Shown piece by piece: positions 1 through 64,000 of a stretch of 64,000 nt of DNA. The first letter of the stretch is position 1; the number at the start of each line of letters is the position of its first letter. The notes under the pieces are model-generated. The model searched no databases, was not told the DNA's origin, and saw only the letters and a program-made list of their open reading frames with translations. The position numbers were made by a program, and so were the translations under genes. Source of the stretch: a virus (lineage: Duplodnaviria; Heunggongvirae; Uroviricota; Caudoviricetes); the IMG/VR virus record IMGVR_UViG_3300046507_000639, positions 1-64,000 of that record, one strand, 5' to 3'.

Positions 1-468
1 CCGCTCCTCGCGGCGTACTCAGTGGTCGCGGGCGTCACGAAGCTCCCGGGCTTCCTCCAGTACTTCTCGACTCTCGACGACGACCTCGACGGCGGCCAGC
101 ACCAGCACGCTGACCTCTACCCGGCAGGCGCCACCGGACTCAAGCTGTGGTGGCAGCGTACTCGCTGGATCTGCCGCAACCCGGCGGCCGGCTGGAACGC
201 AGTCGTCCTCGGCTTCGACACCGCGGGCCACACCGTCGTCTGGGAGTCTGCCCCGAACCCGACCTCGATCGACTTCGGCAAGGGCGGCAAGGTCTACGCC
301 AACGTGATGCAGTCCGCGAACGGGACGAGGTACTTCACCTACCGTAGGAACTGGTCCCTTGGGTCGACGAAGTACCTCAAGCAGTGGTTCGGCTGGAACT
401 ACATGGCCTATGACGGGAAGCACCTCCCCGTTAACTTCATGCCTATTAGCATCAAAGCCGTTCAGTAA
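1..468 (+). CDS. hypothetical protein (5'-partial; continues upstream of the window)
   Basis: Frame is open from base 1 and stops at 466-468. High GC3 coding signature. Only clear + strand gene at the left edge. The minus ORF 19..423 is read as a mirror artifact. Confidence 0.5.
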   Translation, partial: PLLAAYSVVAGVTKLPGFLQYFSTLDDDLDGGQHQHADLYPAGATGLKLWWQRTRWICRNPAAGWNAVVLGFDTAGHTVVWESAPNPTSIDFGKGGKVYANVMQSANGTRYFTYRRNWSLGSTKYLKQWFGWNYMAYDGKHLPVNFMPISIKAVQ

Positions 469-666
469 CTAGATCGTGAACACGTCAGGGATTTCGCGAC
501 CGTCTCGTAGACGGAGCCATCCCTCACCGTTACGCCAGAACTCCTTGATTACTTGAACCTCGGTGCCGGCAGGTATGCCCTCTTTCGAGGGGTTGTTCCA
601 GATGACGACCGAGGGGACGTCGCGGGTGATCACTTCGGTCTTCGGTGTAACGATGCGCTTAGTCAC
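469..666 (-). CDS. small hypothetical protein (65 aa; GTG start inside the longer ORF 469..708)
   Basis: sigma70-like promoter TTTACA-N16-TATGAT (697..724) and SD GAAGGAG sit upstream of an in-frame GTG. The first 14 codons of the ATG-extended ORF are AT-rich and overlap the promoter. Confidence 0.45.
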   Translation of the reverse strand: MTKRIVTPKTEVITRDVPSVVIWNNPSKEGIPAGTEVQVIKEFWRNGEGWLRLRDGREIPDVFTI

Positions 667-696
667 GTGGTTTACTCCTTCAGATTTGATAGTTCT

Positions 697-724
697 ATCA
701 TATACCATATCTGAAAGATGTAAA
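697..724 (-). promoter_or_regulatory. sigma70-type promoter (TTTACA-N16-TATGAT)
   Basis: Hexamers read on the minus strand. An SD and a GTG start follow. Confidence 0.45.
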
Positions 725-733
725 CCACTATTT

Positions 734-1318
734 TTATCTTTGTTGCAGGTGGTAGGCGTAGTGGCGCTCTGACGCCTCTGCCATGTTCTTCGGGAACGGC
801 AGCGCGTTCAGGACGTCGTTGATGCCGGCGAGCATCATGGACACCGCCCACTCAGGCCGCATCTGACCAGTCAGGGTCCCCAGGCCGGGAGTCACGACGT
901 CCATGAGTCCAAACGCTAGAGCGTGGTAAACCGCGGCGCGCATCGCGAGCCGCACCGAGATCGGGTCAGGGATCGTCATCGGCACCCGCATGGTCGGCGT
1001 CGAGATCATGATGGGGAACTTCTCGTCGTCCGTCGGTATCAGCAGGGCTTCTCCGACCAGGAGCTCGCCGAAGGTGCGAGTCTTGATCTGCTCCTGCAGC
1101 CTCTTCTCGACCTTCTTCCCGAACTTGTGGACGTACACCGCGTCGATGCCGCCGTCCATGAAGCCGAAGGAGTTCGCGGGAGACACGATCGCGTCTCCTG
1201 AGAGGTCGAATATGTCTCCGAGGTAGAAGTCGTAGTGGGTCGACGCCTTCCAGACGGCGATGAGGTCCTCGTTGTAGTCGGCGAGGGTTATCTTAAAGTC
1301 TTCGAATTTAGCCATCAC
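734..1318 (-). CDS. macro-domain protein (ADP-ribose binding / MacroD-like)
   Basis: Motif IVSPANSFGFMDGGIDAV matches the macro-domain signature (xNAANxxLxxGGGV). 194 aa. Confidence 0.6.
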   Translation of the reverse strand: MMAKFEDFKITLADYNEDLIAVWKASTHYDFYLGDIFDLSGDAIVSPANSFGFMDGGIDAVYVHKFGKKVEKRLQEQIKTRTFGELLVGEALLIPTDDEKFPIMISTPTMRVPMTIPDPISVRLAMRAAVYHALAFGLMDVVTPGLGTLTGQMRPEWAVSMMLAGINDVLNALPFPKNMAEASERHYAYHLQQR

Positions 1319-1794
1319 TCGTGACTGTGCTCCTCAGTGGTGAAACCCTCGCGGGTGTAGACGACAGAGACGTGGTCGTCGAAGATCATCTCCATGTAGG
1401 CGTCCTCGATGGAGCGGATGACCTTGCTCAGTTCATCGAACTCGTTGAACGCGCGCTCGACTTCGTCTTCCGTGACGTCGTCGTACGTCGAGACGATGTC
1501 CTCCACGCTCTGGTCCTCTTCACCCTCTTCGAAGCCGAGGTCGTCGATGGCCTCGTCCGAGAAGTAGAGGTGCGGCTCGCCCACGCGGAAGTAGGTCGAG
1601 TCACCGTCGTTCCAGTAAGGGGTGAACTGCACCCACGCGACCGCGTGCGCCTTGGGGTTGCTCGTGAAGAACTCTTCGAAGACGGACGCGATCATCTTCT
1701 GGGTCTCACCCCGGATTTCTTCCTGCAGCGCGTCTATCTTCGCCTGCAGCTCGTCGTACTTGGCCTTGAGGGCCGTCGTGTCTACCTTAGTCAT
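1315..1794 (-). CDS. hypothetical acidic protein
   Basis: 159 aa ORF with high GC3. ATGA overlap with the downstream gene. Confidence 0.6.
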   Translation of the reverse strand: MTKVDTTALKAKYDELQAKIDALQEEIRGETQKMIASVFEEFFTSNPKAHAVAWVQFTPYWNDGDSTYFRVGEPHLYFSDEAIDDLGFEEGEEDQSVEDIVSTYDDVTEDEVERAFNEFDELSKVIRSIEDAYMEMIFDDHVSVVYTREGFTTEEHSHE

Positions 1795-2146
1795 ACGCGA
1801 GTTCCTTGCTCTCGACTCGTTTCTTCATTCCGCGGCCGCGCATCCAGTCCTCAGGAGGGATGCCCGACAGCCATTTCTCAATCGTTGGGATGAACCCGCA
1901 GTCCTCGACGACGTGGTCCTCCGCGACGTTCCTCACGTGCACCGTCTTGCCGTCGCTGTTGACGATCACGTGACCGAACAGCTGCTCGCACAGGTAGATG
2001 CCGAAGGTGTTGTGGAGGATCGCCCGGTGCCGGGTGTCGGCGTAGGCGCTCTTCGTCGAGTCGAACCAGTCGTGGATAGCGATGTAGTCTTCTTCCCGCC
2101 CTCCGTATCGCTTCACGGAGTTACGCGCGTGTGACCAGGGCTTCAC
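1787..2146 (-). CDS. hypothetical protein
   Basis: 119 aa ORF. GTG start overlaps the stop of an upstream micro-ORF (GTGA). Confidence 0.55.
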   Translation of the reverse strand: MKPWSHARNSVKRYGGREEDYIAIHDWFDSTKSAYADTRHRAILHNTFGIYLCEQLFGHVIVNSDGKTVHVRNVAEDHVVEDCGFIPTIEKWLSGIPPEDWMRGRGMKKRVESKELAYD

Positions 2147-2271
2147 AGTAAGATGATCAGCGCCACGAGCACGATGAAGGCCGCGGCGACGAGGAGCGGC
2201 CCGCGATCCCAGTTGAATGCCTTGCCGTTGGAATTGACGGTGTTCATTTTCTCAAGTTTAGTCACGTTCAT
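2143..2271 (-). CDS. micro-ORF, single-TM peptide (34-42 aa)
   Basis: MNVTKLEKMNTVNSNGKAFNWDRGPLLVAAAFIVLVALIILL. Hydrophobic C-terminus. Stop overlaps the next gene's GTG. Below the ORF-track length cutoff. Confidence 0.35.
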   Translation of the reverse strand: MNVTKLEKMNTVNSNGKAFNWDRGPLLVAAAFIVLVALIILL

Positions 2272-2614
2272 CTCCAAATGGTGCGTCATACGCGACGGTT
2301 CCCAGGAACTCGTCGATCGACTGCTTCGGTCGCTCGTCGAGCTTCTCGATGTGTTCCACGAAGGGGCCCGAGAGCCCCTTCTCTACTTCTGATATGCGCT
2401 CGTCGATACTCAGGGAGTACCATTTCTCGCCCGGAAAGACGTTGATGCGCGTGAAGTCGTTCTTGCCGATCTTGTACTTACCGACGATGCCTCCGCGGTA
2501 CTGGACCGTGAGGGTGTCGATCGTACGCTCGACGACGTATCCGAGCTCAGTCGGACGGACCGACGTGGTGACGTGGCAGAATTCTCCCGTGAACGGGACG
2601 ATCTTAGAAGACAT
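2258..2614 (-). CDS. hypothetical protein (start at internal Met MSSKIVPF)
   Basis: The Arg-rich N-terminal extension of ORF 2258..2698 overlaps the upstream gene in another frame. Confidence 0.5.
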   Translation of the reverse strand: MSSKIVPFTGEFCHVTTSVRPTELGYVVERTIDTLTVQYRGGIVGKYKIGKNDFTRINVFPGEKWYSLSIDERISEVEKGLSGPFVEHIEKLDERPKQSIDEFLGTVAYDAPFGDERD

Positions 2615-2855
2615 CGACGATCTTCGCCTTGACCGTGCAGCTGTAAGCCACGTTGCCGGCCGAGTCAGAGTCGGACGTCGCGACCGGCGAGGAAGCACAG
2701 TAGACCTTGTCCTCGTGAGCGGCGATGTGGTACTTGCCGAGGTGGTCAGCGCCGGCGACCGTCGCGACGCCGTAGATGAACGCGGCCGCGACCAGGAAGC
2801 CCTTCACGGGGATGTTGAAGAAACCCCAGTAGATGACTTTGAACGTCTTGTTCAT
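2604..2855 (-). CDS. hypothetical membrane/secreted protein
   Basis: N-terminal hydrophobic segment FLVAAAFIYGVATVAGA. Confidence 0.55.
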   Translation of the reverse strand: MNKTFKVIYWGFFNIPVKGFLVAAAFIYGVATVAGADHLGKYHIAAHEDKVYCASSPVATSDSDSAGNVAYSCTVKAKIVDVF

Positions 2856-3334
2856 TGCGCTTTCTCCTCGTATTCTACCTTCGAGCAGAACTTGCCCTTG
2901 TAGGACTCGTAGACGTGGGCGAGGAACTCGTCACCCTTGGCTTCGTCGGCTTTCTTCCAGAACCAGTCACGGACCTTACCGAGACCGAGGCCCGCGAAGC
3001 CCAGCAGCGCGATCGCTACCGCGAAGGCCGCGATGAAGCCGAAGACGATGCCGAAGCCGACTGCTCCCGACAGTCCCGCGAAGTACATCACGATGAACGG
3101 GAGTGACCAGGCGACCAGGTTGATGCCGAGGCGGAGGGCCGGCCACACCAGGACCGCGCGCCAGTAGGCACAGAAGTCGGTGGGCGGGAAGCGACGGTCA
3201 CGGTAGGTCTTCTCGGCGTCGTTGAAGTTCTTCAGGTCTGGCCAGTACCGTGAACCGCGACTCGTTGAGTCCAGGATCAGGCTGTAGTACACGAGCCAGC
3301 GGTAGTGCCAAGAGTCTCTCTTGACTTTAAACAT
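2852..3334 (-). CDS. hypothetical membrane protein
   Basis: 160 aa with two or more TM segments (LPFIVMYFAGLSGAVGFGIVFGFIAAFAVAIALLGFAGLGL). Confidence 0.6.
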   Translation of the reverse strand: MFKVKRDSWHYRWLVYYSLILDSTSRGSRYWPDLKNFNDAEKTYRDRRFPPTDFCAYWRAVLVWPALRLGINLVAWSLPFIVMYFAGLSGAVGFGIVFGFIAAFAVAIALLGFAGLGLGKVRDWFWKKADEAKGDEFLAHVYESYKGKFCSKVEYEEKAQ

Positions 3335-4055
3335 TCGTCACCTTTCCGTAGATTAGCTCCCGGCGATCGCCGAAGGACATTGACTTGAAGTCGACGTTGA
3401 GTTTCTCGACTCTATGGCGTACTATACCATCTTCTCGAAGAATGTCAACCCTTTTAATGAAGTTTCCCGGACGAATCTCGGGAGAACCGATCATCTCGTA
3501 CTTTTCTCGAGTCGAGACGCCGTGCAGCGCCTTGGCACCGAACTCGTGGTGCGCGTGGTCCTGGATCAGGTTGCGCTCGGCGTCCTTGTAGCGCCACACG
3601 AGCATGTTCGTCGCCTCGTCCTCGTCGGGCATCTCGCAGACGCGGGCGTCGAACGACACCTCGGGGATGAAGCCGAACCGCTCGTAGAAGTTCGAGACGA
3701 ACCTGGCCGTGAAGTAGGACGACACGACCGAGCAGAGCTTCATCACCTTGCCGTCGAACGGGAGCTGGGACACGTCGTTCTTCATTGGGTGAAAGAACAG
3801 GGAGACCTCGTCGCTCTGATGGAAGCCGAGGGCGAAGTGAAACTCCTCGACCGTATCTATCGTGGAGTTGACGAAAACCTGCTCGAAGCCCGAGTCGCGC
3901 GGCTTCACCAGCTGGGCGCGGCCGACGAGTCCCCTCGTAAACTTCGAGAACGAGCGCCCGTCGAGCCTCATGTAGACGGGTCTGGACCCGTCCACCTTCG
4001 ACACGAACGCGTCCTCGTAACCCTTCATCCGGTCACCGAACTCGTCTCTCTTCAT
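3327..4055 (-). CDS. Thg1-like protein (tRNA-His guanylyltransferase family / TLP)
   Basis: MKGYE..VYMRLDGRSFSKFTRGL resembles the Thg1 N-terminal palm motif (I/VVRIDGRxFxKF). Start is taken at internal Met (MKRDEF), giving an ATGA overlap with the upstream stop. Confidence 0.65.
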   Translation of the reverse strand: MKRDEFGDRMKGYEDAFVSKVDGSRPVYMRLDGRSFSKFTRGLVGRAQLVKPRDSGFEQVFVNSTIDTVEEFHFALGFHQSDEVSLFFHPMKNDVSQLPFDGKVMKLCSVVSSYFTARFVSNFYERFGFIPEVSFDARVCEMPDEDEATNMLVWRYKDAERNLIQDHAHHEFGAKALHGVSTREKYEMIGSPEIRPGNFIKRVDILREDGIVRHRVEKLNVDFKSMSFGDRRELIYGKVTNV

Positions 4056-4987
4056 TTCTTGTCTACCTCGATGAACGGTACGGCCGAGCCAGGCACCATC
4101 GTGGTCGGCAGGTTGCCGCTCCACTTCTCGGCCTTCGTGAGCTCGATGATGTTCGGGTTGTCCCGGAGGGCGTCACCCTTGGCACGGAGCGCCGAGGCTT
4201 CTGCCTCACCGATCGCCTTGATCGCGGTGGCCTGCGCGTCGCCTGCTACCTGGACCGCCTTGGCCTTCGCGGTGGCCTCTGCCAGCTGCGCGTCGGCGGC
4301 CGCCTGAGCGTTGATCACAGTGATCTTGGCCTGGACTTCCTGCTGCTGCCTCTGCTGCTCCAGCTTCTGGACCTCGACCTGAGCGGTCATGCGGGCCTCG
4401 ACTGACTTCTCGTAGGCGTCGCTGAAGTCGATGTTCTCGACCTGCACGCTGTCGATCTGCACGGGGCCGTCCATGCCGGCCTCGACTTCCTTCTGGACGT
4501 CGGCGTTGAACTGCGCGCGGTTCTGGATGACCGACACCGCGGTGTACTTGCCGAAGACAGTCTTGACGTCCTGCGGAGCGTGGCGGGCGATCAGTCGGCC
4601 CTCGAGGTTGTCGAGGTTCCCGTACTCAGAGTAGAGCTTGAGCGCGTCAGATGCCGGCACGTGCCAAGACACAGTCACGCGCATCGCGGCGGGCTGCTGG
4701 TCCTGTGAGTAGGCCTGCATCTCGGCGCGCTCTTCAGCACTGCACTGGGTGCCGGCGACGCAGGTCCAGTAGGTCACCTGCTGGGTGACCGGGACCTTCA
4801 CGACGCTCTCGAAGAAAGGTATCTTGAAGTGAAGCCCGGGCTCTGCAGTGGAGACGGCCAGACCATTGTGCAGGATGACGCCTCGCTCGCCCTGGTCGAT
4901 CGTGTAGAACGACCCGAACGAGAGCAACGCTATAGCAGCTGCGCCGGCGCAAAGCGCCACGAACCTCGGGTTGATTGTCTTGCTCAC
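4052..4987 (-). CDS. SPFH/band-7 (prohibitin/HflC-like) membrane protein
   Basis: N-terminal TM, then the SPFH core (GERGVILHNG..HFKIPFFE), then a long coiled-coil tail (Q/A/E-rich). Confidence 0.8.
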   Translation of the reverse strand: MSKTINPRFVALCAGAAAIALLSFGSFYTIDQGERGVILHNGLAVSTAEPGLHFKIPFFESVVKVPVTQQVTYWTCVAGTQCSAEERAEMQAYSQDQQPAAMRVTVSWHVPASDALKLYSEYGNLDNLEGRLIARHAPQDVKTVFGKYTAVSVIQNRAQFNADVQKEVEAGMDGPVQIDSVQVENIDFSDAYEKSVEARMTAQVEVQKLEQQRQQQEVQAKITVINAQAAADAQLAEATAKAKAVQVAGDAQATAIKAIGEAEASALRAKGDALRDNPNIIELTKAEKWSGNLPTTMVPGSAVPFIEVDKK

Positions 4988-5631
4988 TTAATGTCCTCTC
5001 TGTGAATGAAGAAGGTGTCCATCTTCGACGGCGCCAGCTCTCGGTAGCCCATCGGGTTCAGTAAGTCTCGTATCGAGCCGGAAGCCCTCTCCACGCCGAT
5101 GATCGGGTGGAACTCCTTGATGGTCTCGATAGCGCCAAGGAGCGCAAGGTACTCGTAGCCCTCGAGGTCGAGCCAGATGAGGTCGACCGGGACCCGCAGC
5201 TTGAACGCCTCGGAGTCGATGGTGGTCATCGGGACGTCGCCGTTCGGTGTGTCCACCACCTGGTGCATGCCGACGTTGTTCATCGTGAGCCGGTTCACTC
5301 CCACGAACTTGTGGGTGTCTCCCAGTGCAGAATTGGAGTACCACACGTTCGGCAGGCCCTCGCAGTTCATCTCGAGGAAGCTGAAGTTGATGGCGTCGGG
5401 CTCGAACGTGAGCACCTGGTCGTACATGCTCGACAAGAGAGCGGGGTACATGCCGCAGCACCCACCGGCCTGGATGACGCCCCGCTTCTTCTCGAAGGTC
5501 GAGATGAGGGGGCCGTGGCTCACTATCCAGTCGTCTACAGGTCCGTCCCAGGCTCCGTCGTCGGACTTAGGCCAGTACCATTTGACGAAGGGTGCGAGCC
5601 CCTCGTGGGTGCGTACGATCACGTCACTCAT
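4984..5631 (-). CDS. FkbM-family SAM-dependent methyltransferase
   Basis: VIQAGGCCGMY..FEPDAINFSFLEMN..DLIWLDLEGYEYLALLG matches FkbM-type MTase motifs. Confidence 0.55.
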   Translation of the reverse strand: MSDVIVRTHEGLAPFVKWYWPKSDDGAWDGPVDDWIVSHGPLISTFEKKRGVIQAGGCCGMYPALLSSMYDQVLTFEPDAINFSFLEMNCEGLPNVWYSNSALGDTHKFVGVNRLTMNNVGMHQVVDTPNGDVPMTTIDSEAFKLRVPVDLIWLDLEGYEYLALLGAIETIKEFHPIIGVERASGSIRDLLNPMGYRELAPSKMDTFFIHREDIK

Positions 5632-5863
5632 ATTTTATGTACTCCGTTTCTTTCTCAAAGTGTGCCCTGTTGGCTTCTCGCTCGCGGGCGATGCTCTTGA
5701 CGTAGGCACGAGCGTATTCGTCGTTGGTGTGGCTGTAGACCTTGAACCAGAAGTCGCGGCCCATGATCGTCTTCTTCTCTTCGGCGACGTAGCCCCTCAC
5801 TCGGTCTCGGACGACGGAGAAGGGGTTCTGGATGACGGCCGGTCTGATGCGGAACTCAGGCAA
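5624..5863 (-). CDS. hypothetical protein
   Basis: 79 aa ORF in the operon context. Confidence 0.5.
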   Translation of the reverse strand: MPEFRIRPAVIQNPFSVVRDRVRGYVAEEKKTIMGRDFWFKVYSHTNDEYARAYVKSIAREREANRAHFEKETEYIKYE

Positions 5864-6170
5864 AGTGCACCTCGTTGGAGAGCTTGTAGTAGAGCACTGC
5901 GATCTGCTCGTAGAACGTCTTGGTGAGCTCGGCGACGCGCTTCATCTCGGCGTCGGTCGCGACGATGCGCACGGGGATCATCCTCTCCTCGTAGAGCTTC
6001 CCGTCCTCAGCGGTGTTCACCCACTGTCCCTTGACCGGCTTGTAGACCGTGAGGCCGCCCGTGATGAGGCGGATGCGGCGGTCCCACTCGCGGTGGTGCC
6101 TGGTGCGGATCGGCTTACCGTTGTTCTTCACGGTCGGCACGTAAATCTCAAAGAGCGACTTAGACATCAC
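5856..6170 (-). CDS. hypothetical protein
   Basis: 104 aa ORF. Confidence 0.55.
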   Translation of the reverse strand: MMSKSLFEIYVPTVKNNGKPIRTRHHREWDRRIRLITGGLTVYKPVKGQWVNTAEDGKLYEERMIPVRIVATDAEMKRVAELTKTFYEQIAVLYYKLSNEVHFA

Positions 6171-6361
6171 GCGTTCTTCTCCTCCGGAAACTTCACGAGC
6201 CTCACTTCGGCCGGTTCAAACTGTCTGGAGCACCCAGGGTAGAACTCGACGAGGATGTACAGGTCCCTGACGTCGTAGTTGATGTGCTCGACGTAGCCGT
6301 AGTAGTCCACCTGCTTGATGGTGACTGCTACCAGGTCGTGCACTTCAGGCCAGTTATTCAT
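6167..6361 (-). CDS. hypothetical protein (start at MNNWPEV; ATGA coupling)
   Basis: The internal Met overlaps the stop of 6361..6570. Confidence 0.45.
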   Translation of the reverse strand: MNNWPEVHDLVAVTIKQVDYYGYVEHINYDVRDLYILVEFYPGCSRQFEPAEVRLVKFPEEKNA

Positions 6362-6570
6362 CAGAGCGACTCCAGGAACGATCGTTCCGCCTTGTTGTAC
6401 TCGATGACGGCCTTCCGCCACTTCTCGATGTACCCACGGAGGTTATCGCGCAGCTCAATTCGGCTGGCGCAGCATGCTGGGTCGCAGAGGTACTCTCGCG
6501 TCGCCTCGATGTCGTCCTGCAGCCTGTTGACCTTCTTCTTCAGCCTCGACAGCTCTTCTAGCGTGATCAC
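6361..6570 (-). CDS. hypothetical protein (GTG start)
   Basis: A promoter and SD GGGAGG sit 7 nt upstream of GTG. Coiled-coil-like. Confidence 0.55.
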   Translation of the reverse strand: MITLEELSRLKKKVNRLQDDIEATREYLCDPACCASRIELRDNLRGYIEKWRKAVIEYNKAERSFLESL

Positions 6571-6594
6571 GTGAGTCCCTCCCGTTTGGTATTT

Positions 6595-6621
6595 CTTATA
6601 TCATCTCGAGAAATTTGTCAA
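6595..6621 (-). promoter_or_regulatory. sigma70-type promoter (TTGACA-N15-TGaTATAAG)
   Basis: tgtcaa on the + strand at 6616-6621. Extended -10. Confidence 0.5.
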
Positions 6622-6879
6622 CGAGTTTTTCACTCTCTTCACCCTCGTGAAGGGGAACTCCTCGTCGATCAGGTTCTTCAGGGAGAAGAACTTGCGGCAG
6701 CCCTCGTACGTCCCGTCAACCTCTCGGAGGACCCAGCGGTCGAGGTGGGTGGGCTTGAAGCCGTTGGCGTACTTGACCGAGCCGTCGTTCCGTACCTTAA
6801 TCTTCGCGACCTTGTGGGTCACCCGATCGTTCAGGGTCACGTCGTACCTTCCTGGGCCAGTGCAGTGCAGCTCTATCAT
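6601..6879 (-). CDS. hypothetical protein
   Basis: 92 aa ORF with good GC3. Confidence 0.55.
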   Translation of the reverse strand: MIELHCTGPGRYDVTLNDRVTHKVAKIKVRNDGSVKYANGFKPTHLDRWVLREVDGTYEGCRKFFSLKNLIDEEFPFTRVKRVKNSLTNFSR

Positions 6880-7193
6880 GACTTCTTCCCTCCGGCGTAT
6901 CGAGCGTCGTCAGCTCGAGTAAACAGCATGGGTCCTTGCTTGTGGGGCGTCTGAACCGGGAAATTCTTTGCGTCGGGATGTTGGGCCCCGGAACGGGTCT
7001 TAAATCCGTTCCCAACGACGTCGGAGGTAGAGTACCTTGACTCGACTTTGAGGTTCGGGAAATCGGGTCTCTTGGACTTGCCATGCTTCGCTTTCAGCCT
7101 CGAGTAACCACACTGTTCCAGGACCTCTTCACGAGAGCCCTTGATGAACTCCCTAGACTTGGCCCGAGCATTCAGCTTACGTTGAGATATCAT
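6876..7193 (-). CDS. hypothetical basic protein (105 aa, start MISQRK; probably leaderless)
   Basis: Promoter TTGACA-N17-TATAGA ends 6 nt before the ATG at 7191-7193. The upstream part of ORF 6876..7397 overlaps the tRNA region and is rejected. Confidence 0.45.
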   Translation of the reverse strand: MISQRKLNARAKSREFIKGSREEVLEQCGYSRLKAKHGKSKRPDFPNLKVESRYSTSDVVGNGFKTRSGAQHPDAKNFPVQTPHKQGPMLFTRADDARYAGGKKS

Positions 7194-7199
7194 ACTATT

Positions 7200-7228
7200 T
7201 CTATAAACTAGTCGGGAGCATTTGTCAA
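7200..7228 (-). promoter_or_regulatory. sigma70-type promoter giving a leaderless transcript
   Basis: TTGACA(7223-7228)-N17-TATAGA(7200-7205). ATG lies 6 nt downstream. Confidence 0.5.
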
Positions 7229-7230
7229 CA

Positions 7231-7258
7231 AAAAAGGAGCCCGTGAGGACTCCTTTTC
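7231..7258 (-). terminator. rho-independent terminator closing the tRNA cluster transcript
   Basis: GGAGTCCTCACGGGCTCC hairpin followed by T6 on the minus strand. Confidence 0.45.
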
Positions 7259-7362
7259 GCAAGGGAAGTGGAGGAGAGCAGTGGGGACGATCCACATCCT
7301 CTTGCGAGGACTGACGGTTTAGCAAACCGCACCTGTCACCCGACAGGTTTACTCTCCAAATT

Positions 7363-7437
7363 TGGCTGAGGGACCAGGGTTCGAACCTGGGCTTCACGGG
7401 TCAGAGCCGAGCGTACTGCCGGTTATACGATCCCTCA
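7363..7437 (-). tRNA. tRNA-Gln(CUG)-like, CCA encoded
   Basis: Acceptor TGAGGGA/TCCCTCA. T-arm CCAGG-TTCGAAC-CCTGG. Anticodon loop CTCTGAC. One mismatch in the anticodon stem. Confidence 0.5.
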
Positions 7438-7441
7438 AAAC

Positions 7442-7516
7442 TGGTACTCCTACTCAGAATCGAACTGAGTCATGCCGGTGTGTGATACCGGTGCCTTCCC
7501 ACCTGGCGCTAGGAGC
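7442..7516 (-). tRNA. tRNA-Val(CAC), CCA encoded
   Basis: Acceptor GCTCCTA/TAGGAGT. Anticodon arm CCGGT-ATCACAC-ACCGG. T-loop TTCGATT. Confidence 0.6.
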
Positions 7517-7517
7517 A

Positions 7518-7592
7518 TGGTACGTCTGCGTGGAATCGAACCACGTCTTGTCGCCGTGTCATGGCGATGCCTTCCCACCTGGCTCCAGACGC
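7518..7592 (-). tRNA. tRNA-Val(GAC), CCA encoded
   Basis: Acceptor GCGTCTG/CAGACGT. Anticodon arm TCGCC-ATGACAC-GGCGA. T-loop TTCGATT. Confidence 0.6.
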
Positions 7593-7603
7593 ACATTAAA
7601 ATT

Positions 7604-7676
7604 TGGTCGGGGTAAGAGGAATCGAACCTCTCCACCACGGCTCCGGACCGCAGTAAAGCACCAGCTAGTCTACCCC
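7604..7676 (-). ncRNA. tRNA-like gene with atypical anticodon arm (possible Pro-CGG, C33)
   Basis: Perfect acceptor CGGGGTA/TACCCCG and T-arm AGAGG-TTCGATT-CCTCT. Best anticodon helix has two G-U pairs and loop TCCGGAG. Confidence 0.35.
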
Positions 7677-7684
7677 GTCGTAGT

Positions 7685-7807
7685 CTATTTATTCCTGTTC
7701 TTCACCGACTTGACTACGTCGATGAGTACCATTACCGCCGCGATCGCAAGCGAGGGGACGCATATCGCGAGCAGCACGGCGACTGTGATCGACGATAGCG
7801 TGAACAC
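7685..7807 (-). CDS. micro-ORF, single-TM peptide (40 aa, GTG start)
   Basis: SD GGGGAGG sits 7 nt upstream of GTG. VFTLSSITVAVLLAICVPSLAIAAVMVLIDVVKSVKNRNK. Start overlaps the stop of 7810..8109. Confidence 0.45.
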   Translation of the reverse strand: MFTLSSITVAVLLAICVPSLAIAAVMVLIDVVKSVKNRNK

Positions 7808-7809
7808 GA

Positions 7810-8109
7810 TCAGTCCTCCCCGTCGAGCAGTGCGAGCAGCTTGTAGGCCAGCATCGCTTCGCCTTCAGTGATCCCGTAGTCAAAGCCGTCCGAGTAGACA
7901 TCGTCGGCGTTGCCGTACGAGACAGGAACACCGTCGCGGTCGAGACCGAAGTAGAAGGCGCCGACTTGGTCCTCAGCGAGGCCGTCCGGCAGTCCGCGCT
8001 CTTGGATGTACGTCGCGACTTGTGCTTCATACGTCGCGATCATTTTCTCGAGCTCAATCTTGAGTATCGAACTGATGTCACTGTTCATCGCAATGCTGTC
8101 GTCTTCCAT
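7810..8109 (-). CDS. hypothetical acidic protein
   Basis: 99 aa, D/E-rich. The overlapping Ser/Thr/Arg-rich ORF 7689..8030 is rejected. Confidence 0.6.
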   Translation of the reverse strand: MEDDSIAMNSDISSILKIELEKMIATYEAQVATYIQERGLPDGLAEDQVGAFYFGLDRDGVPVSYGNADDVYSDGFDYGITEGEAMLAYKLLALLDGED

Positions 8110-8127
8110 TCACTTCCTCCATAAAAT

Positions 8128-8203
8128 TGGTACTGGGCGCCTGGATCGAACAGGCTCCTCGCGGTTCACAGCCGCGCTTGCACACCAGCTACACTAGCCC
8201 AGC
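8128..8203 (-). tRNA. tRNA-His(GUG) lacking G-1 (U-1/A73), CCA encoded
   Basis: Acceptor GCTGGGC/GCCCAGT. Anticodon arm CGCGG-CTGTGAA-CCGCG. T-arm GCCTG-TTCGATC-CAGGC. Discriminator is A; the nucleotide 5' of G1 is U. Confidence 0.6.
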
Positions 8204-8400
8204 ATATTCTCATCGGCACCCGCGTGGCTGACCAGTCGGTCGAGCATCTCCAGGGGCCAGGTTCGACGCAGCAGTCCAGTAGACCTCTCCGTCAGCAGTT
8301 CAATAGTCTCGGTCTCTTCGTCTACGATGACGACGGCACTGAGGTGCTTGATCATCTCGTACGGGTAGAACTTTACGGCGTCCCACCGGGCCTTGTCCAT
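8194..8400 (-). CDS. hypothetical protein (start at MDKARW)
   Basis: ATGA coupling to 8403..8627. The 3' end overlaps the tRNA-His 5' end by about 10 nt. Confidence 0.4.
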   Translation of the reverse strand: MDKARWDAVKFYPYEMIKHLSAVVIVDEETETIELLTERSTGLLRRTWPLEMLDRLVSHAGADENMLG

Positions 8401-8402
8401 GA

Positions 8403-8627
8403 TCAGCACGTTCCGCACTTTATCACCCTCAGTATCTCTCGAGACGAGACCAGCTCGCACTTCGCGGTGATCTCGTCGATGCGTCTCTTGGGCACGTCGT
8501 AGTGAGGGAACTTTCCACCGTGGAACCAGGACCGGGAAATCCCGAGGTCCCTCGCCATCTCGTGGAGGTTCTCTACCGAGAACGGCTCGCAGACCAGGTG
8601 TCTCTTGCCGTCCGTCAGGTACCTCAT
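8403..8627 (-). CDS. hypothetical protein
   Basis: 74 aa ORF. Confidence 0.5.
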   Translation of the reverse strand: MRYLTDGKRHLVCEPFSVENLHEMARDLGISRSWFHGGKFPHYDVPKRRIDEITAKCELVSSREILRVIKCGTC

Positions 8628-8710
8628 CTCAAGAACGAGTCTAGCATGATCATCGCCAGAGCCCCATAGTGGATGATGAAGTTCTCGTGTATCGGTACGT
8701 AAAACTGCAT
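8624..8710 (-). CDS. micro-ORF (28 aa) MQFYVPIHENFIIHYGALAMIMLDSFLR
   Basis: Consensus promoter TTGACA-N17-TATATT (8735..8763), SD GGAGAAA, ATG, and a stop overlapping the next ATG (ATGA). Confidence 0.45.
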   Translation of the reverse strand: MQFYVPIHENFIIHYGALAMIMLDSFLR

Positions 8711-8734
8711 CACTCGTTTCTCCATTCTGGAACT

Positions 8735-8763
8735 AATATAACTCATTCTGAAATGATTGTCAA
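8735..8763 (-). promoter_or_regulatory. sigma70-type promoter (TTGACA-N17-TATATT)
   Basis: tgtcaa on the + strand at 8758-8763. Confidence 0.55.
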
Positions 8764-8945
8764 CCGATTTCTTCATCAGTTTCGAATGGAGTGATGATGA
8801 AGCCGAACTTCAACGGGTCGAACTCGTCGAAGACGTCTGCCATCGTGTCCGTGTCAAGGAACTTCTCGAAGTCAACGATGACTTCTTCCTTAGACTCGAG
8901 GTCCACGACTACGATCTGGACGCGCTTGCCCTTCCAGTGCGACAT
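8760..8945 (-). CDS. hypothetical protein
   Basis: 61 aa. SD GGAGAG. Confidence 0.55.
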   Translation of the reverse strand: MSHWKGKRVQIVVVDLESKEEVIVDFEKFLDTDTMADVFDEFDPLKFGFIITPFETDEEIG

Positions 8946-8966
8946 TCAACTCTCCATGTTAAGGGG

Positions 8967-9056
8967 TGGAGCACGCGACAGGACTCGAACCTGCATCAGC
9001 CTCACGGCCACTCCGTTACCTTTGTGCACGTTCGAAGCGTGCGGGGATACGCGTGC
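8967..9056 (-). ncRNA. tRNA-like RNA A (non-canonical; family of three)
   Basis: Perfect 7-bp acceptor GCACGCG/CGCGTGC. T-arm GCAGG-TTCGAGT-CCTGT. Discriminator U, then CCA. Positions 15-31 form the hairpin GCACG-CTTCGAA-CGTGC. No canonical D or anticodon arm. Confidence 0.4.
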
Positions 9057-9057
9057 A

Positions 9058-9137
9058 TGGAGGTCACGGCGGGACTCGAACCCGCATTTTCATCCATTAC
9101 CTAACTCGAGCTTCGCAAGCTCGGCGGTTACGTGACC
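9058..9137 (-). ncRNA. tRNA-like RNA B (same architecture as A)
   Basis: Acceptor GGTCACG/CGTGACC. T-arm GCGGG-TTCGAGT-CCCGC. U-CCA 3' end. Hairpin CGAGC-TTGCGAA-GCTCG at positions 15-31. Confidence 0.4.
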
Positions 9138-9142
9138 GTATG

Positions 9143-9171
9143 TGTCTATTTATTACAGATCGACGCGATTG
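9143..9171 (-). promoter_or_regulatory. promoter for tRNA-like RNAs B and A
   Basis: TTGACA-N17-TAAATA ends about 5 nt upstream of the RNA B 5' end. Confidence 0.45.
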
Positions 9172-9353
9172 TCAACGGGTTTCTTCATGTAGATCGAGAT
9201 GAGCTCGTGGAAGTCACCCTGACAGCTCTTCATCTTGTTGTACCGGTCGACGACGCCGTCGTGGGCCATCATGAACTTATCGGAGTCGCCGCTCTTGGCT
9301 ATTTCCATCAGCTTGATGAAGTCATCGGCGAGGAACACGAACGGTGCGGCCAT
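9153..9353 (-). CDS. hypothetical protein
   Basis: 66 aa ORF. Confidence 0.55.
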   Translation of the reverse strand: MAAPFVFLADDFIKLMEIAKSGDSDKFMMAHDGVVDRYNKMKSCQGDFHELISIYMKKPVDNRVDL

Positions 9354-9535
9354 CAGAGGTACATCGCTTTCTGCACGGCCTTGACCGCCTTGTCGGCTGC
9401 TTCTGCGCTGTCGAACTCACCCACGAAGTTCTCGAAGGTGACCTCGGTGCCCTCGAAGGCCGAGAACTTTCTGACGTGAGAGGTCACGAGGAACTTCCCG
9501 TGACTCTCTTGTATCTGGAACCAGGTCTTGCTCAA
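9353..9535 (-). CDS. hypothetical protein
   Basis: 60 aa ORF. Confidence 0.5.
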   Translation of the reverse strand: MSKTWFQIQESHGKFLVTSHVRKFSAFEGTEVTFENFVGEFDSAEAADKAVKAVQKAMYL

Positions 9536-9702
9536 TCGAAACGTCTCCTGACCAGGTCTTCAGCGCGGGACAGGGCTTCTTCGCGTGAACAGTACGTCGC
9601 GTTGAGGATCAGCTTGGCGTACATCTTCACGACGCCTGGGCGTGCCTTCGCCCAACTCTCGCGAGAATTCTTTTGAACCTCGTCTCGGAGGCCCTGCGAC
9701 AT
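9532..9702 (-). CDS. hypothetical protein (start at MSQGL)
   Basis: The Arg-rich N-terminal extension is rejected. Confidence 0.4.
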   Translation of the reverse strand: MSQGLRDEVQKNSRESWAKARPGVVKMYAKLILNATYCSREEALSRAEDLVRRRFD

Positions 9703-9710
9703 GACGGCAG

Positions 9711-9884
9711 TCACAGGAGCCCCTTCGGCATGTAAGGAACGAAGATGACTGTCTCTTCTCTGTCTTCGGTGTATCGGACGTCGACGGCGGTGTGCCATCT
9801 GCACTCTTCGCCGTGCTTCATGGCTCCGGACTCGTCTCTTTGGGAACCGCAGTGTGAACAGGACTCACGGGGAACTTTCTTCAC
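9711..9884 (-). CDS. small Cys/His-containing protein (57 aa, GTG start)
   Basis: SD AAGGAG sits 5 nt upstream of GTG, with a GTGA overlap to the YqeY gene stop. CSHCG..C.WH pattern. Confidence 0.4.
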   Translation of the reverse strand: MKKVPRESCSHCGSQRDESGAMKHGEECRWHTAVDVRYTEDREETVIFVPYMPKGLL

Positions 9885-10303
9885 AGGAACTCCTTAGCGA
9901 TCTTCGACGCGAGGGTGCCGTCGTACAGGCCGGCGAAGTTGTCCTTGAGGTGCTTCATCATGAGGCCCAGGTTCGACTCGTCGAGCTCGGTGAAGATCTC
10001 ACGGATCTTCTCCTCGGTCAGCTGAGTCGGCAGGTACTTCTCGATGATCCCCTTCTCGAACTCGACCATCTTGATCGCGTTCTCTGGTAGGTTCTCGATC
10101 GCGAGCAGCTCAGCGTTCTTCTTGAGGTACGACTTGAGCACAGTCACGACGTGCTGCTCGGTCAGTTCGACTCTGCCTTCTGCCGTGATGGCAGCAGACT
10201 CGATCGTGCCGATCAGGGCCGACAGGAACGCCGCGGTCGACGACTCACGAGCCTTGCGGGCTGCCAGGAAGTCGTCCTTTATCGTCTGCAGTAGATCGCT
10301 CAT
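9881..10303 (-). CDS. GatB/YqeY-domain protein
   Basis: 140 aa. FLAARKARE..LSALIGTIESA..YLKKNAELLAIENLPENAIKMVEFEKGIIEKYLPTQLTEEKIREI fits the YqeY family pattern. Confidence 0.65.
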   Translation of the reverse strand: MSDLLQTIKDDFLAARKARESSTAAFLSALIGTIESAAITAEGRVELTEQHVVTVLKSYLKKNAELLAIENLPENAIKMVEFEKGIIEKYLPTQLTEEKIREIFTELDESNLGLMMKHLKDNFAGLYDGTLASKIAKEFL

Positions 10304-10526
10304 GTTTTCTCTTCTTTATCTGTGCGTTGATGATCAGGGCGGTGTATCGACCCTCGTGCTCGACCGTTCTGGGCTCCTTACCCGTGAACACCGCGTACTC
10401 GTTCATCGGGTACTCCACGCCGTCTTCGATGACGGTGCCGACGTAGCCGTTGAGGATGCACTCGAGGCGAAAGTCGAGTATCTTCAGGACTTCACCGTAG
10501 GTGCAATTGAGCGCGTAGGTCTTCAT
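10245..10526 (-). CDS. hypothetical protein
   Basis: 93 aa. The 3' end overlaps the YqeY gene by about 59 nt. Confidence 0.4.
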   Translation of the reverse strand: MKTYALNCTYGEVLKILDFRLECILNGYVGTVIEDGVEYPMNEYAVFTGKEPRTVEHEGRYTALIINAQIKKRKHERSTADDKGRLPGSPQGS

Positions 10527-10690
10527 CTCTTCTTCCTGGGTCGCGTGTCAGTCAGTCCCGGACACAGGTCAAACAGGAGCTCGCAGAAGACCGCGAGCGG
10601 CTTCAGCAGGCCGAACGTCAGCCCAAAGAGCACGATCCGGAACGGGATGAACGGGAACTTCCACCAGTTGGCCTTGAGGAACTCGATCAC
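10523..10690 (-). CDS. small membrane protein (55 aa, GTG start)
   Basis: VIEFLKANWWKFPFIPFRIVLFGLTFGLLKPLAVFCELLF. GTGA overlap with the upstream stop. Confidence 0.4.
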   Translation of the reverse strand: MIEFLKANWWKFPFIPFRIVLFGLTFGLLKPLAVFCELLFDLCPGLTDTRPRKKR

Positions 10691-11244
10691 TTGGCGTAGT
10701 CCCACATGATCGGCAGCTCGCCGACGGTGACGGTCGCGCTCTTCTTGAAGACGAGCAGCTTCTTGTTCATGTCTTTGCGGAGGATCGCGTCCACCTCGGC
10801 CTTGAGCGCAGCGGAGTTGCACATCTTCTCGACCTTGTAGCTCGTGGCCTCGATGATGATCATGTCGAGCTCGGCCTGCGACTTGGCAGGCTCGGGCGCC
10901 GGCGTAGCTCGGGACACGACTCGAAAGAACTTGGCCGATAGGAACGGAGTCTCGATGTACGCTTCTAGCTGCGCGCGGTCGAACTTGTTGAGCTTCTTCT
11001 GCTTGCCCCGGAAGATGAGGTTGCCTGTAGGACCGCGTCCGACCTCGATCACCTCGAGCGGTTGACCCTTGTTGAAGGAGTCGTACTGCTTGTAGCCCTG
11101 GTAGTTGAACTTGACGACGTCACCGACGGCGAGCTCACTGATGTCGTCGAAGTCTCCGACGGAGACCGCGTTCACGAGTGCATTCATATCATCATCCTCA
11201 AAATTGGAAAAAAAGTCCCAGACCCACTCATCACTGTCGTTCAT
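10687..11244 (-). CDS. hypothetical protein
   Basis: 185 aa. SD GGAG. Confidence 0.65.
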   Translation of the reverse strand: MNDSDEWVWDFFSNFEDDDMNALVNAVSVGDFDDISELAVGDVVKFNYQGYKQYDSFNKGQPLEVIEVGRGPTGNLIFRGKQKKLNKFDRAQLEAYIETPFLSAKFFRVVSRATPAPEPAKSQAELDMIIIEATSYKVEKMCNSAALKAEVDAILRKDMNKKLLVFKKSATVTVGELPIMWDYAK

Positions 11245-11262
11245 CGTGTTCTCCGGGAAATT

Positions 11263-11349
11263 TGGTGCGCGCAGAGGGACTCGAACCCTCGGTGGGCTTA
11301 CGCCATCCGGTTAAGAGCCGGAACCTATCGCCGCTAAGGTGATACGCGC
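11263..11349 (-). tRNA. type-II-like tRNA (long variable arm), anticodon loop CTCTTAA, identity uncertain
   Basis: Acceptor GCGCGTA/TGCGCGC. T-arm GAGGG-TTCGAGT-CCCTC. Anticodon arm TCCGG-CTCTTAA-CCGGA. Discriminator A, then CCA. Confidence 0.45.
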
Positions 11350-11574
11350 TTAGACTTTGTTGAACCTCTGTGCGTCGTCATCCGACACGCGGAAGTCCAA
11401 GATGACTCGACCGGTGGCCTTCGACACCCGCTTGAGGTGTGCGTTGGCTTCGATCAGGACCTCCTCGTGGGACTTACCGACGTTCAGGACGTTGAAGTAG
11501 TCCGTGCCAGCGATGTTCCCCGGGAACTCGAGGTCCTTGTAGGAGTATACGAAGAGTGTGTACTTTGCGTTCAT
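11350..11574 (-). CDS. hypothetical protein
   Basis: 74 aa. Promoter 11603..11631 and SD GGAAAGGG. Confidence 0.6.
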   Translation of the reverse strand: MNAKYTLFVYSYKDLEFPGNIAGTDYFNVLNVGKSHEEVLIEANAHLKRVSKATGRVILDFRVSDDDAQRFNKV

Positions 11575-11602
11575 GATGAAGTCCCTTTCCTATCGTAGTT
11601 CC

Positions 11603-11631
11603 ATCTTAAATGGAACCGACCGGTTTGTCAA
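11603..11631 (-). promoter_or_regulatory. sigma70-type promoter (TTGACA-N17-TAAGAT)
   Basis: tgtcaa on the + strand at 11626-11631. Confidence 0.5.
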
Positions 11632-11647
11632 CTACATCTTTAAATTT

Positions 11648-11731
11648 TGGTGGGCATGGTGGGACTCGAACCCACACGCGCTAGGCACCAGGCTCTCGAC
11701 CTGGCAAGGCTACCAATTTCATCACACGCCC
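11648..11731 (-). tRNA. tRNA-Leu(GAG)-like, type II, CCA encoded (C33 in anticodon loop)
   Basis: Acceptor GGGCGTG/CATGCCC. T-arm GTGGG-TTCGAGT-CCCAC. Anticodon arm CCAGG-TCGAGAG-CCTGG. Confidence 0.45.
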
Positions 11732-11743
11732 AATTATCGCCAA

Positions 11744-11811
11744 CGTCACGACGGGATTCGAACCCGCGTTTCCCCCTGAACGGGGGCGTTCTCTCCGCTA
11801 AACTACGGGAC
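11744..11811 (-). ncRNA. degenerate tRNA-Glu(UUC)-like element, no encoded CCA
   Basis: T-arm CGGG-TTCGAAT-CCCG. Acceptor has 2 mismatches (GTCCCGT/TCGTGAC). Anticodon-like hairpin CCCC-CGTTCAG-GGGG. Short D region. Confidence 0.3.
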
Positions 11812-11904
11812 TCAGGAGTCGGTGTTCCCGGCAAGGACCGCTTTCCCCTGTGGCTCAACCTACGGGATCGGCTTGCCGACCTACCCGCCTGGGTCTACTA
11901 AACT

Positions 11905-11985
11905 TGGAGCTTCCGACTGGACTCGAACCAGCATACGCCATTACGGTTTTAACGACCGCTTAGAAGGCGGTGCCGATACGGAAGC
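11905..11985 (-). ncRNA. tRNA-like RNA C (same non-canonical family as A and B)
   Basis: Acceptor GCTTCCG/CGGAAGC. T-arm GCTGG-TTCGAGT-CCAGT. U-CCA 3' end. Hairpin ACCGC-CTTCTAA-GCGGT at positions 15-31. Confidence 0.4.
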
Positions 11986-12070
11986 ATCGAAACGTTCGAT
12001 CGAGAAAGGTTTCCCTCCCCGATGGTGTTTTATTTATACCACAGGGGAGGGAGTTTGTCAACTGATTTCT

Positions 12071-12154
12071 TCAATTCGCGCCGAACATAATTCCGGCCCA
12101 GGCGGCCACTGCGATGATCAGCACCCACGCGAGAGTCCCGAGCGCGAAGGTCAC
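12071..12154 (-). CDS. micro-ORF, hydrophobic peptide (27 aa, GTG start)
   Basis: VTFALGTLAWVLIIAVAAWAGIMFGAN. GTGA overlap with the upstream stop. Confidence 0.3.
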   Translation of the reverse strand: MTFALGTLAWVLIIAVAAWAGIMFGAN

Positions 12155-12345
12155 AGCAGGTTCCTCAGGTTGAGCTGGCGCACGAAGTCGCCAGCCTCGA
12201 TCACCGTGAGACCGTGGCCGAGCGCCCAGCCGTAGGCCAGGGACTCCCAGTAGTGGTCACTTTTTGGGTCCACCTCTTCTGCCTGCGTGAAGACCTCTCT
12301 GATCCAGACGAGGATCAGCTCATGCAGCGACTGCCCGTTCACGGC
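12151..12345 (-). CDS. hypothetical protein (64 aa, GTG start)
   Basis: SD AAGGAGGGA sits 4 nt upstream of GTG. The Ser/Thr/Arg-rich upstream part of ORF 12151..12528 is rejected. Confidence 0.45.
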   Translation of the reverse strand, partial: AVNGQSLHELILVWIREVFTQAEEVDPKSDHYWESLAYGWALGHGLTVIEAGDFVRQLNLRNLL

Positions 12346-12823
12346 GTCCCTCCTTCTTGCCCCCGTAGGTGCGGAAGTGGTCGGCCGCGAAGCTCGACGC
12401 AAGTGCGTCCGGCTTGGCCACCGCGTCGATGCCGCAGACGCCTCGGACGTAACCCATGGCCTCGGCGTACGCGACGTTCGAGCCGTGTTTCTTGTCCTTG
12501 TTGATGTCGACGTGCAGCTCGATCTCACGGTCGCCGATGACTTCCGCGAGCTTCAGGTACATACCGACCGAGCGGTAGACCTCATTCATCATGCGCATGC
12601 GCGGCGCGTCCTTCTTCTGGTCGTAGTCGCGCTCAGTGTCGATGTCGCCGAAGACCCGGCAGCCGTTCTTGCCGTTGATGTGCACGACGCAGACGGTCGT
12701 GTAGCGGGCGTACCAGACGCCCTCCTTCTTGAAGCGGTAGGAGTCACAGCCGATGTAGACCTTCGTCTCCGGCGTCTGCCGGGCGATGAAGTCGCGGACC
12801 TCGTCGATGTCAAATTTCTTCAT
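12320..12823 (-). CDS. hypothetical protein (possibly RNase H-like fold)
   Basis: 167 aa ORF with coding GC3. VYIGCDSYRFKKEGVWYARYTTVCVVH. Confidence 0.55.
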   Translation of the reverse strand: MKKFDIDEVRDFIARQTPETKVYIGCDSYRFKKEGVWYARYTTVCVVHINGKNGCRVFGDIDTERDYDQKKDAPRMRMMNEVYRSVGMYLKLAEVIGDREIELHVDINKDKKHGSNVAYAEAMGYVRGVCGIDAVAKPDALASSFAADHFRTYGGKKEGRRERAVAA

Positions 12824-13053
12824 AAGCTTTCTGCCTCCTCGATAGTCTTGAGGTGCTTCCTGATCCAGCGCATCAGGAACACCGATTTCTCAACGGCGTT
12901 GAACGTGGCCGTGCCGGCGTCGTGGGTGGTGACCGGGAACCGGAAACCGTTCTCACACTCGTACCAGAGCTCGTTGTGCACCCAGTGGGTGAACTTGCAC
13001 CACTTTTCTTTGCCCACACAATCCTTGATGTCCATCACGCTGCCTCCATCCAT
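12820..13053 (-). CDS. hypothetical Cys-rich protein
   Basis: 77 aa. Confidence 0.55.
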   Translation of the reverse strand: MDGGSVMDIKDCVGKEKWCKFTHWVHNELWYECENGFRFPVTTHDAGTATFNAVEKSVFLMRWIRKHLKTIEEAESL

Positions 13054-13229
13054 TCTCGATAGTCTATATCATTTTCTTGAGCGAAGTCAACCAGCATTTC
13101 ACACTGGGACTTGCTGTACACCTCGAAGGGCGACTGCTCCTCGAAGACTGCCTCCCAGAGGTAGTGCGTGACGACGATCTTGCCGTCGAAGACTTCCCAC
13201 CCGCCGTCAAAGAACTGTACGATGCTCAT
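13035..13229 (-). CDS. hypothetical protein (start at MSIVQFF)
   Basis: ATGA coupling with 13226..13657. Confidence 0.45.
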   Translation of the reverse strand: MSIVQFFDGGWEVFDGKIVVTHYLWEAVFEEQSPFEVYSKSQCEMLVDFAQENDIDYREWMEAA

Positions 13230-13657
13230 TTGTGTAGCTCCAGGTGCTTGATGACCCGGTGTGCCGGCGAGTCCTTGTAACATAACACGTAGGCGCAGGT
13301 CTCGACGGGGATGTAGTGCGTGTAGCTGCCGTCGCGCAGCGGGTAGGTCGGGTCGAGGATGACGCCTGAGACCCCAGAGTCTTTCCTGACGGCGCGTTCG
13401 GCCTCGATCTGCGCGATGAGCTCCTTGATGTCGTCCATGGAGCCTCCGTCGAGCGTCAGCACGGTACCGAAGTCCTGAGAAGTCCCGAAGGCCCAGTAAC
13501 TGTACAGATCTTTCGCGTCACGCTCGGCGTGCTTCGCAGCCGCATTGGCGGCATGGGAACCTTGCGCGATCGCCTTGCCCGGGTTCATAGACTTCAAGTC
13601 GGTGCGCATTATGATGAACAGGATCGGAGTCCAACCCTTCTTTGCGTCGTCAGTCAT
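13226..13657 (-). CDS. peptidyl-tRNA hydrolase, PTH2 family
   Basis: ILFIIMRTDLKSMNPGKAIAQGSHAANAAAKHA matches the PTH2 signature (VvRtDLgMgkGKiaAQcsHAa). Confidence 0.65.
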   Translation of the reverse strand: MTDDAKKGWTPILFIIMRTDLKSMNPGKAIAQGSHAANAAAKHAERDAKDLYSYWAFGTSQDFGTVLTLDGGSMDDIKELIAQIEAERAVRKDSGVSGVILDPTYPLRDGSYTHYIPVETCAYVLCYKDSPAHRVIKHLELHK

Positions 13658-14046
13658 TTCATCCTCTTGTATTTATCGGTGAACTCGGCCAGAGCCGCGG
13701 CGTAGACGCCCTCGGACTGCTTGCCCTTCTTGGGGTTCTCGTACAGGTAGTCGAGTCGCACTTCTTCTGCGTAGAACAGCGCGTTCAGCTCGTGGGCCAT
13801 CCGGAGCCAGGCCAGGAAGAACTCCGCCGACATGTCGTAGACGGCGTACCTGTTGGCGTTCCTGACGTAGTCGCTCCACAGCCTCTCGACCGGGCCGTCG
13901 TCGATGCAGCACTCGTGCGCATGGATCAGCTGACGGTACGAGTACGTCTTGCCGTTGAGCAAGTGAATGAAATCCCACCGGACTTCCTCTTCGTTCCACG
14001 CCGGCTTGAAGCACTCGAGCGGGTCGCTCTGCTTGAAGTCACTCAT
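13654..14046 (-). CDS. hypothetical protein
   Basis: 130 aa with ATGA coupling. Confidence 0.6.
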   Translation of the reverse strand: MSDFKQSDPLECFKPAWNEEEVRWDFIHLLNGKTYSYRQLIHAHECCIDDGPVERLWSDYVRNANRYAVYDMSAEFFLAWLRMAHELNALFYAEEVRLDYLYENPKKGKQSEGVYAAALAEFTDKYKRMK

Positions 14047-14330
14047 CTCTTCACCCTGTTCACGTCGTTCACGGCGAACTTCTTGACGGCGTCCTTGACC
14101 CTGTAGACCACGTCGGCCTCGATCGTCGGCGAGTCAATGATCACCTCGGCCCGGACGTCGTCGTTCCTCAGCGGGTCGACGTGATCCGAGATACGTATCT
14201 TGTGGGTCGTACCGCGCCGCGTGTAGTACAGCGACGTGGTGTGCTTTCCTGAAATGCGAAAGAAGCCGTGGTTGACCGCCAGTACTCGGCAGGCCAAGTT
14301 GAGGGCTTCACCTTTAGTTAAGACTTTCAT
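14043..14330 (-). CDS. hypothetical protein
   Basis: 95 aa. Consensus promoter 14361..14389 and SD upstream. Confidence 0.6.
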   Translation of the reverse strand: MKVLTKGEALNLACRVLAVNHGFFRISGKHTTSLYYTRRGTTHKIRISDHVDPLRNDDVRAEVIIDSPTIEADVVYRVKDAVKKFAVNDVNRVKR

Positions 14331-14360
14331 TTCTCAACCCTTTCCGATTTGGTTGAGAAT

Positions 14361-14389
14361 AGTATATTCATTCTAGATAGAAATGTAAA
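14361..14389 (-). promoter_or_regulatory. sigma70-type promoter (TTTACA-N17-TATACT)
   Basis: tgtaaa on the + strand at 14384-14389. Confidence 0.55.
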
Positions 14390-14501
14390 CGACTATTTTT
14401 AGTCAAAGTTCTCAATGGCCTGGAGAGGCGATTCTTACGAAAACGCGGAAGATGGGTCGTCCCACATCCTCCGCGCCTTAAACGTCGTTAGTGAAGCCGG
14501 T

Positions 14502-15953
14502 TCAGATCGCGGCGCGCTCCCGGACCTCCTTGAAGGTCGTCGTGCGCAGGACCTTGCCTGCCTCCCACACCCGCTCGAGGTAGTTGTGGGCGCCGTGGTG
14601 GCCGACGGCGTTCGCCAGCTTGAGGTCGTCCTCCCGCATCGAGTGGTACGTCCCGTCGAAGTAGACGACTGCCTGGCGGCCGGCCTTGGACGCCTTAGAT
14701 GGGTCGGTCTTCGGCTTCTTCTGGACGTCCACCCAGTTCACGTGGCCCGCGACCTCGCCGGGACGGTAGTGGACCGCGTTGGTCTTCATCGCCCAGGACT
14801 GGTCGTCGCGCATCACGCCCTGGAGCAGCTTGCCGCCCATGCCGAACACGATGTTCTCACAGCTGAAGTCGGCGTCGCCGACCGCGATGAGGATCTCATT
14901 GATGGAGTCGTAGTTGACGCCGTCGCCCTGGATCACGCGCACCTTGGCGTTGAGCACCCTGTAGCCCTTCGAGTTGATCGTGCCGCCGAACTTCTCCCAG
15001 AGGAGATTGAGCACGCGCGGGACGATCTGGGTGGGCTCTCCGCTGTCGGGGCGCACCACGATGAACCCGTTGCGGTCCGTGATCGCAGCGTGGTTGTCGC
15101 GGCCGACGATGTTCGTCACGAAGTTGTCGAGGTCGTAGCTGTCGGCGACCAGGGATATGATCGGGAAGCCCATGCCCGTGAAGGTCTCGATCGTGGCGCC
15201 GATGAACTTCGACTCGCCCTCCGGGCCGTTGATGGTGGTGACGGAGTGCTCCGTGGCCGGCACCGACACGATGACCGGGCCGTCTCGATCGAGGTTGTGG
15301 TCGTAGTAGAGGACCGCCGCGTCGATCGCCTCGAACGTGTCGGAGCCGATGAAGTTGACCGCGTGCGCCAGACCTCCGAGCGCGGCCGACTCACCGCTCG
15401 AGACTCCTCGGGCGCCGAAGTCGTTGAGCATCGTGGGGAGCAGCACGTCGGGGTCGAGGTCAGAGTTGAGCTCGATGAAGACCTTGAGGTTCTTCTTGAT
15501 CTCACGCGAGAGCGTCGCGACCGACGACGGGTACCAGACGGCGCGGAGCAGCGATGTCTCGATCACGCTGATGAGGCCGGGGTACTTCTTGTCGTGCGAG
15601 GTGACCTGGACCACCGGGACGCCGTGCTTCACGGGTGTGCCCTCGGGCAGCGCCTGGATCGTGATCGGCAGGAAGCCGTTGTAGTGCGTGACGACGTGCT
15701 CCCACATCTCGCGTGGGAACGGGATCATGGCGGACTTGGCCTTGCGCTCCTCGCGGTCGATGTCCTCGACGGTGATCGGCTTCGAGAGGTACTCGCGGAC
15801 GTACGCCTGGAGACCGAAGAAGACGATCTCCTCGGCCCAGCCGTGGCGGGCCTCGATGTACGAGGTGAGGCCGTCGACCGACCGAGAGATGACGAACGGG
15901 TGCGAGAACTTGTAGCAGTCGCTCGCCGAGATAACGTTTCTGTTGAGCAGCAT
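14502..15953 (-). CDS. nadV: nicotinamide phosphoribosyltransferase (NAMPT/NadV)
   Basis: 483 aa. NAPRTase-family architecture end to end. The + strand ORF 14415..15977 is its mirror artifact. Confidence 0.8.
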   Translation of the reverse strand: MLLNRNVISASDCYKFSHPFVISRSVDGLTSYIEARHGWAEEIVFFGLQAYVREYLSKPITVEDIDREERKAKSAMIPFPREMWEHVVTHYNGFLPITIQALPEGTPVKHGVPVVQVTSHDKKYPGLISVIETSLLRAVWYPSSVATLSREIKKNLKVFIELNSDLDPDVLLPTMLNDFGARGVSSGESAALGGLAHAVNFIGSDTFEAIDAAVLYYDHNLDRDGPVIVSVPATEHSVTTINGPEGESKFIGATIETFTGMGFPIISLVADSYDLDNFVTNIVGRDNHAAITDRNGFIVVRPDSGEPTQIVPRVLNLLWEKFGGTINSKGYRVLNAKVRVIQGDGVNYDSINEILIAVGDADFSCENIVFGMGGKLLQGVMRDDQSWAMKTNAVHYRPGEVAGHVNWVDVQKKPKTDPSKASKAGRQAVVYFDGTYHSMREDDLKLANAVGHHGAHNYLERVWEAGKVLRTTTFKEVRERAAI

Positions 15954-15965
15954 TTGAAACTCCTT

Positions 15966-16295
15966 CTATTCTGCTAGGGTGTAGGGGATGTTGTAGAAAT
16001 CTGGTTCTTCGTCGGGAAAATCATCGAACGGCTTCTCCGACTTCTTGGTGTACGGGCCCATGCTGATCGTGACCTCTTCCACGATCAGGCGGCCACCGGA
16101 ATTGCACTTCTTGCAGTCGTACCGTATCGAGTCGTACTCGCCGCGATGGTAGTCTGTCAGTTCTTCCTTGTAGTAGCGTCCAGTGCCCTTACACAAGTCG
16201 CACATCACGACCGTCTGCTTCCTGTGCACCTTGATCGTCTTCGAGTAGTGGCGCATGAGTTGGTCATGCGTCTCTCGCGCTTCATTCTTTTTCAT
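15966..16295 (-). CDS. hypothetical zinc-ribbon protein
   Basis: CDLCKGTG ... CKKCNSGG. Confidence 0.55.
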   Translation of the reverse strand: MKKNEARETHDQLMRHYSKTIKVHRKQTVVMCDLCKGTGRYYKEELTDYHRGEYDSIRYDCKKCNSGGRLIVEEVTISMGPYTKKSEKPFDDFPDEEPDFYNIPYTLAE

Positions 16296-16307
16296 GATGT
16301 AGTGTCC

Positions 16308-17375
16308 TCAGAAGCCGAGCAGGTCGGCGATGACGTCCCAGTGATCCTCAAAGAAATAGTGCTCCATGTTCTGGACCAGGCTGATCGGGTACCAGTGAGC
16401 CTTCGCGGCGTCGTCCGAGCCGACGACCTTCGGCAGCTCACCGACGTTGCTCAGCTCGAAGAGGTGGGCGTGGGTGATGATGTGGGAGCGGTTGGAGCGG
16501 TAGGGGTCGTCGTAGACCTCTCGCTTCGTGATGGACCCGCGCAGCACCTTCTCGGGCACTTTCAGCCGCGTCTCCTCGCGGAGCTCACGGATGACGCCGT
16601 CGGTGACCTTCTCGCGTCGGTTCAAGAAACCTCCGGGTAGCGCCAGGAGACCTCGACCGTACTCGCGCCCGCGCTCGATGAGGAGGACGTGGCCGGCCTG
16701 GACGACGCAGGCGTCGACCGTGACGTGAGGACCCTTGCCGTAGACCGCTTCGTACTTCTGCTCGTAGGCCCAGTCTGCGAAGAGCCGGTCGAACTCGGAA
16801 CGGTCGTGCGTGATCATGTCCTCCATGAGCAGCCGTCCCGCGAGGACCATCTCGTGGTCGTAGCCGACTTCACCGGCGAACACCTTCTTGCGGATGTTCG
16901 TGGAGGAGAGGATCTGCTCGTCCACCTCCTCAGGTCGCACCGCGATCGAGTTGTCCCACTGCGGGAAGCTGTTGAGGTAGTAGCTCGTGCCGTCCTTGTA
17001 CATCCCGGCGAGGGCGACCTTGTGGTTGAAGTCCTTGAACGTGTTGTTCGTGAAGACGGCCACGTTGGAGTGCTGGGCGATGGCCTCGCTCACGGCGTGC
17101 TGCACGCCCGCGATCCAGCGAGTGTCGTTGTACCGGTAGTCGTTGCAGGAAGTGACGATGACCCGGCCGCGGTCCACTTCGGGGAGCGATGCCAGGATGA
17201 TGTCGCGCCTCTCGGCGAAGGTGAAGGGGACCCGTGTGTTCCTGGGGCGGTTGGCCGAGCCGACGACTACTATGACGTAGTCTGAGACGGTCAGGGCTTT
17301 CTCGATGACCCTGAGGTGTCCGAGGTGAAACGGGGAAAAACGGCCGATGAACACGGCGTAGTCATAGCTGATCAC
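16308..17375 (-). CDS. natV: bifunctional NMN adenylyltransferase / Nudix ADP-ribose pyrophosphatase (NadM-Nudix, NatV-like)
   Basis: N-terminal HxGH motif (FSPFHLGH). C-terminal Nudix box GGFLNRREKVTDGVIRELREETRL. GTG start with SD AGAGGAG. Confidence 0.8.
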   Translation of the reverse strand: MISYDYAVFIGRFSPFHLGHLRVIEKALTVSDYVIVVVGSANRPRNTRVPFTFAERRDIILASLPEVDRGRVIVTSCNDYRYNDTRWIAGVQHAVSEAIAQHSNVAVFTNNTFKDFNHKVALAGMYKDGTSYYLNSFPQWDNSIAVRPEEVDEQILSSTNIRKKVFAGEVGYDHEMVLAGRLLMEDMITHDRSEFDRLFADWAYEQKYEAVYGKGPHVTVDACVVQAGHVLLIERGREYGRGLLALPGGFLNRREKVTDGVIRELREETRLKVPEKVLRGSITKREVYDDPYRSNRSHIITHAHLFELSNVGELPKVVGSDDAAKAHWYPISLVQNMEHYFFEDHWDVIADLLGF

Positions 17376-17407
17376 GTAAAACTCCTCTACGTACGATGTT
17401 GCGGGAG

Positions 17408-17428
17408 CTTACCGTGGCTCCCGGCGCG
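17408..17428 (-). promoter_or_regulatory. 5'-UTR hairpin of the natV transcript
   Basis: GGGAGC-N8-GCTCCC sits between the promoter (17467..17495) and the SD. No U-tract follows. Confidence 0.3.
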
Positions 17429-17466
17429 CCTATTGAGTAGCGACCCTATCTCGTATTTATGGTGCG

Positions 17467-17495
17467 ATAGTACCACGAGAATTGAGAAATGTCAA
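17467..17495 (-). promoter_or_regulatory. sigma70-type promoter (TTGACA-N17-TACTAT)
   Basis: tgtcaa on the + strand at 17490-17495. Confidence 0.5.
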
Positions 17496-17644
17496 TAGAA
17501 TTCTTCATAGAGTTTCCGCGCGAGCTTGGTGTCGAGCGGGGCCGCGACGCGGGCCGAGAGGACGGCCAGGATGGCCTCCCTCACTTCCGTGTGCGTGTAA
17601 GAGGCGGTGTCCTTGATGATCGTCTTGGCAGTCCCGTAACGCAT
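17492..17644 (-). CDS. small hypothetical protein (50 aa)
   Basis: MRYGTAKTIIKDTASYTHTEVREAILAVLSARVAAPLDTKLARKLYEEFY. SD GAGAGG upstream. Confidence 0.4.
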   Translation of the reverse strand: MRYGTAKTIIKDTASYTHTEVREAILAVLSARVAAPLDTKLARKLYEEFY

Positions 17645-17685
17645 GCTAGTGCCTCTCGTGTGGTTTGATTGTTGAGAAAAGAGAG

Positions 17686-17910
17686 CTACTCGCTCTCTTC
17701 CTCCTCGTCTTCTTCGTCGTCGGTCTCATCGGGGACGATGAGGTAGCCATCGGCGTCTCGGATGCCGAGCTCGATGTCCCGCTTTTTCTCGGCCTCGATC
17801 TTTTCCTTGACCCATGCCGGCTTTTCCTTCTCCCAGCGCTCGATCTCTGCGATGCGCTCGGCGTCGTACTCGCCCATCAGCTCGTCGAGCGACTTAGGTT
17901 CCTTGCTCAT
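17686..17910 (-). CDS. hypothetical protein with poly-acidic tail (start MSKEPKS)
   Basis: ATGA coupling. C-terminus DETDDEEDEEEESE. Confidence 0.5.
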   Translation of the reverse strand: MSKEPKSLDELMGEYDAERIAEIERWEKEKPAWVKEKIEAEKKRDIELGIRDADGYLIVPDETDDEEDEEEESE

Positions 17911-18146
17911 CGCACGTACCCCTTCTTGATGATGTGGTCCACGACGACCATGTAGTTGGAGTTCTCGAAGTACTTGCCGCCCGCCGGCCAGAAGTAGTAG
18001 ACGGCCTTGCCTTCCCGGCAGAGTTCTCCGATGAGGCATTCCTTCTCGATCTTCCGCTCGAGGCGGTCCAGACGGTCGAGGAACCGGCTCTCGTTAGCCA
18101 TCCGGCGGTTCTGTTTTCCTTCGAGGAGACGGTCGTAGTCGATCAT
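17907..18146 (-). CDS. hypothetical protein (start MIDYDRL)
   Basis: Consensus promoter 18176..18204 and SD GGAAGGAA. Confidence 0.5.
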   Translation of the reverse strand: MIDYDRLLEGKQNRRMANESRFLDRLDRLERKIEKECLIGELCREGKAVYYFWPAGGKYFENSNYMVVVDHIIKKGYVR

Positions 18147-18175
18147 TTGTGGTTTCCTTCCTTTATGATAGTGAC

Positions 18176-18204
18176 AGTATATCACCATCTTAAAGTTTTG
18201 TCAA
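18176..18204 (-). promoter_or_regulatory. sigma70-type promoter (TTGACA-N17-TATACT)
   Basis: Perfect hexamers. Confidence 0.55.
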
Positions 18205-19109
18205 CCAGGAACGTTCTCGTCCTTCAACGTTTTTCGGTACTGGACCCAGCCGCGGAAGTTGCCGTGTAGCTCAGGGTTCTCGTACCGGTCTTCCCACTGG
18301 TCATTCCCGCGGAACCCACGGATGACGTAGTCGGGGGTCGCCTGGTGCTCGGCGGGCGAGGCGTGCAGGGGAGTCGAGCCCACCAGGAGGTCGTACCGCT
18401 CGAGCTCTCGCTCGATGGACGCGTCGCCATCGAAGGGCTTGTAGCTGATGCGTGCGCAGCGGGCCACGGAGAGCTTCTGCTGGACGTCGAGGGGGAGTCC
18501 CGCCTCGTCTGGGCTGATGTACGGGAGGTGCCACTCGCCCGTGTTGAGCTCCTTAGAGCGAGACCACGTCATCTCATCGAAGATCATGGCCGCGAGGTCG
18601 TGGAAGTGCGGCTCGGCGGCCTCGTGGTCCCTCAGGAAGAAGAAGTTGTTCCACTCGGTCGAGCTGATGAGGGTGTCGATGTAGGAGAACGGCTCGAGCA
18701 GCCGGTTGGCGACCTGCTTGTGGTAGCCCGCCTCCGTGAACGCCTGCGCTGAGCGGAGAGCCTCGTCTCGAGCGTTCAGCCAGGCCTCCTCGCGGGAGAC
18801 GGTCGAGCGGATGAGCGGCGAGTTGATGAACGCGTCGACCTTCGCGTCGCATTCTTCCGAGGCCTGCATGCCGCGCTGGTTCTTGCCCCAGTGCCACGGG
18901 ACGAACGGCGCCGTCTGGACTTCTCGGAGCATCGTCTCCACCGGGACTGCGCGAGACGATCGCGCGTTACGGCTGAACACCCGGTGCGTCATGAGCTCGG
19001 CGTGGATGATCCTCGGGTAGTGGGCGTGGATGGTAACGAGCCGCAGGCCCTCAGGTGACACCGAGTCGGCCACCACTCTCACGAACATGTCGTTCATATC
19101 AGACTCCAA
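18201..19109 (-). CDS. thyX: flavin-dependent thymidylate synthase ThyX-like
   Basis: LMTHRVFSRNARSSRAV fits the ThyX motif (RHRxxSxxxxSxR), with T replacing the first R. 302 aa, longer than typical ThyX. Confidence 0.65.
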   Translation of the reverse strand: MESDMNDMFVRVVADSVSPEGLRLVTIHAHYPRIIHAELMTHRVFSRNARSSRAVPVETMLREVQTAPFVPWHWGKNQRGMQASEECDAKVDAFINSPLIRSTVSREEAWLNARDEALRSAQAFTEAGYHKQVANRLLEPFSYIDTLISSTEWNNFFFLRDHEAAEPHFHDLAAMIFDEMTWSRSKELNTGEWHLPYISPDEAGLPLDVQQKLSVARCARISYKPFDGDASIERELERYDLLVGSTPLHASPAEHQATPDYVIRGFRGNDQWEDRYENPELHGNFRGWVQYRKTLKDENVPG

Positions 19110-19854
19110 ATTTTAGACGGAACTGTCGACGCGCGGCGATGACGTCGTTGTAGTAGTCGCCGCTCTTTTCCACGAACACCTGGGGCTCGTCGTGGTCCAC
19201 GGTGATGACCGTGACTATCTGGTGGACCGCGATGCCCTTCATCTCGTAGAGCATCATGGCGTACGCCGTCTCCTGGACGAAGTACTTCTTGATCCAGTCC
19301 CTCTCCTTCGGCCGCGACGACGTCTTGAAGTCGACGATCGAGAGGACGCCGTCGAACTCTGCTATGAGGTCGACTCGGCCGGCCATCTTCTGCCTCTTCG
19401 TGAAGAGAGGAGTCTCCTGCGCGTAGATCAGTCCCACGCGGGCGTCGAGGATCGGCTTCAGCTTGAGGAAGGAGTCGCGCTCGATGAACTGGTAGGGCGA
19501 GAGGTCGGTCAGGGAGTTCTTCAGGTAGAGCTCGCACATCTCGTGCACGGCTGTCCCCTTGATGGTCGCCCTCTTGGAGACCCGGGCGGCCTCCTCCTCT
19601 CCGACCCGCTTCTTCCACTCATCGAGCGCGGCGTTGTCGAGTGAGCCGAGGACGGTGGTCACCGAAGGGTAGACCGCGTCCCCGATCACGTACCCGCGAC
19701 CGTAAGGCATGTCGCGGGTGTTCACTTCTTCGAAGAGTACGTCAGTCCTCTCGAACTCTCGCGGGTTCTCTAATGAAACCTGGGAGGGCTGGCTCTTCGC
19801 TTTCAGCTGGGCGAATGTCGTACTCGGCGATGATGTATTCACGTATGAAGTCAC
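19099..19854 (-). CDS. PD-(D/E)xK nuclease superfamily protein
   Basis: DLIAEFDG..LSIVDFKTS fits the D..E.K motif arrangement. Confidence 0.5.
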   Translation of the reverse strand: MTSYVNTSSPSTTFAQLKAKSQPSQVSLENPREFERTDVLFEEVNTRDMPYGRGYVIGDAVYPSVTTVLGSLDNAALDEWKKRVGEEEAARVSKRATIKGTAVHEMCELYLKNSLTDLSPYQFIERDSFLKLKPILDARVGLIYAQETPLFTKRQKMAGRVDLIAEFDGVLSIVDFKTSSRPKERDWIKKYFVQETAYAMMLYEMKGIAVHQIVTVITVDHDEPQVFVEKSGDYYNDVIAARRQFRLKFGV

Positions 19855-20521
19855 TCCTCACGATGTCGTCGACGCCGAACTCAGTGAACGACACGGACGG
19901 CATCTTCTTCATGACACCCATGAGCTTGTCGATGCCCGACTCCTCGTTGAACCGCTTCGACGTCAGGTCGTCCTGTGCCCTGTCTGCACAGATGACCACC
20001 CTCGAGTTCCGCCCGGTGCGGGTGATCACCGACCTGATCTCCTGGTAAGACATGTTCTGTGCCTCATCGATGACGATGACGGCGTCTTCAATGTCCAGGC
20101 CGCGTATGAACGAGGTCGGCATGAACTCGATCAGCTTCTTCTGCTTGAGCACCTCGTACGCGTCTCCGCGCTCAAAGAGCTTGGTCGCGATAGCGGCGTA
20201 AGGCGCCTCGTAGTTTCTCATCTTCTCGCCGGCGGAACCGGGGAGGAAGCCTATGTCGCGGGTGGGCACCGCCGACCTAACGATCACTACCCTTTTCTGG
20301 GTCTTGTCGATCAGGACAGATTTAAGGGCGAGGTAGAGCGCGACGAACGTCTTGCCTGTACCGGGAAGCCCGTGTAGGAACGGTGTCTTAGCACGCCCGT
20401 AGTCCCGGAATGCCCTCTCTTGGTTAGTCGTCTTCGGAGAGATACTCTTGAGCGGCATGCTCATGTTCTCTCCGACGTTCCCCTGTTCTTGTTTCTTTTT
20501 TCGGGAAGGCTTCGACTGCAA
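19742..20521 (-). CDS. phoH: PhoH-like ATPase
   Basis: Walker A GLPGTGKTF. DE box VIVIDEAQN. Typical length. Confidence 0.8.
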   Translation of the reverse strand: MQSKPSRKKKQEQGNVGENMSMPLKSISPKTTNQERAFRDYGRAKTPFLHGLPGTGKTFVALYLALKSVLIDKTQKRVVIVRSAVPTRDIGFLPGSAGEKMRNYEAPYAAIATKLFERGDAYEVLKQKKLIEFMPTSFIRGLDIEDAVIVIDEAQNMSYQEIRSVITRTGRNSRVVICADRAQDDLTSKRFNEESGIDKLMGVMKKMPSVSFTEFGVDDIVRSDFIREYIIAEYDIRPAESEEPALPGFIREPARVRED

Positions 20522-20563
20522 GGTGTCTCCTGTCTTGTTTTGTCATGACGAAGAGACGAGGCT

Positions 20564-20800
20564 TCAATGGGTGTCGATGGTGTTGCCTCGATGTTTGCTC
20601 TTTACGGTCTTCAGCAGGTCTCGGAACTCCGAGTCCGGCTTGGTCCTCACGCCGACGCGAGTCGGGTCAGCGAGAGGGGTCGGGCTGAGTAGCTGGGTCA
20701 TGTTCGGGTTGTCGCGCTTGTAGGCATCGAGCTCGGCGATCTTCATCGTGAGCGTGACCTCGACGCCGTCGTCCCTGTTCATGAAGGTGTAGGTCGGCAT
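20564..20800 (-). CDS. hypothetical protein
   Basis: 78 aa ORF. Confidence 0.5.
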   Translation of the reverse strand: MPTYTFMNRDDGVEVTLTMKIAELDAYKRDNPNMTQLLSPTPLADPTRVGVRTKPDSEFRDLLKTVKSKHRGNTIDTH

Positions 20801-21216
20801 CAGAGGAACAGCTCCGGGAGGGCTTCCTTGACCAGCTTCTTGTCGATGGTCTTGAACGGCAGCTTGCCGGCGATCATGCCCGTCAGCAGCTTCGCGTCGT
20901 CCTTGTCGACGTACTCGAGGATCTGGATGAAGGCCGCCTCGCGCTTGTGCTGCGGCCAGCCCGGGAGGGCGCCGGCGACGAACGTGCGCTCGATCTTCCT
21001 GATCTCCTGGTAGATGTTGTTGTGCTCGTCGAACTCAGACGGCTTGTACGGAGGCGGCGTGTCAGGCAGGTCGAACTTGTACTCGCCGTAGGTCAGCTTG
21101 AGGAGGGTGTCGAACGTTACGGTCCGGTTCGCGCGGAGGTAGTCGATCTTCTCCTTGCGGGTCTTCAGGTCGTCGACGGTCTTGAAGTAGGAGTATGCGT
21201 GTAGAGTAGCCATCAA
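20800..21216 (-). CDS. hypothetical protein
   Basis: 138 aa ORF. Confidence 0.55.
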   Translation of the reverse strand: MMATLHAYSYFKTVDDLKTRKEKIDYLRANRTVTFDTLLKLTYGEYKFDLPDTPPPYKPSEFDEHNNIYQEIRKIERTFVAGALPGWPQHKREAAFIQILEYVDKDDAKLLTGMIAGKLPFKTIDKKLVKEALPELFL

Positions 21217-22085
21217 AAATCGCTCAATTGTTCGACCAGGCTCGAGAGCCGGTACTTGGTGAAGTAGGTAAGGAGTTTAAGTCGGGTCTTGCCGGCCTGG
21301 GCCTCGTAGGCCTCCATGATGCCGGCCTTTATCGTCTCGGGCGTGCGCGAGAGGTCGATCAGCAGCTCGTTGCGGAAGTAGCCGACCTCGGTGCAGGTGC
21401 CGGCTTTAACGGCGTCCTTGAGTCCTGCCATGCGCTTAGCGGTGAGGGTCATGTTGCGCCCGCCGGGCTTGATGAACGTCTCGTCGGCCGACATCGCGTT
21501 GGGGATGCCGTCGCCCTTGTCGCCCTTGATCACGTGCTCCAGGAGGTACTCCTCGGGGTCGTTGTTCGTGATGAAGCCGACCTTCATTCCGACCGGGCTG
21601 TACTGGCGGACGTTGCTGTACTTCTGGAGCTGGATGAAGTCCTTGTCTCCCGACAGGATGAGGACCTTCTCGCGGCCGTTGCCGAGGGGAACGCCGTACG
21701 CGTGGGCGAGGGTGCCTATGACGTCGTCGGCCTCGGCGCGGTCCACCTCGATGACGCGGTAGGGGAAGTACTCCTTCAGCTCGGCCTTCAGGTCGCGCAT
21801 GCACTCGAAGATGAAGGGCCAGTCGAGGTCGGACTCGTCGCGGCCCTTCTTTCGGTTGGCCTTGTAGTAGGGGAAGTAGTCCTTGCGCCAGCTGGCGTAG
21901 GTGTCACACGCGATCACCACGTCTCGACCGTAGTCGGAGCGGAACTTTGACACGTTCTTCCGGATCGTGTTCAGTATCATCTTCCTGAAGAGGTCCTTCG
22001 AGAGCTGTCCCTCGTCGTCCTTCAGGTTGGCGTACTGCACCATTATGTTGGCCAGGCAGACCTGGGAGAAGTCAAAAATAATCAC
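21213..22085 (-). CDS. rnh: T4-type RNase H / 5'-3' flap endonuclease
   Basis: FEN-family acidic clusters (AEADDVIGT, GDKDFIQL). Confidence 0.75.
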   Translation of the reverse strand: MIIFDFSQVCLANIMVQYANLKDDEGQLSKDLFRKMILNTIRKNVSKFRSDYGRDVVIACDTYASWRKDYFPYYKANRKKGRDESDLDWPFIFECMRDLKAELKEYFPYRVIEVDRAEADDVIGTLAHAYGVPLGNGREKVLILSGDKDFIQLQKYSNVRQYSPVGMKVGFITNNDPEEYLLEHVIKGDKGDGIPNAMSADETFIKPGGRNMTLTAKRMAGLKDAVKAGTCTEVGYFRNELLIDLSRTPETIKAGIMEAYEAQAGKTRLKLLTYFTKYRLSSLVEQLSDF

Positions 22086-22103
22086 GCGTCCCTCACGGGT
22101 TGT

Positions 22104-22520
22104 TCATATCTGGATGGGGTCCGGCATCTCGACGGCGTACTCTTCGAGCATGGCGTCTTCGGGAGTGGGACGGTCGTCCTCTATCTCGATCACCTTGTCG
22201 AACACGTCTTGAAGCGGGTGCGGCAGGTTCGCGTAGCGCAGGAGGGTAGAGAGGATGGTGTCTGACAGGGCGACCATATCCTTGATGTTCATCTTGTCGT
22301 GACGCGTGAGGAAGCCGTAGTTCCTCGCGATCGTCAGAACAGCCTCGAACGCCTCTTCGGCTGCTTCTTCTGCGTACTCAGTCCGGATGGAACTGACTCG
22401 CTCAACGAACTCAGATTGGTCTAGTGGGAGATCAGAGACACCGGGGAACTTAATGACGTTCGACATTGGGTATCCTAGTTCGGTCGGCTTGATCGCCGAC
22501 TCGCTATTATTTATAGGCAC
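22104..22520 (-). CDS. hypothetical protein
   Basis: 138 aa ORF. Confidence 0.55.
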   Translation of the reverse strand: MPINNSESAIKPTELGYPMSNVIKFPGVSDLPLDQSEFVERVSSIRTEYAEEAAEEAFEAVLTIARNYGFLTRHDKMNIKDMVALSDTILSTLLRYANLPHPLQDVFDKVIEIEDDRPTPEDAMLEEYAVEMPDPIQI

Positions 22521-22529
22521 CGATGTCTC

Positions 22530-23642
22530 TCAGTTCAGTGACTTCAGGATCAGCATGTTGTGGTTGAGCCGACCGTTCGGCTCTCGCGCCGGAGCGGGTA
22601 TGGAGTCCATGACCTTCTTGAGGGCGAGCTTGCCCTCCTTGAGCACGCGGTCCACGACGTCCTTAGACTTCCGCCCGGTCGACTTCTTGACCGACGCGGC
22701 CTCGTCGTAGTTGTAGATGGAGGTCCCCCTCACCTCGAAGCCGCCGTCCTTGGCGACGTACCTCGTGAGGTCCCTGTACCGGGCGTCGTAGACCCAGAAC
22801 TCCTTCGCGTCGAGTATGCACGAGGGGTGCTTGGAGACGAGCTGAAACTCGTCGAAGCGCGGCATGTACTGGACGTTCCCGACCTTCTTCTCGGCGGGCA
22901 CCATCTTTTTCTTTCGCGGCTTCTTCTCGGCGGTCTTGTTGTCGGCGTACCGGTCGCAGTCAGAGACGATCTTCTCATACTCCGCCAGGAGGTCGCGCAG
23001 GTCCCTCTTCGAGAGGTGGCGGTACCCTTCCTTCAGGTCTCGGTCCTTGCCGACGACGGCCTCCCTGAGCTCGGCGATCACGGGCGCGTAGTAGGCCGCG
23101 ATCTTGGCGGCGTAGCCCTTAGGGACCGAGTTAGCGGTGAGGTAGTCGTAGACCGACTTGTCGCCGCGTTTGTCGAGCAGCTCCTCGACGTCCCCGATGT
23201 AGAACCGCTCCTTCTCGGCGGCGCGGTCTACCTTGGGTTCATCGTCAGTTTTTTTTTCCACGGTCTCTTTGCCGTAGTACTTGGCGACCAGCTCAGAGAG
23301 GTGTGCGTCGATCTTGTCGACCGTGCCGGGAGGCAGAGTGGCCCCTCGGTCTATCAGACGAGCCAGCCAACACACCGAGGTCGAGACGAGTTTCTCGTTG
23401 ATGGTCTTGACTTTCTTGAGCAGCGGACGGTCGCGCTTCTCGAGGTAGTCAAAGAGGAACTCCATCGCCTCGGAGCGGTACATAACGTAGTTGTAGTAGT
23501 TGAGGATCTTCAAGAGCTCCATCTTCGTGAGCTCGGTGACCGGGAAAGCCGGCTCATCGCCGAAGTGCTTCTTGTCGAAGATCTTCGACTGAGCGGCGGT
23601 CATCCCGGTCTTCTTGGGCTTTTTTGATTTAGGCAGCGCCAT
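22530..23642 (-). CDS. hypothetical protein (370 aa), positioned where T4 carries gene 59/32
   Basis: Long ORF. The + strand mirror ORF is rejected. No motif recognised. Confidence 0.6.
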   Translation of the reverse strand: MALPKSKKPKKTGMTAAQSKIFDKKHFGDEPAFPVTELTKMELLKILNYYNYVMYRSEAMEFLFDYLEKRDRPLLKKVKTINEKLVSTSVCWLARLIDRGATLPPGTVDKIDAHLSELVAKYYGKETVEKKTDDEPKVDRAAEKERFYIGDVEELLDKRGDKSVYDYLTANSVPKGYAAKIAAYYAPVIAELREAVVGKDRDLKEGYRHLSKRDLRDLLAEYEKIVSDCDRYADNKTAEKKPRKKKMVPAEKKVGNVQYMPRFDEFQLVSKHPSCILDAKEFWVYDARYRDLTRYVAKDGGFEVRGTSIYNYDEAASVKKSTGRKSKDVVDRVLKEGKLALKKVMDSIPAPAREPNGRLNHNMLILKSLN

Positions 23643-23665
23643 GGTGGTTCTCCAATTCTGGTACC

Positions 23666-23694
23666 ACTATATCATTAAGTTTTAGAATTGTCAA
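23666..23694 (-). promoter_or_regulatory. sigma70-type promoter (TTGACA-N17-TATAGT)
   Basis: SD GGAGAA follows. Confidence 0.5.
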
Positions 23695-23702
23695 CCCATT
23701 CT

Positions 23703-24650
23703 TTAAAGGGAAGTGAGGAGGTCGATCCACCGCAGTTTGAGGAGGTCCCAGTTGTAGAACGTGTCAAAATACAGCTTCTGGGCGTTCAGGTAGGGCTGCA
23801 GGCTCGATCGGTCCTGGAACTTTAAGATGGTCCTGTGCATCCGCTGGTAGAAGACGTTGGCGTGCTCCTGAAGGTCCTCGGTCCACTGGTAGTCATCGGC
23901 CCACCGTGCGCACGTGTCGGTCAGACCCGCGTAGTTCGGCGCCACCACGATGTTGCGGGCGCTGAACGCCTCGATGGCCGCCAGGCAGGACGTCTCAGGC
24001 CAGATAGACGGGTAGGCGAATATGTCGGTCTTGGCGAGGGCGGCTCGGACCTCGTCGTTCGGACGAGTGCCGTAGTAGTTGATCTTCGGGTGGTTCTTAC
24101 AGACGTGGAACAGCGGCTCGTACGGCTTGTCGCGCTCACCCCACCCGTAGATGTCGAACGACGAGTAGACGTGAAGGCGGATGTTGTCGTGGACCCTGGC
24201 GAGCGCCTCGAAGACCGGGACGAGGATCACGAGGCCTCGGTGCGGCGTCGTGTGGTAGACGATGTTGATCTCGTCCTTCGATTTCTCGTGGCAGTCCGCG
24301 ATCGGGTAGATGCCGTTCTGGATGACGCAGGCCTCGGAGTAGGGGAGACCCTTGTGCGTGTTGTACGCCTGCAGCTGCCAGTCTGACACGCAGACGATCT
24401 TGTCGAACTGGGCGCGGAACGACGGGTCGGACAGCCTGTCGGACTCGGGGTCGTTCGGCAGGTCGTGGAGGACGAGGACTTTCTTGAGGGACGGGTCGAG
24501 GTCGCGTACGCGGGAGTGCACGATCTGGAAGCCCTTGAGCAGGTCCTGGGGGATCGACTCGACCATCCGCGTCGCCATCAGCTCGGTCCCGCCCATGGCC
24601 TTGTTCGTCAGCTCGTTGAACTTGAGCTCGCCTCGTATGATCTGCGTCAA
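23703..24650 (-). CDS. glycosyltransferase (GT-B fold, GT4-like)
   Basis: C-terminal ETSCLAAIEAFSARNIVVAPNYAGLTD resembles the GT4 E..G..EA...G.PvV signature. Confidence 0.55.
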   Translation of the reverse strand: MTQIIRGELKFNELTNKAMGGTELMATRMVESIPQDLLKGFQIVHSRVRDLDPSLKKVLVLHDLPNDPESDRLSDPSFRAQFDKIVCVSDWQLQAYNTHKGLPYSEACVIQNGIYPIADCHEKSKDEINIVYHTTPHRGLVILVPVFEALARVHDNIRLHVYSSFDIYGWGERDKPYEPLFHVCKNHPKINYYGTRPNDEVRAALAKTDIFAYPSIWPETSCLAAIEAFSARNIVVAPNYAGLTDTCARWADDYQWTEDLQEHANVFYQRMHRTILKFQDRSSLQPYLNAQKLYFDTFYNWDLLKLRWIDLLTSL

Positions 24651-24865
24651 ATCAGTTCTCGTTCTATTTCTTGGAGTGTGATCTCGACGCCGTCGCGGAG
24701 TATGAATGGGACGGCAGAGAAAGATGGGTAGAGCTCGTACAGCTCTTCGAAGGTGTAGTCCTCACCGAGCTCGTAGAACCGGTGGTCGATCTTCGAGGAC
24801 TTCAGCAGGGTCTTCAAGACAGCGCAGGTGAAGCACCCCGCGCTGTCCCCGTAAACTACGATCAT
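24647..24865 (-). CDS. glutaredoxin/NrdH-like redoxin
   Basis: MIVVYGDSAGCFTCAVL has a CxxC thioredoxin-fold start. ATGA coupling. Confidence 0.5.
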   Translation of the reverse strand: MIVVYGDSAGCFTCAVLKTLLKSSKIDHRFYELGEDYTFEELYELYPSFSAVPFILRDGVEITLQEIERELI

Positions 24866-25191
24866 CCGCCGACGATGTTCTCGGCCAGGACGTCTTCCCA
24901 GTAGTGAGGACGTGCGATGATGAACGTCTTGCCCGACCACTGGTAGTCGAACACGTTGTCGTTGACGAAAGAGCGCCAGTCATTTGCCTGGAGGTCGAAG
25001 TAGTTGGTGTACTTGGCGCCCGCCGGCGCGGGATGCTTCGGGTCCTTCGAGGCCGGCCACATCGACGGGTCGAGCGTGCCGTGGGCTACTCGCTCCGTGC
25101 CGTCGAGCTTGGTGTACTTGAAGTGGACGATGCCGCGGCGCAGCATGTCCTTGAACTCGTTGAAGCGATGCGCGTCAAGAGAAGTCGTCAC
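24862..25191 (-). CDS. hypothetical protein
   Basis: 109 aa ORF. Confidence 0.55.
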   Translation of the reverse strand: MTTSLDAHRFNEFKDMLRRGIVHFKYTKLDGTERVAHGTLDPSMWPASKDPKHPAPAGAKYTNYFDLQANDWRSFVNDNVFDYQWSGKTFIIARPHYWEDVLAENIVGG

Positions 25192-25426
25192 CGTAGCCTC
25201 CGTCTAGTTGTTCGACGAGAGACGTGTAGCCGTCGTCGAGGAGCTTGCCGTTCATGATGATCTGCGGGACGGTCTTGCGTCCCGGGAAGAGTTCTCGGAA
25301 CTCGTCGAGGCTCAGGTCCTCCGGTATCGAGTAGAACTCGTACTGGAGACCCTTCATCTCGAGGAGCGCCTTGGCCTTGGCGCAGTAGGCGCAGTGCGGG
25401 GTGGTGCGGCCGTAGACTTTGATCAT
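25175..25426 (-). CDS. grx: glutaredoxin
   Basis: MIKVYGRTTPHCAYCAKAKALLEMKG...TVPQIIMNGKLLDDGYTSL. The N-terminal extension of the ORF is rejected. Confidence 0.7.
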   Translation of the reverse strand: MIKVYGRTTPHCAYCAKAKALLEMKGLQYEFYSIPEDLSLDEFRELFPGRKTVPQIIMNGKLLDDGYTSLVEQLDGGYGDDFS

Positions 25427-25683
25427 CGAATCTCGAACGCCTTGACTTTGCGCGGGTCGCCCCAGACGGACGTAGCCTTCACGCGGATGAACTTGCGGTT
25501 GGTCTCCAGCGGGTTCGGGTTCGGGACGGTGAGGGTCGGGTTGCGGCCCTCCTTCCACGCCTGGCGCTTGTCGAGCGCGCGGTCGAGCGGGGTGGTGAGC
25601 GAGCGTCCGCCTGCGGCGCGGGCGTTGCTCACGCTCTTGCCGGTGCCCTTGGACGTGTACTTGGCACGCTTTTTCTTCGCCAT
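25423..25683 (-). CDS. hypothetical basic protein
   Basis: 86 aa, K/R-rich, high GC3. Promoter 25717..25743 upstream. Confidence 0.5.
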   Translation of the reverse strand: MAKKKRAKYTSKGTGKSVSNARAAGGRSLTTPLDRALDKRQAWKEGRNPTLTVPNPNPLETNRKFIRVKATSVWGDPRKVKAFEIR

Positions 25684-25716
25684 GAAGCATTCTCCGATGT
25701 GATTGGGAAATTACAG

Positions 25717-25743
25717 TCTATACCATTCTCGAAAGAATGTAAA
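25717..25743 (-). promoter_or_regulatory. sigma70-type promoter (TTTACA-N15-TGgTATAGA, extended -10)
   Basis: tgtaaa on the + strand at 25738-25743. Confidence 0.45.
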
Positions 25744-25968
25744 CTAGAATTTGTTGTCGCCGACCAGATCTTTCGTGGTCGTCTTGAACTTGCTCTCGCA
25801 GGCGATGCACTGGAGGAAGACGATCTGGTTCTTGGCCTTACGCTCACGCACGTTCGGGTGAGGCATGCGGTGGTATATGATGAGGGTGTTCTCGCCTCGG
25901 TGGCACGAGGAGCACTCCCCGATCACAGAAATGATGTCGTCATTAGATATCTCAACGTGGAGCGGCAT
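25744..25968 (-). CDS. hypothetical zinc-finger protein
   Basis: CSSCH ... CIAC. Confidence 0.5.
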   Translation of the reverse strand: MPLHVEISNDDIISVIGECSSCHRGENTLIIYHRMPHPNVRERKAKNQIVFLQCIACESKFKTTTKDLVGDNKF

Positions 25969-26380
25969 CGGTCACCCAGAGGGCCTTGACGTGGTTCCGG
26001 TGCACCTTGCACCCCACGAAGGCGTTGTAGTAGTCGTCGCGGAGGAGGGCGTCGGCGAGTATCTGCTCGCGGGCCTCGAGGTAGGAGCTCTCACCGGGAG
26101 TCTTGCAGAGGTGTAGTATCTCACGGGTGAAGTTCTCCACGCCGAGTTCTGCCACGTCTCTCTTCAGCTCTTCAGATGAACCGTAGTAGTCCTGCCAGTC
26201 GGACGGGGCGAAGACTCTCTTCTTCTTGCCCTTGAGGGTCTTCGTCCTCTTGAACAGGAACTTCTTCTTGCCGATGTACTTTCGACCGGTCACGGAGTTC
26301 GTGATGAGGTAGACGTAGGCTTTATAAGCGCCTACGTCCTCTTCGCTGAAGGGATTGCCCTGATAAGTCCATTCGTTCAT
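25952..26380 (-). CDS. GIY-YIG homing endonuclease (free-standing)
   Basis: YVYLITNSVTGRKYIGKKK matches the GIY-YIG motif. Adjacent to the RNR gene. Confidence 0.75.
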   Translation of the reverse strand: MNEWTYQGNPFSEEDVGAYKAYVYLITNSVTGRKYIGKKKFLFKRTKTLKGKKKRVFAPSDWQDYYGSSEELKRDVAELGVENFTREILHLCKTPGESSYLEAREQILADALLRDDYYNAFVGCKVHRNHVKALWVTDAAPR

Positions 26381-26387
26381 GCGATAT

Positions 26388-26717
26388 TTATCGCACGGAG
26401 AAGCAGACCCTCGAGTGTCCCCTCGATATCATTCCGAGCTCCACTGCTGCAGCCCGAGACAGGTCGATGACCCGTCCTCGTATGAACGGTCCGCGGTCGT
26501 TTACCCGCACGTCCACGGACCTTCCTGTCTGTACGTCGCTCACCCGCAAGACGGTCCCGAACGGGAGCCTCCGGTGAGCAGCAGTCTTCTTCTTACTGCT
26601 CAGTTTCTCGCCGCTGGCCGTCCTCCCTCCGGAGTCGTACCAAGAAGCCGTCCCGCACTCAGCGTGGGCGGCTCCCGTGGCCACGGCGAGAACCATGGCC
26701 ACTATGAGTAGTCGCAT
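26388..26717 (-). CDS. RlpA-like double-psi beta-barrel protein with signal peptide
   Basis: Signal peptide [19 protein letters not shown], then [16 protein letters not shown], which matches the RlpA motif. Confidence 0.65.
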
Positions 26718-26726
26718 TAACTCTCC

Positions 26727-28952
26727 TTAGAACAGCTCACATGCGCCGCCCGAGCATGCCGCTCCGGCGAGGGTGTCGGCGTCCACGAAGCGCTTGGCCG
26801 ACAGGTTGTTCACGAAGTCAACGTCCTTGAAGTTTTGCTGGATCTTCTCCCACCGATGGAGGAGCTGCACGTCCTTGAGGCAGTAGGAGGCCCGCTTGAT
26901 GTCGCCGTCAAAATAGTTGTCGGCGTATTTCTTGTAGCGGCGTATCCAGTCTGCCTGCACGTCGAGTCGCTCCTGTGACTGGATTTTAGGTGAGTGGGCG
27001 ACGTCGATGGCCCTCCAGAGGTTGGAGAACACCTTCAGTCCGTCCACGATGAGGCCCGAAGCGAACATCGAGCCCACTCCATACCTATCCAGAATCTCCT
27101 GCTCTGTCAACACCTCGGTGAAGGGAGCCTGTGCGAAGTCCTTGTCGCCGCTGTCCGCCAGGAAGGAGATGCCCGAGAACAGGAAGCGGTTCTCGAAGAT
27201 GTACGACTCGACCTCGTCCCACTGATCGGGACGGACCTGGACGGTGTTCGAGACGTTATGACGGATGCGCGGGTCGACGCAGAGGGACTCGTCGGTGCCC
27301 TCTTCGACCCAGACGCTCTGGACCAGTCGGACCTTCTCGAGCAGGGCGACGCCCGTGAGGTCCTTCTTGAAGATGGTGCCGGCCGGGGAGACTACCGGGA
27401 AGGAGATGACCCAGTCTGTACCGTTGGCCGACCAGACGGAGTCCTCGATCATGTACGGGTCGATCGCCTTGATGAGCTGGGCGACCTCCGACTCCTTGTT
27501 CATCTGGGCGTTGCGCAGGTACCTGCCGGAGTGCCCGCCGTGGATGCCCGACTCCGTCTCGAGGATGATCGACGCGGTGCCGGACGGCTTAACGCAGGTC
27601 GTGCGGGCCGCGGGGTTGATGCCCAGGAGATAGGCCATCTCCCTGTTGACGGCCTTGACGATCTGGGCGCCTCGGCGGAGGACCTCTTCGTCGAACAGGA
27701 CATCAGGGCTGTTCATCCAGCCGGTGACCGACACGCCGAGCAGGGCCTCACGCTCGAAGATGTTCTTCGTGGCCTCGGTCATGTACGGGAAGTGGGTGTA
27801 CCCCGCCTGGATCGTACCGAGGACGGCCGCGGCGACGCACGCTGCGTAGAAGTCATCGGCCGTCTTGACCTTGCCGCCGTTGATCTCCGAGAGGTTGCAG
27901 CCCTGGAAGCCTGACTGACCCGTCGAGAAGTCGAAGGGGTACATGCCGATCTCGAAGCACGGGTTGACCGCGAACTCGGTGGAGTCGAAGAACGCGAAGC
28001 CTGGCTCGCCGAACTGCTTGGTCCTCTCCATGATGTGGGCGAACTGCTCGGGCGTGACCTGGTCGCGTATGAGGACGACCGAGTTGTTCGATCGTGCGCG
28101 CTGCGGGTTCTCGGCGAACCAATTGCCCGTCTTGGCGTTCATCATTGACTCGTCGTCGAGGGAGAACAGGCAGATCGTGGCAGAGCGACGTACGCCGCCG
28201 GCGAGGACTGCGTCCGAGAGGTGCATGATGATGTCGTAGACGTGGATCGGCTCGAGCTTCTTGACGCCTCGCAGGATGAGACCCTGCAGCATGTGCTCGA
28301 CCTTGTCGAGTGCGCGGCGGAGAGGCTCTGGGCCGGGTGCCTTGAAGCCGCCCGAGATGAACGCGTTCTTGTCGCGGACCTTGGTGGTGTCGAAGTAGAC
28401 CCGGCGGCCCTCGAACTCAGGGTGGGTGCCTCCGCCTACGAAGAACGACGAGATGAGCACCAGGGCCGAGTCAGCCCACCCCTCGATGGAGTCCTCGATG
28501 ACGAAGAGCTTGGGCTGCTTCTTGCGCTCGGCGATGCCGGGGAGCTTGTCGACGTGGTGCTTCTGGACTGAGAAGCCGACGCCCGAGCCCGACAGAAGGG
28601 CCCAAAAAATTTCGCCGAAAGCGCGGACGCGATCGACGTAGGTAGAGGTGCAGTTGTAGAGCTTCATGTTGTTCTTGAGGATCTGTTCTCCCCCGAACTG
28701 GAGCGCTCTCTGGGCTCCGAGGACCTGCTTGGCCTTGTACGCGTCCTTCGCGATGTCGAAGTACGCTGCCAGCTCAGGTGAGTTCACGAGCTGCTTCGAG
28801 TACTTGACGGCGTGCATGGACATCACGCGGTCCACCGACTCTTCCCAGGTCTCGTACCGACCCTTCCCGTCGTCCCAACGCGAGTACGCGTCAAAGAACT
28901 TGGCCTCTGAGAGGAGGCGCGTCGTCGATACCTGGGAGTTACTTATCGTCAT
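26727..28952 (-). CDS. ribonucleotide reductase large (catalytic) subunit; class I NrdA-like or class II NrdJ
   Basis: 741 aa. NPCFEIG active-site segment. C-terminal redox pair CSGGACELF resembles the NrdA tail. Confidence 0.8.
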   Translation of the reverse strand: MTISNSQVSTTRLLSEAKFFDAYSRWDDGKGRYETWEESVDRVMSMHAVKYSKQLVNSPELAAYFDIAKDAYKAKQVLGAQRALQFGGEQILKNNMKLYNCTSTYVDRVRAFGEIFWALLSGSGVGFSVQKHHVDKLPGIAERKKQPKLFVIEDSIEGWADSALVLISSFFVGGGTHPEFEGRRVYFDTTKVRDKNAFISGGFKAPGPEPLRRALDKVEHMLQGLILRGVKKLEPIHVYDIIMHLSDAVLAGGVRRSATICLFSLDDESMMNAKTGNWFAENPQRARSNNSVVLIRDQVTPEQFAHIMERTKQFGEPGFAFFDSTEFAVNPCFEIGMYPFDFSTGQSGFQGCNLSEINGGKVKTADDFYAACVAAAVLGTIQAGYTHFPYMTEATKNIFEREALLGVSVTGWMNSPDVLFDEEVLRRGAQIVKAVNREMAYLLGINPAARTTCVKPSGTASIILETESGIHGGHSGRYLRNAQMNKESEVAQLIKAIDPYMIEDSVWSANGTDWVISFPVVSPAGTIFKKDLTGVALLEKVRLVQSVWVEEGTDESLCVDPRIRHNVSNTVQVRPDQWDEVESYIFENRFLFSGISFLADSGDKDFAQAPFTEVLTEQEILDRYGVGSMFASGLIVDGLKVFSNLWRAIDVAHSPKIQSQERLDVQADWIRRYKKYADNYFDGDIKRASYCLKDVQLLHRWEKIQQNFKDVDFVNNLSAKRFVDADTLAGAACSGGACELF

Positions 28953-29115
28953 TCTGGTTCGTTACCTTTTTCTTGATCGTTATCACGTCTTCGTCCAGCT
29001 CCCACAGGAGGAACTGGTCGTGACGGAGGTTCAGCTTCTCGAGGAAGCCTGGTGGGAAAACTATCGACGTCTGACCGTCGACTATCTCAACTTTCGTCAC
29101 GTACATTTTGCTCAT
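28939..29115 (-). CDS. small AbrB/SpoVT(MazE)-like protein (58 aa)
   Basis: IVFPPGFLEKLNLRHDQFLLWELDEDVITIKK. ATGA overlap with the primase stop. Confidence 0.4.
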   Translation of the reverse strand: MSKMYVTKVEIVDGQTSIVFPPGFLEKLNLRHDQFLLWELDEDVITIKKKVTNQNDDK

Positions 29116-30134
29116 ACTCTGCTCCAGTACTTCATCTTCAAGGAGGCCGTCAGGCCGGAGTAGCTGTTGGACGCGATAACGCGCTCCACCTCATCGGGAG
29201 TCATGCCTGACTTGACGGCGTCATTGATGTCCTTGTGCTTGAAATTTTCGGGCCAGACACAGACGCGCCAGCCGTCGAGGATGTATTTATTCACGTTGGC
29301 CACGATCTCGCGGTTGCGAGGCTCACAATCGAACACCACGGTGGTCAACTCTTTGTTCACGACCGAGTCGAGCCTGGCCTCGGAGCCGACCATCGCCAGA
29401 CAGTTGGGAAGGAAGAGCGAGTCGATAGGACCCTCGACCACGTAGGTCGGCTTCGTCAGGTCCCACCTGTTCATCCCGAAGATCTTGGGGTCGTCGGTGT
29501 CCTCGGTGCGAACAGTGACGTACCGGAGGGTCGAGTCGGGGTCGAGCGACCTCCCCTGGATGCCGAACACGGAGCCGTCTCGCCGCCGCAGGGTGAACAC
29601 GATCCTGGGCTCGTCCCTCTTGACCTTGAACTTGTCGGCCACGAGGGTCTCGTTGACCCACTTGAAGAACTCCTCCACGTAGTACACGTCGTCAAAGATG
29701 AAGTCGGGTATCTGTCGCCCTGTGACGTACCGCTTGGCGGGGTGCAGGTCCGACAGCTCCCGTATCGAGTGGGCGCCAGTGATCTTGAACTCTGTCTTCT
29801 CGACGGGAAGGGACTTGGCCGGCTCAGCTCGGCTGGTGGCCCGCATGGGTTCTCGCTTGAACTTCTCTACGCAGTACTCCCTATAGAGGGGCTGGTTCAG
29901 GTGCTCTAGCACCTTCCCGAAGGGAGGAGCTATCCCGCAGTTGAAGCACTTGTAGTGGAGGCGACCCTTGCTTTCAAATATCCAGCCACGAGTCTTGTAC
30001 TTCGACTTCTCCGAGTCCCCACAGAAGGGGCATCGAAAGTTTATCTTGTACGCGCCGTTGCTCTTGTCCTTCACCATTTCTAGTGACGAAGAGACGATGG
30101 CCGCGTACTTGAGGTCGACCCAAAGTTGTTCCAA
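29112..30134 (-). CDS. DNA primase (T4 gp61-like)
   Basis: N-terminal zinc ribbon CPFCGD...CFNCG, then a TOPRIM-like region. Confidence 0.7.
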   Translation of the reverse strand: MEQLWVDLKYAAIVSSSLEMVKDKSNGAYKINFRCPFCGDSEKSKYKTRGWIFESKGRLHYKCFNCGIAPPFGKVLEHLNQPLYREYCVEKFKREPMRATSRAEPAKSLPVEKTEFKITGAHSIRELSDLHPAKRYVTGRQIPDFIFDDVYYVEEFFKWVNETLVADKFKVKRDEPRIVFTLRRRDGSVFGIQGRSLDPDSTLRYVTVRTEDTDDPKIFGMNRWDLTKPTYVVEGPIDSLFLPNCLAMVGSEARLDSVVNKELTTVVFDCEPRNREIVANVNKYILDGWRVCVWPENFKHKDINDAVKSGMTPDEVERVIASNSYSGLTASLKMKYWSRV

Positions 30135-30331
30135 TGTATTTCCGGGAGTTTCTGACGGGTGAACGGCTCAGCCGTGAACACACTATGTCATTGAAGTGAT
30201 CGTGATTGACTCTATACTACTCGAGCCGATTAGTCAACCATTAACCACTTGTACTCAACAGCTCCATGAGCAAGCTCATGTCGAAGCAAGCTTCGTACTA
30301 CATGTGGTAATCTTATGGAGCAGCTAGAGCT

Positions 30332-30360
30332 ATTATACCAAAGTTGAGAAATGTTGTCAA
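30332..30360 (-). promoter_or_regulatory. consensus sigma70 promoter TTGACA-N17-TATAAT
   Basis: Perfect hexamers on the minus strand. Two palindromes follow in the leader (30240..30300). Confidence 0.6.
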
Positions 30361-30394
30361 CCCACAAAATGTGATCCTTACCGCCATTTAATGG

Positions 30395-30421
30395 TTTACT
30401 ATCTTCAAGAACTGGTATATC
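30395..30421 (+). promoter_or_regulatory. + strand promoter TTTACT-N15-TGgTATATC
   Basis: Divergent from the minus-strand promoters. Drives 30454..30699. Confidence 0.4.
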
Positions 30422-30453
30422 CTGGCTACGTCAAATAGGAAAGGAACCTGACG

Positions 30454-30699
30454 ATGACCAATATCAAACTTGCTTCTATCGATGTGGCACCCGCCTCAGA
30501 TGCGGAATTCCTGAAGTTCCTTGAGCAGCTCGGAAAGGATGGGTTCTATTACCGCATCGTCGCACTCGTCGGTCCTGGAGGCGGTAACCCGAACGTTAAG
30601 ATCCAGTACACCGACCGTGGCGCACTGGCAGCCTGGCTCCTCACCAACTATGATCCTGACATGACCGATGAAGACTTCGCACTGTACGCACCCGACTAA
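30454..30699 (+). CDS. hypothetical protein (rare + strand gene)
   Basis: SD GGAAAGGA sits 7 nt upstream of ATG. An intrinsic terminator follows immediately. Confidence 0.65.
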   Translation: MTNIKLASIDVAPASDAEFLKFLEQLGKDGFYYRIVALVGPGGGNPNVKIQYTDRGALAAWLLTNYDPDMTDEDFALYAPD

Positions 30700-30738
30700 A
30701 AAAGAAAAGCCCGGTCAACCGCCGGGCTTGTTTCTTCT
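30700..30738. terminator. bidirectional rho-independent terminator
   Basis: GCCCGG-TCAACC-GCCGGGC hairpin flanked by A-run and T-run. Confidence 0.6.
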
Positions 30739-30873
30739 CGTGAACTCGAGGAACCCTAACCGGTTCCTCTTTTTGTATCCGTCGGCGGTCGACTTGCTCA
30801 CCTTCAGCTTGTCGTCGGGGCCCTGAGAGCCTATGCCCGAGACGTTGGCGGTCACGTTTACTGGGACTGTCAT
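30715..30873 (-). CDS. small hypothetical protein (52 aa)
   Basis: ATGA overlap with the upstream stop. The 3' end lies inside the terminator hairpin. Confidence 0.3.
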   Translation of the reverse strand: MTVPVNVTANVSGIGSQGPDDKLKVSKSTADGYKKRNRLGFLEFTRRNKPGG

Positions 30874-31262
30874 ACTCGCTTCAGCACCTCCACCACGTCG
30901 TAGTTAACGGGCACGTCGGCCGAGGAGATCGTCAGGTTCTTGACGCTGACGTTGTACACCTTCGGCGGCATGTAGTTCAGGAACAGCAGGAACGCCTTGA
31001 GCTCGGGGTAGTAGCCGTCCATCTTCATGAACAGCATCCGCGTAGCGGGCACGGAGCCGAACAGGTTGTAGATCACTATTATGTGGTTCAGTATCAGCCG
31101 TTCCCGCAGGACTCCCGTCTCGCGGTACTTCTTGAACAGCTTCTTCAGGTACTTGAACCTCTTGAGGTCATCGAAGAACTCGATGTCGTCAAAGCAGTGC
31201 GGGTTGTCGTAGTGGCGCGCTGCGTACAGGATAAAGTTTGACTCATCGAGCTTCTCATACAT
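30870..31262 (-). CDS. hypothetical protein
   Basis: 130 aa ORF. Confidence 0.6.
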   Translation of the reverse strand: MYEKLDESNFILYAARHYDNPHCFDDIEFFDDLKRFKYLKKLFKKYRETGVLRERLILNHIIVIYNLFGSVPATRMLFMKMDGYYPELKAFLLFLNYMPPKVYNVSVKNLTISSADVPVNYDVVEVLKRV

Positions 31263-31537
31263 TATTTGAGCCGGGCGTCCATTCGTTCTTCGAGACGATT
31301 TATCGTTATCGTCAGGCTCACCAGCTGGTCATTGAGGTTGCCCACTTTGTCCGCCATCTTGGAGGTCTGCTCAGACACTGTCTTGTAATCGTCTTCTATC
31401 TTTTCGATCCTGTAGGCCCACCCGTTCACGGTTGAGAACACGCCAAAGATGACGCTCGCGAGCGTCACCAGTGACAGGATGAACCCGAGGCGCTTCGTAC
31501 TCAGTACGAGGCCTGTCTCTTCAGTGTCTTCAGGCAC
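31262..31537 (-). CDS. hypothetical membrane protein
   Basis: N-terminal TM segment plus coiled coil. Confidence 0.55.
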   Translation of the reverse strand: MPEDTEETGLVLSTKRLGFILSLVTLASVIFGVFSTVNGWAYRIEKIEDDYKTVSEQTSKMADKVGNLNDQLVSLTITINRLEERMDARLK

Positions 31538-31545
31538 TATTCACC

Positions 31546-32100
31546 TCACGCGTCAGGGAGGATGGTGTCGTCAGCGGTGCCGGTAGAGTTTGCCACGTTG
31601 GCGGTCGAGGTGTTCGCGAAGTCGGTTGCGTCGGTGTTGGCCGAGCTGAAAGACACGAGGGTCTCCCAGTGGACGCGACCGATGCGGCCGCCCATCACCG
31701 GGACGAGGTTGGCAGTGCTGCCCGTGCTCGTGGTGATGGCGAGGGTGCCGTTGGCCGTGAAGCCTGCGCCCTGGTTCGTGATGACGACCGAGGTGATGAC
31801 TCCGTTGCCGTTGGTGACGACGTTAGCGAGAGCGTTGGTGGTTCCACCCGAGACGACGATGGTGTCGGCGTTCGCGTAGGCGGTTCCGCCCGAGCTGATG
31901 GTGATCGACCGCACGAAGCCGGTGCCGACCCTGCGCTTGACCCAGCCTGAAGCCGCGATCGCGTGGTTCACGCTGGTCTCGATGTTGTCGGCCAGGAAAA
32001 CGTTGTTGCCGTAGTCCTGCTGTCCGGTGTGGCCGGTGGGCGCTGCGGTGACGAACTTCGGCGCGTCTGAATACTGGTCTCTGTTACCCCAAAGAGGCAT
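31546..32100 (-). CDS. Gly/Thr/Asn-rich repeat protein (structural or fibre-like)
   Basis: Degenerate repeats NG.G.ITSVVITNQGAGFTANG. Confidence 0.45.
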   Translation of the reverse strand: MPLWGNRDQYSDAPKFVTAAPTGHTGQQDYGNNVFLADNIETSVNHAIAASGWVKRRVGTGFVRSITISSGGTAYANADTIVVSGGTTNALANVVTNGNGVITSVVITNQGAGFTANGTLAITTSTGSTANLVPVMGGRIGRVHWETLVSFSSANTDATDFANTSTANVANSTGTADDTILPDA

Positions 32101-32158
32101 CGGTGTTCTCCCGTTATTGGTGTTTTCTTGCTTTATTTATAAAACGGGGATCCAGCCT

Positions 32159-32839
32159 TCACTTGACTCGCTTGACGGCCTTCTTCAAGACCTCGCGGGC
32201 GTGACGACGCTTCAGGGACTGCACTGTCTTGATGGACTCCTCGGCGGTGTAGACCGCGCGGACCTTCTCGGCTATCTCGTCGGCGTAACCAGCGAGTGAG
32301 TCAGGCAGGCCCCAGAGGACCCGGTCGGCGTCCTCCGATATGCACGCCTCGCGCACCATAGAGGCAGAGACGCCGTCGATGGAGTCAGAGTCTGCGCGTC
32401 GTGCGCCCGCGTCCACCACGGACCAGGACTCAAAGCCGAACTCCGACTCGTTGTACTTCTCGAACATGTCAGAGAACTCTTCGACGCGGTCTCCGCCGAC
32501 GACCATCACGACCCTCGGGTAGTCACGCGCGAGCGACTTGAGGGACTCGACGACCGTGCGGGAGTCCGACGGGACGATGACGTCACCGAATGCCTCGGTC
32601 GCGTAGAAGACCTTGTCCTCGTACGAGAGCGGGTTGCGCTTGCTGTTGGAAGAGTGGGAGAGGTGGATGACGTGGTCGCCCTCGATGGAGAGCACCGTCT
32701 CGACCAGCTTCTCGTGACCCTTGGTGGGAGGGTTCATCCTCGCCCAAGAGAAGACCACGGTCTCAGCGAGACGGGGCTTCAAGTCGATCGGCGTAGTCTT
32801 GTTTCCGGTCTTGGTTCGTTTTTGCGTAGTTCTGGTCAA
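32159..32839 (-). CDS. HxGH-motif nucleotidyltransferase (cytidylyl/adenylyltransferase superfamily)
   Basis: VVFSWARMNPPTKGHEKL resembles the (T/H)xGH signature. Confidence 0.45.
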   Translation of the reverse strand: MTRTTQKRTKTGNKTTPIDLKPRLAETVVFSWARMNPPTKGHEKLVETVLSIEGDHVIHLSHSSNSKRNPLSYEDKVFYATEAFGDVIVPSDSRTVVESLKSLARDYPRVVMVVGGDRVEEFSDMFEKYNESEFGFESWSVVDAGARRADSDSIDGVSASMVREACISEDADRVLWGLPDSLAGYADEIAEKVRAVYTAEESIKTVQSLKRRHAREVLKKAVKRVK

Positions 32840-33020
32840 TGCTGTGGACTTTCTGTTGTAGCCCAGCCACTGTAGACTCGAGCGTGCTTATCTGAGCGTC
32901 AAGCGTGCTGATGTCCCTCAGGAGATCGGTGTTGTTGGCCTCAGTGACTCCCGATAGCTCTAGGAGCAGCGCCATCGAGATTAACGACACACCGCAAAGA
33001 GCCCACAGTAGCTTGATCAT
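32763..33020 (-). CDS. hypothetical membrane/coiled-coil protein
   Basis: 85 aa with an N-terminal TM segment. Confidence 0.4.
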   Translation of the reverse strand: MIKLLWALCGVSLISMALLLELSGVTEANNTDLLRDISTLDAQISTLESTVAGLQQKVHSIDQNYAKTNQDRKQDYADRLEAPSR

Positions 33021-33037
33021 ATTCGCTCCGTTTTTTA

Positions 33038-34027
33038 TTATTTATTCAGTGACCAGCCTCGACGGTAGAGCGACCCGAAGTTGGCTGCGGAGAACTTGGC
33101 CCGGTTCACGAGCTTGCACGAGAAATCGCCGTCCCAGTAGACCAGCCCCTCGTGAGAGGTGTCGACTTCTGTCCCGTCTTCCTTCATGAAAGTGGTCTTC
33201 TCGTACCACGACTGCTCCGCCTCTAGGACCTGGCGGAGGAGCATGTTCTTCATCGATGAGACCCTTGAGTACGCTATCGAGACCTCGTCGTCGGCCGGGA
33301 AGGGGGTGCCCCTGCGGACGCACCCGTTCATGCTCTTCGTCGTGTGGGCTGTCTCGTACGAGGAAGGCGGCCGAATGCGGGTCATCATCGGCGACGCCGC
33401 CGGCAGCGGCCTCACGAGCTCGTTGCGCATCACGAAGACGTCGTGCGGCCAGTGGACCGAGAACTTGTCGCACCGCTTCAAGTCCAGAAACTCGTCGACC
33501 GCGTAGTAGCTGTGCGGGACTATCCCGACTCGACACCTTGAGACTTCTCTCGCGGCGTCACTCGATCCCCGGTAGTGGTACCGGATGACGTTCGGGTGGA
33601 ACGTGTAGTAGGACCTCGTCCGGCCTTTCTGGTGAGACCCGTCGTACAGAGTCGTCCACGTCACCTCTTCCTGCGAGCTGAACAGTAGCTCGCACTGGAC
33701 CGCAGTGCCGGTGCGAAGTCTGACGCCGACTGCCAGGACGGCCTTCATCTTCACGCGCAGGTCTTCGCGCGGGCACCGCAGGTCGATGTCCTCCTCGCAC
33801 CGGTAGACGATCGGCTTCTTGTTGAAGATTCCCTTGCTCGCGACGAACCGGTGCCCGTCCACGTCTGTGCCGAAGAAGACTGCCGGCGCGCCGTCGTACT
33901 TCATCGAGAAGCGAGGGGCGCAGTCGACTCCCGAGGTGAGGTCTCGGAGGACCTGCTCGGCCTTCAAGAAACCTACCTCCCCCTCTAGGAGGATCAGGTC
34001 TTCTAGGTGAGGTAGGTGGTCAGGCAC
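33038..34027 (-). CDS. ATP-dependent polynucleotide ligase (KYDG motif; DNA-ligase-like, RNA ligase not excluded)
   Basis: Motif I SMKYDGAPAVFF. Motif IV EGLVYWDG. Motif V KLVNRAKF. 329 aa. Confidence 0.6.
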   Translation of the reverse strand: MPDHLPHLEDLILLEGEVGFLKAEQVLRDLTSGVDCAPRFSMKYDGAPAVFFGTDVDGHRFVASKGIFNKKPIVYRCEEDIDLRCPREDLRVKMKAVLAVGVRLRTGTAVQCELLFSSQEEVTWTTLYDGSHQKGRTRSYYTFHPNVIRYHYRGSSDAAREVSRCRVGIVPHSYYAVDEFLDLKRCDKFSVHWPHDVFVMRNELVRPLPAASPMMTRIRPPSSYETAHTTKSMNGCVRRGTPFPADDEVSIAYSRVSSMKNMLLRQVLEAEQSWYEKTTFMKEDGTEVDTSHEGLVYWDGDFSCKLVNRAKFSAANFGSLYRRGWSLNK

Positions 34028-34316
34028 CGGCGGACTCCCTCGCTACCTCGTCGAACTTCGGACCGCCGACCAGGTAGCCCGGCGTCGCGGACATTAGGTT
34101 CGGATGAGTAATGTCGATGCAGACGTGAGGGAAGACGAGCGAGCCGTCTTCAACCGGTATCTCCATCATGTCAGTCTCTTGAGTGAGTCCTAACACAATC
34201 GCCAGTTCCCAGCACCTCGATGCCGAGACAGACGTTATGTCGTCCTCGTAGAGGCCGCAGAACAGGAAGCGGTTTCCGTCCTCGTCGACGAACACTGGGT
34301 ATCTGATCTTAGACAT
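34020..34316 (-). CDS. hypothetical protein
   Basis: 98 aa ORF. Confidence 0.5.
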   Translation of the reverse strand: MSKIRYPVFVDEDGNRFLFCGLYEDDITSVSASRCWELAIVLGLTQETDMMEIPVEDGSLVFPHVCIDITHPNLMSATPGYLVGGPKFDEVARESAGA

Positions 34317-35547
34317 GTTTCTTCCTGTGTATGTTGGCCGCGTCAGCCTTAGCCCTGTGCAGCACGTCCTTGCGGCGGTTTATCGGCATGGCCTCTATCT
34401 CGGCCGGGTCTTCGACCACGTCGGACAGCTTCACCTTCGAGACGGCGCGTATGACTGTCTTGGCAGTCTCGGCGTTCGGGTAGTCCCTGTCGGAGTAGAA
34501 GCTGGATCGACCGCGAGAGTCACACATGGACACGGTCGGCAGTATTTCCGCCAGACCCGGGCACTTTGGCAGCTGCAGGTCGTCGACCATGTCAGCTATC
34601 GTCGTGCCCTTCAGCAGGTGGAAGTTGTGCACGTGGGTGTGGTACTTCGCCACCACCGCGCTGGCGTGACGCCACTCCGACGGCATCTTCAACCGGTCGG
34701 CCATGTCTCGAGCTATGAAGTAGCCGCGCGCCTCGTGGCCGTAGTGGTGCGGCAGCACGTCGGCCGGAGTGGTGCCCTTGCCCAGGTCGTGGACCAGCGC
34801 GCAGTACCTCGTCAGCGGGTGATGTGAGGCCTTCGTGGCCTCGTCCAGAACCATCATGGTGTGAGTGAACGAGTCGCCCTCGGGGTGGTGCTCGTAGGAG
34901 CCCGCAGGGACTCCGACCAGTCGGTGCACCTCGGGGAAGACGACTTCCAGGGCGCCGACCATCTGCAGGAACACGAAGAACCGTGAGGGCCTCTTCTCGC
35001 CCAGCGCCTTGACCATCTCGGCCGAGACTCGCTCGGGAGTCAAGTGTGCCAGCTCGCCGGCCGCGACCATCTCACGGCACAGCTTCACGGTTGTCTTGTG
35101 GACAACGAAGTCAGTCCACCTCGACAGGAAGCGTGCCAGCCGCAGCACGCGCACCGGGTCTTCCTTGAAGCCCTCGTCGTCGACGTGGCGCAGGACGCCG
35201 TCGCGCAGGTCTCGCTCGCCGTTGAACGGGTCGTACAGGACGCCGTCGGCCATCGCCATGGCGTTCACGGTCAGGTCTCGTCGGCGCAGGTCGTCCTCCA
35301 GAGACACACCCTCGGTCTCGACCGTGAAGCCGTGGTAGCCGTTCCCGCTCTTCTTCTCGGTTCGGGCCAGCGCGTGCTCCTCGCCGGTCACGGGGTGCAA
35401 GAAGACCGGGAAGTCAGCCCCGACTTTCTTGTAGCCCATGTCCAGCATCTCCTGCTCGGACGAGCCGACGACGACCCAGTCGACGTCTTTGGCGTAAGCG
35501 TTCATGAAGGTGTCCCGCACGCAGCCGCCGACTTTATAGAACTTCAT
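34309..35547 (-). CDS. cca: CCA-adding tRNA nucleotidyltransferase (class II, with HD domain)
   Basis: Pol-beta head MKFYKVGGCVRD...GADFPVF. HD motif HSFTH...HDLGK. Confidence 0.8.
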   Translation of the reverse strand: MKFYKVGGCVRDTFMNAYAKDVDWVVVGSSEQEMLDMGYKKVGADFPVFLHPVTGEEHALARTEKKSGNGYHGFTVETEGVSLEDDLRRRDLTVNAMAMADGVLYDPFNGERDLRDGVLRHVDDEGFKEDPVRVLRLARFLSRWTDFVVHKTTVKLCREMVAAGELAHLTPERVSAEMVKALGEKRPSRFFVFLQMVGALEVVFPEVHRLVGVPAGSYEHHPEGDSFTHTMMVLDEATKASHHPLTRYCALVHDLGKGTTPADVLPHHYGHEARGYFIARDMADRLKMPSEWRHASAVVAKYHTHVHNFHLLKGTTIADMVDDLQLPKCPGLAEILPTVSMCDSRGRSSFYSDRDYPNAETAKTVIRAVSKVKLSDVVEDPAEIEAMPINRRKDVLHRAKADAANIHRKKHV

Positions 35548-35726
35548 GATACTACTCCTGCGAGGAATGCTGTTCCGGCCGCCATACAGAGGCAGACCAT
35601 GAATAAGACGACTGCGACGAAGGCGCCCTGCGGCGTGATCTCCTTGTTGAAGAGTGCTGAGCCGAAGAGGACGGCGAGGGCTATCGAACCGAGGGATATG
35701 CCGTAGAGTATGATGAGTGAGAGCAT
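35544..35726 (-). CDS. small membrane protein (60 aa, start MLSLIIL)
   Basis: Promoter TTTACA-N17-TATAGT and SD GGAAAGGAA upstream. Two TM segments. Confidence 0.5.
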   Translation of the reverse strand: MLSLIILYGISLGSIALAVLFGSALFNKEITPQGAFVAVVLFMVCLCMAAGTAFLAGVVS

Positions 35727-35774
35727 GACGAATTCCTTTCCATTTCTCAACACTATATTCTATCGAGAATGCGT

Positions 35775-35822
35775 TGTAAACGAAAAAGAGGCCCGGAGGC
35801 CTCTTTCTTTTAAAGTTTTTGT
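35775..35822 (-). repeat. 48-bp terminator-promoter cassette, copy 1
   Basis: tgtaaacgaaaaagaggcccggaggcctctttcttttaaa repeated at 36218..36265. Hairpin at 35787..35804. Confidence 0.6.
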
Positions 35823-35826
35823 CGGA

Positions 35827-36165
35827 TCAGTCAGAACGAGCTACCAGCTTCTTAGCGTAATCCGAAGTAGGGACTACGTACTCCTTGGCCTTTGAGGGCT
35901 CGTGGAGGAACCCACATGGAGAAGCCTTAGTAACGCTCCAGAGCCAGTTAGCGAGGTCGAGGGCCTCGTATGCGCACTGGAAGCACTTCAGCTTGCGGAC
36001 TGCTTCGTTGACTCGTTCGAGGTAGCGGTTAGCATCGATGATGTTCTCGAACTGGGCCGCTGAAGTGATCGTCTCGAACATGTCTTCCATTGGAGGGCGG
36101 AACATCACCTTCACGTAGAACTTACCGGTAGAGCGGTTCTTCATTACTTCGTTGAACTTGTTCAT
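35827..36165 (-). CDS. hypothetical protein
   Basis: 112 aa. Flanked by the two identical terminator-promoter cassettes. Confidence 0.6.
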   Translation of the reverse strand: MNKFNEVMKNRSTGKFYVKVMFRPPMEDMFETITSAAQFENIIDANRYLERVNEAVRKLKCFQCAYEALDLANWLWSVTKASPCGFLHEPSKAKEYVVPTSDYAKKLVARSD

Positions 36166-36217
36166 TGTGCGTTCCTTTCCGATTTGATAATTTAAAGATA
36201 TACCACTTCGGAGAGGA

Positions 36218-36265
36218 TGTAAACGAAAAAGAGGCCCGGAGGCCTCTTTCTTTTAAAATTTTTGT
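36218..36265 (-). repeat. 48-bp terminator-promoter cassette, copy 2
   Basis: Hairpin AGAGGCC-CGGA-GGCCTCT between A5 and T-run. Promoter TTTACA-N17-TATCTT at 36195..36223. Confidence 0.6.
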
Positions 36266-36269
36266 AGGG

Positions 36270-37559
36270 TCACTGCCAGACCTTCACCCACTCGATCGGC
36301 ATCTGGGCCGAGTAAGAAGTTGGGACGGCCGGCTTGGTCACCAGGCCACCCACCGCGATGTTGATCTGCAGGTAGCAGTCCTTGTCGGGGAACACGTTCG
36401 GGACAGCGAAGTACGGCACGTCGTCGCAGTAGAAGACCACCTCGTCGTCTCCCCAGTAGACTCCCCAGACGTGGGCGACGGCGACGTCGATGCCCAGCTG
36501 CTTGAGTCGTGACGAGAACAGCGTGTGGTTCCCCGTGGCGGCGTCCTTCCAGTGCACGGTCGTTCCGACCTGGTCGAGCGTGCCTGCCGTAGAGAAGAAC
36601 CCCTCGAACATGTCGAGCTCGATGGACGGCCAGGACTGGTCGGTCGCGACCATCCAGAAAGCCGGCCAGGAACCCTGTGCCAGGGGCATGGTCATCTTCG
36701 CCTCGACGTAGGAGCCGCGACGGATCGTGCCGAAGTTCTTCTCGGTCGTGACGATGCTGGCCGAGTACTTGAACGGCTGGATGACGTTGTTGACCACGTC
36801 CCAAGGGCACGGTATCTGCGCGCCGTTGACGTCGAGCACGCCCTCGGGGTGGTACGCCGAGTTGAGCACCAGCTTGCCCGAGACTATCGAGTAGGGAGTC
36901 GTGTTCGGGTTCACCGTCGAGTCAGCGTAGTAGCCCACTTCACGGTTGCCGGCCTGGGTGCGTCCCTGGTTCAGTCGCGTCCTCCAGCAGGGGGTGCCGT
37001 CGGCCTTGAAGCCGCTGTCGCTCGCAGCGAACGACGTGAACTTCTCGACGAACGCGAGTGAGAGGTTGGCCGGCCGCGGAGAGAGCGCTGACACCTTCGG
37101 GAGGGCTGCGCCGGGGTAGGTGACGGTGAGGTTTGAGCGGTCACCCGAGATCGTCGCCGTGCTGCGAGACAGGGTGAGGGGAGGGCTGTTCTGCGCCCAC
37201 CCGAGGATGAGGGTGAACTTCTTAGTGCCGAGGTCCTGGAGCAGCTTGACCGGGACTGACTTGACCTGCTCTCCGGGCTGGAAGGAGAGGTACCCGTCGG
37301 CTCGGCTGTACTGAAAGTTCTCGACCGCGGTGCCGTTCTGGCTCAGGTACCGGATCACCATGGTCTGTTCGGCCGGAGCGCTGAGCGCGACCGGCACGAG
37401 CACGGTCCGCTCGCCGGCTTCGACGAACGCGTCGTACACGGTCACCGTGAGTCCCACGTAGTTGAAGGCCGGGGCGGGGACTACCGTCACCTCCAGGGCC
37501 TTCGTCAAGACCGCGATCATGTCGCCCGCGGCAGTCTTCTGTTCGTCTGTGAGTTCCAT
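36270..37559 (-). CDS. GH16-family glycoside hydrolase-like protein with N-terminal beta-sandwich region
   Basis: GSWPAFWM...WPSIELDMFEG fits the GH16 ExDxxE catalytic motif. Start at internal Met MELTDEQ. Confidence 0.6.
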   Translation of the reverse strand: MELTDEQKTAAGDMIAVLTKALEVTVVPAPAFNYVGLTVTVYDAFVEAGERTVLVPVALSAPAEQTMVIRYLSQNGTAVENFQYSRADGYLSFQPGEQVKSVPVKLLQDLGTKKFTLILGWAQNSPPLTLSRSTATISGDRSNLTVTYPGAALPKVSALSPRPANLSLAFVEKFTSFAASDSGFKADGTPCWRTRLNQGRTQAGNREVGYYADSTVNPNTTPYSIVSGKLVLNSAYHPEGVLDVNGAQIPCPWDVVNNVIQPFKYSASIVTTEKNFGTIRRGSYVEAKMTMPLAQGSWPAFWMVATDQSWPSIELDMFEGFFSTAGTLDQVGTTVHWKDAATGNHTLFSSRLKQLGIDVAVAHVWGVYWGDDEVVFYCDDVPYFAVPNVFPDKDCYLQINIAVGGLVTKPAVPTSYSAQMPIEWVKVWQ

Positions 37560-37569
37560 CTGTTCCTCG

Positions 37570-38223
37570 TTAGAGATAGTGATACTTCGAGAGCGTCTGC
37601 TGCTCGTTCTCACGGCAGTCGCCCGTGATGTCTATGTCTATGTAGGAGTCGCAGTCAAGGACGACGAAGCGGCAGTCGTTGATCACTCGGTCGAACTTCA
37701 GGTGCCAGTGTCCCGCGAGCCACACCTTGGGCTGGTGGACCGCGAACATCTTGCCGAACGCCTCGCGCGTGCGAGACGGAACGTCGTAGATCTTGATGCC
37801 GAAGCCGTAGGGGAGGAAGTCGGGCACCTCGTGAGTGACCATCACCTTCGGCTTGATCGCGGCATACTCCTCGACGATCCTGTCGAGTTCGGACTGAGAG
37901 AGCTCCTCGTCCCTCCACCAGGACTTGCCCTCGGTGCGGTACGCCCAGTCGATCGACCACGCGCCGCCGACGTACATGACAGCGTCGCTCGTGCCGGGGA
38001 TCACCGTGACGGAGCCGTCGGGCAGCCAGTTCGGTTCAAAGACGCAGCCCTGCGGCCAGTCGTGGTTTCCACGGATGAAGGTGTGCTTCTCTACGTCGTA
38101 TTGCTCGATCGGGTTGCGGACGAAGCCGATCCCGAAGTCACCGACCTGGACTGACTCGTCCGCGCCGTCGATGAGCTGGAGGTAGCGCGACATCCCGCCG
38201 TGGACGTCTCCAATGAAACGCAT
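37570..38223 (-). CDS. calcineurin-like metallophosphoesterase
   Basis: Motifs GDVHG, GD..G, GNHD, GHWH. Confidence 0.7.
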   Translation of the reverse strand: MRFIGDVHGGMSRYLQLIDGADESVQVGDFGIGFVRNPIEQYDVEKHTFIRGNHDWPQGCVFEPNWLPDGSVTVIPGTSDAVMYVGGAWSIDWAYRTEGKSWWRDEELSQSELDRIVEEYAAIKPKVMVTHEVPDFLPYGFGIKIYDVPSRTREAFGKMFAVHQPKVWLAGHWHLKFDRVINDCRFVVLDCDSYIDIDITGDCRENEQQTLSKYHYL

Positions 38224-38234
38224 GATGATGATCC

Positions 38235-38603
38235 TTAGTTGACGGTCTTCTCGTAGTAGAGGATGGTGGCGTTCTGCTGGCGAATGTAGCGGAGCAGCTC
38301 GGCCTGGTTGTTCAGCAGCTTCTTGAAGTCCTCGGGCGAGACACCGTAGACGACGAAGTCCTTGTTGTTCGCGAGGAACTTCTTCTTGAAGTCGTTGTAG
38401 TTCTTGTCAGTGATGACGTACCACTTCGGGTTCTTCAGCTGGACTGCGCGTGGGTGTGGCTGTATCGTCACGTTCCGGGAGATCGGAGTCGTGGTGACCT
38501 GTACCTTAGCGACCTGACCGGTCGAGGCGCAGTTACTTAGCGACAGGGACAGGAGCGCCAGAAGCAGAAGTGAGCGAGTCATTGGAAGCACCGTATTCTT
38601 CAT
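38235..38603 (-). CDS. o-spanin-like lipoprotein (overlaps the i-spanin 3' end)
   Basis: Signal peptide plus LSLSNC lipobox-like. 71-nt out-of-frame overlap with 38533..38958. Confidence 0.5.
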   Translation of the reverse strand: MKNTVLPMTRSLLLLALLSLSLSNCASTGQVAKVQVTTTPISRNVTIQPHPRAVQLKNPKWYVITDKNYNDFKKKFLANNKDFVVYGVSPEDFKKLLNNQAELLRYIRQQNATILYYEKTVN

Positions 38604-38958
38604 TGATATCTTTCTCGACCGCGTCGGGGTCTGCGAGGGACTGCGCCACGAGGTCCTGGTCTTTGTTCTTCGAGACCGTAGCGAAGTTCTGGGCCTCGGC
38701 GTCCGACAGGGACTTCGAGAGCGCCAGGTTGGCGTCGGCCTGCTTGGCGGCCTGGTCTTTCTGGTACTGGATCGTCTGCTCGTTGAGCGAGACGGCCAGG
38801 TTGAGCTTGTCCACGTTGGACTGGAGCTGTGCCTTGTCGGCAGTCAGCTGTGCGACCTCAGCGTCCATAGTCTTCTTGTAGACGTAGAAGCCTACGCCTG
38901 AGAGGAGGATGAGGACCGCGAGGCCGGCGACTAGGTAGGACTGGATGCCGGTGAACAT
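38533..38958 (-). CDS. i-spanin (Rz-like)
   Basis: N-terminal TM, then a coiled-coil periplasmic domain. Sits immediately downstream of the endolysin. Confidence 0.6.
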   Translation of the reverse strand: MFTGIQSYLVAGLAVLILLSGVGFYVYKKTMDAEVAQLTADKAQLQSNVDKLNLAVSLNEQTIQYQKDQAAKQADANLALSKSLSDAEAQNFATVSKNKDQDLVAQSLADPDAVEKDINEEYGASNDSLTSASGAPVPVAK

Positions 38959-39783
38959 TTACTTCTTCATCTCCGCGTACGTCTTGGGACCGACGACTCC
39001 GTCTGCGACCAGTCCGTTCCTGGTCTGGAACGCCTTGACGGCAGCAGCCGTGCCCGGGCCGAACTTGCCGTCGGCTTCGATGCCGAGCAGCGTCTGGATC
39101 TCTTCTACCGCCGGGCCCGAGGAGCCGATCGTCAACGTCGTGAACGCCGGGCTGACGGGGGCCGGGGCAGCGCCGAGGACGGCCATGCCGCGGGCGTAGT
39201 ACTTCTTACGCTCGTCTAGCCCGTTAGTGCCGCCGTTGACGGCCTTCGAGCAGCCCACGATGTCGTGTGAGTCCGCGAAGCGGTTCAGGTTGTTAACCTT
39301 CCAGAACCAAGCGGCTGAGCGGGCAGCGCCCTCAGCGGTCTCGAGGTAGGAGGGGTCTTCCGTCAGGTCCATGCCGATCTCTTCGCCGAACGAGACGTAG
39401 TTGTTCTTGCCGGTGATCTGGATCAGGCCGCGGCCGCGAAACTTCCAGCCGTCCTGAGAGGCCTCGTTGCCGTTGCCCATGCGGTTGGCGTAGACTCGGG
39501 AAGCGATCTTGATAGGCTGCTTCGCGTGCGCGTTGGCCTCGGAGGCGTTACGGTAGTACTTCGGGAACGTCCTGAGCAGGCCGTCTGCCGAGTAGTTGAG
39601 GTTCTCGACGACGACCGAGAGAGCTCCCGACTCCGTCATGACCTGGGCCAGGAACATCACCTGGCGGTCAGAAGTGTCGATACCGAACTCGTGCATCGCG
39701 TTAAAGATTGGGTCGACGTAGGCTGCGATCTTAGACGAAGACGCGCCCGCCACGACTTTAGTGAACTGGTCTCTCGTGAGCAT
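38959..39783 (-). CDS. endolysin: GH19 chitinase-like muramidase plus C-terminal PG_binding_1 domain
   Basis: FLAQVMTESG matches the GH19 catalytic region. C-terminal IQTLLGIEADGKFGPGTAAAVKAFQTRNGLVADGVVGPKTY. Confidence 0.8.
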   Translation of the reverse strand: MLTRDQFTKVVAGASSSKIAAYVDPIFNAMHEFGIDTSDRQVMFLAQVMTESGALSVVVENLNYSADGLLRTFPKYYRNASEANAHAKQPIKIASRVYANRMGNGNEASQDGWKFRGRGLIQITGKNNYVSFGEEIGMDLTEDPSYLETAEGAARSAAWFWKVNNLNRFADSHDIVGCSKAVNGGTNGLDERKKYYARGMAVLGAAPAPVSPAFTTLTIGSSGPAVEEIQTLLGIEADGKFGPGTAAAVKAFQTRNGLVADGVVGPKTYAEMKK

Positions 39784-39823
39784 GTGATTCTCCTTTGTGA
39801 TATTTATAAGGAGGAGTCACGCG

Positions 39824-40090
39824 TTACGAAATAGTCAACTTCGCGAAGCCCGTGGCGGCCGCGGGGTCGGGGTGCAGGAGGGAGTCGGTCACGGCAGAGT
39901 CTCCGATGCAGACCACGTGGATGCCGTCTATGGACACCTTCCGGCCGTTCTCATTGAACGCGCCTCCGCCGTGGGACTCTACGTCGCCGACTCGGGCGAC
40001 GGCCTGGCCGCCGACGGTGACCTTGGACTGCGAGGCTATGGTGGAGGCCCCGCACGTCCTGAGGTCGGAGTTCCTATGGATGACGGCCAT
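39824..40090 (-). CDS. PAAR-repeat-like spike-tip protein (gp5.4-like)
   Basis: Gly-rich beta-strand repeats (VARVGDVESHGGGAF, GIHVVCIGDSAV) and a PAAA motif. Confidence 0.45.
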   Translation of the reverse strand: MAVIHRNSDLRTCGASTIASQSKVTVGGQAVARVGDVESHGGGAFNENGRKVSIDGIHVVCIGDSAVTDSLLHPDPAAATGFAKLTIS

Positions 40091-40274
40091 TCAGGTAGTT
40101 GTCCCAGTAGTCGTCGATGAGCTTCTTCATCGACCTCGGCCTATTTATCATCTCGGCCTTAAACTCCTCCTCGGTGACGTCCGAGAAGAAGACCCTGAAG
40201 TCGTCTGTCTTGACGTACCAGTCGAACACTTCGGTGAGGGTCTTCTGTTCCATCCTAATGCAACTTTTTGTCAA
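40074..40274 (-). CDS. hypothetical protein
   Basis: 66 aa ORF. Confidence 0.45.
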   Translation of the reverse strand: MTKSCIRMEQKTLTEVFDWYVKTDDFRVFFSDVTEEEFKAEMINRPRSMKKLIDDYWDNYLNGRHP

Positions 40275-40545
40275 TGTGTTCCTGAGACGTGACCAGGAAC
40301 ATCGTCCCGGTCGCGTTGGTGTAGTAGGCCGGGGTGAGGCCGTGCCTCGAGAAGAACGTCGCCCGGTCGATGATCTTGTCGTAGCCGGCCTCAGGCTCGT
40401 TACGGTAGTGGAACCACGCCTGGAGCACCGAGGTCTCGTCGATCGGGTACACGCTCGGGTAGTCCTTCAGGTTGAAGAGGTAATCGACGCCGGCGTAGAG
40501 CGCGACGTCTTCATCCGAAGCTAAGATTGCTGAATTTGCCTCCAC
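40255..40545 (-). CDS. hypothetical protein (GTG start; overlaps DnaB 3' end)
   Basis: SD AAAGGA sits 6 nt upstream of GTG. The Ser/Thr-rich N-terminal extension is rejected. Confidence 0.4.
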   Translation of the reverse strand: MEANSAILASDEDVALYAGVDYLFNLKDYPSVYPIDETSVLQAWFHYRNEPEAGYDKIIDRATFFSRHGLTPAYYTNATGTMFLVTSQEHIDKKLH

Positions 40546-41866
40546 TTGAGGTCCTTTCTCCAGTTGTGGTCTTGTCGAACACGGGCTCGTCGTTGTCGTT
40601 GGCGATGTCGTAGAACCGCATCTTGCCGCTGTCACGGCCGACGAGGAATTTCTTGTAGAAGTTGGGGTCGCCGTACCTGTTCTTGAGCTGCTTGAACATC
40701 ACCTGGTTGAGCTCCTCGAGCTCCTCCGTGACGATCAACGCTATCATCAGGTCGGCCGTCGCGGGCAGACCGAACGACTCAGAGGTGTCGGTCAGGTCGA
40801 TGTCGGATGCTCCGTAGCCTGATCGCGTGACCTGAGTCGCGCTGACGAGTGCCACGTTGAACTCGACCGCGAGCCCTCGGAGCTCTTCGGCGATGGCCTT
40901 GATGTAGGTGTAGGAGTTCACGTTTCCCGCCTTCAGTCGTGACGACGCGCAGAGGTTGATGTAGTCGACGTAGATGATGTCGGGGACGAAGTTCTTCTTC
41001 GTCTTCAGCTCGTTCAGGAGGAACCGGATGTGACCCGCGTGGGCCTGAGAAGTCGGGTACTCCTTGACGATCAGGCGTCCGAGCGTCTTCTCCTTAAGCT
41101 TGGCGATCTTCTTCTTGAAGACCTCCTTCGGCATGTCCTTGACCGAGTTCACGTTGACGTCGAGGAGGTTCGCGTCGATGCGCTCAGAGATCTTCTTCTG
41201 ACTCATCTCGAGGGTGATGTACAGGACGTTTCGCCCGTCCATCAGGTTGTTCGCGGCCTCGTGACACATGAGCATCGACTTGCCCGCGCCGGTGCCTGCC
41301 ATGTAGATGTTCAGCGTCTTCCTCGACAGGCCGCCGTGGGTGATCTTGTTCATCAGGTCGAGAGAGAACTTGATGCGCTCGTCGGTCTCGTTGTAGGAGT
41401 CAAAGCGAGCCTCGGCGTCCTCGAGGTAGTCGTGGCCAACTGACTCGTCGAAGGAGACCGCGAGGGCCTCCTGGAGCAGAGTCGGGATCGCTCCCTTGTC
41501 GAGCTTCGACTTGCCGTCGAGGATCTGGATGCTCTCGTGGATCGAGTTGTAGATCGCCTTGTCCTGGCAGAATTTCTCCGCCTGGTCGAGCAGCCAGTCC
41601 AAGTCGTTCGTCACGACCGTCGAGAGAGAACCTATCTTCTCGAGTGCTGAGTCGAAGATCGTCTGTGAGACAGACATGGTCTCCAGTTCGATCTTCAGTA
41701 TCTCTCGGTTGGGTAGCCTGTTGTACTTTCGAAAGAAAGAATCGATGAGTGAGTAGACGAGCTTGTCAGACGCGTCAGAGAAGTACTCCTCGCGGAGGTA
41801 CGGGATCGTCTTCCGAGCGAAATCCTCATTGAGGACGAGGCTCGAGAGTATGGTCTGTTCTATCAT
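40511..41866 (-). CDS. replicative DNA helicase (DnaB family, T4 gp41-like)
   Basis: Walker A GTGAGKSM. DnaB C-terminal RecA-like fold. 451 aa. Confidence 0.8.
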   Translation of the reverse strand: MIEQTILSSLVLNEDFARKTIPYLREEYFSDASDKLVYSLIDSFFRKYNRLPNREILKIELETMSVSQTIFDSALEKIGSLSTVVTNDLDWLLDQAEKFCQDKAIYNSIHESIQILDGKSKLDKGAIPTLLQEALAVSFDESVGHDYLEDAEARFDSYNETDERIKFSLDLMNKITHGGLSRKTLNIYMAGTGAGKSMLMCHEAANNLMDGRNVLYITLEMSQKKISERIDANLLDVNVNSVKDMPKEVFKKKIAKLKEKTLGRLIVKEYPTSQAHAGHIRFLLNELKTKKNFVPDIIYVDYINLCASSRLKAGNVNSYTYIKAIAEELRGLAVEFNVALVSATQVTRSGYGASDIDLTDTSESFGLPATADLMIALIVTEELEELNQVMFKQLKNRYGDPNFYKKFLVGRDSGKMRFYDIANDNDEPVFDKTTTGERTSSGGKFSNLSFG

Positions 41867-41916
41867 TCGTCGCCGGAGAGTATGAGGGGAGGGAGCGTGG
41901 TGAGGGCGCTAGGCCC

Positions 41917-42972
41917 TCACTCTTCTTCGCTCGAGGGAGAGTCCTCTTCGAGGATCTTCCCGGTACCGATGGAGTACTTGGCCTTAATATAATCGGCCAT
42001 GTCGGTGTTTGTCAACACTTCTTTCCAGAAATCTCCGTTGTTGACGATCTGCTTCTCGCGGTACTTCTCACCCACGAGCTCGCCCGTCGTGCGGTCGACT
42101 AGCTGGTACCAGCCGTTCGACGGCTTGCCGACGTACTGGCCCTCGAGCGCGAGGTCGAGGAAGCCCGACCACTTCATGATGCCGTTCTCGTAGGAGACGC
42201 TGATCGGTATCTTGGACTTCTCCTTGACGTAACGGCTCTTCTCGATGTTGATCACGAAGTGCCATCCCTTGATCTCGGTGCCTTCCTTGTCCTGCTGACG
42301 ACCGATGATCCAGATGTTGTCGGCGGAGTAGTAGATGCCCGTGCCGCCCGACACGACGTCCTTCGAGTAGAGCTCTTGGGTCTTGTACGTGTGGTTCACC
42401 ACGATCATCGGGATGTCCTTGATCGTGAGGTGCGGCGTGATCATCCTGAAGAGTGACTTCAGCTGCTTCGCGCGAGACATGTCTGCCACGCTCTTGCCCT
42501 CGAGCGCGTCCTCGACTTCCTTCTTGGAGGCCAGGTTGCCGATCGAGTCGACCATGATGAAGACCTTGTCCTTGCGGTCGAGGCCGTCGAGCTGCGCCAT
42601 GATGTCGAACTTGAGCTGCTCGATGTTCAGCAGCGGCGTGTGGACGACCTTGTCGGGGTCGATGCCAAAGCTCGAGATGTACGACTCGGGGGTGCCGAAC
42701 TCAGAGTCGTAGAACAGGATGATGCCGTCGGAGTACTGCTTCAGGAAGGCCGAGGCCATGAGCAGCGTGTAGGCGGTCTTGAAGTGTTTGGAGGCGCCGG
42801 CGATGACCGTGAGGCCGGGAGTGATGCCGCCGTCCATGCGGCCCGAGAGGGCGACGTTGATCATCGGCACTTGCGTCGGGATCATGTCCTTGTGACCGTA
42901 GATCTTCGACTCTGAGAGGATGGCGGTCTCTTTGATGGTGGAGTTCTTAAGCAGCTTATCCCTGAGGCTCAT
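41917..42972 (-). CDS. uvsX: RecA/UvsX-like recombinase
   Basis: Walker A region GLTVIAGASKHFKT. RecA-core architecture. Confidence 0.75.
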   Translation of the reverse strand: MSLRDKLLKNSTIKETAILSESKIYGHKDMIPTQVPMINVALSGRMDGGITPGLTVIAGASKHFKTAYTLLMASAFLKQYSDGIILFYDSEFGTPESYISSFGIDPDKVVHTPLLNIEQLKFDIMAQLDGLDRKDKVFIMVDSIGNLASKKEVEDALEGKSVADMSRAKQLKSLFRMITPHLTIKDIPMIVVNHTYKTQELYSKDVVSGGTGIYYSADNIWIIGRQQDKEGTEIKGWHFVINIEKSRYVKEKSKIPISVSYENGIMKWSGFLDLALEGQYVGKPSNGWYQLVDRTTGELVGEKYREKQIVNNGDFWKEVLTNTDMADYIKAKYSIGTGKILEEDSPSSEEE

Positions 42973-43141
42973 TATCTTCCTTGTATCTCTTCAGTTCTTC
43001 CTGGTATATGTATACCCGGCGCCCGCCCACGCAGTTGCACCGGTCTTCTCCGCAGTACGCGAAGCACAGCTTCTCGACCAGCTCTCCCGTGAGGAGCATC
43101 TGGTCGATCCGCGCGTCTGTTATGGCGTCCAGGTCACGCAC
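42956..43141 (-). CDS. small Cys-rich protein
   Basis: CFAYCGEDRCNC. Confidence 0.4.
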   Translation of the reverse strand: MRDLDAITDARIDQMLLTGELVEKLCFAYCGEDRCNCVGGRRVYIYQEELKRYKEDNEPQG

Positions 43142-43757
43142 CGTGTGGCTCCGCGATGCGGGTTCGCTCCAGCACGTTGTAGTGGCGCAGGAACCTGTTG
43201 AGGAACGCCGCCTTGGCCCGCTCGGGCGTCCAGCACTCGATCTCGACCCCGAGCGGCTCGAAGCCGATGAGGTACCAGTCCTGGTCGCATTCGTACATCA
43301 GCGCGGCCTTCTCGTCCACGATGATGCTGTTGTCGAGCTGCTTCACGCGTACGTGGAACGGGAACGGCAGCCCGAACTTCTTGAAGATGACCCGCTCGAT
43401 GTTCTCCTCGATTCCCCTGTACTCCGTGAGGTACGGCTTGACCGGGCGCGGCACGTCCACGAGGTACGCCTCGGCGGCGTCGTGCATCAGGGCAGCAAAC
43501 TTGTGCTCGTCCTCGATCGCGTCGTGGATGTGACAGCAGTGCTCAGCGATGGAGTAGAAGCGCATCGAGTGGCCGGCGTACCGACACTGGTGAGCGAGCG
43601 AGTGGGCGATGTCGCCGATGTGCACGTCCTCGGGCCTCGGGTCCAACGGGTAGAAGCACCCGCCGGAGTAGACCTGCATCCAGTTTCCGATGCGGTCAGA
43701 ATAGTCTTTGGTCATGAGAAAAACTCCTCTAACGACAGCCGCTTCTCGTACGACCAA
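43134..43757 (-). CDS. HD-domain phosphohydrolase (5'-deoxynucleotidase-like)
   Basis: H..H...HD.AE motifs (HSLAHQ, HDAIE, MHDAAE). Confidence 0.6.
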   Translation of the reverse strand: MVVREAAVVRGVFLMTKDYSDRIGNWMQVYSGGCFYPLDPRPEDVHIGDIAHSLAHQCRYAGHSMRFYSIAEHCCHIHDAIEDEHKFAALMHDAAEAYLVDVPRPVKPYLTEYRGIEENIERVIFKKFGLPFPFHVRVKQLDNSIIVDEKAALMYECDQDWYLIGFEPLGVEIECWTPERAKAAFLNRFLRHYNVLERTRIAEPHGA

Positions 43758-44686
43758 TCGATCTCTTTCAGGATGATGTTGAGTGGGCTTATGAACGTCT
43801 TGTCGAACTGCGTCTCGTAGTCGATGTACTGCTCGAGGTTGAGGCTCGGCGGCAGGGACGACGAGACCGCGAAGACGTTCTCACGGATCGGGTTCGGGAC
43901 CTTCATGTACGTGAACTTGATCTTGTCGCCGTCGTTGATCAGCGGGAACTTCTTGTCGAGGCCGTGCTCCTTGATGGTCGCGTTGTAGACCAGCGCGGCC
44001 CGGACGTGCATCGGGGTGCCCTTGCGGTAGACGGTGTGCTTGTCGGCGTAGTCACGCATCCCGTTGACGCCTGACGGCTTGCCGACCTCCTCGAAGCGCA
44101 TCTTCGAGAACTCGTCCCGGCACTTCGCGACGTACTCGTGGAGCTGCTCCTCGGTGCCGTTCATGATGATGCTGATCGACTTCTTGATGTACTCGCGGCA
44201 GACGTACGGGGTGTTGGACCGCACGGCCTCGATGCCAGTCATCTTGACCTTGGGCTCCTTGTACCGCACGTTCTCGGAGTCCCACACGTTCATGACGTAC
44301 TTCTTCTTGCCCGTCCAGATGGCGACGTCCGCGATGTTCTCGCGCTTCATCTTCATCTTCTGGGAGAACGCGTTCATCATGTCGGCGAGCTCTTGGTACG
44401 ACTCTTCGACGTAGGGCTCGAGGACTTCACGACAGAACTTGTCCACGAAGTTGACGACCTTCTCCTTGTCGGAGGTCTCGCCGAAGACTTTCTTGACGAG
44501 CAGGTCGAGCTTGATGTAGTTGGAGTCTGTGTCGACCGCGAGGACGTAGTCAACTCCGTCCGTCTTGAGCACCCGGTTGAGGTACTCGTTGAACTTCTTC
44601 GCGATCCACTTGATCGAGAGCTGGCCGGACAACGTGATGCTCTCGGCCAGGACGTCTGAGTAGTACAGGAAGTACTGGTTACTCAT
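43712..44686 (-). CDS. family-B DNA polymerase, C-terminal part (43B-like; palm motif C plus thumb)
   Basis: Motif C LAVDTDSNYI and a KKYVMNVWDSE..KMTGIE region. The frame stays open and coding-like upstream to 44871, including motif B KKILLNSCYG, but has no ATG/GTG/TTG. Confidence 0.8.
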   Translation of the reverse strand: MSNQYFLYYSDVLAESITLSGQLSIKWIAKKFNEYLNRVLKTDGVDYVLAVDTDSNYIKLDLLVKKVFGETSDKEKVVNFVDKFCREVLEPYVEESYQELADMMNAFSQKMKMKRENIADVAIWTGKKKYVMNVWDSENVRYKEPKVKMTGIEAVRSNTPYVCREYIKKSISIIMNGTEEQLHEYVAKCRDEFSKMRFEEVGKPSGVNGMRDYADKHTVYRKGTPMHVRAALVYNATIKEHGLDKKFPLINDGDKIKFTYMKVPNPIRENVFAVSSSLPPSLNLEQYIDYETQFDKTFISPLNIILKEIDWSYEKRLSLEEFFS

Positions 44687-44837
44687 AGCGCCGTAGCAGG
44701 AGTTCAGCAGGATCTTCTTGGCGAGCTGGATGTTGTGATACTTAGAGACCTTGACTTCAGTCTCACGGCGCAGAGTTTTGAGCTCTGCGTCGGTCAGAGT
44801 TGAGTAGTCGATGGGGAATGTCCTTGAGAAAGATCTA

Positions 44838-44866
44838 GTATAAACTATTCCGTCGAGAATGTAAAC
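44838..44866 (-). promoter_or_regulatory. sigma70-type promoter (TTTACA-N17-TATACT) inside the polymerase-splitting insert
   Basis: Points into the 43B reading frame. An AAGGA SD-like element follows. Confidence 0.5.
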
Positions 44867-45033
44867 AGTTTAGTAGCACTTCGCGATCTGGATGGTCTGA
44901 CTGCGAGTGGACTCAGACGTCGTCTTGAGCTCTGCGAGTGCCTGCTCACACTTCTCTTGAGAAGAGAAAGTGGTGGACACGTTCACGTAACCGCCGGCCG
45001 CCCAGTTGAACGCCACGAACACTAGCGTGTAGA

Positions 45034-45573
45034 TCATCCGAACGTCTCCTCGATCAGCTTCTTGTGCTCATTGATCACGTCCTCGAGCAGTACCGGCGCG
45101 TAACTCGTCTTCTCGACCGACACGTTGACGTGACGCGTCGTCGGTGCGTCGTTCTGGTGGATGTGGCCGTGGACGTTGTACGTCACCTTGTAGAGGGACG
45201 ACTCGTGCTGCGGCGTGTGGCTGAGCAGCAGGTCGAGCTCCGGCACGAAGCGCCACATCATGATCTTCTGGAAGTGACGCTGCAGGACGGGGCACTTGCC
45301 GTCGTCGTGGTTGCCCAGGATGAGACGCTTCTTCCCGTTCAGCCGAGCGAGAATTTTATCAGCATCATCGCGATGACCAAAGTAAACGTCCCCAAGGTGA
45401 TAAACATGGTCGCTCACTCCTACGACTCGGTTCCAGTTCTCGATCATCGTCTCGTTCATGTGCTCGACGGACTCGAAGAGCTCGCCTCTGAACTTGATGT
45501 GGTGTCCGTCCTCGAAGTTGAGGATGTTCTTGTGGTTGAAGTGCGTGTCGCTTACGACGAAAAGGTCTCTCAC
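45034..45573 (-). CDS. metallophosphoesterase inserted between the two DNA polymerase cistrons
   Basis: DTHFNH, GDVYFGH, GNHDD, HGHIH motifs. Its ATG overlaps the 43A stop (ATGA). Confidence 0.7.
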   Translation of the reverse strand: MRDLFVVSDTHFNHKNILNFEDGHHIKFRGELFESVEHMNETMIENWNRVVGVSDHVYHLGDVYFGHRDDADKILARLNGKKRLILGNHDDGKCPVLQRHFQKIMMWRFVPELDLLLSHTPQHESSLYKVTYNVHGHIHQNDAPTTRHVNVSVEKTSYAPVLLEDVINEHKKLIEETFG

Positions 45574-47060
45574 GTGAGTATGCCTCTCTTCTTCATCTCG
45601 GCCTCTATGGCCTCTAGGTTCTGTTTCTCTTCGATCATCATGGACTTGAACTTCGATCGGTCGTTGTACATCTGCTCCATGAGGACCGGCACGAAGCCCT
45701 GCTTCTCACGGGAGTAGAGGGCGCCGCCGGCAGTCAGTGCGAGGTTGGCCTCCCTCAGCTGGGCCTGCCTCTCGTCGTTCATGAAGCCGTTGATGATCCG
45801 GTCCGGTGAAGTTTCGTCCGACGGCAGCTCGTCCAGCACGTCGACGAACGTCTCGGGCGATATGTTGTACTGCATGATCAGGTGCGGGTACAGGGAGTTC
45901 AAGTCGAAGCTCGCCACCCACTCATGTCGGCCCGTGATGGGCTCCTTGACGTACCCGCCCGCGATCTGCTTCTCCTTCATGGAGTGCTTCTTGGGCGGCG
46001 ACACGATGCCCTGTCCGAGCAGGTAGTTGTGCATGATGATCTCCCAGATCTTCACCGACGTGAACGTGTCAGCGAAGTTGACCAGGGAGTCGTACGCGAT
46101 GGCGAATACCTGCTCGATGAACCCGAGCTTGTCGTTGATCCGCGACACCAGCATGACGTCGTGGATGTTGTAGTCCATGTACTTCTTGAAGTCGTTCTTG
46201 TAGAGGTCGTTGAGCGACTCGTACTCGGAGTAGTCCAGCTTCTTCTCGCCGATCACCACGAACGCGATGTTGTCGAGTCGGTAGGACTCCTCGTTGGAGA
46301 ACGAGAACTTCTTGTAGAGCGGGAGGTAGTCGAGGGACGTGATGCCCACGAGCTCGTACAGGGTCTTGTTGGACCCGTGGTAGAACACCGTGCTCTCTTT
46401 GATCTTCTTCCACGGCGAGAGCAGCAGGACGGAGTCGTCGCCGAGCAGCTTCTTGACGCGGTTCACGATGTACGGGATGTCGAAGTAGTCGATGTTCCAG
46501 CCGGTCACCACGTCGGGGTCGAAGTTGAGCCAGATCTGGATGAACTTGTCGAGGAGGTCGTTCTCGTTCTTACACAGGATGTAAGTGACGTTCGGCAGGC
46601 TCGGCTCGTACGGCATGAGCCCCAGCGAGTAGACCTTCTTGTTCTTCTCGATGGTGATCGCGGTGATCGGCCAGTCGGCCTTCCAGGGGTCGGGGAACTC
46701 ATCGGCTCCGACTTCGATGTCGACGTTGACCACGCTGATCTGCTTCGGGTCGTAAGGCACGTCCCGGTACTCGTCATAGAGGTACACGTACGGCCAGTTA
46801 GTCGACCCGTAGACCTCGAAGTTGTGGACCTCGTCGTACCTCTCGACGAACTCCTTGGCGTCGTAGATAGAGTCGAAGTCGACCTTCTCTACTGGCTGGC
46901 CTCGGAGGGTCCTGTAGCTCGTCGTCGACTCGAGGTTCCTCGAGCGAGTGAAGAGGTACGGCTTGTAGGGGATAGACTCTTGAAAGCGGCGGCCGTTGTT
47001 CCATCCACGGACGCGTACTCGTCCGCCCCAGTGGGCGACGTTCGTATAAAATTTTAGCAT
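45570..47060 (-). CDS. family-B DNA polymerase, N-terminal part (43A-like; 3'-5' exonuclease plus motif A)
   Basis: Exo I VDIEV. Motif A DLNSLYPHLI. The polypeptide ends ...KKRGILT before motif B. Confidence 0.8.
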   Translation of the reverse strand: MLKFYTNVAHWGGRVRVRGWNNGRRFQESIPYKPYLFTRSRNLESTTSYRTLRGQPVEKVDFDSIYDAKEFVERYDEVHNFEVYGSTNWPYVYLYDEYRDVPYDPKQISVVNVDIEVGADEFPDPWKADWPITAITIEKNKKVYSLGLMPYEPSLPNVTYILCKNENDLLDKFIQIWLNFDPDVVTGWNIDYFDIPYIVNRVKKLLGDDSVLLLSPWKKIKESTVFYHGSNKTLYELVGITSLDYLPLYKKFSFSNEESYRLDNIAFVVIGEKKLDYSEYESLNDLYKNDFKKYMDYNIHDVMLVSRINDKLGFIEQVFAIAYDSLVNFADTFTSVKIWEIIMHNYLLGQGIVSPPKKHSMKEKQIAGGYVKEPITGRHEWVASFDLNSLYPHLIMQYNISPETFVDVLDELPSDETSPDRIINGFMNDERQAQLREANLALTAGGALYSREKQGFVPVLMEQMYNDRSKFKSMMIEEKQNLEAIEAEMKKRGILT

Positions 47061-47066
47061 TGACTG

Positions 47067-47096
47067 ATTCTATACCGATCTCAAGAAAATGTCAAC
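47067..47096 (-). promoter_or_regulatory. promoter TTGACA-N17-TAGAAT giving a leaderless DNA polymerase mRNA
   Basis: The -10 ends 6 nt before the ATG at 47058-47060. Confidence 0.5.
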
Positions 47097-47543
47097 TCAA
47101 TTGAACATGAGTCGACGAACGTATCCGCTGTAATGCGGGTGCGGCACAAAATGTCCTTCTTCCTGGTTGAGGACCAGGCCTGACACCTTCGTCGCTCCCG
47201 TGAAGTACAGGTAAGTTGCGTTCACGTCGGCGTCAAACTGGACGTCGATCACATCGCGGGCGGCGAGCTTGAAGAGGTCTGCGATAAACGTCGAGTTCGT
47301 GATGACAGTCCTCGCAGGAGCTTGACGGTACCTCGTCGTCATCTCTTTACCGAGTCGCAGTACATCCATGCACGTCTCGACGTTCACTTCCTCAACCCCT
47401 TCGAGCGAGTTGATTAGCTCGGCGACGCTGCCGAATGTCTGCGAGACAGGGAAAGACTGCACGACGAAGGAGAGCTCTTCCGTCCCTCCTTCGCTCGATC
47501 TCGACTCGTACGCGAGGTAGAACCACTTCTTCACGTCGCTCAT
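47097..47543 (-). CDS. hypothetical protein (start MSDVKKW)
   Basis: The Arg/Pro-rich N-terminal extension of the ORF is rejected. Confidence 0.5.
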   Translation of the reverse strand: MSDVKKWFYLAYESRSSEGGTEELSFVVQSFPVSQTFGSVAELINSLEGVEEVNVETCMDVLRLGKEMTTRYRQAPARTVITNSTFIADLFKLAARDVIDVQFDADVNATYLYFTGATKVSGLVLNQEEGHFVPHPHYSGYVRRLMFN

Positions 47544-47712
47544 TCTCCACTCCTCGACGCGTCTCGCGCGAGCCTCCGTATGTCGCAGCGTGACACTCCC
47601 ATGTCTCGGAGGTCGCGGTCGCTCAGGGAATCGAGCTCCGAGACGGTCTTCCTGTACTTGCGGTATCGTTCTATGCGTCCTAGCATGGGGACTTCCTTTC
47701 GATAAATAGCGT

Positions 47713-48024
47713 ATGAAGAGAGAAATAGAAAACGTATTCCAGAAACACTGGCGAGCAGCGATCGGATGGGCCTTCGTGGTGATCATCTTGTTCGACTTCG
47801 TAGTCGCGCCAAGCATCGTGCTGACGATGATAAAGGCGGGGATAGCGATAGCCCCCTGGACGCCGCTCACTATGGACGGCGCGGGGACTTTCTACCTGGC
47901 TATCGGTGCGATCCTCGGCGCCACCACGTGGCAGAAGGGCCGAGAAGAGATCGAGCGCGCGAAGCGCTCGTACGACTTCGGGAAAGACTCAGGACCCACC
48001 GAGGACCCCGGTCCTCCGCAGTGA
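47713..48024 (+). CDS. hypothetical membrane protein (+ strand)
   Basis: 103 aa with 2 TM segments and coding-like codon usage. No clear SD. Confidence 0.4.
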   Translation: MKREIENVFQKHWRAAIGWAFVVIILFDFVVAPSIVLTMIKAGIAIAPWTPLTMDGAGTFYLAIGAILGATTWQKGREEIERAKRSYDFGKDSGPTEDPGPPQ

Positions 48025-48297
48025 TCAGTCTTCGCTGAACTCAGAGATGAACGACTCGATGTCTAGACGGCCAGGAACTTTCCAGTTCGTGATCTGGCCC
48101 GTCTCGATGTCGATGATCAGGTGCATGTATTCGCTGTACTCCCCCGGGATCAGAGTGTGAGGGACGTAGCCCTCGTAGTTCACGACCGTGTCTCCCTGGG
48201 CGTCCTTCAACAGGAAGTGCATCTCGTCGCACACCTTAAGGTACATGTCGATCGTCTTCACGTCGACGTTCACGGTCTTCTTCATCCCGATGATCAT
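48025..48297 (-). CDS. hypothetical protein (start MIIGMKK)
   Basis: TGATG coupling to the upstream small ORF. Confidence 0.45.
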   Translation of the reverse strand: MIIGMKKTVNVDVKTIDMYLKVCDEMHFLLKDAQGDTVVNYEGYVPHTLIPGEYSEYMHLIIDIETGQITNWKVPGRLDIESFISEFSED

Positions 48298-48467
48298 CAC
48301 AGCTCCTTGATGCGGTAGTTCACGACTCGACTGTCGATCTTCTTGAGGTTGGACGCGAAGAAAGACGCGCTCTCGTAATCGTCGAGGTGGTACTTCTCTA
48401 CGACGGTCAGGGAGTTCGTCTTGATCTTGTTTGAGATGAAACGTTCGACGATCGCTACACAAGCCAT
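48297..48467 (-). CDS. small hypothetical protein (57 aa)
   Basis: Consensus promoter 48500..48528. MACVAIVERFISNKIK... Confidence 0.4.
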   Translation of the reverse strand: MACVAIVERFISNKIKTNSLTVVEKYHLDDYESASFFASNLKKIDSRVVNYRIKEL

Positions 48468-48499
48468 GGCATGCTCCCTACATTCTCAGTATTTATCGC

Positions 48500-48528
48500 A
48501 TTATAACACTTCTTTTGAGAAATGTCAA
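48500..48528 (-). promoter_or_regulatory. consensus sigma70 promoter TTGACA-N17-TATAAT
   Basis: Flanked by the duplicated 14-mer tcttttgagaaatg (48513..48547). Confidence 0.55.
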
Positions 48529-48707
48529 CCATTCTTTTGAGAAATGGAGGCAGCGAGGCGTTCTAGCTGGCCGATGCACTCCCGCCGCTCGAGCTCGTTC
48601 TGAGCCCTCATGGACGGGTCGACCCAGTCCTGGCGGAAGTTGAAGAAGGTGAGGGAGTCGCTGAGCTGGCCCATGAGGACCAGCATTTCTTCTACGGTAT
48701 AGTTCAT
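48525..48707 (-). CDS. hypothetical protein
   Basis: 60 aa ORF. Confidence 0.5.
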   Translation of the reverse strand: MNYTVEEMLVLMGQLSDSLTFFNFRQDWVDPSMRAQNELERRECIGQLERLAASISQKNG

Positions 48708-48752
48708 GTCATCCCAGGAGTTAGAGTAGGGGAGCCGAAGCTCCCCGGTGTG

Positions 48753-49709
48753 TCAGGCCGCCATCTCGAGGGCGATCTGGAGTGCTTCGATCTTCTTCTG
48801 CTGGTACCGGCCGAACCACGAGGAGTCCAGCCGGGTGTCGGCCGAGATGCCGAGCTTGTGGTCGGTGGCGTAGGTCACCGCGTTGAAGAGGTTCCAGAAC
48901 GTACCGGGCGCCAGGTTGGCTCCGGGCTGGGTCTCGATGACGTCGTACACCACCTTGGCCGGCTTCGTGAAGTCGCGGTCGGGGCGTACCGAGCCCTCGC
49001 CGATCGGGAAGAGCCGGTTGAGGTACTCGTGGATCTGCTCCTTCGTGCAGTGCTTCGTGGCGAGGAACCGCGAGCGCTCCTTGTAGATCTCGGTGTTCGC
49101 CTTGGTGAAGCCCAGGGTCTCCTTGACCATCTCGGCGTCGAACTTCCTCGAGTGGTTCAGCCGGATCATGCTGTTCGCCTTCTTGGAGAGGGCGTAGGTC
49201 AGCGTGTTGTTGCAGACCACCCGGATGTTCGTCGCCCGGACCTCGATGGAGCGTCCGTACTGGTGCGGGTTGGAGAAGAGGAGGAAGGACTCCACCTTGT
49301 CTCCCTTGACCGCGTCGAAGGCGCCGTCCTTGATCTTGGCGAGCGCCCAGATCATCCGGCCTCCGCGGAGCGAGCCGGCGGTGTTCATCTCCATGTCGCC
49401 TGCCATGACCCAGTCGTGGAAGAAGCCGAAGGCCTCAGCGTTCTGGACCGGCTCCCAGTCGTTGGAGATGACGTCGAGTACCCGGTCGTCCCTGTCGCGG
49501 ACGAGTGCCGAGCGGCTCGTGGGGAGCCTCTTGCCGTTCCGTTCCGCGAAGAGCGGGACCTTCACGACCGACCAGTCAAGCTGGGCGGCCTCGAGCATCT
49601 GCGTGGGAGTCAGGTCGGCCGGGACAGGCTTTCCGAGGCCGTGCCAGGGTACCTCACCGGCGTACGCAATAGCCGCCTTGCCGTCGATGAATTCCAATTC
49701 GTGTGCCAT
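48753..49709 (-). CDS. DUF932-like (phage/plasmid-like protein) family member
   Basis: About 320 aa. VISNDWEPVQNAEAFGF region. Promoter 49738..49766 and SD AAAGGAGAG upstream of MAHELEF. Confidence 0.55.
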   Translation of the reverse strand: MAHELEFIDGKAAIAYAGEVPWHGLGKPVPADLTPTQMLEAAQLDWSVVKVPLFAERNGKRLPTSRSALVRDRDDRVLDVISNDWEPVQNAEAFGFFHDWVMAGDMEMNTAGSLRGGRMIWALAKIKDGAFDAVKGDKVESFLLFSNPHQYGRSIEVRATNIRVVCNNTLTYALSKKANSMIRLNHSRKFDAEMVKETLGFTKANTEIYKERSRFLATKHCTKEQIHEYLNRLFPIGEGSVRPDRDFTKPAKVVYDVIETQPGANLAPGTFWNLFNAVTYATDHKLGISADTRLDSSWFGRYQQKKIEALQIALEMAA

Positions 49710-49737
49710 GCTACTCTCCTTTCGTTGTCGATATAGA

Positions 49738-49766
49738 GAGTATATCACCAGTCGTGAGGATTGTCA
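49738..49766 (-). promoter_or_regulatory. sigma70-type promoter (TTGACA-N17-TATACT)
   Basis: Perfect hexamers. Confidence 0.55.
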
Positions 49767-49777
49767 ACCAACTATTT

Positions 49778-49933
49778 TTATTTTTGTTTGGAGAGGTTTT
49801 CCGCGATGGCGTTGGCGAAGATCATGATGACGTAGGCGATGATGGTCACCGGCCAGTTGGCGACGGTGATGCCCAGACCTACCGTGAGGAACAAGTAGTA
49901 GGCGACGATGCTGATGGCGGCGAAAATGAGCAT
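49778..49933 (-). CDS. small membrane protein (51 aa, 2 TM)
   Basis: MLIFAAISIVAYYLFLTVGLGITVANWPVTIIAYVIMIFANAI. The alternative ORF 49764..50006 is rejected. Confidence 0.45.
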   Translation of the reverse strand: MLIFAAISIVAYYLFLTVGLGITVANWPVTIIAYVIMIFANAIAENLSKQK

Positions 49934-49935
49934 TT

Positions 49936-50433
49936 TCAAGAGTGTTTCTCCTTGATGAACCAGATGAAGTTCTCAGACGAGTGACCGTCGAGGTGCTTCG
50001 GGTCATCTATCGGCTGACGGTACTGCATGGAGACGATCTGGTGGTCGTTGATCGCGATGATCTTCTTCCAGACCTTGGCGTTCCGCTGGTTCTTGCAGCG
50101 GACGAAGTCACCCACCGCGATCTCATCGATCCACGCGTTCCATCCCTTGGCCTCCTTGAGCGGCGGTCGCACGAGGGCCTCGCGAGCGAAGTCTTCGAGC
50201 GGCACGTCGACGTGGTTGAGTGGCCAGCGATACAGCCGCACGATCGCCGGGATGAGCCCGGGCTCAGTCCACTTGTTGTCGACGCGGAACTGAGTTATGA
50301 CGGAGGCACGCTGCGCTTCGACGTCACGGAACTTGACCTCGCAGCCCATGCTCTGGACGAAGTAATTGTGAGGCGCGACCTTGAACTTCTCGATGTCGAC
50401 CGGCTGCCAGTCTGTAGATACTCTCTTGCTCAC
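49936..50433 (-). CDS. hypothetical protein
   Basis: 165 aa ORF. Confidence 0.6.
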   Translation of the reverse strand: MSKRVSTDWQPVDIEKFKVAPHNYFVQSMGCEVKFRDVEAQRASVITQFRVDNKWTEPGLIPAIVRLYRWPLNHVDVPLEDFAREALVRPPLKEAKGWNAWIDEIAVGDFVRCKNQRNAKVWKKIIAINDHQIVSMQYRQPIDDPKHLDGHSSENFIWFIKEKHS

Positions 50434-50813
50434 AGGAAGTCCTTGAAGTTGTCAAACTCGTACGAGGTGAGGGTGACAGCGCTGTCGGCGGCATTAGCGG
50501 CCATGTCGAGGTACGTGAGGGTCCTGGACAGCTTATACGGCAACCAGTCGTGGTCATCGAGCTCGGCTGCCGTGACTAGCCCTTCGCTCACGAGCGTGTA
50601 CCCGCAGAGCTCCACGGCGTCGTAACGCGTGAGCGTCCACTCGGTGTAGGTCGTGACGATCATCTTGACCTTCCGGAGAGACTTCCACCGCCACTTGCGG
50701 TAGGCCCTCCCGACGACTGCCTTCTCGATGCTCTGTCGGGCTTTACTCACTCGTGCCGACATCACGTCGCACGCTGCTTTCAGCTGGTCGTACGTAAACT
50801 TAGCCTCAGCCAT
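50430..50813 (-). CDS. hypothetical protein
   Basis: 127 aa with ATGA coupling. Confidence 0.6.
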   Translation of the reverse strand: MAEAKFTYDQLKAACDVMSARVSKARQSIEKAVVGRAYRKWRWKSLRKVKMIVTTYTEWTLTRYDAVELCGYTLVSEGLVTAAELDDHDWLPYKLSRTLTYLDMAANAADSAVTLTSYEFDNFKDFL

Positions 50814-51795
50814 TCCTGCCTCCGATCCTGTTCCGGATGACTTCCCACTCGTAGTGGTCGTTCCTCAGGTTGTCCATGAACTCGACGTCCGGCTTTGCCG
50901 GCAGAGTCGAGCTGTGTCCGAGCTGCTCGACCGTCTCGAGCAGGTAGTCGAGGTACGGTGCGATCTCGTCGTAGGGCACCTCGCCGCGCTTGATCGCTTT
51001 GAGACGCTCAGCGTTCGGTCGAGGGAAGACGATCTCGCCGGTCATTAGGAGGTCTACCGCCTGCTCGCCGATGCGGACTGCGTGGGAGACGGCTTTCCAG
51101 TCGAGCCCCTCGTTGGTCGCAGCGGCGCGGGCGCGGGCGCCGTAGTTGTCCAGGACCCTCGAGTACACGTCGAGCGCGGTCTTGATCGTCGCCGACAGGG
51201 GAACTTTTCGGTCGCAGCACACGAGGTGGAACAACTCACGTCCGTTGTTAGTGATGAGTTCCCACGACGTGAACAGCTTGCCCTCGCAGAACGCCTTGAG
51301 TTTCTGCTCCACTCCGGGGACGTCTTGGAGCTTCGTTCCGGTGTTGTAGCCCCACAGCTCGTTCAGCAGGTGGTCCACGAGGGCTTGCACCTCGTTGAAC
51401 CTCTCACCGCGCACCCCGTAGGTCGCGGCCTGGCGCTGCACGTAGCCGACGAAGCCCCTGCACTCGCGCGTGAGCATCCTGTCGCGGTTCTTCACGATGT
51501 GGTTCCAGTCAATGGACGACCCGTCATGCGGAGCGAACAGCATCTCGTAGGCGTTCATGTCGCCCTTGATGAGCATGTCGAAGAACTTGTGGAGCGAGTA
51601 GAGCTCGCGGTCGACGTCCTCGGCGGTGTTCTTCACGGACGAGGAGCCGGTGTTGAAGGTCTTCACGTCGGGAGTCTTCGGCAGGAGTATCTCCCGCGCA
51701 GAAGGGAGGTAGACGCCCTTGAAGTCGTGGTCAGAAGTCGGCGTGCTCGTACCGTAGAGGTGCGAGCCGAAGACGGTCTCGAACAAAATTCTCAT
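50806..51795 (-). CDS. predicted minimal nucleotidyltransferase (GS..YG...SDhD N-terminus)
   Basis: FGSHLYGTSTPTSDHDFKGVY resembles the Pol-beta-type NTase signature. Promoter 51821..51849. Confidence 0.5.
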   Translation of the reverse strand: MRILFETVFGSHLYGTSTPTSDHDFKGVYLPSAREILLPKTPDVKTFNTGSSSVKNTAEDVDRELYSLHKFFDMLIKGDMNAYEMLFAPHDGSSIDWNHIVKNRDRMLTRECRGFVGYVQRQAATYGVRGERFNEVQALVDHLLNELWGYNTGTKLQDVPGVEQKLKAFCEGKLFTSWELITNNGRELFHLVCCDRKVPLSATIKTALDVYSRVLDNYGARARAAATNEGLDWKAVSHAVRIGEQAVDLLMTGEIVFPRPNAERLKAIKRGEVPYDEIAPYLDYLLETVEQLGHSSTLPAKPDVEFMDNLRNDHYEWEVIRNRIGGRNG

Positions 51796-51820
51796 GCGAT
51801 TCTCACGTTGATTGAGAATC

Positions 51821-51849
51821 AGATATAACTCATTTCTAGACGTTTGTCA
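51821..51849 (-). promoter_or_regulatory. sigma70-type promoter (TTGACA-N17-TATATC), preceded by a terminator-like hairpin
   Basis: Hairpin GCCCCGG...CCGAGGC plus T-run at about 51855..51895. Confidence 0.5.
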
Positions 51850-51953
51850 ACTGAAAAGCCCCGGTTTACACCGAGGCTTCTGCTACTTTTTGGGAAATGA
51901 AGAGGGCCATCTCGAACCCTCCGAGGGCCGCCAGGACGGCCAGGATGATGAAC

Positions 51954-52193
51954 TCAAATGTTCGCGTCACGCGAGTCTCCATACTTTCGTTTCTCGCCCG
52001 CCCGCTTCTTTGCGGCCGCGAGCACTCTCTTCTTCCACTCGGCTTCCACGTGGGCCTTCATGTGAGCCGCCGCGTTGATGTGCTTCGTCCCGTGTTTCAT
52101 GGCGTGGGCGATGATCTCCTGTCGGAGCTTCATCTCCCTAGCGTCCTTCGCCTTCTGTTCGGGCGTCTTACCCACGGGTGGTTTGTATGCCAT
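51954..52193 (-). CDS. hypothetical basic protein
   Basis: 79 aa, K/A/H-rich. Confidence 0.5.
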   Translation of the reverse strand: MAYKPPVGKTPEQKAKDAREMKLRQEIIAHAMKHGTKHINAAAHMKAHVEAEWKKRVLAAAKKRAGEKRKYGDSRDANI

Positions 52194-52223
52194 GACTTCT
52201 TCTCCTGTTTGGAGTATTTATAG

Positions 52224-52634
52224 TCAGGCCTTCTTCTTGAAGTAGTGGAGGACGTAGCGCTCGTCGCAGACGTAGGTCTTGCCGTCGAGGCCGGACTTGA
52301 AGAGGAACGGCTTCGAGTACTTCTTGGAGTTGTACCCGACGAGCTCGTCACCGCGGTCGTTCTTTATCGTGACGAACTCCTTGAGGAGCTTGAAATCAGT
52401 CGTGCCGGGAGGAGAGATCAGAGAGTTGAGCTTAAGCTCAAGGGCCTCGGCGAACTTGTCTTTGCCGCCGACGACCTTCGCGGTCACCTTGATCTCGACT
52501 TCACCGGCCAGGAACTTCATGTTGCCGACCTCGAAGTTGAGGTTGATCGACGCCCCGTACTTAGAGAGGAGCTCGTTCATCTCCTTGCGGAGTTCGTTGA
52601 GGTTCTGCTTGTCGAATGAGGTTACTTTCTTCAT
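52224..52634 (-). CDS. hypothetical protein
   Basis: 136 aa. Promoter TTTACA-N16-TATATT (52662..52689) and SD GGAAAGGA. Confidence 0.6.
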   Translation of the reverse strand: MKKVTSFDKQNLNELRKEMNELLSKYGASINLNFEVGNMKFLAGEVEIKVTAKVVGGKDKFAEALELKLNSLISPPGTTDFKLLKEFVTIKNDRGDELVGYNSKKYSKPFLFKSGLDGKTYVCDERYVLHYFKKKA

Positions 52635-52717
52635 TGTCGCGGTCCTTTCCGTTACCGTTTTGATATTTTCAATATAAACGGTTTCTCAAGGATGTAAACG
52701 ACTATTTTGAAAAAAGT

Positions 52718-53113
52718 TTAGATCGCTATGCCGATCAAGAGACGGGCGGCCTTCGACGGGAGCGCTGCTGCTCCCACGACGCAGTCGTCCTTTGAAAAGA
52801 CGACGATGCCGCCCTGCTTGGCGTCTTCATCGTTTGAGAGCGTGAACACGAGCACCGCGTCGTACTCCCACGGGATGGGGGCGCCGGCGATGGCTTCAAT
52901 CTTCTCTTTGGCGTCGTCGAACGATGAGTCCTTCGAGTCTATCTTCGCCACGACCTGGGCCTGGGGAGCGTTGGCCTGGGCGAACTCCACCTCTGTCTTT
53001 CCGCCCTTCGCGTGGCATGCCGCCGCGTGATCGAGCGACGGCGCCGGTCCCGTCGGGGAAGCCAGCGCCGCAAAAATTCCTAGCATTACTCCGGTGAACG
53101 GATCAATCATCAA
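52718..53113 (-). CDS. hypothetical secreted protein
   Basis: N-terminal signal-like segment MMIDPFTGVMLGIFAALASP. Confidence 0.5.
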   Translation of the reverse strand: MMIDPFTGVMLGIFAALASPTGPAPSLDHAAACHAKGGKTEVEFAQANAPQAQVVAKIDSKDSSFDDAKEKIEAIAGAPIPWEYDAVLVFTLSNDEDAKQGGIVVFSKDDCVVGAAALPSKAARLLIGIAI

Positions 53114-53411
53114 AGACCTCCTTAAGGTCTACGCCGAAGTAGTCGGCGATCTTCTTGAGAACTGCGACTTTGTCCTCAGCCTCACAGTGTGGCTGTCCTG
53201 TCTTCTCGTCGTAAGCCTTTGCGGCCAGGAGCAGAGTCTTGAGCTCTTCCACCTTCGCCTTGAGCTCTTCAAACTCTTCGCGGCTCACCGGCTTGGGCGG
53301 GACCACGTACGGGCCGAGCGCGGGGTATCCCGTCGTGCCTGGCTGAGGCTTGAAGACCCAGTCCTCCCACTCGCGGCGGGCGTAATCCGATACGTATGAT
53401 ACTGTGCACAT
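53103..53411 (-). CDS. hypothetical protein
   Basis: 102 aa. The ATG lies directly after an AT-rich -10-like element, so the mRNA may be leaderless. Confidence 0.55.
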   Translation of the reverse strand: MCTVSYVSDYARREWEDWVFKPQPGTTGYPALGPYVVPPKPVSREEFEELKAKVEELKTLLLAAKAYDEKTGQPHCEAEDKVAVLKKIADYFGVDLKEVFDD

Positions 53412-53456
53412 TTTATATCACCCTTTCTAGATGTCAACTCAGAAATTAACTAATTC

Positions 53457-53963
53457 TCAATCCCACAGTGAGGAATAATATTTGCCGAACAGCCTGAAGC
53501 CGTTCTGCATCCGCGCGTGGTGAGCCTGCCAGCCTTCTCGGTCGAACCTGTAGGTGCTGCCCGACTTCTGACGCCACGTCACGGTGCCGTCGTCGTTGTC
53601 GATGAACTCGTCGTCGAACTTGCCGTGGTGGAACTGGTTCTCCCAGTTCGGATCGGCGATCTCCTGACCGAACGCCCAGATCATCTCATCGAGGATCCAG
53701 TCCCAGCGCTTGAAGTGAAGCGCGTCGGTGTCCCAGTCGTTCTCCTTCGGGGCAGCGGCCGTCGAGCGGAGGTGCTCGGGAGCGTCCTGATCGTCAGTGT
53801 TCGGCGCGCCGTGCTTGATCTCTCGAAGTCTCACGAGTGCGGGGTGGACGATGTGTGCAAGCGTGTTGTCGAACGACCACACGTCGTGGTCGTGGATCTC
53901 GACCTTTATCTTGCGCTCTTTCTTAGAGCGCGCGGACGGGTACTTCCCGATGTGTACTTTCAT
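53457..53963 (-). CDS. hypothetical protein
   Basis: 168 aa ORF. Confidence 0.6.
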   Translation of the reverse strand: MKVHIGKYPSARSKKERKIKVEIHDHDVWSFDNTLAHIVHPALVRLREIKHGAPNTDDQDAPEHLRSTAAAPKENDWDTDALHFKRWDWILDEMIWAFGQEIADPNWENQFHHGKFDDEFIDNDDGTVTWRQKSGSTYRFDREGWQAHHARMQNGFRLFGKYYSSLWD

Positions 53964-54023
53964 TCTGTCTCCTCACGTCAACTGTCACTAGAGTCACGAA
54001 CATCACCAGTATGATCAGACCCA

Positions 54024-54422
54024 TCACTTCTTCCCCACCGTGTACTTCGCGGACAGCGTCCAGTCCTTCTTGTCCTTGAACGCCACGACCTTTATCTGGC
54101 TCATCGGCGCCACGTCGGCGACGTCCTGGCCAGGCACGATGGTGACCAGCCCCCACTCGTGGAGCAGCTTCGCGATGGAGTTCCGTCGAGCCACGTCGTT
54201 CTCCGTCACGTCGGAGTACTTCCCGTCGAGGACGAAGAGCTCCTTGAAGTGTATGATCGCGTACTCGCCCTGCTTGTGGAGTATGTGACAGGACTGGTAG
54301 AGCGTCTTGTCCTTCTTCGAAGCGAACCCGATGCGAGTCAGCGTCTCCATTACCTTGAGGAAGTCGTCGGGGTTCTTGAGTGTCACTTTGACTCCCAGAC
54401 CTCGGAAGACGTCTCCGTTCAT
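54024..54422 (-). CDS. regA: RegA translational repressor
   Basis: Collinear similarity to T4 RegA (KNPDDFLKVMETLTRIGFASKKDKTLYQSCHILHKQGEYAIIHFKEL...LLHEWGLVTIVPGQ). Confidence 0.85.
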   Translation of the reverse strand: MNGDVFRGLGVKVTLKNPDDFLKVMETLTRIGFASKKDKTLYQSCHILHKQGEYAIIHFKELFVLDGKYSDVTENDVARRNSIAKLLHEWGLVTIVPGQDVADVAPMSQIKVVAFKDKKDWTLSAKYTVGKK

Positions 54423-54808
54423 TTCAACCCGCCTTTGTTTGTTATGTTCTTCACGGCTTCGATGTCTTCACGAGACATCAGCGAGAGGTACTCCCTCGCT
54501 CGGTTGATATTTATACCGTAGGCCTCGGCTACGAGCGCGGCGGTCGCGTCGGCTTCTGCCTTGTGCCACTTTGAGAATCGCTTCTTGGACCTCACTGCTG
54601 CCTTGTAGTAGTCGTGCTGCAGCAGGTTGTCGATGCCCGAGGCGCGGTTCATCTCGTTGGCGTGGAGGACTGTGTCGGGGTAGTACGAGAAGGCCCGGTT
54701 CACCATGAAGGGCGAGTACGCCTTGGCAGCGGCCTCGCGGTCGTCACTCGAGCGTATCAGGTCCTTCTTCGCCTGGGAAAGGTCGTTCACGAAGTCGAAC
54801 GGGTTCAA
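54419..54808 (-). CDS. clamp-loader small subunit (gp62-like)
   Basis: YSPFMVNRAFSYYPD...KRFSKWHKAEADATAALVAEAYGININRAREYLSL is similar to the T4 gp62 core (YSKFMVENALSQFPE...KRYGKWAKL). Confidence 0.75.
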   Translation of the reverse strand: MNPFDFVNDLSQAKKDLIRSSDDREAAAKAYSPFMVNRAFSYYPDTVLHANEMNRASGIDNLLQHDYYKAAVRSKKRFSKWHKAEADATAALVAEAYGININRAREYLSLMSREDIEAVKNITNKGGLK

Positions 54809-54950
54809 GGGTGTCTCCTTCTCGCATTATCTCTTCGGCGTGGGGCAGGCAGAGGTATGCGACTCGCTCGCCGGCAGCAGTCATGTACCGGACTTCGTCG
54901 TACTTCCTCCAGAGTCGCTTCCTGCAGACTAGGCATCTCTTCAGAGCCAT
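54744..54950 (-). CDS. possible small Cys-containing protein (68 aa) in the 44-62 gap
   Basis: Fills a 132-nt gap and overlaps gp62 by 65 nt. CLVCRKRL...CLPH. Confidence 0.3.
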   Translation of the reverse strand: MALKRCLVCRKRLWRKYDEVRYMTAAGERVAYLCLPHAEEIMREGDTLEPVRLRERPFPGEEGPDTLE

Positions 54951-55897
54951 ACCGCCTCCACCATGAACTCCGTCAGGAACGACGTGACGTTGATCTCACT
55001 GTCGACCACGAAGGCCGCCCAGTACTGGTAGCGGGCCGCCAGGACGACGATGGCCGCGATGCTCTGGGGAGTCAGTAGACCGTCGGCCGAGTCGTAGACC
55101 TTACGGATGATGTCGTTGGTGTCGAGGTGGGAGTTCTCGGCCACCCACTTGCGCATCTCGTTGAACTTCTTGTCCTTGAGGATGTTCACGAGCTTCGAGA
55201 AGTTTTCCTCCATGAAGTTCAGCAGTACGCCCGAGTCGATCTTGCCGTTCGCGGAGTACCGCTCGACCTCGTTGATGATGCGTCGCATGTCCGGGAAGTG
55301 CTTCTTGATCAGCTCGATCAGGACGTTCTTGTCGTACTCTATGCCCTCGTTCTCGAGGATGAACTTCAGCCGCTTGAAGAACTGCAGCTTGAGCATGTCG
55401 ACTTCCTTCGGCGACGACGAGAAGTCCACGCCGACGAGTCTCGAGTGGAGAGGCTCGATGATGCGGTTCTTGTAGTTACAGGTAAGGATGAAGCCGCAGT
55501 TCTTGCTGTACTCCTCCATGAAGTTACGCAGGGAGGGCTGGGTGCTGTTGGCGTTCAGGTAGTCCGCCTCGTCGAGGATGACGTACTTGCGGCCCGACTT
55601 GAACAGGGAGACTGAGGACGCGAAGTCCTTGATCTCGTTCCTGAGGGTGTCGATGTTGCCGTTGAGAGACCCGTTGACCACGATGTAGTCGGCGTCGAGC
55701 TCTCGGAGCATCGCGCGGGCCACGGTAGTCTTGCCGATGCCCGGGCCGCCGTGGAGCAGCAGGTTGGGGATGTTCCCCTTGTCGACGAAGCCACGGAAGG
55801 TCTTCTTCAGGTCATCGGGCAGTATGCAGTCTTCAATCTTCTGTGGTCGGTACTTCTCCACCCACAGCGCGTTCTTCAACGTTTCGCTCAGTTCCAT
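54941..55897 (-). CDS. clamp-loader large subunit (gp44-like, AAA+ RFC family)
   Basis: Walker A LLHGGPGIGKTT. DEAD box ILDEADYL. Sensor and arginine-finger regions. Confidence 0.85.
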   Translation of the reverse strand: MELSETLKNALWVEKYRPQKIEDCILPDDLKKTFRGFVDKGNIPNLLLHGGPGIGKTTVARAMLRELDADYIVVNGSLNGNIDTLRNEIKDFASSVSLFKSGRKYVILDEADYLNANSTQPSLRNFMEEYSKNCGFILTCNYKNRIIEPLHSRLVGVDFSSSPKEVDMLKLQFFKRLKFILENEGIEYDKNVLIELIKKHFPDMRRIINEVERYSANGKIDSGVLLNFMEENFSKLVNILKDKKFNEMRKWVAENSHLDTNDIIRKVYDSADGLLTPQSIAAIVVLAARYQYWAAFVVDSEINVTSFLTEFMVEAVWL

Positions 55898-56033
55898 CGT
55901 TAAGCCTCATGATCTCTTCGAGCACCCGCGAGCGCAGCGTGCCCACCTGCAAAAGTTCTGACCCGCGGATAGAACCGCGGGCCGCCATGGCGTCAATGAA
56001 CTCCAACGTGAAGTTCAGCTCGTCTCTGTTCAC
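55833..56033 (-). CDS. possible small protein (66 aa) in the 45-44 gap
   Basis: Fills a second 132-nt gap and overlaps gp44 by 65 nt. Confidence 0.25.
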   Translation of the reverse strand: MNRDELNFTLEFIDAMAARGSIRGSELLQVGTLRSRVLEEIMRLNDGTERNVEERAVGGEVPTTED

Positions 56034-56674
56034 TTGGCCTCGCCGATGATGAAGTACTTCAGGTCGCCCGAGACGAACTCAGCGAGTCCCGACTTCGACA
56101 TCGTGACGGTGTAGTCCCGCTCGAGGAGCTTGAAGTTTTCCTTGTTGAAGTACACCTTGAACTCGGCGTCAGCGTCAGCGAGCTTGACCGAGAACTCGTC
56201 GGCCGAGGGGTTCTTGCTGTTGGCAGCCGCGATGTAGACCGACTGGCCGTCACCGTAGACCGCGATCTCGGGCAGGCCGAGGACGCCCAGGGACTTCAGC
56301 AGGCTCTGGATGGTGGCGCCGGACACCGCGAACGAGACGAGCTCGTCGGGCAGCTTGATGTCTTTCGTGGGGGCCACGACGATGGTGGAGGGGTCACAGA
56401 AAGTGTACCGGATCTTCGTCGAGTTCTCAGATATGGTAACGTATTTCTCACTGAAAGTCAACTCGGGAGACGAGAAGAGGCTCAGGGCGCCGAGGAACTT
56501 CGGCAGCTCGTAGATTGCGAACCCGGTCTCGAAGTTCTCCGTGACGGTCGTCTTGGCGAAGATCGTCTTCGCGGGGGAGATCGTCGCGATCACGTTGCCG
56601 GCCTTCACCTCGATCGCCTTGTTGATCGTGGAGAAGTTCTTCAGGATGTTGACGGTCTGTTCACTCAGTTTCAT
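56030..56674 (-). CDS. sliding clamp (gp45-like)
   Basis: MKLSEQTVNILKNFSTINKAIEVKAG...AIYELPKFLGALSL is collinear with T4 gp45 (MKLSKDTTALLKNFATINSGI...AIYDLNGFLGILSL). Confidence 0.85.
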   Translation of the reverse strand: MKLSEQTVNILKNFSTINKAIEVKAGNVIATISPAKTIFAKTTVTENFETGFAIYELPKFLGALSLFSSPELTFSEKYVTISENSTKIRYTFCDPSTIVVAPTKDIKLPDELVSFAVSGATIQSLLKSLGVLGLPEIAVYGDGQSVYIAAANSKNPSADEFSVKLADADAEFKVYFNKENFKLLERDYTVTMSKSGLAEFVSGDLKYFIIGEAK

Positions 56675-56825
56675 TCTTATCCAGGTCCTTTTTTACCCAT
56701 GCGTGGATGGTCTCGGCGAGGGCCAAGACTTTCTTTTCGTAGTTTCCGTGGTGATTTATGCCGGCGTCGAGCAGTATCTTGCGGGCGTGGTCTATCAGAG
56801 AGAATTTATACTCAGTGTTGTCCAT
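56664..56825 (-). CDS. small hypothetical protein (about 53 aa) upstream of gp45
   Basis: MDNTEYKFSLIDHARKILLDAGINHHGNYEKKVLALAETIHAWVKK. Stop overlaps the gp45 start region. Confidence 0.4.
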
Positions 56826-57000
56826 TGTCAAATAGTCCTTCTTGCTCCAGTAACTCTAGGAGGTACTCGCGGAGCACTTCCATGAGCTGTTCGTGAGTCT
56901 CGATGTTGCGCCCCGCGACGAGGTCTCGGATGACCGAGGTCTCTATCTCGATGTCGATGGTGTCGGTCTCGTCTTCTTCGTTCACTACGGTGAGGATCAT
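56812..57000 (-). CDS. hypothetical acidic protein (start MILTVVN)
   Basis: ATGA coupling. Confidence 0.45.
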   Translation of the reverse strand: MILTVVNEEDETDTIDIEIETSVIRDLVAGRNIETHEQLMEVLREYLLELLEQEGLFDNGQH

Positions 57001-58007
57001 TTCTTGACCTTCTTGATGGCGTCCTTGTCGACCGTAGCGGAGGCGCCGATGGCCGCGAGGGCCGCCAGCTTGCCGCCGAAGGTGTAGAATCCGCTGTGCT
57101 TGAGTTCGATCCAGGGGCACATCCAGACCTTCATGCCGGCGCGGCGCACGTTCTGACAGAACATGTAGTCCTCGCTCAGGTACCGCTTCGAGCTGTGTTT
57201 CTCACGCTCGCGGATGTCCTTGACCTTGGCCTGGAGGCTCGCTATCGTCAGCACGGAGTCCTTGCCGTCCTCGGCGTCGGTCTCGAGTATCTCGTCCATA
57301 ATCGCCTCGAACTCGCTCTCCTTGCGGTTCTTGTCGATGAAGCAGTCAAAGTACGTCATGATCTGACGGCTGCCGTCGAAGTTCTCCGAGCGGGCGTGGT
57401 CGGGCACGTACATGTACTCGGGGTAGGCCTTCGCGTACTTCTCGAACGTCTCGCGCGAGATGAGCATGAAGCCGGTGCCGGCCTCAGAGACCTCAGCGGG
57501 CTCGTTCAGCGGGATGGAGGTGCCGCTCGCGGGGTTGAAGACGAAGTCGCCCACGAAGTCCTCGAGGACGTTCGGGTCGTTGTCCGCGAAGCCCTTGTCG
57601 ACCGCGGCCTTGATCTTCTCCCAGGTAATGCACTTCTTGGGGTACGCCGCCGCCACGACGTTCTTGTTCTCGGGGTCCATCAGCTGCGTCGCGACCAGCG
57701 CGATGACGTCGTTCGCGTTGAACGTGATGTCGGCGTCGATGAACATCAGGTGGGTGGCGTCAGAGCGGAGGAACTCGTCCACGCAGTAGTTGCGGGCGCG
57801 GGTGATGAGGCTCTCGTTGAAGAGGAAGTAGGTCCTCATCTGCATGCCGTACTTGGAGCAGAGCGCCGTCAGGTCCATCATGGACCTCGTGAAGTTGCCC
57901 GTGCACATGCCGCCGTACTGGGGGCTGGCAACGAACAGCTTGCACTCGCGGAGCTTCTCAATGGATATTTCAAACTGCAAGGTCGTATCTCTCGATCTCT
58001 GTTTCAA
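56997..58007 (-). CDS. GT-A-like glycosyltransferase (DxD motif)
   Basis: LMFIDADITF DxD-type motif. LFVASPQYGG N-terminal beta strand. Confidence 0.45.
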   Translation of the reverse strand: MKQRSRDTTLQFEISIEKLRECKLFVASPQYGGMCTGNFTRSMMDLTALCSKYGMQMRTYFLFNESLITRARNYCVDEFLRSDATHLMFIDADITFNANDVIALVATQLMDPENKNVVAAAYPKKCITWEKIKAAVDKGFADNDPNVLEDFVGDFVFNPASGTSIPLNEPAEVSEAGTGFMLISRETFEKYAKAYPEYMYVPDHARSENFDGSRQIMTYFDCFIDKNRKESEFEAIMDEILETDAEDGKDSVLTIASLQAKVKDIREREKHSSKRYLSEDYMFCQNVRRAGMKVWMCPWIELKHSGFYTFGGKLAALAAIGASATVDKDAIKKVKK

Positions 58008-58215
58008 AGTCAGTCAGCTGACGGAAGATCTTGGTGAGCTCCTCCGTGCTGGGTTCAACGGTGGGCTCTGAGTCGAACAGGAACTCGTACTGCACAGGAG
58101 AGTCGCAGGTCCCCGTCAGCACGTAGCCGAACGTGCTCATGATCTTTGCGACCTCGCCGAACAGCCACAGGAGCTGGAAGTCGCGGTGGTTCAGGACTCG
58201 GACGGAGGTGTACAC
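57970..58215 (-). CDS. hypothetical protein
   Basis: 81 aa ORF. Confidence 0.45.
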   Translation of the reverse strand: MYTSVRVLNHRDFQLLWLFGEVAKIMSTFGYVLTGTCDSPVQYEFLFDSEPTVEPSTEELTKIFRQLTDFETEIERYDLAV

Positions 58216-58439
58216 TCTTCTCTCTCCCTCTTGATGCGTTCGAGCTCTCGCTTGGCGAAGAAGATGATCTTCTCCAGGTCGTACACGTCTGACGTGCCTT
58301 CCTTGAGTCCGAGTCGGAAACAGCTCTTGAAGATGTTGCCTCGGGCGAAGTTCATCCCGCGAAGCTCGATGAGGTCTTGGAGCTCTCGCGCTCCCTCAGG
58401 TATCTTGTAGTAGTCAGCGTCACTTCCGCTAAACTTCAT
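58191..58439 (-). CDS. hypothetical protein
   Basis: 82 aa ORF. Confidence 0.5.
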   Translation of the reverse strand: MKFSGSDADYYKIPEGARELQDLIELRGMNFARGNIFKSCFRLGLKEGTSDVYDLEKIIFFAKRELERIKREREECTPPSES

Positions 58440-58471
58440 ATAGTCTCCATAGTGTTGAGATAGTATACCGG

Positions 58472-59659
58472 TCAGACCGCGAAGTCAACCAGAGTCCTGG
58501 TCGGGTAGAGAGTCTCTTCCACCTTCTGGTGGATGTTGTCCTGGACTACGTAGCGGTGGCCCGAGGACTTCCTGTTACCGAGCAGTGCTTCACGGACCTC
58601 GGTGGCCATGTCGGTAGCGGTCTGCACCGGCACGTTCTGACAGATGTGGTTGGTCGACTTCTTCGGGTCGCCGAGGATGAAGTCTTGCGGCAGTCCCATG
58701 ATGGTCATCGCCTCGCGGTAGTCGATGTACCGGTCGTAGTCGGGGTGCTTGATCGAGGACGGCATGTGGCCCACGAAGGCGCCGATGTAGTCCTTGGCGA
58801 TCACGAGGTCTTTCTTCATGTACCCCTTGTGGTCGTCGAGCTTGGCCTGGCGCCGGCGAGAAGACTTGGCCTCGCGGTCGTAGCCGTTGGCCTCCATCCA
58901 CTCAGCACAGGTGGTCCAGTCAGACTCACGTTCAATCACGTCGATGACGCCCACAGACTTCTCGAGCGAGTCGTAGAACTCCTGGAAGGTCTGCTTGCGC
59001 ACACTCTCGAGGATGAACTTGAGGTACTTGTTGTCGGAGGGCTTGCCCTGACCGATCGGCTCGCGCTGGGTGTTGGAGGTGACTCCGCGCAGGAGGTCCT
59101 CGAAGCGCACGTGTGGGCGGCTGTAGTAGTCGAACAGCGGCGCGTCCATGCCCTGCCAGAAGAAGTAGAACGACCGCACCCTGATCTGCGGCAGGCCGTG
59201 CACGAGCGACTTCGTCTTGATGACGCTCATGGAGTAGTCGTTCTCGAAGGCGAGGTCACGGAGCTTCTCACGGATCTTCGTGCCCTTGTTGGTCGCGAAC
59301 TGCGGGGCGTTCTCACCCCAGAGGACCTTGGGCTTGACGTTCTCGAAGACGTACTTCGCGGAGTCGAACATCCAGTCGTTCGTCTTGGAGTCTGCCGAGG
59401 AAGTCGGCGAGAGAGACGAGAGGCCGGCGCAGGGGCAGACGGCGTTGACGACGTCAACGCGCTTCGGCGTGAAGCCCTCTTCCTTGTCGATCAGGTGGTA
59501 GGGCACCTCGTTGTCGTAGTAGTTCAGTAGGTGGAGGTCGTTCGCCACGAAGGGCGAGTAAGAGAGGATGTACTCAGGTCGAGTGCCGAAAGTTCTCTCC
59601 ATGGCGATGGTCTCGCCGCCGATGAGGGGAACTATGCTCCCCCAGGTAAAGTCACTCAT
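58472..59659 (-). CDS. DNA (cytosine-5)-methyltransferase-fold enzyme
   Basis: Motif I SIVPLIGGET. Motif IV AVCPCAGLS (PC catalytic Cys). Motif VI FENV. Confidence 0.55.
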   Translation of the reverse strand: MSDFTWGSIVPLIGGETIAMERTFGTRPEYILSYSPFVANDLHLLNYYDNEVPYHLIDKEEGFTPKRVDVVNAVCPCAGLSSLSPTSSADSKTNDWMFDSAKYVFENVKPKVLWGENAPQFATNKGTKIREKLRDLAFENDYSMSVIKTKSLVHGLPQIRVRSFYFFWQGMDAPLFDYYSRPHVRFEDLLRGVTSNTQREPIGQGKPSDNKYLKFILESVRKQTFQEFYDSLEKSVGVIDVIERESDWTTCAEWMEANGYDREAKSSRRRQAKLDDHKGYMKKDLVIAKDYIGAFVGHMPSSIKHPDYDRYIDYREAMTIMGLPQDFILGDPKKSTNHICQNVPVQTATDMATEVREALLGNRKSSGHRYVVQDNIHQKVEETLYPTRTLVDFAV

Positions 59660-59727
59660 TCAGTCAATTTCCAGTTGCATCGTATGACCTTATTTATAGG
59701 TCGGAGACGACGCAGAACGGAAATTTA

Positions 59728-60813
59728 TCAGAAGTTGAGGACCTTTGACGACAGGTAACGCACCAGGTCGAGGCGCGTCTCTTCGCGCATCTGCATCGTC
59801 GGAGTGACGTCCGACGGGTTCACCACGAGCGAGCGGAAGGTCCCCTCGTCGATGTCGAAGCTGTCGACAAACTCCCTCCACGGGCACGTCTCGAAGACGA
59901 GCGGGAGGCAGCCGACCTTCAGTGCTTCCTGGTAACGGAAGGGTGAGAATATGCCAGGCTCGTACGCCGGCGCCACGAACGTGAAGCGAGACCTCGAAAG
60001 CAGCTTCACGTACTCGCCGCGTGGGACGGACGTGTCGACGTCGTTGATCTTGTCCTTGATGAGGAACCTCGACCGGAACTCGGGAGACACGGCCGAGATC
60101 ACTCTCTGGGCGTACTCGTGCGAGGCCTTTCGGTCCTTGGTCATGTAAGAATAACCGAAGACGACGTCGTAGTCAACCGTTTCTTCATCGAACGGTGAAC
60201 TCTCGGGCAGTACCATGCCGTCCACGAAGAACGGATGCTTCTCGATGCCCAGGCGCTCTATGCCGTAGCCGTGATAAACGTGGGTGTCGACGGGCCGTAT
60301 GTCGTCTCCCAGCTGTGCCACAGAATTTTCTCCAGGATCGTAGCACATCTCGAGGAACCTGGCTCCAGATAGGTTTGCGACCTTAACTGCAGCGTAGGCC
60401 ACGAAGTAGTGCTTGGCGACGCTGACGAAGGTGATGAATTTGTTAGTGTCGAGGTTCTTCTCGAGGCCGTTCTTCTTACGCTTGAGTGCTCCTCCGTCAG
60501 AGAGGGGTGCGCCAAACAGGTAGACGTCGTCAAAGTCTCCGAAATAGACCGCAGGGTCGAACGCTTCATAGAAGTCTCTCCAGGTCTTGAACTGGTTGGT
60601 GGTGCACTTGTCGAACCACTCCTGGACAGAGACCGACTCGTGAACGGTGATCCTCGCGGTCTTCTCCACGAAGTCCTTGATCTTGTCTGTCTTGTACGCG
60701 TGGAAGAGCACGACGCGGTCGTACTCCCTCAGGAAGTGCATTGACTCGTACAGGGAGGTGAAGTCAGAGCTGAAGGCTCTAGTCGTGAAGATAGCGGCTG
60801 TTCGCAATGTCAA
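59728..60813 (-). CDS. glycosyltransferase resembling T4 DNA beta-glucosyltransferase (BGT family)
   Basis: RFTFVAPAYEPGIFSPFRYQEALKVGCLPLVFE parallels the BGT C-terminal FITLRVWETMASDAVMLI region. Similar length (361 vs 351 aa). Confidence 0.45.
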   Translation of the reverse strand: MTLRTAAIFTTRAFSSDFTSLYESMHFLREYDRVVLFHAYKTDKIKDFVEKTARITVHESVSVQEWFDKCTTNQFKTWRDFYEAFDPAVYFGDFDDVYLFGAPLSDGGALKRKKNGLEKNLDTNKFITFVSVAKHYFVAYAAVKVANLSGARFLEMCYDPGENSVAQLGDDIRPVDTHVYHGYGIERLGIEKHPFFVDGMVLPESSPFDEETVDYDVVFGYSYMTKDRKASHEYAQRVISAVSPEFRSRFLIKDKINDVDTSVPRGEYVKLLSRSRFTFVAPAYEPGIFSPFRYQEALKVGCLPLVFETCPWREFVDSFDIDEGTFRSLVVNPSDVTPTMQMREETRLDLVRYLSSKVLNF

Positions 60814-61858
60814 ACTTCTTGGCTGTCTGGAGGGCGATGTTCACTGCCTGGTGCATGTCGAGGTAGGCGTAGAGACCGGTCCGGCCGATGAACGTCACCT
60901 TCTCGTTTGGAATGGCTCTGTACTTCTCGTAGACCTCACGGTTCTTGCCGTCTCGGTCCTTCACCGGGTAGTACCGCTCCATGTCGTTGTCGCGGTAGTC
61001 GCAAGGTATTTCGGCGGTGAACAGACTGTAGTTCTCGGCTTCAGCCTTAGGAGAGTTCGGGAGCTTGTCCCAGCAGGTGATGCGGGTGTACGGGCCGTCG
61101 TCGGTGTAGTTGACTGTCGCGACGTCTTCTGGCCAGTTGAGCAGGCCGGGAAAGTAGCCTGACTTGTGCATCGCGAGCGTCGCCAAGATTTTGAACTTGA
61201 TGGACCGGTACGGGAGCTCGCCGTGCTCGAAGTCGTAGTACTCATCGATCGGCATCGAGTTGAAAACGTGAAAGTATTCCGCTTCCATACTCTTGTCAAA
61301 CGCCGTGTTGATCCTGACATAAATGCTGGGATGGTCCAGCATCTCTTGTACCAAGCGAGTGTATCCTATGGACGGGAGGCCCTGGAACTCGTCGTTCGGG
61401 AAGTAGAACTCGTTGTCGTCGTCACGGATCGGCACGCGGGAGGCGATGGACGGGTCGAGCTCATCGAGGCTGACTCCCCACATCTTCTTGGTGTACGGGC
61501 GAAAGAAGACGTCGAGGACGTTCTCTTCGCCGACTGCTTCCTTAGTGGCCCGGTTGACCGGGAGGGTCAGGAACTGGCCGCGCCAGTAAGCCTTCACCTT
61601 GTGCTTGTACGGGATCCAGTGGGTGAACTTCGCGAGGTACTCCCACACCGCCCGGTTGTTCGTATGGAACAGGTGAGGTCCGTACTTGTGTACGCGCGGC
61701 CCTACGCTGTGTTCGTAGTCGTAGGCGTTGCCCGCGACGTGCGACCTCTTGTCGATGACGTGCACGTCCCAGCCGAGCTCGGCCAGCTCACGGGCGATGG
61801 TGGCGCCCGAGAAGCCGGCACCGACTACGAGTATGCGTCTGTTCTTATCGGGGTGCAT
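60779..61858 (-). CDS. glf: UDP-galactopyranose mutase (Glf)
   Basis: FAD fold ILVVGAGFSGATIA. HVIDKRSHVAGNAYD...GPHLFHTNN...VWEYL. 359 aa. Confidence 0.8.
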   Translation of the reverse strand: MHPDKNRRILVVGAGFSGATIARELAELGWDVHVIDKRSHVAGNAYDYEHSVGPRVHKYGPHLFHTNNRAVWEYLAKFTHWIPYKHKVKAYWRGQFLTLPVNRATKEAVGEENVLDVFFRPYTKKMWGVSLDELDPSIASRVPIRDDDNEFYFPNDEFQGLPSIGYTRLVQEMLDHPSIYVRINTAFDKSMEAEYFHVFNSMPIDEYYDFEHGELPYRSIKFKILATLAMHKSGYFPGLLNWPEDVATVNYTDDGPYTRITCWDKLPNSPKAEAENYSLFTAEIPCDYRDNDMERYYPVKDRDGKNREVYEKYRAIPNEKVTFIGRTGLYAYLDMHQAVNIALQTAKKFDIANSRYLHD

Positions 61859-62951
61859 CGAGCGCCGCCGTGAGTTCAGAGCGAGTCACTGCCTTGTCGA
61901 GCGGGTGTACCGAATAGATCGCCTCTCGCTGCCACTGCGCCAGCTTGGTCAACTGCGAGTCAGTGAGGCTCTCGATCGTGGACGCGCTCTGAATGAGTGC
62001 GGCGTCCTTGTAGTAGACCATCAGCTCTCGCTTGTCGCCTACGAGGATCGAGCCGGCGTCGGCCACCTGGAGCGGTCGCGCCCTCCACCATCCGGAGCCG
62101 GAGTGGAAGTAGCCGGGCATCAGTACGCCCCACTGGGCGTTGAACTTCTTGCACATCTGGTCCTCGGTGAGGCGCTCGCACTTTTCTTCATTGCGCTTCG
62201 AGCCGTAGTAAGTGATCGGCCAGGACTTGACTCCCTGGGACTCGACCCACTTGCGGGTCTTCTTCTGCACGAGCGAGGCGAAGTTCCACTCCCGCTTCTT
62301 GCCGGCGTCTTCCTCGTCAACTCCGAAAAAGTCGTCAAAAGTCGCGACCTTCTCGACGCCGTAGTTGTTCTCAGGCGTGCGGTTGAAGTGATACGGGTTC
62401 GGGTTGAAGGTGAACACCTCACCCTTCCAGTTCAGCTTGAGCAGTGAGAGGTCTCCGCCCGCGAAGGCCGAGATCAGGAGCCGGTTCTTACGCTCGAGGA
62501 TGAGCTCGCACGCTTCCTTGTACTGGGCAGCGTACTTCGCGACCTCTTCCTTTGACTCCTTGCCCTGCCAGAGGTCGAAGTAGTAATCCTTGAACGCCTT
62601 GTCCAGGTCTCCCGCGACGAAGTAGTCGTGGTAAGACTTGATGCTGTACATGATCTGGTCGGTCTGCCAGTCGTCGAACGCGAAGATCGCGTCCTGGCGG
62701 GCGTAGACTGCCCAGAGTCCTGACCAGAGGAACTGACAGAACGCCTTGGGAGAGTGGATGTAGGTGATGACCTCGTCGTACTGTGACAGGTCTTCCCCGA
62801 TCACGACGGGTCGCTGGTCTACCTCGAAGCCCATGTCCTCGAGCGCGTGCGCCAGGGCGTAGTGGCTCGGGACCACCTTCAGCTCCTGCTTGCGCCAGAA
62901 ATCGCGGACGCATTGATTTTTGTTCAGTCCGTTGATGAGGATTTTCTTCAT
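61845..62951 (-). CDS. GT-B glycosyltransferase resembling T4 alpha-glucosyltransferase (AGT-like); start MKKILING
   Basis: SWPITYYGSKRNEEK vs AGT IPYEYYGNREIDK. ATGA coupling with the dCMP deaminase. Confidence 0.45.
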   Translation of the reverse strand: MKKILINGLNKNQCVRDFWRKQELKVVPSHYALAHALEDMGFEVDQRPVVIGEDLSQYDEVITYIHSPKAFCQFLWSGLWAVYARQDAIFAFDDWQTDQIMYSIKSYHDYFVAGDLDKAFKDYYFDLWQGKESKEEVAKYAAQYKEACELILERKNRLLISAFAGGDLSLLKLNWKGEVFTFNPNPYHFNRTPENNYGVEKVATFDDFFGVDEEDAGKKREWNFASLVQKKTRKWVESQGVKSWPITYYGSKRNEEKCERLTEDQMCKKFNAQWGVLMPGYFHSGSGWWRARPLQVADAGSILVGDKRELMVYYKDAALIQSASTIESLTDSQLTKLAQWQREAIYSVHPLDKAVTRSELTAALDAPR

Positions 62952-63397
62952 GCTATAGTGACTTTCACTCCGGCTTCGTTGAACATGGCTTGGGAGCTCT
63001 CCCATTCTTCTCGCCACTTGTCGGACCTATTTATGTCTCTCTCACGGACGACCACGCGCTTTATCCCGCTCTGGATGACCCCGAGGGCGCACTGAGAACA
63101 GGTGGGTAGTCCGGAAGTGTAGAGGGTGGCGCCCTTCAGTGAGACGCCGGAGAGTGAAGCGTTGTAGATGACGTTCATCTCAGCGTGCACTATCAGTTTA
63201 TACTTTTTCTCACGGTCTGTCAACCGGTCGTCGCTGTCTTCGATGCCGCGCGGAAACCCGTTGTAGCCCAGCGAGAGTACTTGGCCGTGCTCACCGATCG
63301 CGACTGCGCCGATCTTGGACGAGGGGTCCTTAGACCAGCCCGCAACGTGCTCAGCGAGGTCGAGGTACCGACCGTGCCACTTGCATTCTTCACACAC
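62948..63397 (-). CDS. dCMP (deoxycytidylate) deaminase
   Basis: Zinc motifs HAEMNVI and PCSQCA. Confidence 0.8.
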   Translation of the reverse strand: MCEECKWHGRYLDLAEHVAGWSKDPSSKIGAVAIGEHGQVLSLGYNGFPRGIEDSDDRLTDREKKYKLIVHAEMNVIYNASLSGVSLKGATLYTSGLPTCSQCALGVIQSGIKRVVVRERDINRSDKWREEWESSQAMFNEAGVKVTIA

Positions 63398-63533
63398 TCT
63401 TCATCACCGCCTTGATCTGGACTGGACATTGTGACTTCGGACACGAGTAGTGCTCCTTCGAGGACACCTCTCGCTTGCACGACGGACACTTCCCGATCGG
63501 TCGGCTGGGTTCAAACTTGACCCAGAGTCTGTC
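63390..63533 (-). CDS. possible zinc-ribbon peptide (about 47 aa, non-ATG start)
   Basis: CPSCK...CPKSQC in the C-terminal part of ORF 63390..63704. The N-terminal Arg/His-rich part is rejected. Confidence 0.3.
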   Translation of the reverse strand, partial: DRLWVKFEPSRPIGKCPSCKREVSSKEHYSCPKSQCPVQIKAVMKSV

Positions 63534-63541
63534 TTTCTTGT

Positions 63542-63787
63542 TCAAGCCTTCATCTCCATGGTCGCCAGGAAGCCTAGAGTGCAGCCGGCGAAGGTCGCGA
63601 GGGACATGCACAGGACGGGCGACAGCAGTGCCATGCAGGCGATCGCGGCGATCACGAGGGTGCCGACCGAGAGCAGGACGATGAGCGACCAGACCGTGGT
63701 GCACACCAGCGCGGAGTCAAGTGAGTCTGCGAAGCTTCTCGAGCCGCGAGCAGAATTCTCTTTCTGTGAGTACTGTTTCTGAGGCAT
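63542..63787 (-). CDS. hypothetical membrane protein
   Basis: Hydrophobic core VCTTVWSLIVLLSVGTLVIAAIACMALLSPVLCMSLATFAGCTLGFLA. Confidence 0.45.
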   Translation of the reverse strand: MPQKQYSQKENSARGSRSFADSLDSALVCTTVWSLIVLLSVGTLVIAAIACMALLSPVLCMSLATFAGCTLGFLATMEMKA

Positions 63788-64000
63788 CGTTGTGTCCTAT
63801 CGAGTGGGTCAGGGTTGAGTTTCCTGTGGCGATTAGAGCCCTTCGGAAACCTTCGTTCTGAGTATAAACGGCTTCGTACACTTTGTCAAGGAATTCTTGA
63901 TAGAAATCAGAATGCCGGTTCATAGGTACGCCCTTCCACCAGAGGGTCTGCTGTCGCTTCCACGCCTTGTTGCGCTTCTTGCCTCGGTACTTCGCCTCGA
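63717..64000 (-). CDS. hypothetical protein (5' end beyond the window)
   Basis: The frame stays open past the first Met to the window edge. Confidence 0.4.
   Translation of the reverse strand, partial: EAKYRGKKRNKAWKRQQTLWWKGVPMNRHSDFYQEFLDKVYEAVYTQNEGFRRALIATGNSTLTHSIGHNDASETVLTEREFCSRLEKLRRLT

Follow-up and report, generated by a model that had tools for sequence, protein, structure and literature searches.

The NAD+ genes of this phage constitute a tight predicted operon of the published NadV/NatV (NARP2) pathway, accompanied by a separate accessory gene of the Macro2 type, an unrelated PPAT-like transferase and a probably incidental hairpin. We assign this reading as a whole a probability of about 0.72. 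The NARP2 pair found here is already known from other phages, and the macro gene, the second transferase and the hairpin are not parts of the module. A preliminary description had named four ORFs and presented positions 734..17375 as one NAD+ salvage module. All four ORFs were confirmed at their coordinates on the minus strand, and every one scored above the gathering score in the Pfam check, with domain matches far beyond chance. The single module was not recovered: over 25 unrelated ORFs fall within the span, along with nine tRNA genes and several promoter-like sites.

The analysis covers 64 kb (the window, the whole stretch of DNA analysed), which is part of the phage genome. From its gene content, the window is taken as the early and replication region of a T4-superfamily phage (59% GC), and sequence searches of the 64 kb found T4-type replication genes. 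The Sinorhizobium phages of the phiM12 group (Emdodecavirus phiM12, phiM7, phiM19 and phiN3) are distant kin and also the closest cultured relatives; they have natV and nadV side by side with PTH2 downstream, as in the window. Of the 99 window ORFs, only about 20 have a homologue in the examined 48 kb of phiM7.

The operon comprises three genes:

16308..17375, minus strand: natV, predicted bifunctional NMN adenylyltransferase and ADP-ribose pyrophosphatase (CTP_transf_like and NUDIX)
15966..16295, minus strand: 109-aa zinc-ribbon ORF that separates natV from nadV and carries two CXXCXGXG zinc-finger motifs of the DnaJ type
14502..15953, minus strand: nadV (NAMPT, nicotinamide phosphoribosyltransferase; NAMPT_N and NAPRTase)

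The proposed identity of the NAMPT and the NadM-Nudix fusion as a NadV/NatV pair was upheld. The NAMPT scored 53.5 bits for NAMPT_N, 130.8 bits for NAPRTase and 464.6 bits for NCBIfam PRK09198, exceeding the cut-off of 405; it matches the bacterial NAMPT 7yqo at 294 bits with the PAxEHS and DFGxRGVSS segments kept, and is 63% identical to the NAMPT of phiM7 and phiN3. NatV scored 46.3 bits for CTP_transf_like and 61 bits for NUDIX, and its translation carries HLGH, SSTNIR and the Nudix box GGFLNRREKVTDGVIRELREETRL. It aligns over its full length with the Synechocystis NadM-Nudix structure 2qjo (222 bits, E 1e-64), is 59% identical to phiM7 gp210, and reached 325 bits against PRK05379, under the cut-off of 397. 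The natV gene starts with GTG behind the ribosome-binding site GAGGAG. Gaps of 12 nt flank the 109-aa ORF on both sides; this ORF has a weak Pfam DnaJ_CXXCXGXG match, under the cut-off, and matches phrog_20107 (annotated as unknown function). Among 14 related viral NatV loci, nadV directly follows natV in 11, and no homologue of the 109-aa ORF was found in any of the 14, the relatives L098 to L101 included. Its phiM7 homologue is gp172, 2 kb downstream of the phiM7 Macro2 gene.

Homology establishes the operon, and from its sequence we infer the activity, following the function described for the NadV/NatV pair (bioRxiv 10.1101/2024.02.11.579819). NAMPT would couple nicotinamide with PRPP to give NMN, which the N-terminal domain of NatV would adenylylate to NAD+, while the C-terminal Nudix domain would convert ADP-ribose to AMP and ribose-5-phosphate. 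By analogy with KVP40, NARP2 would preserve the NAD+ supply in infection and counter NAD+-depleting defences. The KVP40 genes encode the same domain pairs and are likewise adjacent and co-oriented (bioRxiv 10.1101/2024.02.11.579819); the window differs in the zinc-ribbon ORF inserted between them and in belonging to a high-GC phage akin to the rhizobiophage phiM12 group.

Two features lie upstream of natV:

17467..17495, minus strand: putative sigma-70-like promoter (TTGACA, 17 nt, TG-n-TACTAT)
17402..17423, minus strand: hairpin in the natV 5' UTR (7-bp stem CGGGAGC/GCUCCCG, 8-nt loop, -13.1 kcal/mol)

The operon would be transcribed from this promoter, which matches 10 of the 12 consensus positions and has the upstream TG. 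The site earlier called a consensus promoter is thus promoter-like and good, but not fully consensus. A consensus scan of 14000-18500 gave four sites against 0.8 expected. The hairpin and its 8-nt loop were also confirmed, although it lies at 17402..17423 instead of 17408..17428 and its stem has 7 bp instead of 6. A regulatory role, as had been suggested, was not supported. The hairpin was not found upstream of the four closest natV genes (L098, L099, L100 and L101), and it does not stand far beyond chance: the window contains 115 perfect GC-rich stems of 6 bp and 24 of 7 bp, with 83 +/- 10 and 17 +/- 4 expected from a first-order Markov simulation. The full natV 5' UTR folds with z = -1.06 against shuffles, and no Rfam family matched the hairpin significantly (best E 0.51; 17 bits, where the gathering score is 46). 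The hairpin is probably incidental.

The second nucleotidyltransferase lies beside a gene that accompanies it in other phages:

32159..32839, minus strand: HIGH-superfamily nucleotidyltransferase, T-K-G-H, PPAT-like (Pfam CTP_transf_like, 27.2 bits, cut-off 21)
33038..34027, minus strand: DUF6267 protein (Pfam DUF6267, 142.7 bits), conserved upstream partner of the T-K-G-H transferase

The transferase had been described as an HxGH enzyme; its CTP_transf_like domain was verified, but the motif reads P-P-T-K-G-H, followed by S-A-S-M-V-R. It gave zero NCBIfam matches and falls in phrog_3041 and phrog_395 ('cytidyltransferase'). In a Foldseek search with its AlphaFold2 model (pLDDT 93.2), the best 36 matches were all PPAT, and NadM first appeared at E 0.09. 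Both the transferase and the DUF6267 protein match phrog_455. The T4-like cyanophage syn9 carries homologues of the two in the same order, gp184 ('cytidyltransferase') with gp183 immediately upstream, whereas the cyanophage transferases are longer (382-722 aa) with extra C-terminal regions; in DLP6, one small ORF separates the pair. The pairing recurs across distant T4-like phages, including phages without NAMPT, which together with the PPAT-like fold removes the transferase from the NAD+ module. Sequence and model place it outside the NAD pathway, as a predicted PPAT-like T-x-G-H enzyme that would act with its DUF6267 partner.

The macro gene is distant from the operon, and a Thg1-like gene and the tRNA genes lie between them:

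734..1318, minus strand: Macro2-type (Ymx7-like) macrodomain protein (Pfam Macro PF01661)
3327..4124, minus strand: Thg1-like protein (Pfam Thg1, 80.7 bits), predicted 3'-5' nucleotidyltransferase for tRNA 5'-end repair or G-1 addition
7363..11813, minus strand: cluster of nine tRNA genes (ARAGORN), between NARP2 and the macro gene

The macro ORF matched PF01661 at 34.6 bits (cut-off 22), the search on which the preliminary description had made its claim depend. The gene is second-to-last in a leftward early cluster and has an alternative ATG start at 1315. The best Foldseek match of its AlphaFold2 model (pLDDT 94.8) was yeast Ymx7 (YMR087W, PDB 1njr; E 1.4e-10, TM 0.68), an ADP-ribose-1''-monophosphatase, and the family profile matched 1njr with E 3e-13, N-terminal extension covered. 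Ymx7 and the window protein have in common this strand-helix extension and the motifs SP(A/G)NS(F/Y)G...GGxD and PGxxTG; the window protein is viral, shorter (194 against 284 residues) and below the Macro_2 cut-off (PF14519, 20.4 bits, cut-off 27). Its family carries an invariant SPANSFGFMDGGxD...PTxR...PGxGTG motif, with the polar residues N49, D55, D59, E85 and R111 invariant in 52 diverse members, housekeeping-like bacterial copies included; the bacterial homologues are standalone. The structural model and the profile show the product to be a member of the Macro2-type clade described in PMC6397177, which reportedly lacks de-MARylating activity. [quoted passage not shown]

The preliminary description had joined the macro gene to NAD+ salvage. 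It would then free ADP-ribose from defence-made derivatives or targets for NatV and NadV, the three together countering Thoeris, DSR, SIR2 or toxins with ADP-ribosyltransferase activity. The macro gene and NARP2 share the early region and the strand, and both lie downstream of sigma-70-like promoters. They co-occur in the phiM12-group phages, where gp168 ('Appr-1-p processing protein') is 46% identical to the macro protein, and in the nearest relative, contig 3300046694_000196, about 14.5 kb apart; in the window and this relative, Macro2 and NARP2 remain within one early region. There is also a conceptual precedent in mycobacteriophage DyoEdafos, where RyDEP turns cADPR into ADP-ribose that NARP1 reuses (PMC13232231), although RyDEP has a RyR-domain fold, NARP1 takes ADP-ribose directly, and those genes are neighbours. 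The macro gene, however, is separated from the NARP2 operon by 13 kb and over 25 genes on the downstream side, with several promoter-like sites and the tRNA cluster in between, and belongs to a different transcription unit. In phiM7 the relative position is flipped, with 21 kb between natV and an ortholog upstream of it, and in each of the 14 NatV loci the region within 10 kb of natV is free of Macro2 genes. The closest cultured-phage homologues are those of Mae-JY35 (50% identity) and P106B (48%), and NAMPT and NatV are both absent from these two phages. At most 37 phage records match the macro protein, compared with 2018 that have a NAMPT-like gene; among medium and jumbo phages, 40-56% have macro domains and 22-33% have NadV (PMC9503650), each thus being common among large myoviruses. 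Additionally, NARP2 begins with PRPP rather than ADP-ribose (bioRxiv 10.1101/2024.02.11.579819). A dedicated extension of the salvage module is therefore unlikely. A further, unrelated macro gene of phiM7, gp217, lies 1.5 kb past nadV and has no counterpart in the window.

A possible, still tentative, alternative places the macro protein at the last step of NAD+-dependent RNA repair, alongside the Thg1-like, CCA-adding, PTH2 and RlaP enzymes of the phage: KptA/Tpt1 would strip a 2'-phosphate off repaired tRNA to give ADP-ribose 1''-2'' cyclic phosphate, a 2H esterase would open the ring and the macro protein would dephosphorylate the product, with KptA and 2H coming from the host or from genes beyond the window. 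The only known activity of the clade falls in this pathway, and the Thg1-like gene (true start probably near 4055; in L004 and L005 the called length is 242 aa) lies 2 kb upstream of the macro gene, in a window that also encodes a CCA-adding enzyme, PTH2, YqeY, RlaP and the nine tRNAs. Macro2-Thg1 proximity was also seen in L053, L073, L075, L076 and L088, Macro2 genes of other viral contigs recur with NADAR, and in Klebsiella jumbo phage FBKp24 kptA and a macro match are 2 kb apart. KptA and the macro gene are separated by about 0.3-0.7 kb in 7 of the 80 viral Macro2 loci, with a metallophosphoesterase in 7/7, 2H in 6/7 and Thg1 in 5/7, sometimes joined by NARP2. Essentially a single phage clade accounts for these seven, whose macro proteins share 62-74% identity with the L076 one, so the association may be inherited synteny. 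In L073/L075/L076 and L088, a co-oriented cluster that also contains KptA, 2H, NADAR and ARG places Macro2 at 6-10 kb from NAMPT and a NatV-like gene. The window resembles such KptA-2H-Macro/NADAR clusters (PMC9503650; IMG/VR loci L076 and L088) in its Macro2 gene near a Thg1-like gene with NARP2 in the region, but retains only Macro2 and Thg1 (35% and 27% identical to L076), without KptA, 2H, NADAR or ARG genes. The 64-kb window yielded no gene (KptA, 2H or RES) that would supply ADP-ribose-1''-phosphate, KptA and 2H were not detected in 48 kb of phiM7, and the 98 KptA-bearing records include no Sinorhizobium phage. RNA repair overlaps the accessory-gene reading; it specifies a possible substrate source, not another enzyme activity. 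It is improbable that the protein reverses macromolecule ADP-ribosylation by host toxins (DarT, CmdT, ParT-like) as an orphan-antitoxin-type counter-defence. Its ADP-ribose-binding motifs are intact, the structural matches include the DarG macrodomain 5m3i (rank 8, E 5e-7), and phage orphan antitoxin-like enzymes against DarTG are on record (PMC11825919 and PMC13309987); but DarG identity is just 17%, PADLOC gave zero matches, hence none to its DarG model, the best matches belong to the Macro2-type clade, and the NCBIfam MacroD/YmdB equivalogs scored far under the cut-off (59.7 against 246). Some macrodomains bind ADP-ribose without further action and phage sponges of Thoeris signals are known, yet the invariant polar residues are typical of a conserved active site, making a non-catalytic binder of ADP-ribose-derived immune signals very improbable.

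We therefore retain the macro gene as a separate accessory gene and not a module component. Its product would release ADP-ribose, which the NatV Nudix domain could then use, and any link to NARP2 would therefore be metabolic and loose. The spacing of Macro2 from the NatV-like gene and NAMPT in the L076 and L088 clade, together with the shared early region here, means that the functional tie may be stronger than credited. Such a link is chemically plausible, contigs L076 and L088 offer a precedent for it, and its general idea has already been published (PMC9503650). It would belong to ADP-ribose-1''-phosphate and RNA-repair chemistry, not to the reversal of ADP-ribosylation.

The window carries a NadV/NatV salvage pair that homology establishes as NARP2, and its NAD+-making activity is predicted from the KVP40 enzymes. 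The genes considered here are located as follows.

734-1318, minus strand, macro-domain gene
3327-4124, minus strand, Thg1-like gene
7363-11813, minus strand, cluster of nine tRNA genes (Gln, Val, Val, Pro, His, Arg, Lys, Leu, Glu)
9881-10303, YqeY gene
13226-13657, PTH2 gene
14502-15953, minus strand, nadV (NAMPT)
15966-16295, minus strand, 109-aa ORF with two DnaJ-type CXXCXGXG motifs, between natV and nadV
16308-17375, minus strand, natV (NadM-Nudix fusion)
32159-34027, minus strand, T-x-G-H transferase and DUF6267 gene pair
34309-35547, CCA-adding enzyme gene
50806-51795, RlaP/NrdC.11 gene

For the phage setting, the window has a GC content of 59% and a set of T4-type replication genes, comprising a split family-B DNA polymerase, UvsX, a gp41-like helicase, primase, the gp44/62 clamp loader, the gp45 clamp, and RegA. 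An RNase H is predicted through homology to phiM7 gp188. The other genes encode PhoH, the CCA-adding enzyme, PTH2, YqeY, RlaP/NrdC.11, the Thg1-like protein, glycosyltransferases, and a C5 methylase. No close nucleotide relative was found in 50,697 phage records. Protein comparison places the window nearest, among cultured phages, to the Sinorhizobium phages phiM7, phiM12, phiM19, and phiN3 (NAMPT 63% and NatV 59% identical), and the IMG/VR contig 3300046694_000196 is a nearer metagenomic relative (NatV 71%, NAMPT 69%, and macro protein 68%).

The four domain calls of the preliminary description all passed the Pfam gathering scores (Macro; NAMPT_N and NAPRTase; CTP_transf_like and NUDIX; CTP_transf_like). 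Its reading of the NAMPT and NadM-Nudix genes as a NadV/NatV pair holds as well, with Pfam, NCBIfam PRK09198, the alignments to structures 7yqo and 2qjo, and gene adjacency in agreement. NAMPT matched NAMPT_N with 53.5 bits and the NAPRTase TIM barrel with 130.8 bits, passed PRK09198 with 464.6 bits (cut-off 405), and aligned over residues 6-481 with NAMPT structures of bacterial (7yqo, 294 bits) and human origin. It conserves the segments PAxEHS and DFGxRGVSS, in which the phospho-histidine and the nicotinamide-specifying aspartate lie. The NatV translation contains HLGH, SSTNIR, and an intact Nudix box, and its alignment with 2qjo, the NadM-Nudix structure from Synechocystis, is full-length (E 1e-64). 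Its closest NCBIfam models are those of bifunctional NMN adenylyltransferase/Nudix proteins; however, the equivalog PRK05379 scored 325 bits against a cut-off of 397, so the window NatV is a divergent member.

The natV gene, the 109-aa ORF, and nadV are on the same strand with 12-nt gaps, in keeping with joint transcription, with a TTGACA-17-TACTAT site upstream of natV and a further promoter-like site after nadV. Viral and metagenome contigs gave no match to NatV as a single query, whereas a query built from a two-sequence alignment recovered the loci. The nadV gene directly follows natV in 11 of 14 related viral loci. The zinc-ribbon insert with its CXXCXGXG motifs is the sole local peculiarity of the pair, and no homologue of this ORF was detected in the NatV loci of the relatives. 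In phiM7, the Macro2 gene is followed, 2 kb downstream, by a homologue of the ORF (gp172). A NAMPT-like gene is present in 2018 phage records, and the NadV/NatV pair of KVP40 (NARP2) rebuilds NAD+ and defeats type I Thoeris and DSR2 (bioRxiv 10.1101/2024.02.11.579819). The pair belongs to the already known NARP2 pathway, and what is new is the high-GC T4-like phage that carries it.

The hairpin in the natV 5' UTR is real, with a 7-bp stem and -13.1 kcal/mol, but it lies at 17402-17423 rather than where it had been placed. Its proposed role as a cis-regulatory RNA found no support. The UTR showed no extra stability relative to shuffled sequences (z = -1.06), stems of this kind number about 1.8 per kb, and the best Rfam match had an E-value of 0.51, far under the gathering score. 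Upstream of natV in phiN3 and in the related loci L098, L100, and L101 the hairpin is missing, and the ribosome-binding site alone is conserved.

The macro protein (194 aa) passed the macro-domain model PF01661 with 34.6 bits against a cut-off of 22, and the search returned 1879 homologues. In a 52-member alignment, residues S46, P47, N49, S50, G52, F53, M54, D55, G56, D59, E85, G89, P108, T109, R111, P144, and G147 were invariant. The AlphaFold2 model (pLDDT 94.8) gave 217 macrodomain-type PDB matches in Foldseek at E <= 1e-3, the best being yeast Ymx7/YMR087W (1njr, E 1.4e-10, TM 0.68). The same structure was the best match of the family profile (E 3e-13, profile positions 1-167), including the N-terminal strand-helix extension. 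Against Pfam Macro_2 (PF14519), the protein itself scored 20.4 bits (cut-off 27), and most family members have a precomputed PF14519 match.

Two other identities were weighed. For a MacroD/YmdB-type O-acetyl-ADP-ribose deacetylase, the best PRK00431 score was 59.7 bits against a cut-off of 246. A DarG-type antitoxin gave no PADLOC match at E <= 0.01 and only 17% identity to the DarG structure 5m3i; nor did PADLOC match any of seven further window proteins searched along with it. Because Ymx7 was best by both structure and profile, the MacroD/YmdB scores were far too low, and PADLOC and DarG offered no match, we filed the protein as Macro2-type, with a predicted ADP-ribose-1''-phosphate phosphatase activity. 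Ymx7 is the only studied Macro2-type member; it dephosphorylates ADP-ribose-1''-phosphate to ADP-ribose and lacks de-MARylating activity (PMC6397177). Bacterial macro homologues stand alone among unrelated housekeeping genes, and their context gave no functional clue. A by-product is the placement of a phage macro protein in the Macro2-type (Ymx7-like) clade, which has been little studied.

The preliminary description had also treated the macro gene as an extension of the salvage module and 734-17375 as one module. Every gene in this span is on the minus strand. The macro gene is 13.2 kb downstream of nadV, and the span holds more than 25 other ORFs in addition to the nine tRNA genes; nadV and the macro gene are separated by these tRNA genes and by five or more promoter-like sites on the minus strand. 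Synteny and co-localisation also speak against a module. In phiM7, the macro ortholog gp168 (46% identical) is 21 kb upstream of natV. With a flank of 10 kb per locus, none of the 14 NatV loci had a Macro2 gene near natV, and NAMPT was near a Macro2 gene in 4-5 of 80 IMG/VR loci, three of which are identical over the regions compared. The nearest cultured macro homologues, from Mae-JY35 (50% identical) and P106B (48%), are in phages without NAMPT or NatV, and the standalone position of the bacterial homologues likewise shows no tie to the module. A macro domain is found in 40% of medium and 56% of jumbo phages; for NadV the figures are 22% and 33%, respectively (PMC9503650). Given these base rates, finding both in one large myovirus is unremarkable, and that ADP-ribose-processing domains work beside phage NAD+ salvage has been proposed before (PMC9503650). 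The relation between the macro protein and NatV is a plausible metabolic hand-off rather than a genetic module.

Several observations concern the surroundings of these macro genes. After nadV, phiM7 has another macro gene, gp217, unrelated to the window macro protein; no gp217 homologue was found in the window, and the RNaseH_like ORF at the equivalent position is unrelated to gp217. In the Microcystis phage Mae-JY35, the macro homologue (10033-10590) is within the virion structural module, with portal and head genes on one side and tail genes on the other. Macro relatives in P106B, Gifsy-1, SEN4, and SEN5 are labelled 'tail assembly-like' or 'tail fiber' proteins; this annotation is probably mistaken, unless virions carry the protein. 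At the window start, positions 1-468 (plus strand) hold a partial gene matching the DUF7338 gene of contigs L003-L006, and 469-708 is on the minus strand. In L003-L006, DUF7338 opens an oppositely oriented tail-fibre-like cluster (DUF7338, DUF4376). The macro gene therefore lies where the early region gives way to the structural one.

The early region also holds a large tRNA maintenance set, in which the nine tRNA genes are accompanied by the CCA-adding enzyme, PTH2, YqeY, and RlaP/NrdC.11. The tRNA-His(GUG) gene (8128-8203, minus strand) has G1-U72, discriminator A73, and an encoded CCA; G-1 is not encoded, and the base upstream is T. Such a tRNA-His is of the alphaproteobacterial style and so hints at the host. 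Another reading is that the Thg1-like enzyme of the phage could act on this tRNA.

The second nucleotidyltransferase (32159-32839) matched CTP_transf_like in Pfam; however, its motif is T-K-G-H and not the HxGH described before. A part in the NAD pathway, as NMN or NaMN adenylyltransferase, finds an echo in the JGI name 'nicotinic acid mononucleotide adenylyltransferase', carried by one of 27 homologues. The T-K-G-H motif, the lack of any NCBIfam match, and the PPAT-like structure argue against it. In the model (pLDDT 93.2), the best 36 Foldseek matches were PPAT, with NadM first appearing at E 0.09, and the family profile weakly matched MJ0951 and PPAT only. Matching PHROGs are labelled 'cytidyltransferase'. 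Homologues occur in 526 phage records, 375 of them from Synechococcus phages, which are absent from the ten commonest genera with NAMPT.

The DUF6267 gene is just upstream of the transferase in the window and in cyanophage syn9 (gp183/gp184; L014, 2818-4930). One small ORF separates the two homologues in Stenotrophomonas phage DLP6 (L015, 2173-6064). Although phrog_455 matches both proteins, none of the 27 retrieved homologues was fused, and the link thus rests on conserved adjacency. The transferase is a HIGH-superfamily enzyme tied to DUF6267, not to NAD+ salvage, in a DUF6267 and T-x-G-H (PPAT-like) gene pair conserved from cyanophages to the window phage. Its public gene call (P0121, 192 aa) begins at the Met directly before PPTKGH. 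A protein starting there would lack the first beta-strand of its Rossmann fold, and the true start is therefore probably an upstream TTG or GTG.

We counted the neighbours of 80 viral Macro2 genes within 10 kb. NADAR was found at 13 loci, KptA/Tpt1 and metallophosphoesterase at 7 each, 2H phosphoesterase at 6, and Thg1 and ARG at 5 each. The NADAR association spans several lineages. The KptA-linked loci, whose macro proteins share 62-74% identity with the one in the viral locus L076, all come from one phage clade and so represent few independent events. In L076, the Pfam order is ARG, NADAR, Macro2, KptA, Thg1, phosphoesterase, 2H, NatV-like, and NAMPT; L088 has the same order, with its ARG and NAMPT ends supported by tblastn. 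This co-oriented cluster (L076, 7501-19075; L088, 6449-20553; also L041, L043, and L053) belongs to one uncultured phage clade and physically joins NAD+-dependent RNA repair to NARP2. The L088 NADAR is fused to a tRNA-binding domain. In the L076 NatV-like protein (16055-17089), HxGH has degenerated to LHDQQ, so that its adenylyltransferase half may be inactive; the L088 homologue retains LHEGH.

The KptA-2H-Macro chemistry has been described for RNA repair (PMC9503650). In contrast to such clusters, the window has only Macro2 and the Thg1-like gene, 2 kb apart. KptA, 2H, NADAR, and ARG were found neither in the 64-kb window nor in 48 kb of phiM7. A search for divergent forms of these among the small ORFs between the macro and Thg1-like genes gave no tblastn match at E <= 0.01 and no ORF with paired HxT/S motifs, and no Sinorhizobium phage was among 98 KptA-bearing records. 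The recurrence of Macro2 beside NADAR and, in one clade, beside KptA, Thg1, metallophosphoesterase, 2H, and NARP2 points to ADP-ribose-1''-phosphate chemistry.

For the hand-off, the macro protein would most likely hydrolyse a soluble ADP-ribose derivative, the best candidate being ADP-ribose-1''-phosphate, and the released ADP-ribose could pass to the NatV Nudix domain. RyDEP with NARP1 is a published precedent (PMC13232231). A full recycling route is a long shot, with roughly one chance in eight. Here, the Macro2 enzyme would turn ADP-ribose-1''-phosphate into ADP-ribose, the NatV Nudix domain would yield ribose-5-phosphate, and host Prs with NARP2 would restore NAD+. RES-type NAD+ phosphorylase toxins or KptA-dependent RNA repair would supply the substrate; clusters of the L076/L088 type would represent the full form and the window a reduced one. 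If true, this would extend the reach of NARP2 to a class of effectors that destroy NAD+ without yielding plain ADP-ribose. Nothing in these findings departs from known kinds, and the main value of the result is that it guards against an over-reading.

Follow-up and report, generated by a model that had tools for sequence, protein, structure and literature searches.

Comparison with described phages

Arrays of tRNA genes accompanied by genes for a CCA-adding enzyme, Thg1, PTH2 and RlaP are known from jumbo phages (PMC7824862) and from Agrobacterium phage Atu_ph07 (PMC6102473), and have been interpreted as serving tRNA-end restoration and ribosome rescue (PMC7824862, PMC6102473). In the Atu_ph07 paper (2018), the CCA enzyme, Thg1 and peptidyl-tRNA hydrolases were described as 'tRNA processing proteins' and the phage tRNAs were linked to codon usage (PMC6102473), and the jumbo-phage survey of Iyer et al. 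(2021) treated tRNAs, RNA ligases, RlaP, CCA enzyme, Thg1 and PTH2 as the phage RNA-repair complement (PMC7824862). These phages normally also carry Rnl1, Rnl2 or RtcB ligases and a polynucleotide kinase/phosphatase.

The 64-kb stretch of DNA analysed here (the window) comes, judged by its sequence, from an uncultured phage of the T4 superfamily and makes up its early/accessory region; because the source contig is 135.8 kb, this is not a jumbo phage. It shares the tRNA array, CCA enzyme, Thg1, PTH2 and RlaP with the above phages, but none of their ligases or kinase/phosphatases was seen in the window. The most similar accessory gene set known is that of two Emdodecavirus phages of Sinorhizobium, phiM12 and phiN3 (T4 superfamily), to which this phage is distantly related, with ~55% protein identity and no nucleotide-level similarity found to the window. 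The T4-type replication core order (thg1, gp41, uvsX and gp43) is common to them and the window, as are genes for NAMPT and NMNAT-Nudix, whereas the gap between thg1 and gp41 contains ~36 kb of accessory genes in the window and is 7 kb in phiM12. The host is probably an alphaproteobacterium with tRNA-His lacking G-1.

The first-pass annotation had grouped five ORFs into a tRNA toolkit. All five were recovered at the same coordinates, and Thg1, the class II CCA enzyme, PTH2 and YqeY were confirmed at Pfam's cut-offs, with the HD region of the CCA enzyme at the margin (21.9 bits versus 22). Four of the five have orthologues in phiM12 and phiN3, namely Thg1 (56% identity to that of phiM12), the CCA enzyme (54%, phiM12), the PTH2-like protein ('aminoacyl-tRNA hydrolase'; 43–45%, the upper value with phiN3) and YqeY ('tRNA amidotransferase'; 39–41%), together with RlaP/nrdC.11 (46%; phiM12 gp269) and a metallophosphoesterase (49%; phiM12 gp283). 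phiM12 additionally possesses Rnl1, Rnl2 and a second, canonical PTH2. Thus, the combination of Thg1 and PTH2 in a phage, thought to be undescribed, is already annotated in phiM12 and phiN3 and documented in the Atu_ph07 paper and by Iyer et al. (2021). The gene set is mostly ordinary and already described in relatives such as phiM12; the exception is the ligase-like gene beside the CCA enzyme. Based on homology, we regard it as fairly probable that the phage combines ten tRNA or tRNA-like genes with dispersed, lineage-inherited genes for tRNA upkeep, including repair of 5' and 3' ends.

A parallel drawn with Pnk/Rnl1 of T4, which repair PrrC-cut tRNA-Lys, is incomplete. The shared idea is phage repair of the host's damaged tRNA, and an RlaP (nrdC.11) homologue is present in both T4 and the window. 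Unlike in T4, however, neither a polynucleotide 5'-kinase of the Pnk type nor Rnl1, nor Rnl2, was found within the 64-kb window, so that a complete heal-and-seal pathway is not visible, and the enzymes of the window would target tRNA termini, at the 3'-CCA and along the 5' acceptor strand, whereas those of T4 act on the anticodon loop.

tRNA genes

All features described here and below lie on the minus strand. ARAGORN identified nine tRNA genes at 7363..11813; the cluster had been extended to 11985, but no gene was found between 11813 and 11985. ARAGORN missed a tRNA-Ser(GCU) gene with a long variable arm (7269..7358; Rfam match at 7272..7358), which scored 45.9 bits with the tRNA-Sec model, slightly below the cut-off of 47, and folds into a clean cloverleaf (z -4.4). 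Four further genes, whose acceptor stems and CCA were checked, lie at 7363..7677: Gln(CUG), Val(CAC) and Val(GAC), with 52.7, 42.6 and 49.5 bits for RF00005, and Pro(CGG), detected by ARAGORN only (its single Rfam match was to tRNA-Sec, 23.8 bits, E 0.27). ARAGORN and Rfam both identified tRNA-Lys(CUU), whose variable arm of 13 nt is unusual (11263..11349; 47.2 bits), tRNA-Leu(GAG) (11648..11731; 39.2 bits) and an aberrant tRNA-like gene with the anticodon GCG (Arg) (9058..9147; 36.2 bits at 9061..9137), which has perfect acceptor and T arms, a D region of 4 nt and a variable region of 18 nt (fold z -2.6).

The tRNA-His(GUG) gene (8128..8203), also matched by Rfam, is of the alphaproteobacterial delta-G-1 type. 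The A73 and the U at -1 noticed previously were borne out, and G1:U72, C2:G71 and a D loop of 9 nt were found as well; together they correspond to the published delta-G-1 signature (PMC3064791).

CCA is encoded in nine of the ten tRNA or tRNA-like genes. The sole exception is a degenerate 'Glu-UUC' sequence (11743..11812; Rfam 40.9 bits) that is mismatched at A1xG72 and C5xU68, has an anticodon loop of 5 nt, and in whose MFE fold no cloverleaf was found (z -0.72). The lack of CCA in this gene was correctly observed, but the proposal that it provides the CCA enzyme with a substrate depends on a single degenerate tRNA-like sequence.

The CCA enzyme gene and its ligase-like neighbour

The class II CCA-adding/repair enzyme with an HD phosphohydrolase region (34309..35547) is of the E. 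coli Cca type (PolyA_pol, 2.5e-17; PolyA_pol_RNAbd, 4e-9; HD, 2.2e-4; PHROG 2244, 7.8e-122) and scored 448.9 (1.4e-134) against a cut-off of 451 for the NCBIfam 'multifunctional CCA addition/repair protein' NF008137. Downstream are a 98-aa ORF overlapping both of its neighbours (34020..34316), which has no Pfam or PHROG match and is conserved at the same place in a compared locus, L004 (97 aa, 46% identity); a gene for a DUF6267 protein (33038..34027), a short family variant with the motifs and the predicted fold of a ligase (covalent nucleotidyltransferase); a gene for an NMNAT/PPAT-like HxGH nucleotidyltransferase (32159..32839), the conserved partner of DUF6267, whose true start is probably TTG 32839 rather than the ATG 32737 used by gene callers; and a gene for a DUF7207 protein (30870..31262; PF23837, 8.3e-38), which recurs near DUF6267 in L004, L013 and L014. 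The stretch from the CCA gene to DUF7207 is bracketed by a promoter-like site (35752..35780; TTTACA-17-TATAGT, 10 of 12 matches) and a terminator-like hairpin (30707..30729; 8-pair stem with six GC pairs, then a T run) that would end the unit, both being consensus matches only. The order CCA enzyme, small ORF, DUF6267, small ORF and NMNAT-like gene is kept in a relative at 42–63% identity. The DUF6267 gene appears to be co-transcribed with the CCA enzyme gene, and for this reason no other product of the window is as yet a candidate for sealing.

The DUF6267 family is large (3,659 clusters) and uncharacterised. Foldseek and sequence profiles gave no significant support for the ligase assignment, and the protein shows no significant sequence or profile similarity to the ATP-dependent RNA ligases Rnl5 (Naegleria NgrRnl, 5cot) or Rnl2 (T4, 1s68/2hvq), from which it also differs in a helical insert between motifs IIIa and IV, a conserved N-terminal H-x-E-D helix and an obligate NMNAT-like domain as partner. 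No match was found in phiM12. In other phages, DUF6267 is fused to an NMNAT-like transferase or a P-loop kinase, and its pair with the NMNAT-like gene is widespread in T4-like cyanophages, where it is annotated only as hypothetical. The first-pass annotation had placed this ligase-like ORF in a tRNA set; because the conserved partner is NMNAT-like and the pair is so common in cyanophages, its tie to tRNA amounts to no more than its place beside the CCA gene, seen in this lineage.

It is a real, if not the favoured, possibility that DUF6267 lies outside any tRNA toolkit and acts with its partner on DNA, e.g. in nick sealing during replication or repair, as the ligase that T4-like cyanophages seem to be 'missing', or in another nucleotide-transfer reaction, its position beside the CCA gene being incidental. 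T4-like cyanophages account for 110 of the 121 phage records with a DUF6267 gene, and in S-PM2 the gene directly follows gp43, UvsX, gp41 and MazG; this frequent occurrence beside replication genes points away from a tRNA-specific role, as does a conserved partner that is no tRNA enzyme. Furthermore, no gp30 ligase has been recognised in cyanomyoviruses (PMC2984593). However, Stenotrophomonas phage DLP6 carries DUF6267 together with a gp30-type DNA ligase, a Pnk-like P-loop kinase forms part of the same protein in one family member, which is the kinase-ligase layout of heal-and-seal enzymes, and the adjacency to the CCA gene is kept in L004 despite 52% divergence.

Other tRNA-related genes

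The metallophosphoesterase (37570..38223; Metallophos, 6.3e-7; PHROG 1649), which occupies the same position in L004, is a candidate 3'-end healing enzyme. An RlaP (T4 nrdC.11-like) Pol-beta nucleotidyltransferase (50806..51795; PF10127, 1.1e-10; PHROG 388, 8.7e-80) was found beyond the range of the first-pass annotation. Members of this family add one or two NMP to damaged RNA 3' ends, and biochemistry on damaged tRNA showed a preference for damaged RNAs (PMC12776372).

The YqeY/GatB-C-terminal-like domain protein encoded inside the tRNA cluster (9881..10303; PF09424, 6.7e-15; PHROG 1460) has the domain proposed earlier, but this domain is helical and 'enzyme' was an overstatement; the protein probably binds tRNA, judging from its family. 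Orthologues are found in phiM12, phiN3, phiM7, phiM19 and T5-like phages, and a 34%-identical homologue in L009 likewise lies among tRNA genes. The PTH2-like peptidyl-tRNA hydrolase (13226..13657) exceeded the Pfam cut-off (PF01981, 36.3 bits versus 23) but is regarded as divergent because its score of 27.8 fell well short of 126, the NCBIfam equivalog cut-off for Pth2; its PDB matches, to Pth2 and Bit1, were weak. It is orthologous to phiM12 gp291 rather than to the canonical PTH2, gp226. Its clade was detected by tblastn in 32 of 50,697 phage records, and wherever a host or organism is given, in the summary or among the best 30 of the 32 matches (one of which has no host), it is alphaproteobacterial. 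A Macro-domain protein (ADP-ribose binding/processing; 734..1318; Pfam Macro, 2.1e-8; NCBIfam ADP-ribose-binding protein, 3e-16, under the cut-off) may be an accessory of uncertain membership; phiM12 has a different macro gene, adjoining its PTH2-like gene.

A role of the Thg1-like, CCA and PTH2-like genes in tRNA maintenance or repair is a reasonable reading, strengthened by RlaP and the metallophosphoesterase, two genes absent from the first-pass annotation and both orthologous to phiM12 genes. PTH2 and the CCA enzyme are housekeeping enzymes in cells, and the set might accordingly mature and recycle phage tRNAs for efficient translation at a different codon usage, with no host tRNA nuclease involved. 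This explanation agrees with the 'tRNA processing' reading and the codon-usage link of the Atu_ph07 authors (PMC6102473), and the surroundings of the toolkit genes revealed no signature of defence or anti-defence. We nevertheless consider it unlikely: phage copies are not needed for plain maturation, since CCA is already encoded in nine of ten genes and hosts possess both a CCA enzyme and a Pth; damaged RNAs are the preferred substrates of RlaP; Thg1-like proteins (TLPs) in bacteria are repair-type rather than maturation enzymes; and relatives add the repair enzymes Rnl1 and Rnl2 and a kinase-phosphatase pair.

Gene organization

The toolkit had been called a module. The five genes are, however, spread over 32 kb among ~60 genes of unrelated function (including those for NAD salvage, ThyX, PhoH, RNase H, a glycosyltransferase and a homing endonuclease), and >100 kb separates thg1 from the others in phiM12, so the set is better described as a category of functions than as an operon. 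The wider set is scattered over ~50 kb among unrelated genes; its co-function is thus read from annotation and not from operon structure, except for the CCA/DUF6267 block. It may be asked whether there is any functional unit, or only independent accessory genes that share the early part of a T4-like genome, a large and plastic region, and are grouped artificially by annotation. Besides the dispersal, gene order is rearranged relative to phiM12, and no Thg1 match was obtained in phiM7 and phiM19, although the CCA enzyme, PTH2 and YqeY are retained there. This interpretation is improbable, because the same rare families recur jointly in several unrelated large-phage lineages (149 records for Thg1 and 32 for the PTH2 clade, of 50,697) and local linkages exist: YqeY in tRNA clusters, CCA beside DUF6267, and Thg1 near the kinase-phosphatase pair in relatives (in L010 and L011 an AAA_33 P-loop kinase is 3–5 kb away, and in L011 this kinase directly adjoins a metallophosphoesterase).

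The Thg1-like protein

The gene at 3327..4055 encodes a TLP-type Thg1-like protein (PF04446, E 1.2e-22; PHROG 4717, 4.6e-65), a predicted 3'-5' nucleotidyltransferase; its start (ATG 4055) exactly matches the called 242-aa gene P0056. The best solved relative is the Bacillus thuringiensis TLP (4kgk; 1.3e-21, versus 8e-6 for human THG1), with which it shares the RxDG and SDE catalytic motifs. It differs from that protein in being phage-encoded and only ~30–35% identical, and its activity is a prediction. Its catalytic carboxylates are intact, with D32, D82 and E83 invariant among 22 homologues, and AERNLIQ occupies the site of the Thg1 HINNLYN motif. Bacterial TLPs prefer templated addition, and the BtTLP is known as a repair-type enzyme. 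The presence of a TLP type in a system without need for G-1 favours templated 5'-end repair as its likely role. A true tRNA-His guanylyltransferase, supplying G-1 for a G-1-dependent host HisRS or altering host tRNA-His, is very improbable despite the PHROG and GenBank annotations to that effect and the tRNA-His encoded in the window, since that tRNA has every delta-G-1 feature, G-1 brings no gain and mild harm in charging by delta-G-1 HisRS (a 5-fold loss of efficiency for C. crescentus HisRS; PMC3064791), templated addition opposite A73 would give U rather than G, and the protein is far nearer bacterial TLP than eukaryotic Thg1, with AERNLIQ in place of HINNLYN.

Proposed role of the gene set

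The tRNA-repair reading is further supported by phiM12 or phiN3, which carry orthologues of Thg1, the CCA enzyme, the PTH2-like protein, YqeY, RlaP and the metallophosphoesterase together with Rnl1 and Rnl2. The Thg1 homologue would refill lost 5' acceptor-stem nucleotides using the 3' strand as template and would leave tRNA-His without G-1, a nucleotide that would be required neither by the tRNA-His of the phage nor by a HisRS of the delta-G-1 type. The Cca-type enzyme would restore lost 3'-CCA, and its HD region may remove 2',3'-cyclic or 3'-phosphate ends; broken ends would regain one or two 3' nucleotides through RlaP, and healing of 3' ends may be the task of the metallophosphoesterase. 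The divergent PTH2 would free tRNA from dropped-off peptidyl-tRNA, with YqeY as a probable tRNA-binding accessory, and DUF6267 may act as a ligase-fold enzyme with the adjacent NMNAT-like transferase on RNA or DNA. Cutting of tRNA 3' tails is known from an immune nuclease (PMC12851939). The likely gain for the phage would be a tRNA pool kept usable during infection, also against host nucleases that cut tRNA.

General features of the window

The window has a G+C content of 58.6%, and nearly all of its high-GC3 ORFs lie on the minus strand. Pfam scans identified a T4-type replication core, including genes for a gp41-like DnaB helicase (40511..41866), UvsX (41917..42972), a family-B DNA polymerase (from 45570..47060), a gp44 clamp loader (54941..55897) and T4 RNase H (21213..22085), as well as accessory genes for NAMPT, NMNAT-Nudix, ThyX, PhoH, glutaredoxin and a SegE-type endonuclease. 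The family-B DNA polymerase region (43712-47060(-)) has a split appearance: 45570-47060 covers the exonuclease domain plus the beginning of the polymerase domain, and 43712-44686 encodes the C-terminal part, whereas gp43 of the Sinorhizobium phage phiM12 is a single gene. The two pieces are separated by a 179-aa ORF (45034-45573), which shares 40% identity with a metallophosphoesterase encoded directly next to a P-loop kinase in the Thg1 neighbourhood of the related viral locus L011. The NAMPT gene (14502-15953(-)) is located near the bifunctional NMNAT-Nudix gene (16308-17375(-)), forming an NAD+ salvage pair that is also found in phiM12 (gp295 and gp296). A C5 cytosine DNA methylase and a UDP-galactopyranose mutase (GLF, E 2e-48) are encoded at 58472-59659(-) and 60779-61858(-); the mutase is unusual for a phage and may point to a galactofuranose-containing modification.

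Megablast comparisons of two stretches (3-14 kb and 30-38 kb) with 50,697 phage records yielded no matches, and thus no nucleotide-level similarity to GenBank phages was found for these two regions. An exact 40-mer likewise had no match in IMG/VR. Two ORFs of the window, 734-1318 and 61845-63017, were looked up for an extension past its ends and gave no entries, probably owing to different called starts. At the protein level, the closest cultured relatives are phiM12 and phiN3 (about 55%). JGI and Logan metagenomes contain the same phage on contigs as long as 135.8 kb, and a related 126-kb contig (L004) is collinear with the window between 23.7 and 44.5 kb, with protein identities of 42-86%.

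tRNA-related genes and their precedents

All five ORFs that the first-pass annotation had listed as tRNA-related are present where it had placed them. The Thg1-like (PF04446), PTH2-like (PF01981) and YqeY (PF09424) proteins exceeded the Pfam cut-offs, as did the head and neck domains of the CCA-adding enzyme, with its HD domain being borderline. That observation was largely right, and a role in tRNA repair is plausible and agrees with the views of earlier authors. The combination of Thg1 and PTH2 had, however, been regarded as undescribed, and it has in fact been described before. The annotation of phiM12 includes Thg1, a CCA enzyme, two PTH2-type genes, YqeY, Rnl1 and Rnl2, together with an nrdC.11-like transferase, a macro-domain protein, a metallophosphoesterase and a NAMPT and NMNAT-Nudix pair; the tRNA-processing proteins of the Agrobacterium phage Atu_ph07 comprise a CCA enzyme, Thg1 and peptidyl-tRNA hydrolases (PMC6102473); and Iyer et al. 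(2021) listed tRNAs, RNA ligases, RlaP, CCA enzyme, Thg1 and PTH2 as the RNA-repair complement of large phages (PMC7824862). The claim of a novel gene combination is thus not supported, and the set in the window is a further example of a known complement. Nor do the genes form a physical module, because the five are spread among about 60 others; thg1 of phiM12 is also far from the rest. Taken as a 'toolkit', the set adds one uncultured phage to a complement catalogued in rhizobiophages and jumbo phages, which changes little.

tRNA genes

Nine tRNA genes were identified by ARAGORN between 7363 and 11813, and Rfam added a tRNA-Ser(GCU) gene at 7272..7358. CCA is encoded in nine of these ten genes. 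The tRNA-like gene lacking CCA (11743..11812), from which it had been concluded that the CCA enzyme has a substrate, is mismatched at two positions of the acceptor stem, has an anticodon loop of 5 nt and does not fold into a cloverleaf; because it is degenerate, it is a poor argument for such a substrate. The same anticodon loop and lack of a cloverleaf led us to reject this gene as a true substrate for 5' editing and CCA addition.

The tRNA-His gene has A73 and U at position -1, as first noted, together with G1:U72, C2:G71 and a nine-nucleotide D loop, which confirms the alphaproteobacterial identity set. These features are the signature of the alphaproteobacterial group without G-1, in which addition of G-1 reduces charging by the Caulobacter crescentus HisRS five-fold (PMC3064791).

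Three other genes have unusual features. The tRNA-Ser(GCU) gene (7269-7358(-)) has U73, was missed by ARAGORN and was detected solely by the Rfam tRNA-Sec model, with a score (45.9 bits) just below the cut-off of 47, and it forms a clean cloverleaf (z -4.4). In a tRNA-like gene with anticodon GCG (9058-9147(-); Rfam, 36.2 bits; fold z -2.6), the acceptor and T arms are perfect and CCA is encoded; only about 4 nt take the place of the D arm, and the variable region spans 18 nt. The tRNA-Lys(CUU) gene (11263-11349(-); Rfam, 47.2 bits) contains a 13-nt variable arm, which is unusual in a lysine tRNA.

Thg1-like gene

The Thg1-like ORF (3327..4055) scored 80.7 bits against PF04446 (cut-off, 29.2; E 1.2e-22) and matched PHROG 4717 (4.6e-65), and the gene called on public contigs is identical to it. 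The catalytic metal-binding carboxylates D32, D82 and E83 (RxDG ... SDE) are invariant across 22 homologues and align with the motifs of human THG1 and of the bacterial Thg1-like protein (TLP) from Bacillus thuringiensis. The latter (BtTLP, PDB 4kgk) is the best solved relative (E 1.3e-21), with human THG1 being more distant (E 8e-6), and the position of the anticodon-recognition motif HINNLYN of eukaryotic Thg1 is occupied by AERNLIQ. The phage protein is thus nearer to TLPs than to Thg1 of the eukaryotic type. Bacterial TLPs are known to prefer the templated repair of 5'-truncated tRNAs. From this affinity, and from the fact that G-1 is not used by the phage tRNA-His and presumably not by the host HisRS, we infer that templated 5'-end repair is the most likely role of the Thg1 homologue; judging from the sequence, the database label 'tRNA-His guanylyltransferase' is unlikely to describe that role.

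In two related viral loci (L010 and L011), the Thg1 gene is located 3-5 kb from an AAA_33-type P-loop kinase gene, and in L011 this kinase directly abuts a metallophosphoesterase to form an end-healing pair. In the window, an SPFH/Band-7 gene (4052-4987(-)) shares 4 nt (ATGA) with the start of the Thg1 gene, suggesting translational coupling. An FkbM-type methyltransferase gene (4984-5631) lies just upstream of the SPFH/Band-7 gene and is also found near thg1 in phiM12 and L010.

CCA-adding enzyme, PTH2-like protein and other repair genes

The CCA-adding enzyme (34309..35547) contains the PolyA_pol (63.9 bits) and RNAbd (36.5 bits) domains, i.e. the head and neck of a class II enzyme. Its HD domain scored 21.9 bits against a cut-off of 22, and the HD dyad is seen in 'LVHDLGK'. 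The best NCBIfam match was the Escherichia coli-type 'multifunctional CCA addition/repair protein' (NF008137; 448.9 bits, cut-off 451); a score at this equivalog level would set CCA-adding enzymes apart from A-adding enzymes and poly(A) polymerases, and the value lies just short of it. PcnB models gave only 47-74 bits. Inserted between the metallophosphoesterase and CCA genes is a gene (36270-37613(-)) for a 447-aa protein that combines Calx-beta and glycoside hydrolase family 16 domains; the collinear relative L004 lacks it.

The PTH2-like gene (13226..13657) had been described as a peptidyl-tRNA hydrolase of the PTH2 type. Membership of the broad family held (PF01981, 36.3 bits against 23; profile positions 3-85 of 115), but the protein fell far below the Pth2 equivalog cut-offs (NF003314, 27.8 against 126; TIGR00283, 22.5 against 82), and its C-terminal D-A-G-x-T region is incomplete, reading DSGVS followed by an insertion. 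On the basis of sequence, it is a divergent paralogue whose orthologue in phiM12 is gp291 and not the canonical PTH2 of that phage. Members of this clade were detected by tblastn in 32 phage records, and all named hosts among the records listed are alphaproteobacteria. An RNase H-like DUF458/YkuK-family protein (PF04308, E 9e-15) is encoded between the tRNA cluster and the PTH2-like gene (12320-12823(-)).

The YqeY protein (9881..10303) is a full-length family member (PF09424, 55.9 bits against 27; profile positions 2-143 of 143), but its listing as a tRNA-related enzyme went too far, as we know of no established enzymatic function for this small helical domain. When used as a probe for related viral loci, YqeY recovered only one distant locus.

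Two further genes, absent from the initial list, have orthologues in phiM12: a metallophosphoesterase gene (37570..38223) and a gene for RlaP, a T4 nrdC.11-like nucleotidyltransferase (50806..51795; PF10127, 42.1 bits against 23), which shares 46% identity with the nrdC.11-like gp269. Enzymes of the RlaP family extend damaged RNA 3' ends by one or two nucleotides, and tRNA with heavy damage cannot regain its charging without them (PMC12776372).

A self-contained heal-and-seal pathway within the window was rejected. Tblastn searches with Rnl1 and Rnl2 of phiM12 and the AAA_33 kinases of L010 and L011 gave no match in the window, and Pfam scans of about 55 of its ORFs detected no polynucleotide 5'-kinase of the T4 Pnk type. 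The window thus differs from the T4-type pathway (Pnk and Rnl1) in that neither the kinase nor an Rnl1/Rnl2 ligase was found within it.

DUF6267 and its NMNAT-like partner

The ORF at 33038..34027, initially described as a KYDG-motif polynucleotide ligase, belongs to DUF6267 (PHROG 455, labelled 'unknown function'); it matched this family alone and none of the named Pfam ligase families (RNA_ligase, DNA_ligase_A_M and RNA_lig_T4_1). Part of the original description stood, however, as an alignment of 27 members revealed that K42, D44, G45, Q110-G111-D112, E292-G293, K304 and R308 are invariant or nearly so, and their succession corresponds to that of ligase motifs I, III, IV and V, with motif I being K-x-D-G and its lysine the predicted nucleophile. 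In an hhalign comparison with phiM12 Rnl2, KxDG was placed on KLDG and QGD on QGE at a non-significant E value (0.22), and the core of DUF6267 was left unaligned with both Rnl1 and Rnl2. Searches against PDB by phmmer gave no significant match, a profile of the 27 sequences returned only coiled-coil noise, and the best Foldseek match was likewise non-significant (E 0.4). Because all these comparisons were non-significant, we assign DUF6267 to the ligase fold with moderate confidence, and not to any named ligase family. The protein ends about 20 residues past motif V, and a C-terminal OB domain with motif VI, a trait of DNA ligases, is absent from both the sequence and the structure model. A literature search for DUF6267 found no paper.

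PHROG 455 covers both the DUF6267 protein and the product of the next gene but one, an NMNAT-like (HxGH) nucleotidyltransferase (32159..32839). In the cyanophage S-PM2, the two parts form one polypeptide, and metagenomic members contain the NMNAT-like fusion in both orders; one member instead carries an N-terminal AAA_33/Zeta-type P-loop kinase. Together with the NMNAT-Nudix gene, the partner thus brings the number of NMNAT-fold genes in the window to two. Public gene calls start the partner at ATG 32737 and so omit the first beta strand ('TVVFSWAR'), which homologues conserve. Translation probably begins at TTG 32839, in which case the gene would share 77 nt with an 85-aa ORF (32763-33020) in another frame.

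DUF6267 comprises 3,659 clusters at 50% identity and occurs in T4-like cyanophages, a pelagiphage, Methylophilales phages and this phage. Most GenBank phages carrying it are T4-like cyanophages, in which the gene lies beside gp43, UvsX and gp41 and in which no gp30 ligase has been recognised (PMC2984593). This distribution would fit a mere replacement of the gp30 DNA ligase, a reading that we rejected since Stenotrophomonas phage DLP6 carries DUF6267 and gp30 together.

The link of DUF6267 to tRNAs consists only of its local gene neighbourhood. Promoter-like and terminator-like sites flank the run from the CCA gene to DUF7207, and L004 retains the order CCA enzyme, small ORF, DUF6267, small ORF and NMNAT-like gene. 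It is conceivable, although we rate it as rather doubtful, that DUF6267 and its partner represent an unrecognised polynucleotide ligase family that has here been recruited to tRNA repair, because the gene would be co-transcribed with the CCA-adding enzyme and would replace Rnl1 and Rnl2 of phiM12. On this doubtful reading, the fusions to the NMNAT-like domain, found beside occasional ones to a Pnk-like P-loop kinase, would point to a ligase supplied with its nucleotide cofactor by local synthesis or regeneration, e.g. of NAD+ from NMN. DUF7207 (30870-31262(-) in the window; also in L004, L013 and L014) is repeatedly encoded within a few kb of the DUF6267 and transferase genes, and DUF6321 (L012 and L014) is similarly located in distant phage contigs, which suggests that the conserved block is larger than the two-gene pair.

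Implications

Two points deserve follow-up. The first is that a 'tRNA-His guanylyltransferase' does not match a tRNA-His system without G-1. Genes with this label are carried by phages of alphaproteobacteria of the delta-G-1 type, among them Sinorhizobium, Agrobacterium, Caulobacter, Brevundimonas and probably the host here, and neither these hosts nor their phages' own tRNA-His use G-1. Phage TLPs in such hosts provide a natural and unambiguous setting in which to study the in vivo function of bacterial-type TLPs. The second is the uncharacterised pair of DUF6267 and the NMNAT-like protein. DUF6267 is a large, unstudied family of the putative ligase fold that includes genes conserved in marine T4-like cyanophages, a group in which, as has been remarked for years, no ligase is recognisable; determining what DUF6267 joins, and what it requires an NMNAT-like partner for, would close a gap in the biology of T4-like phages.
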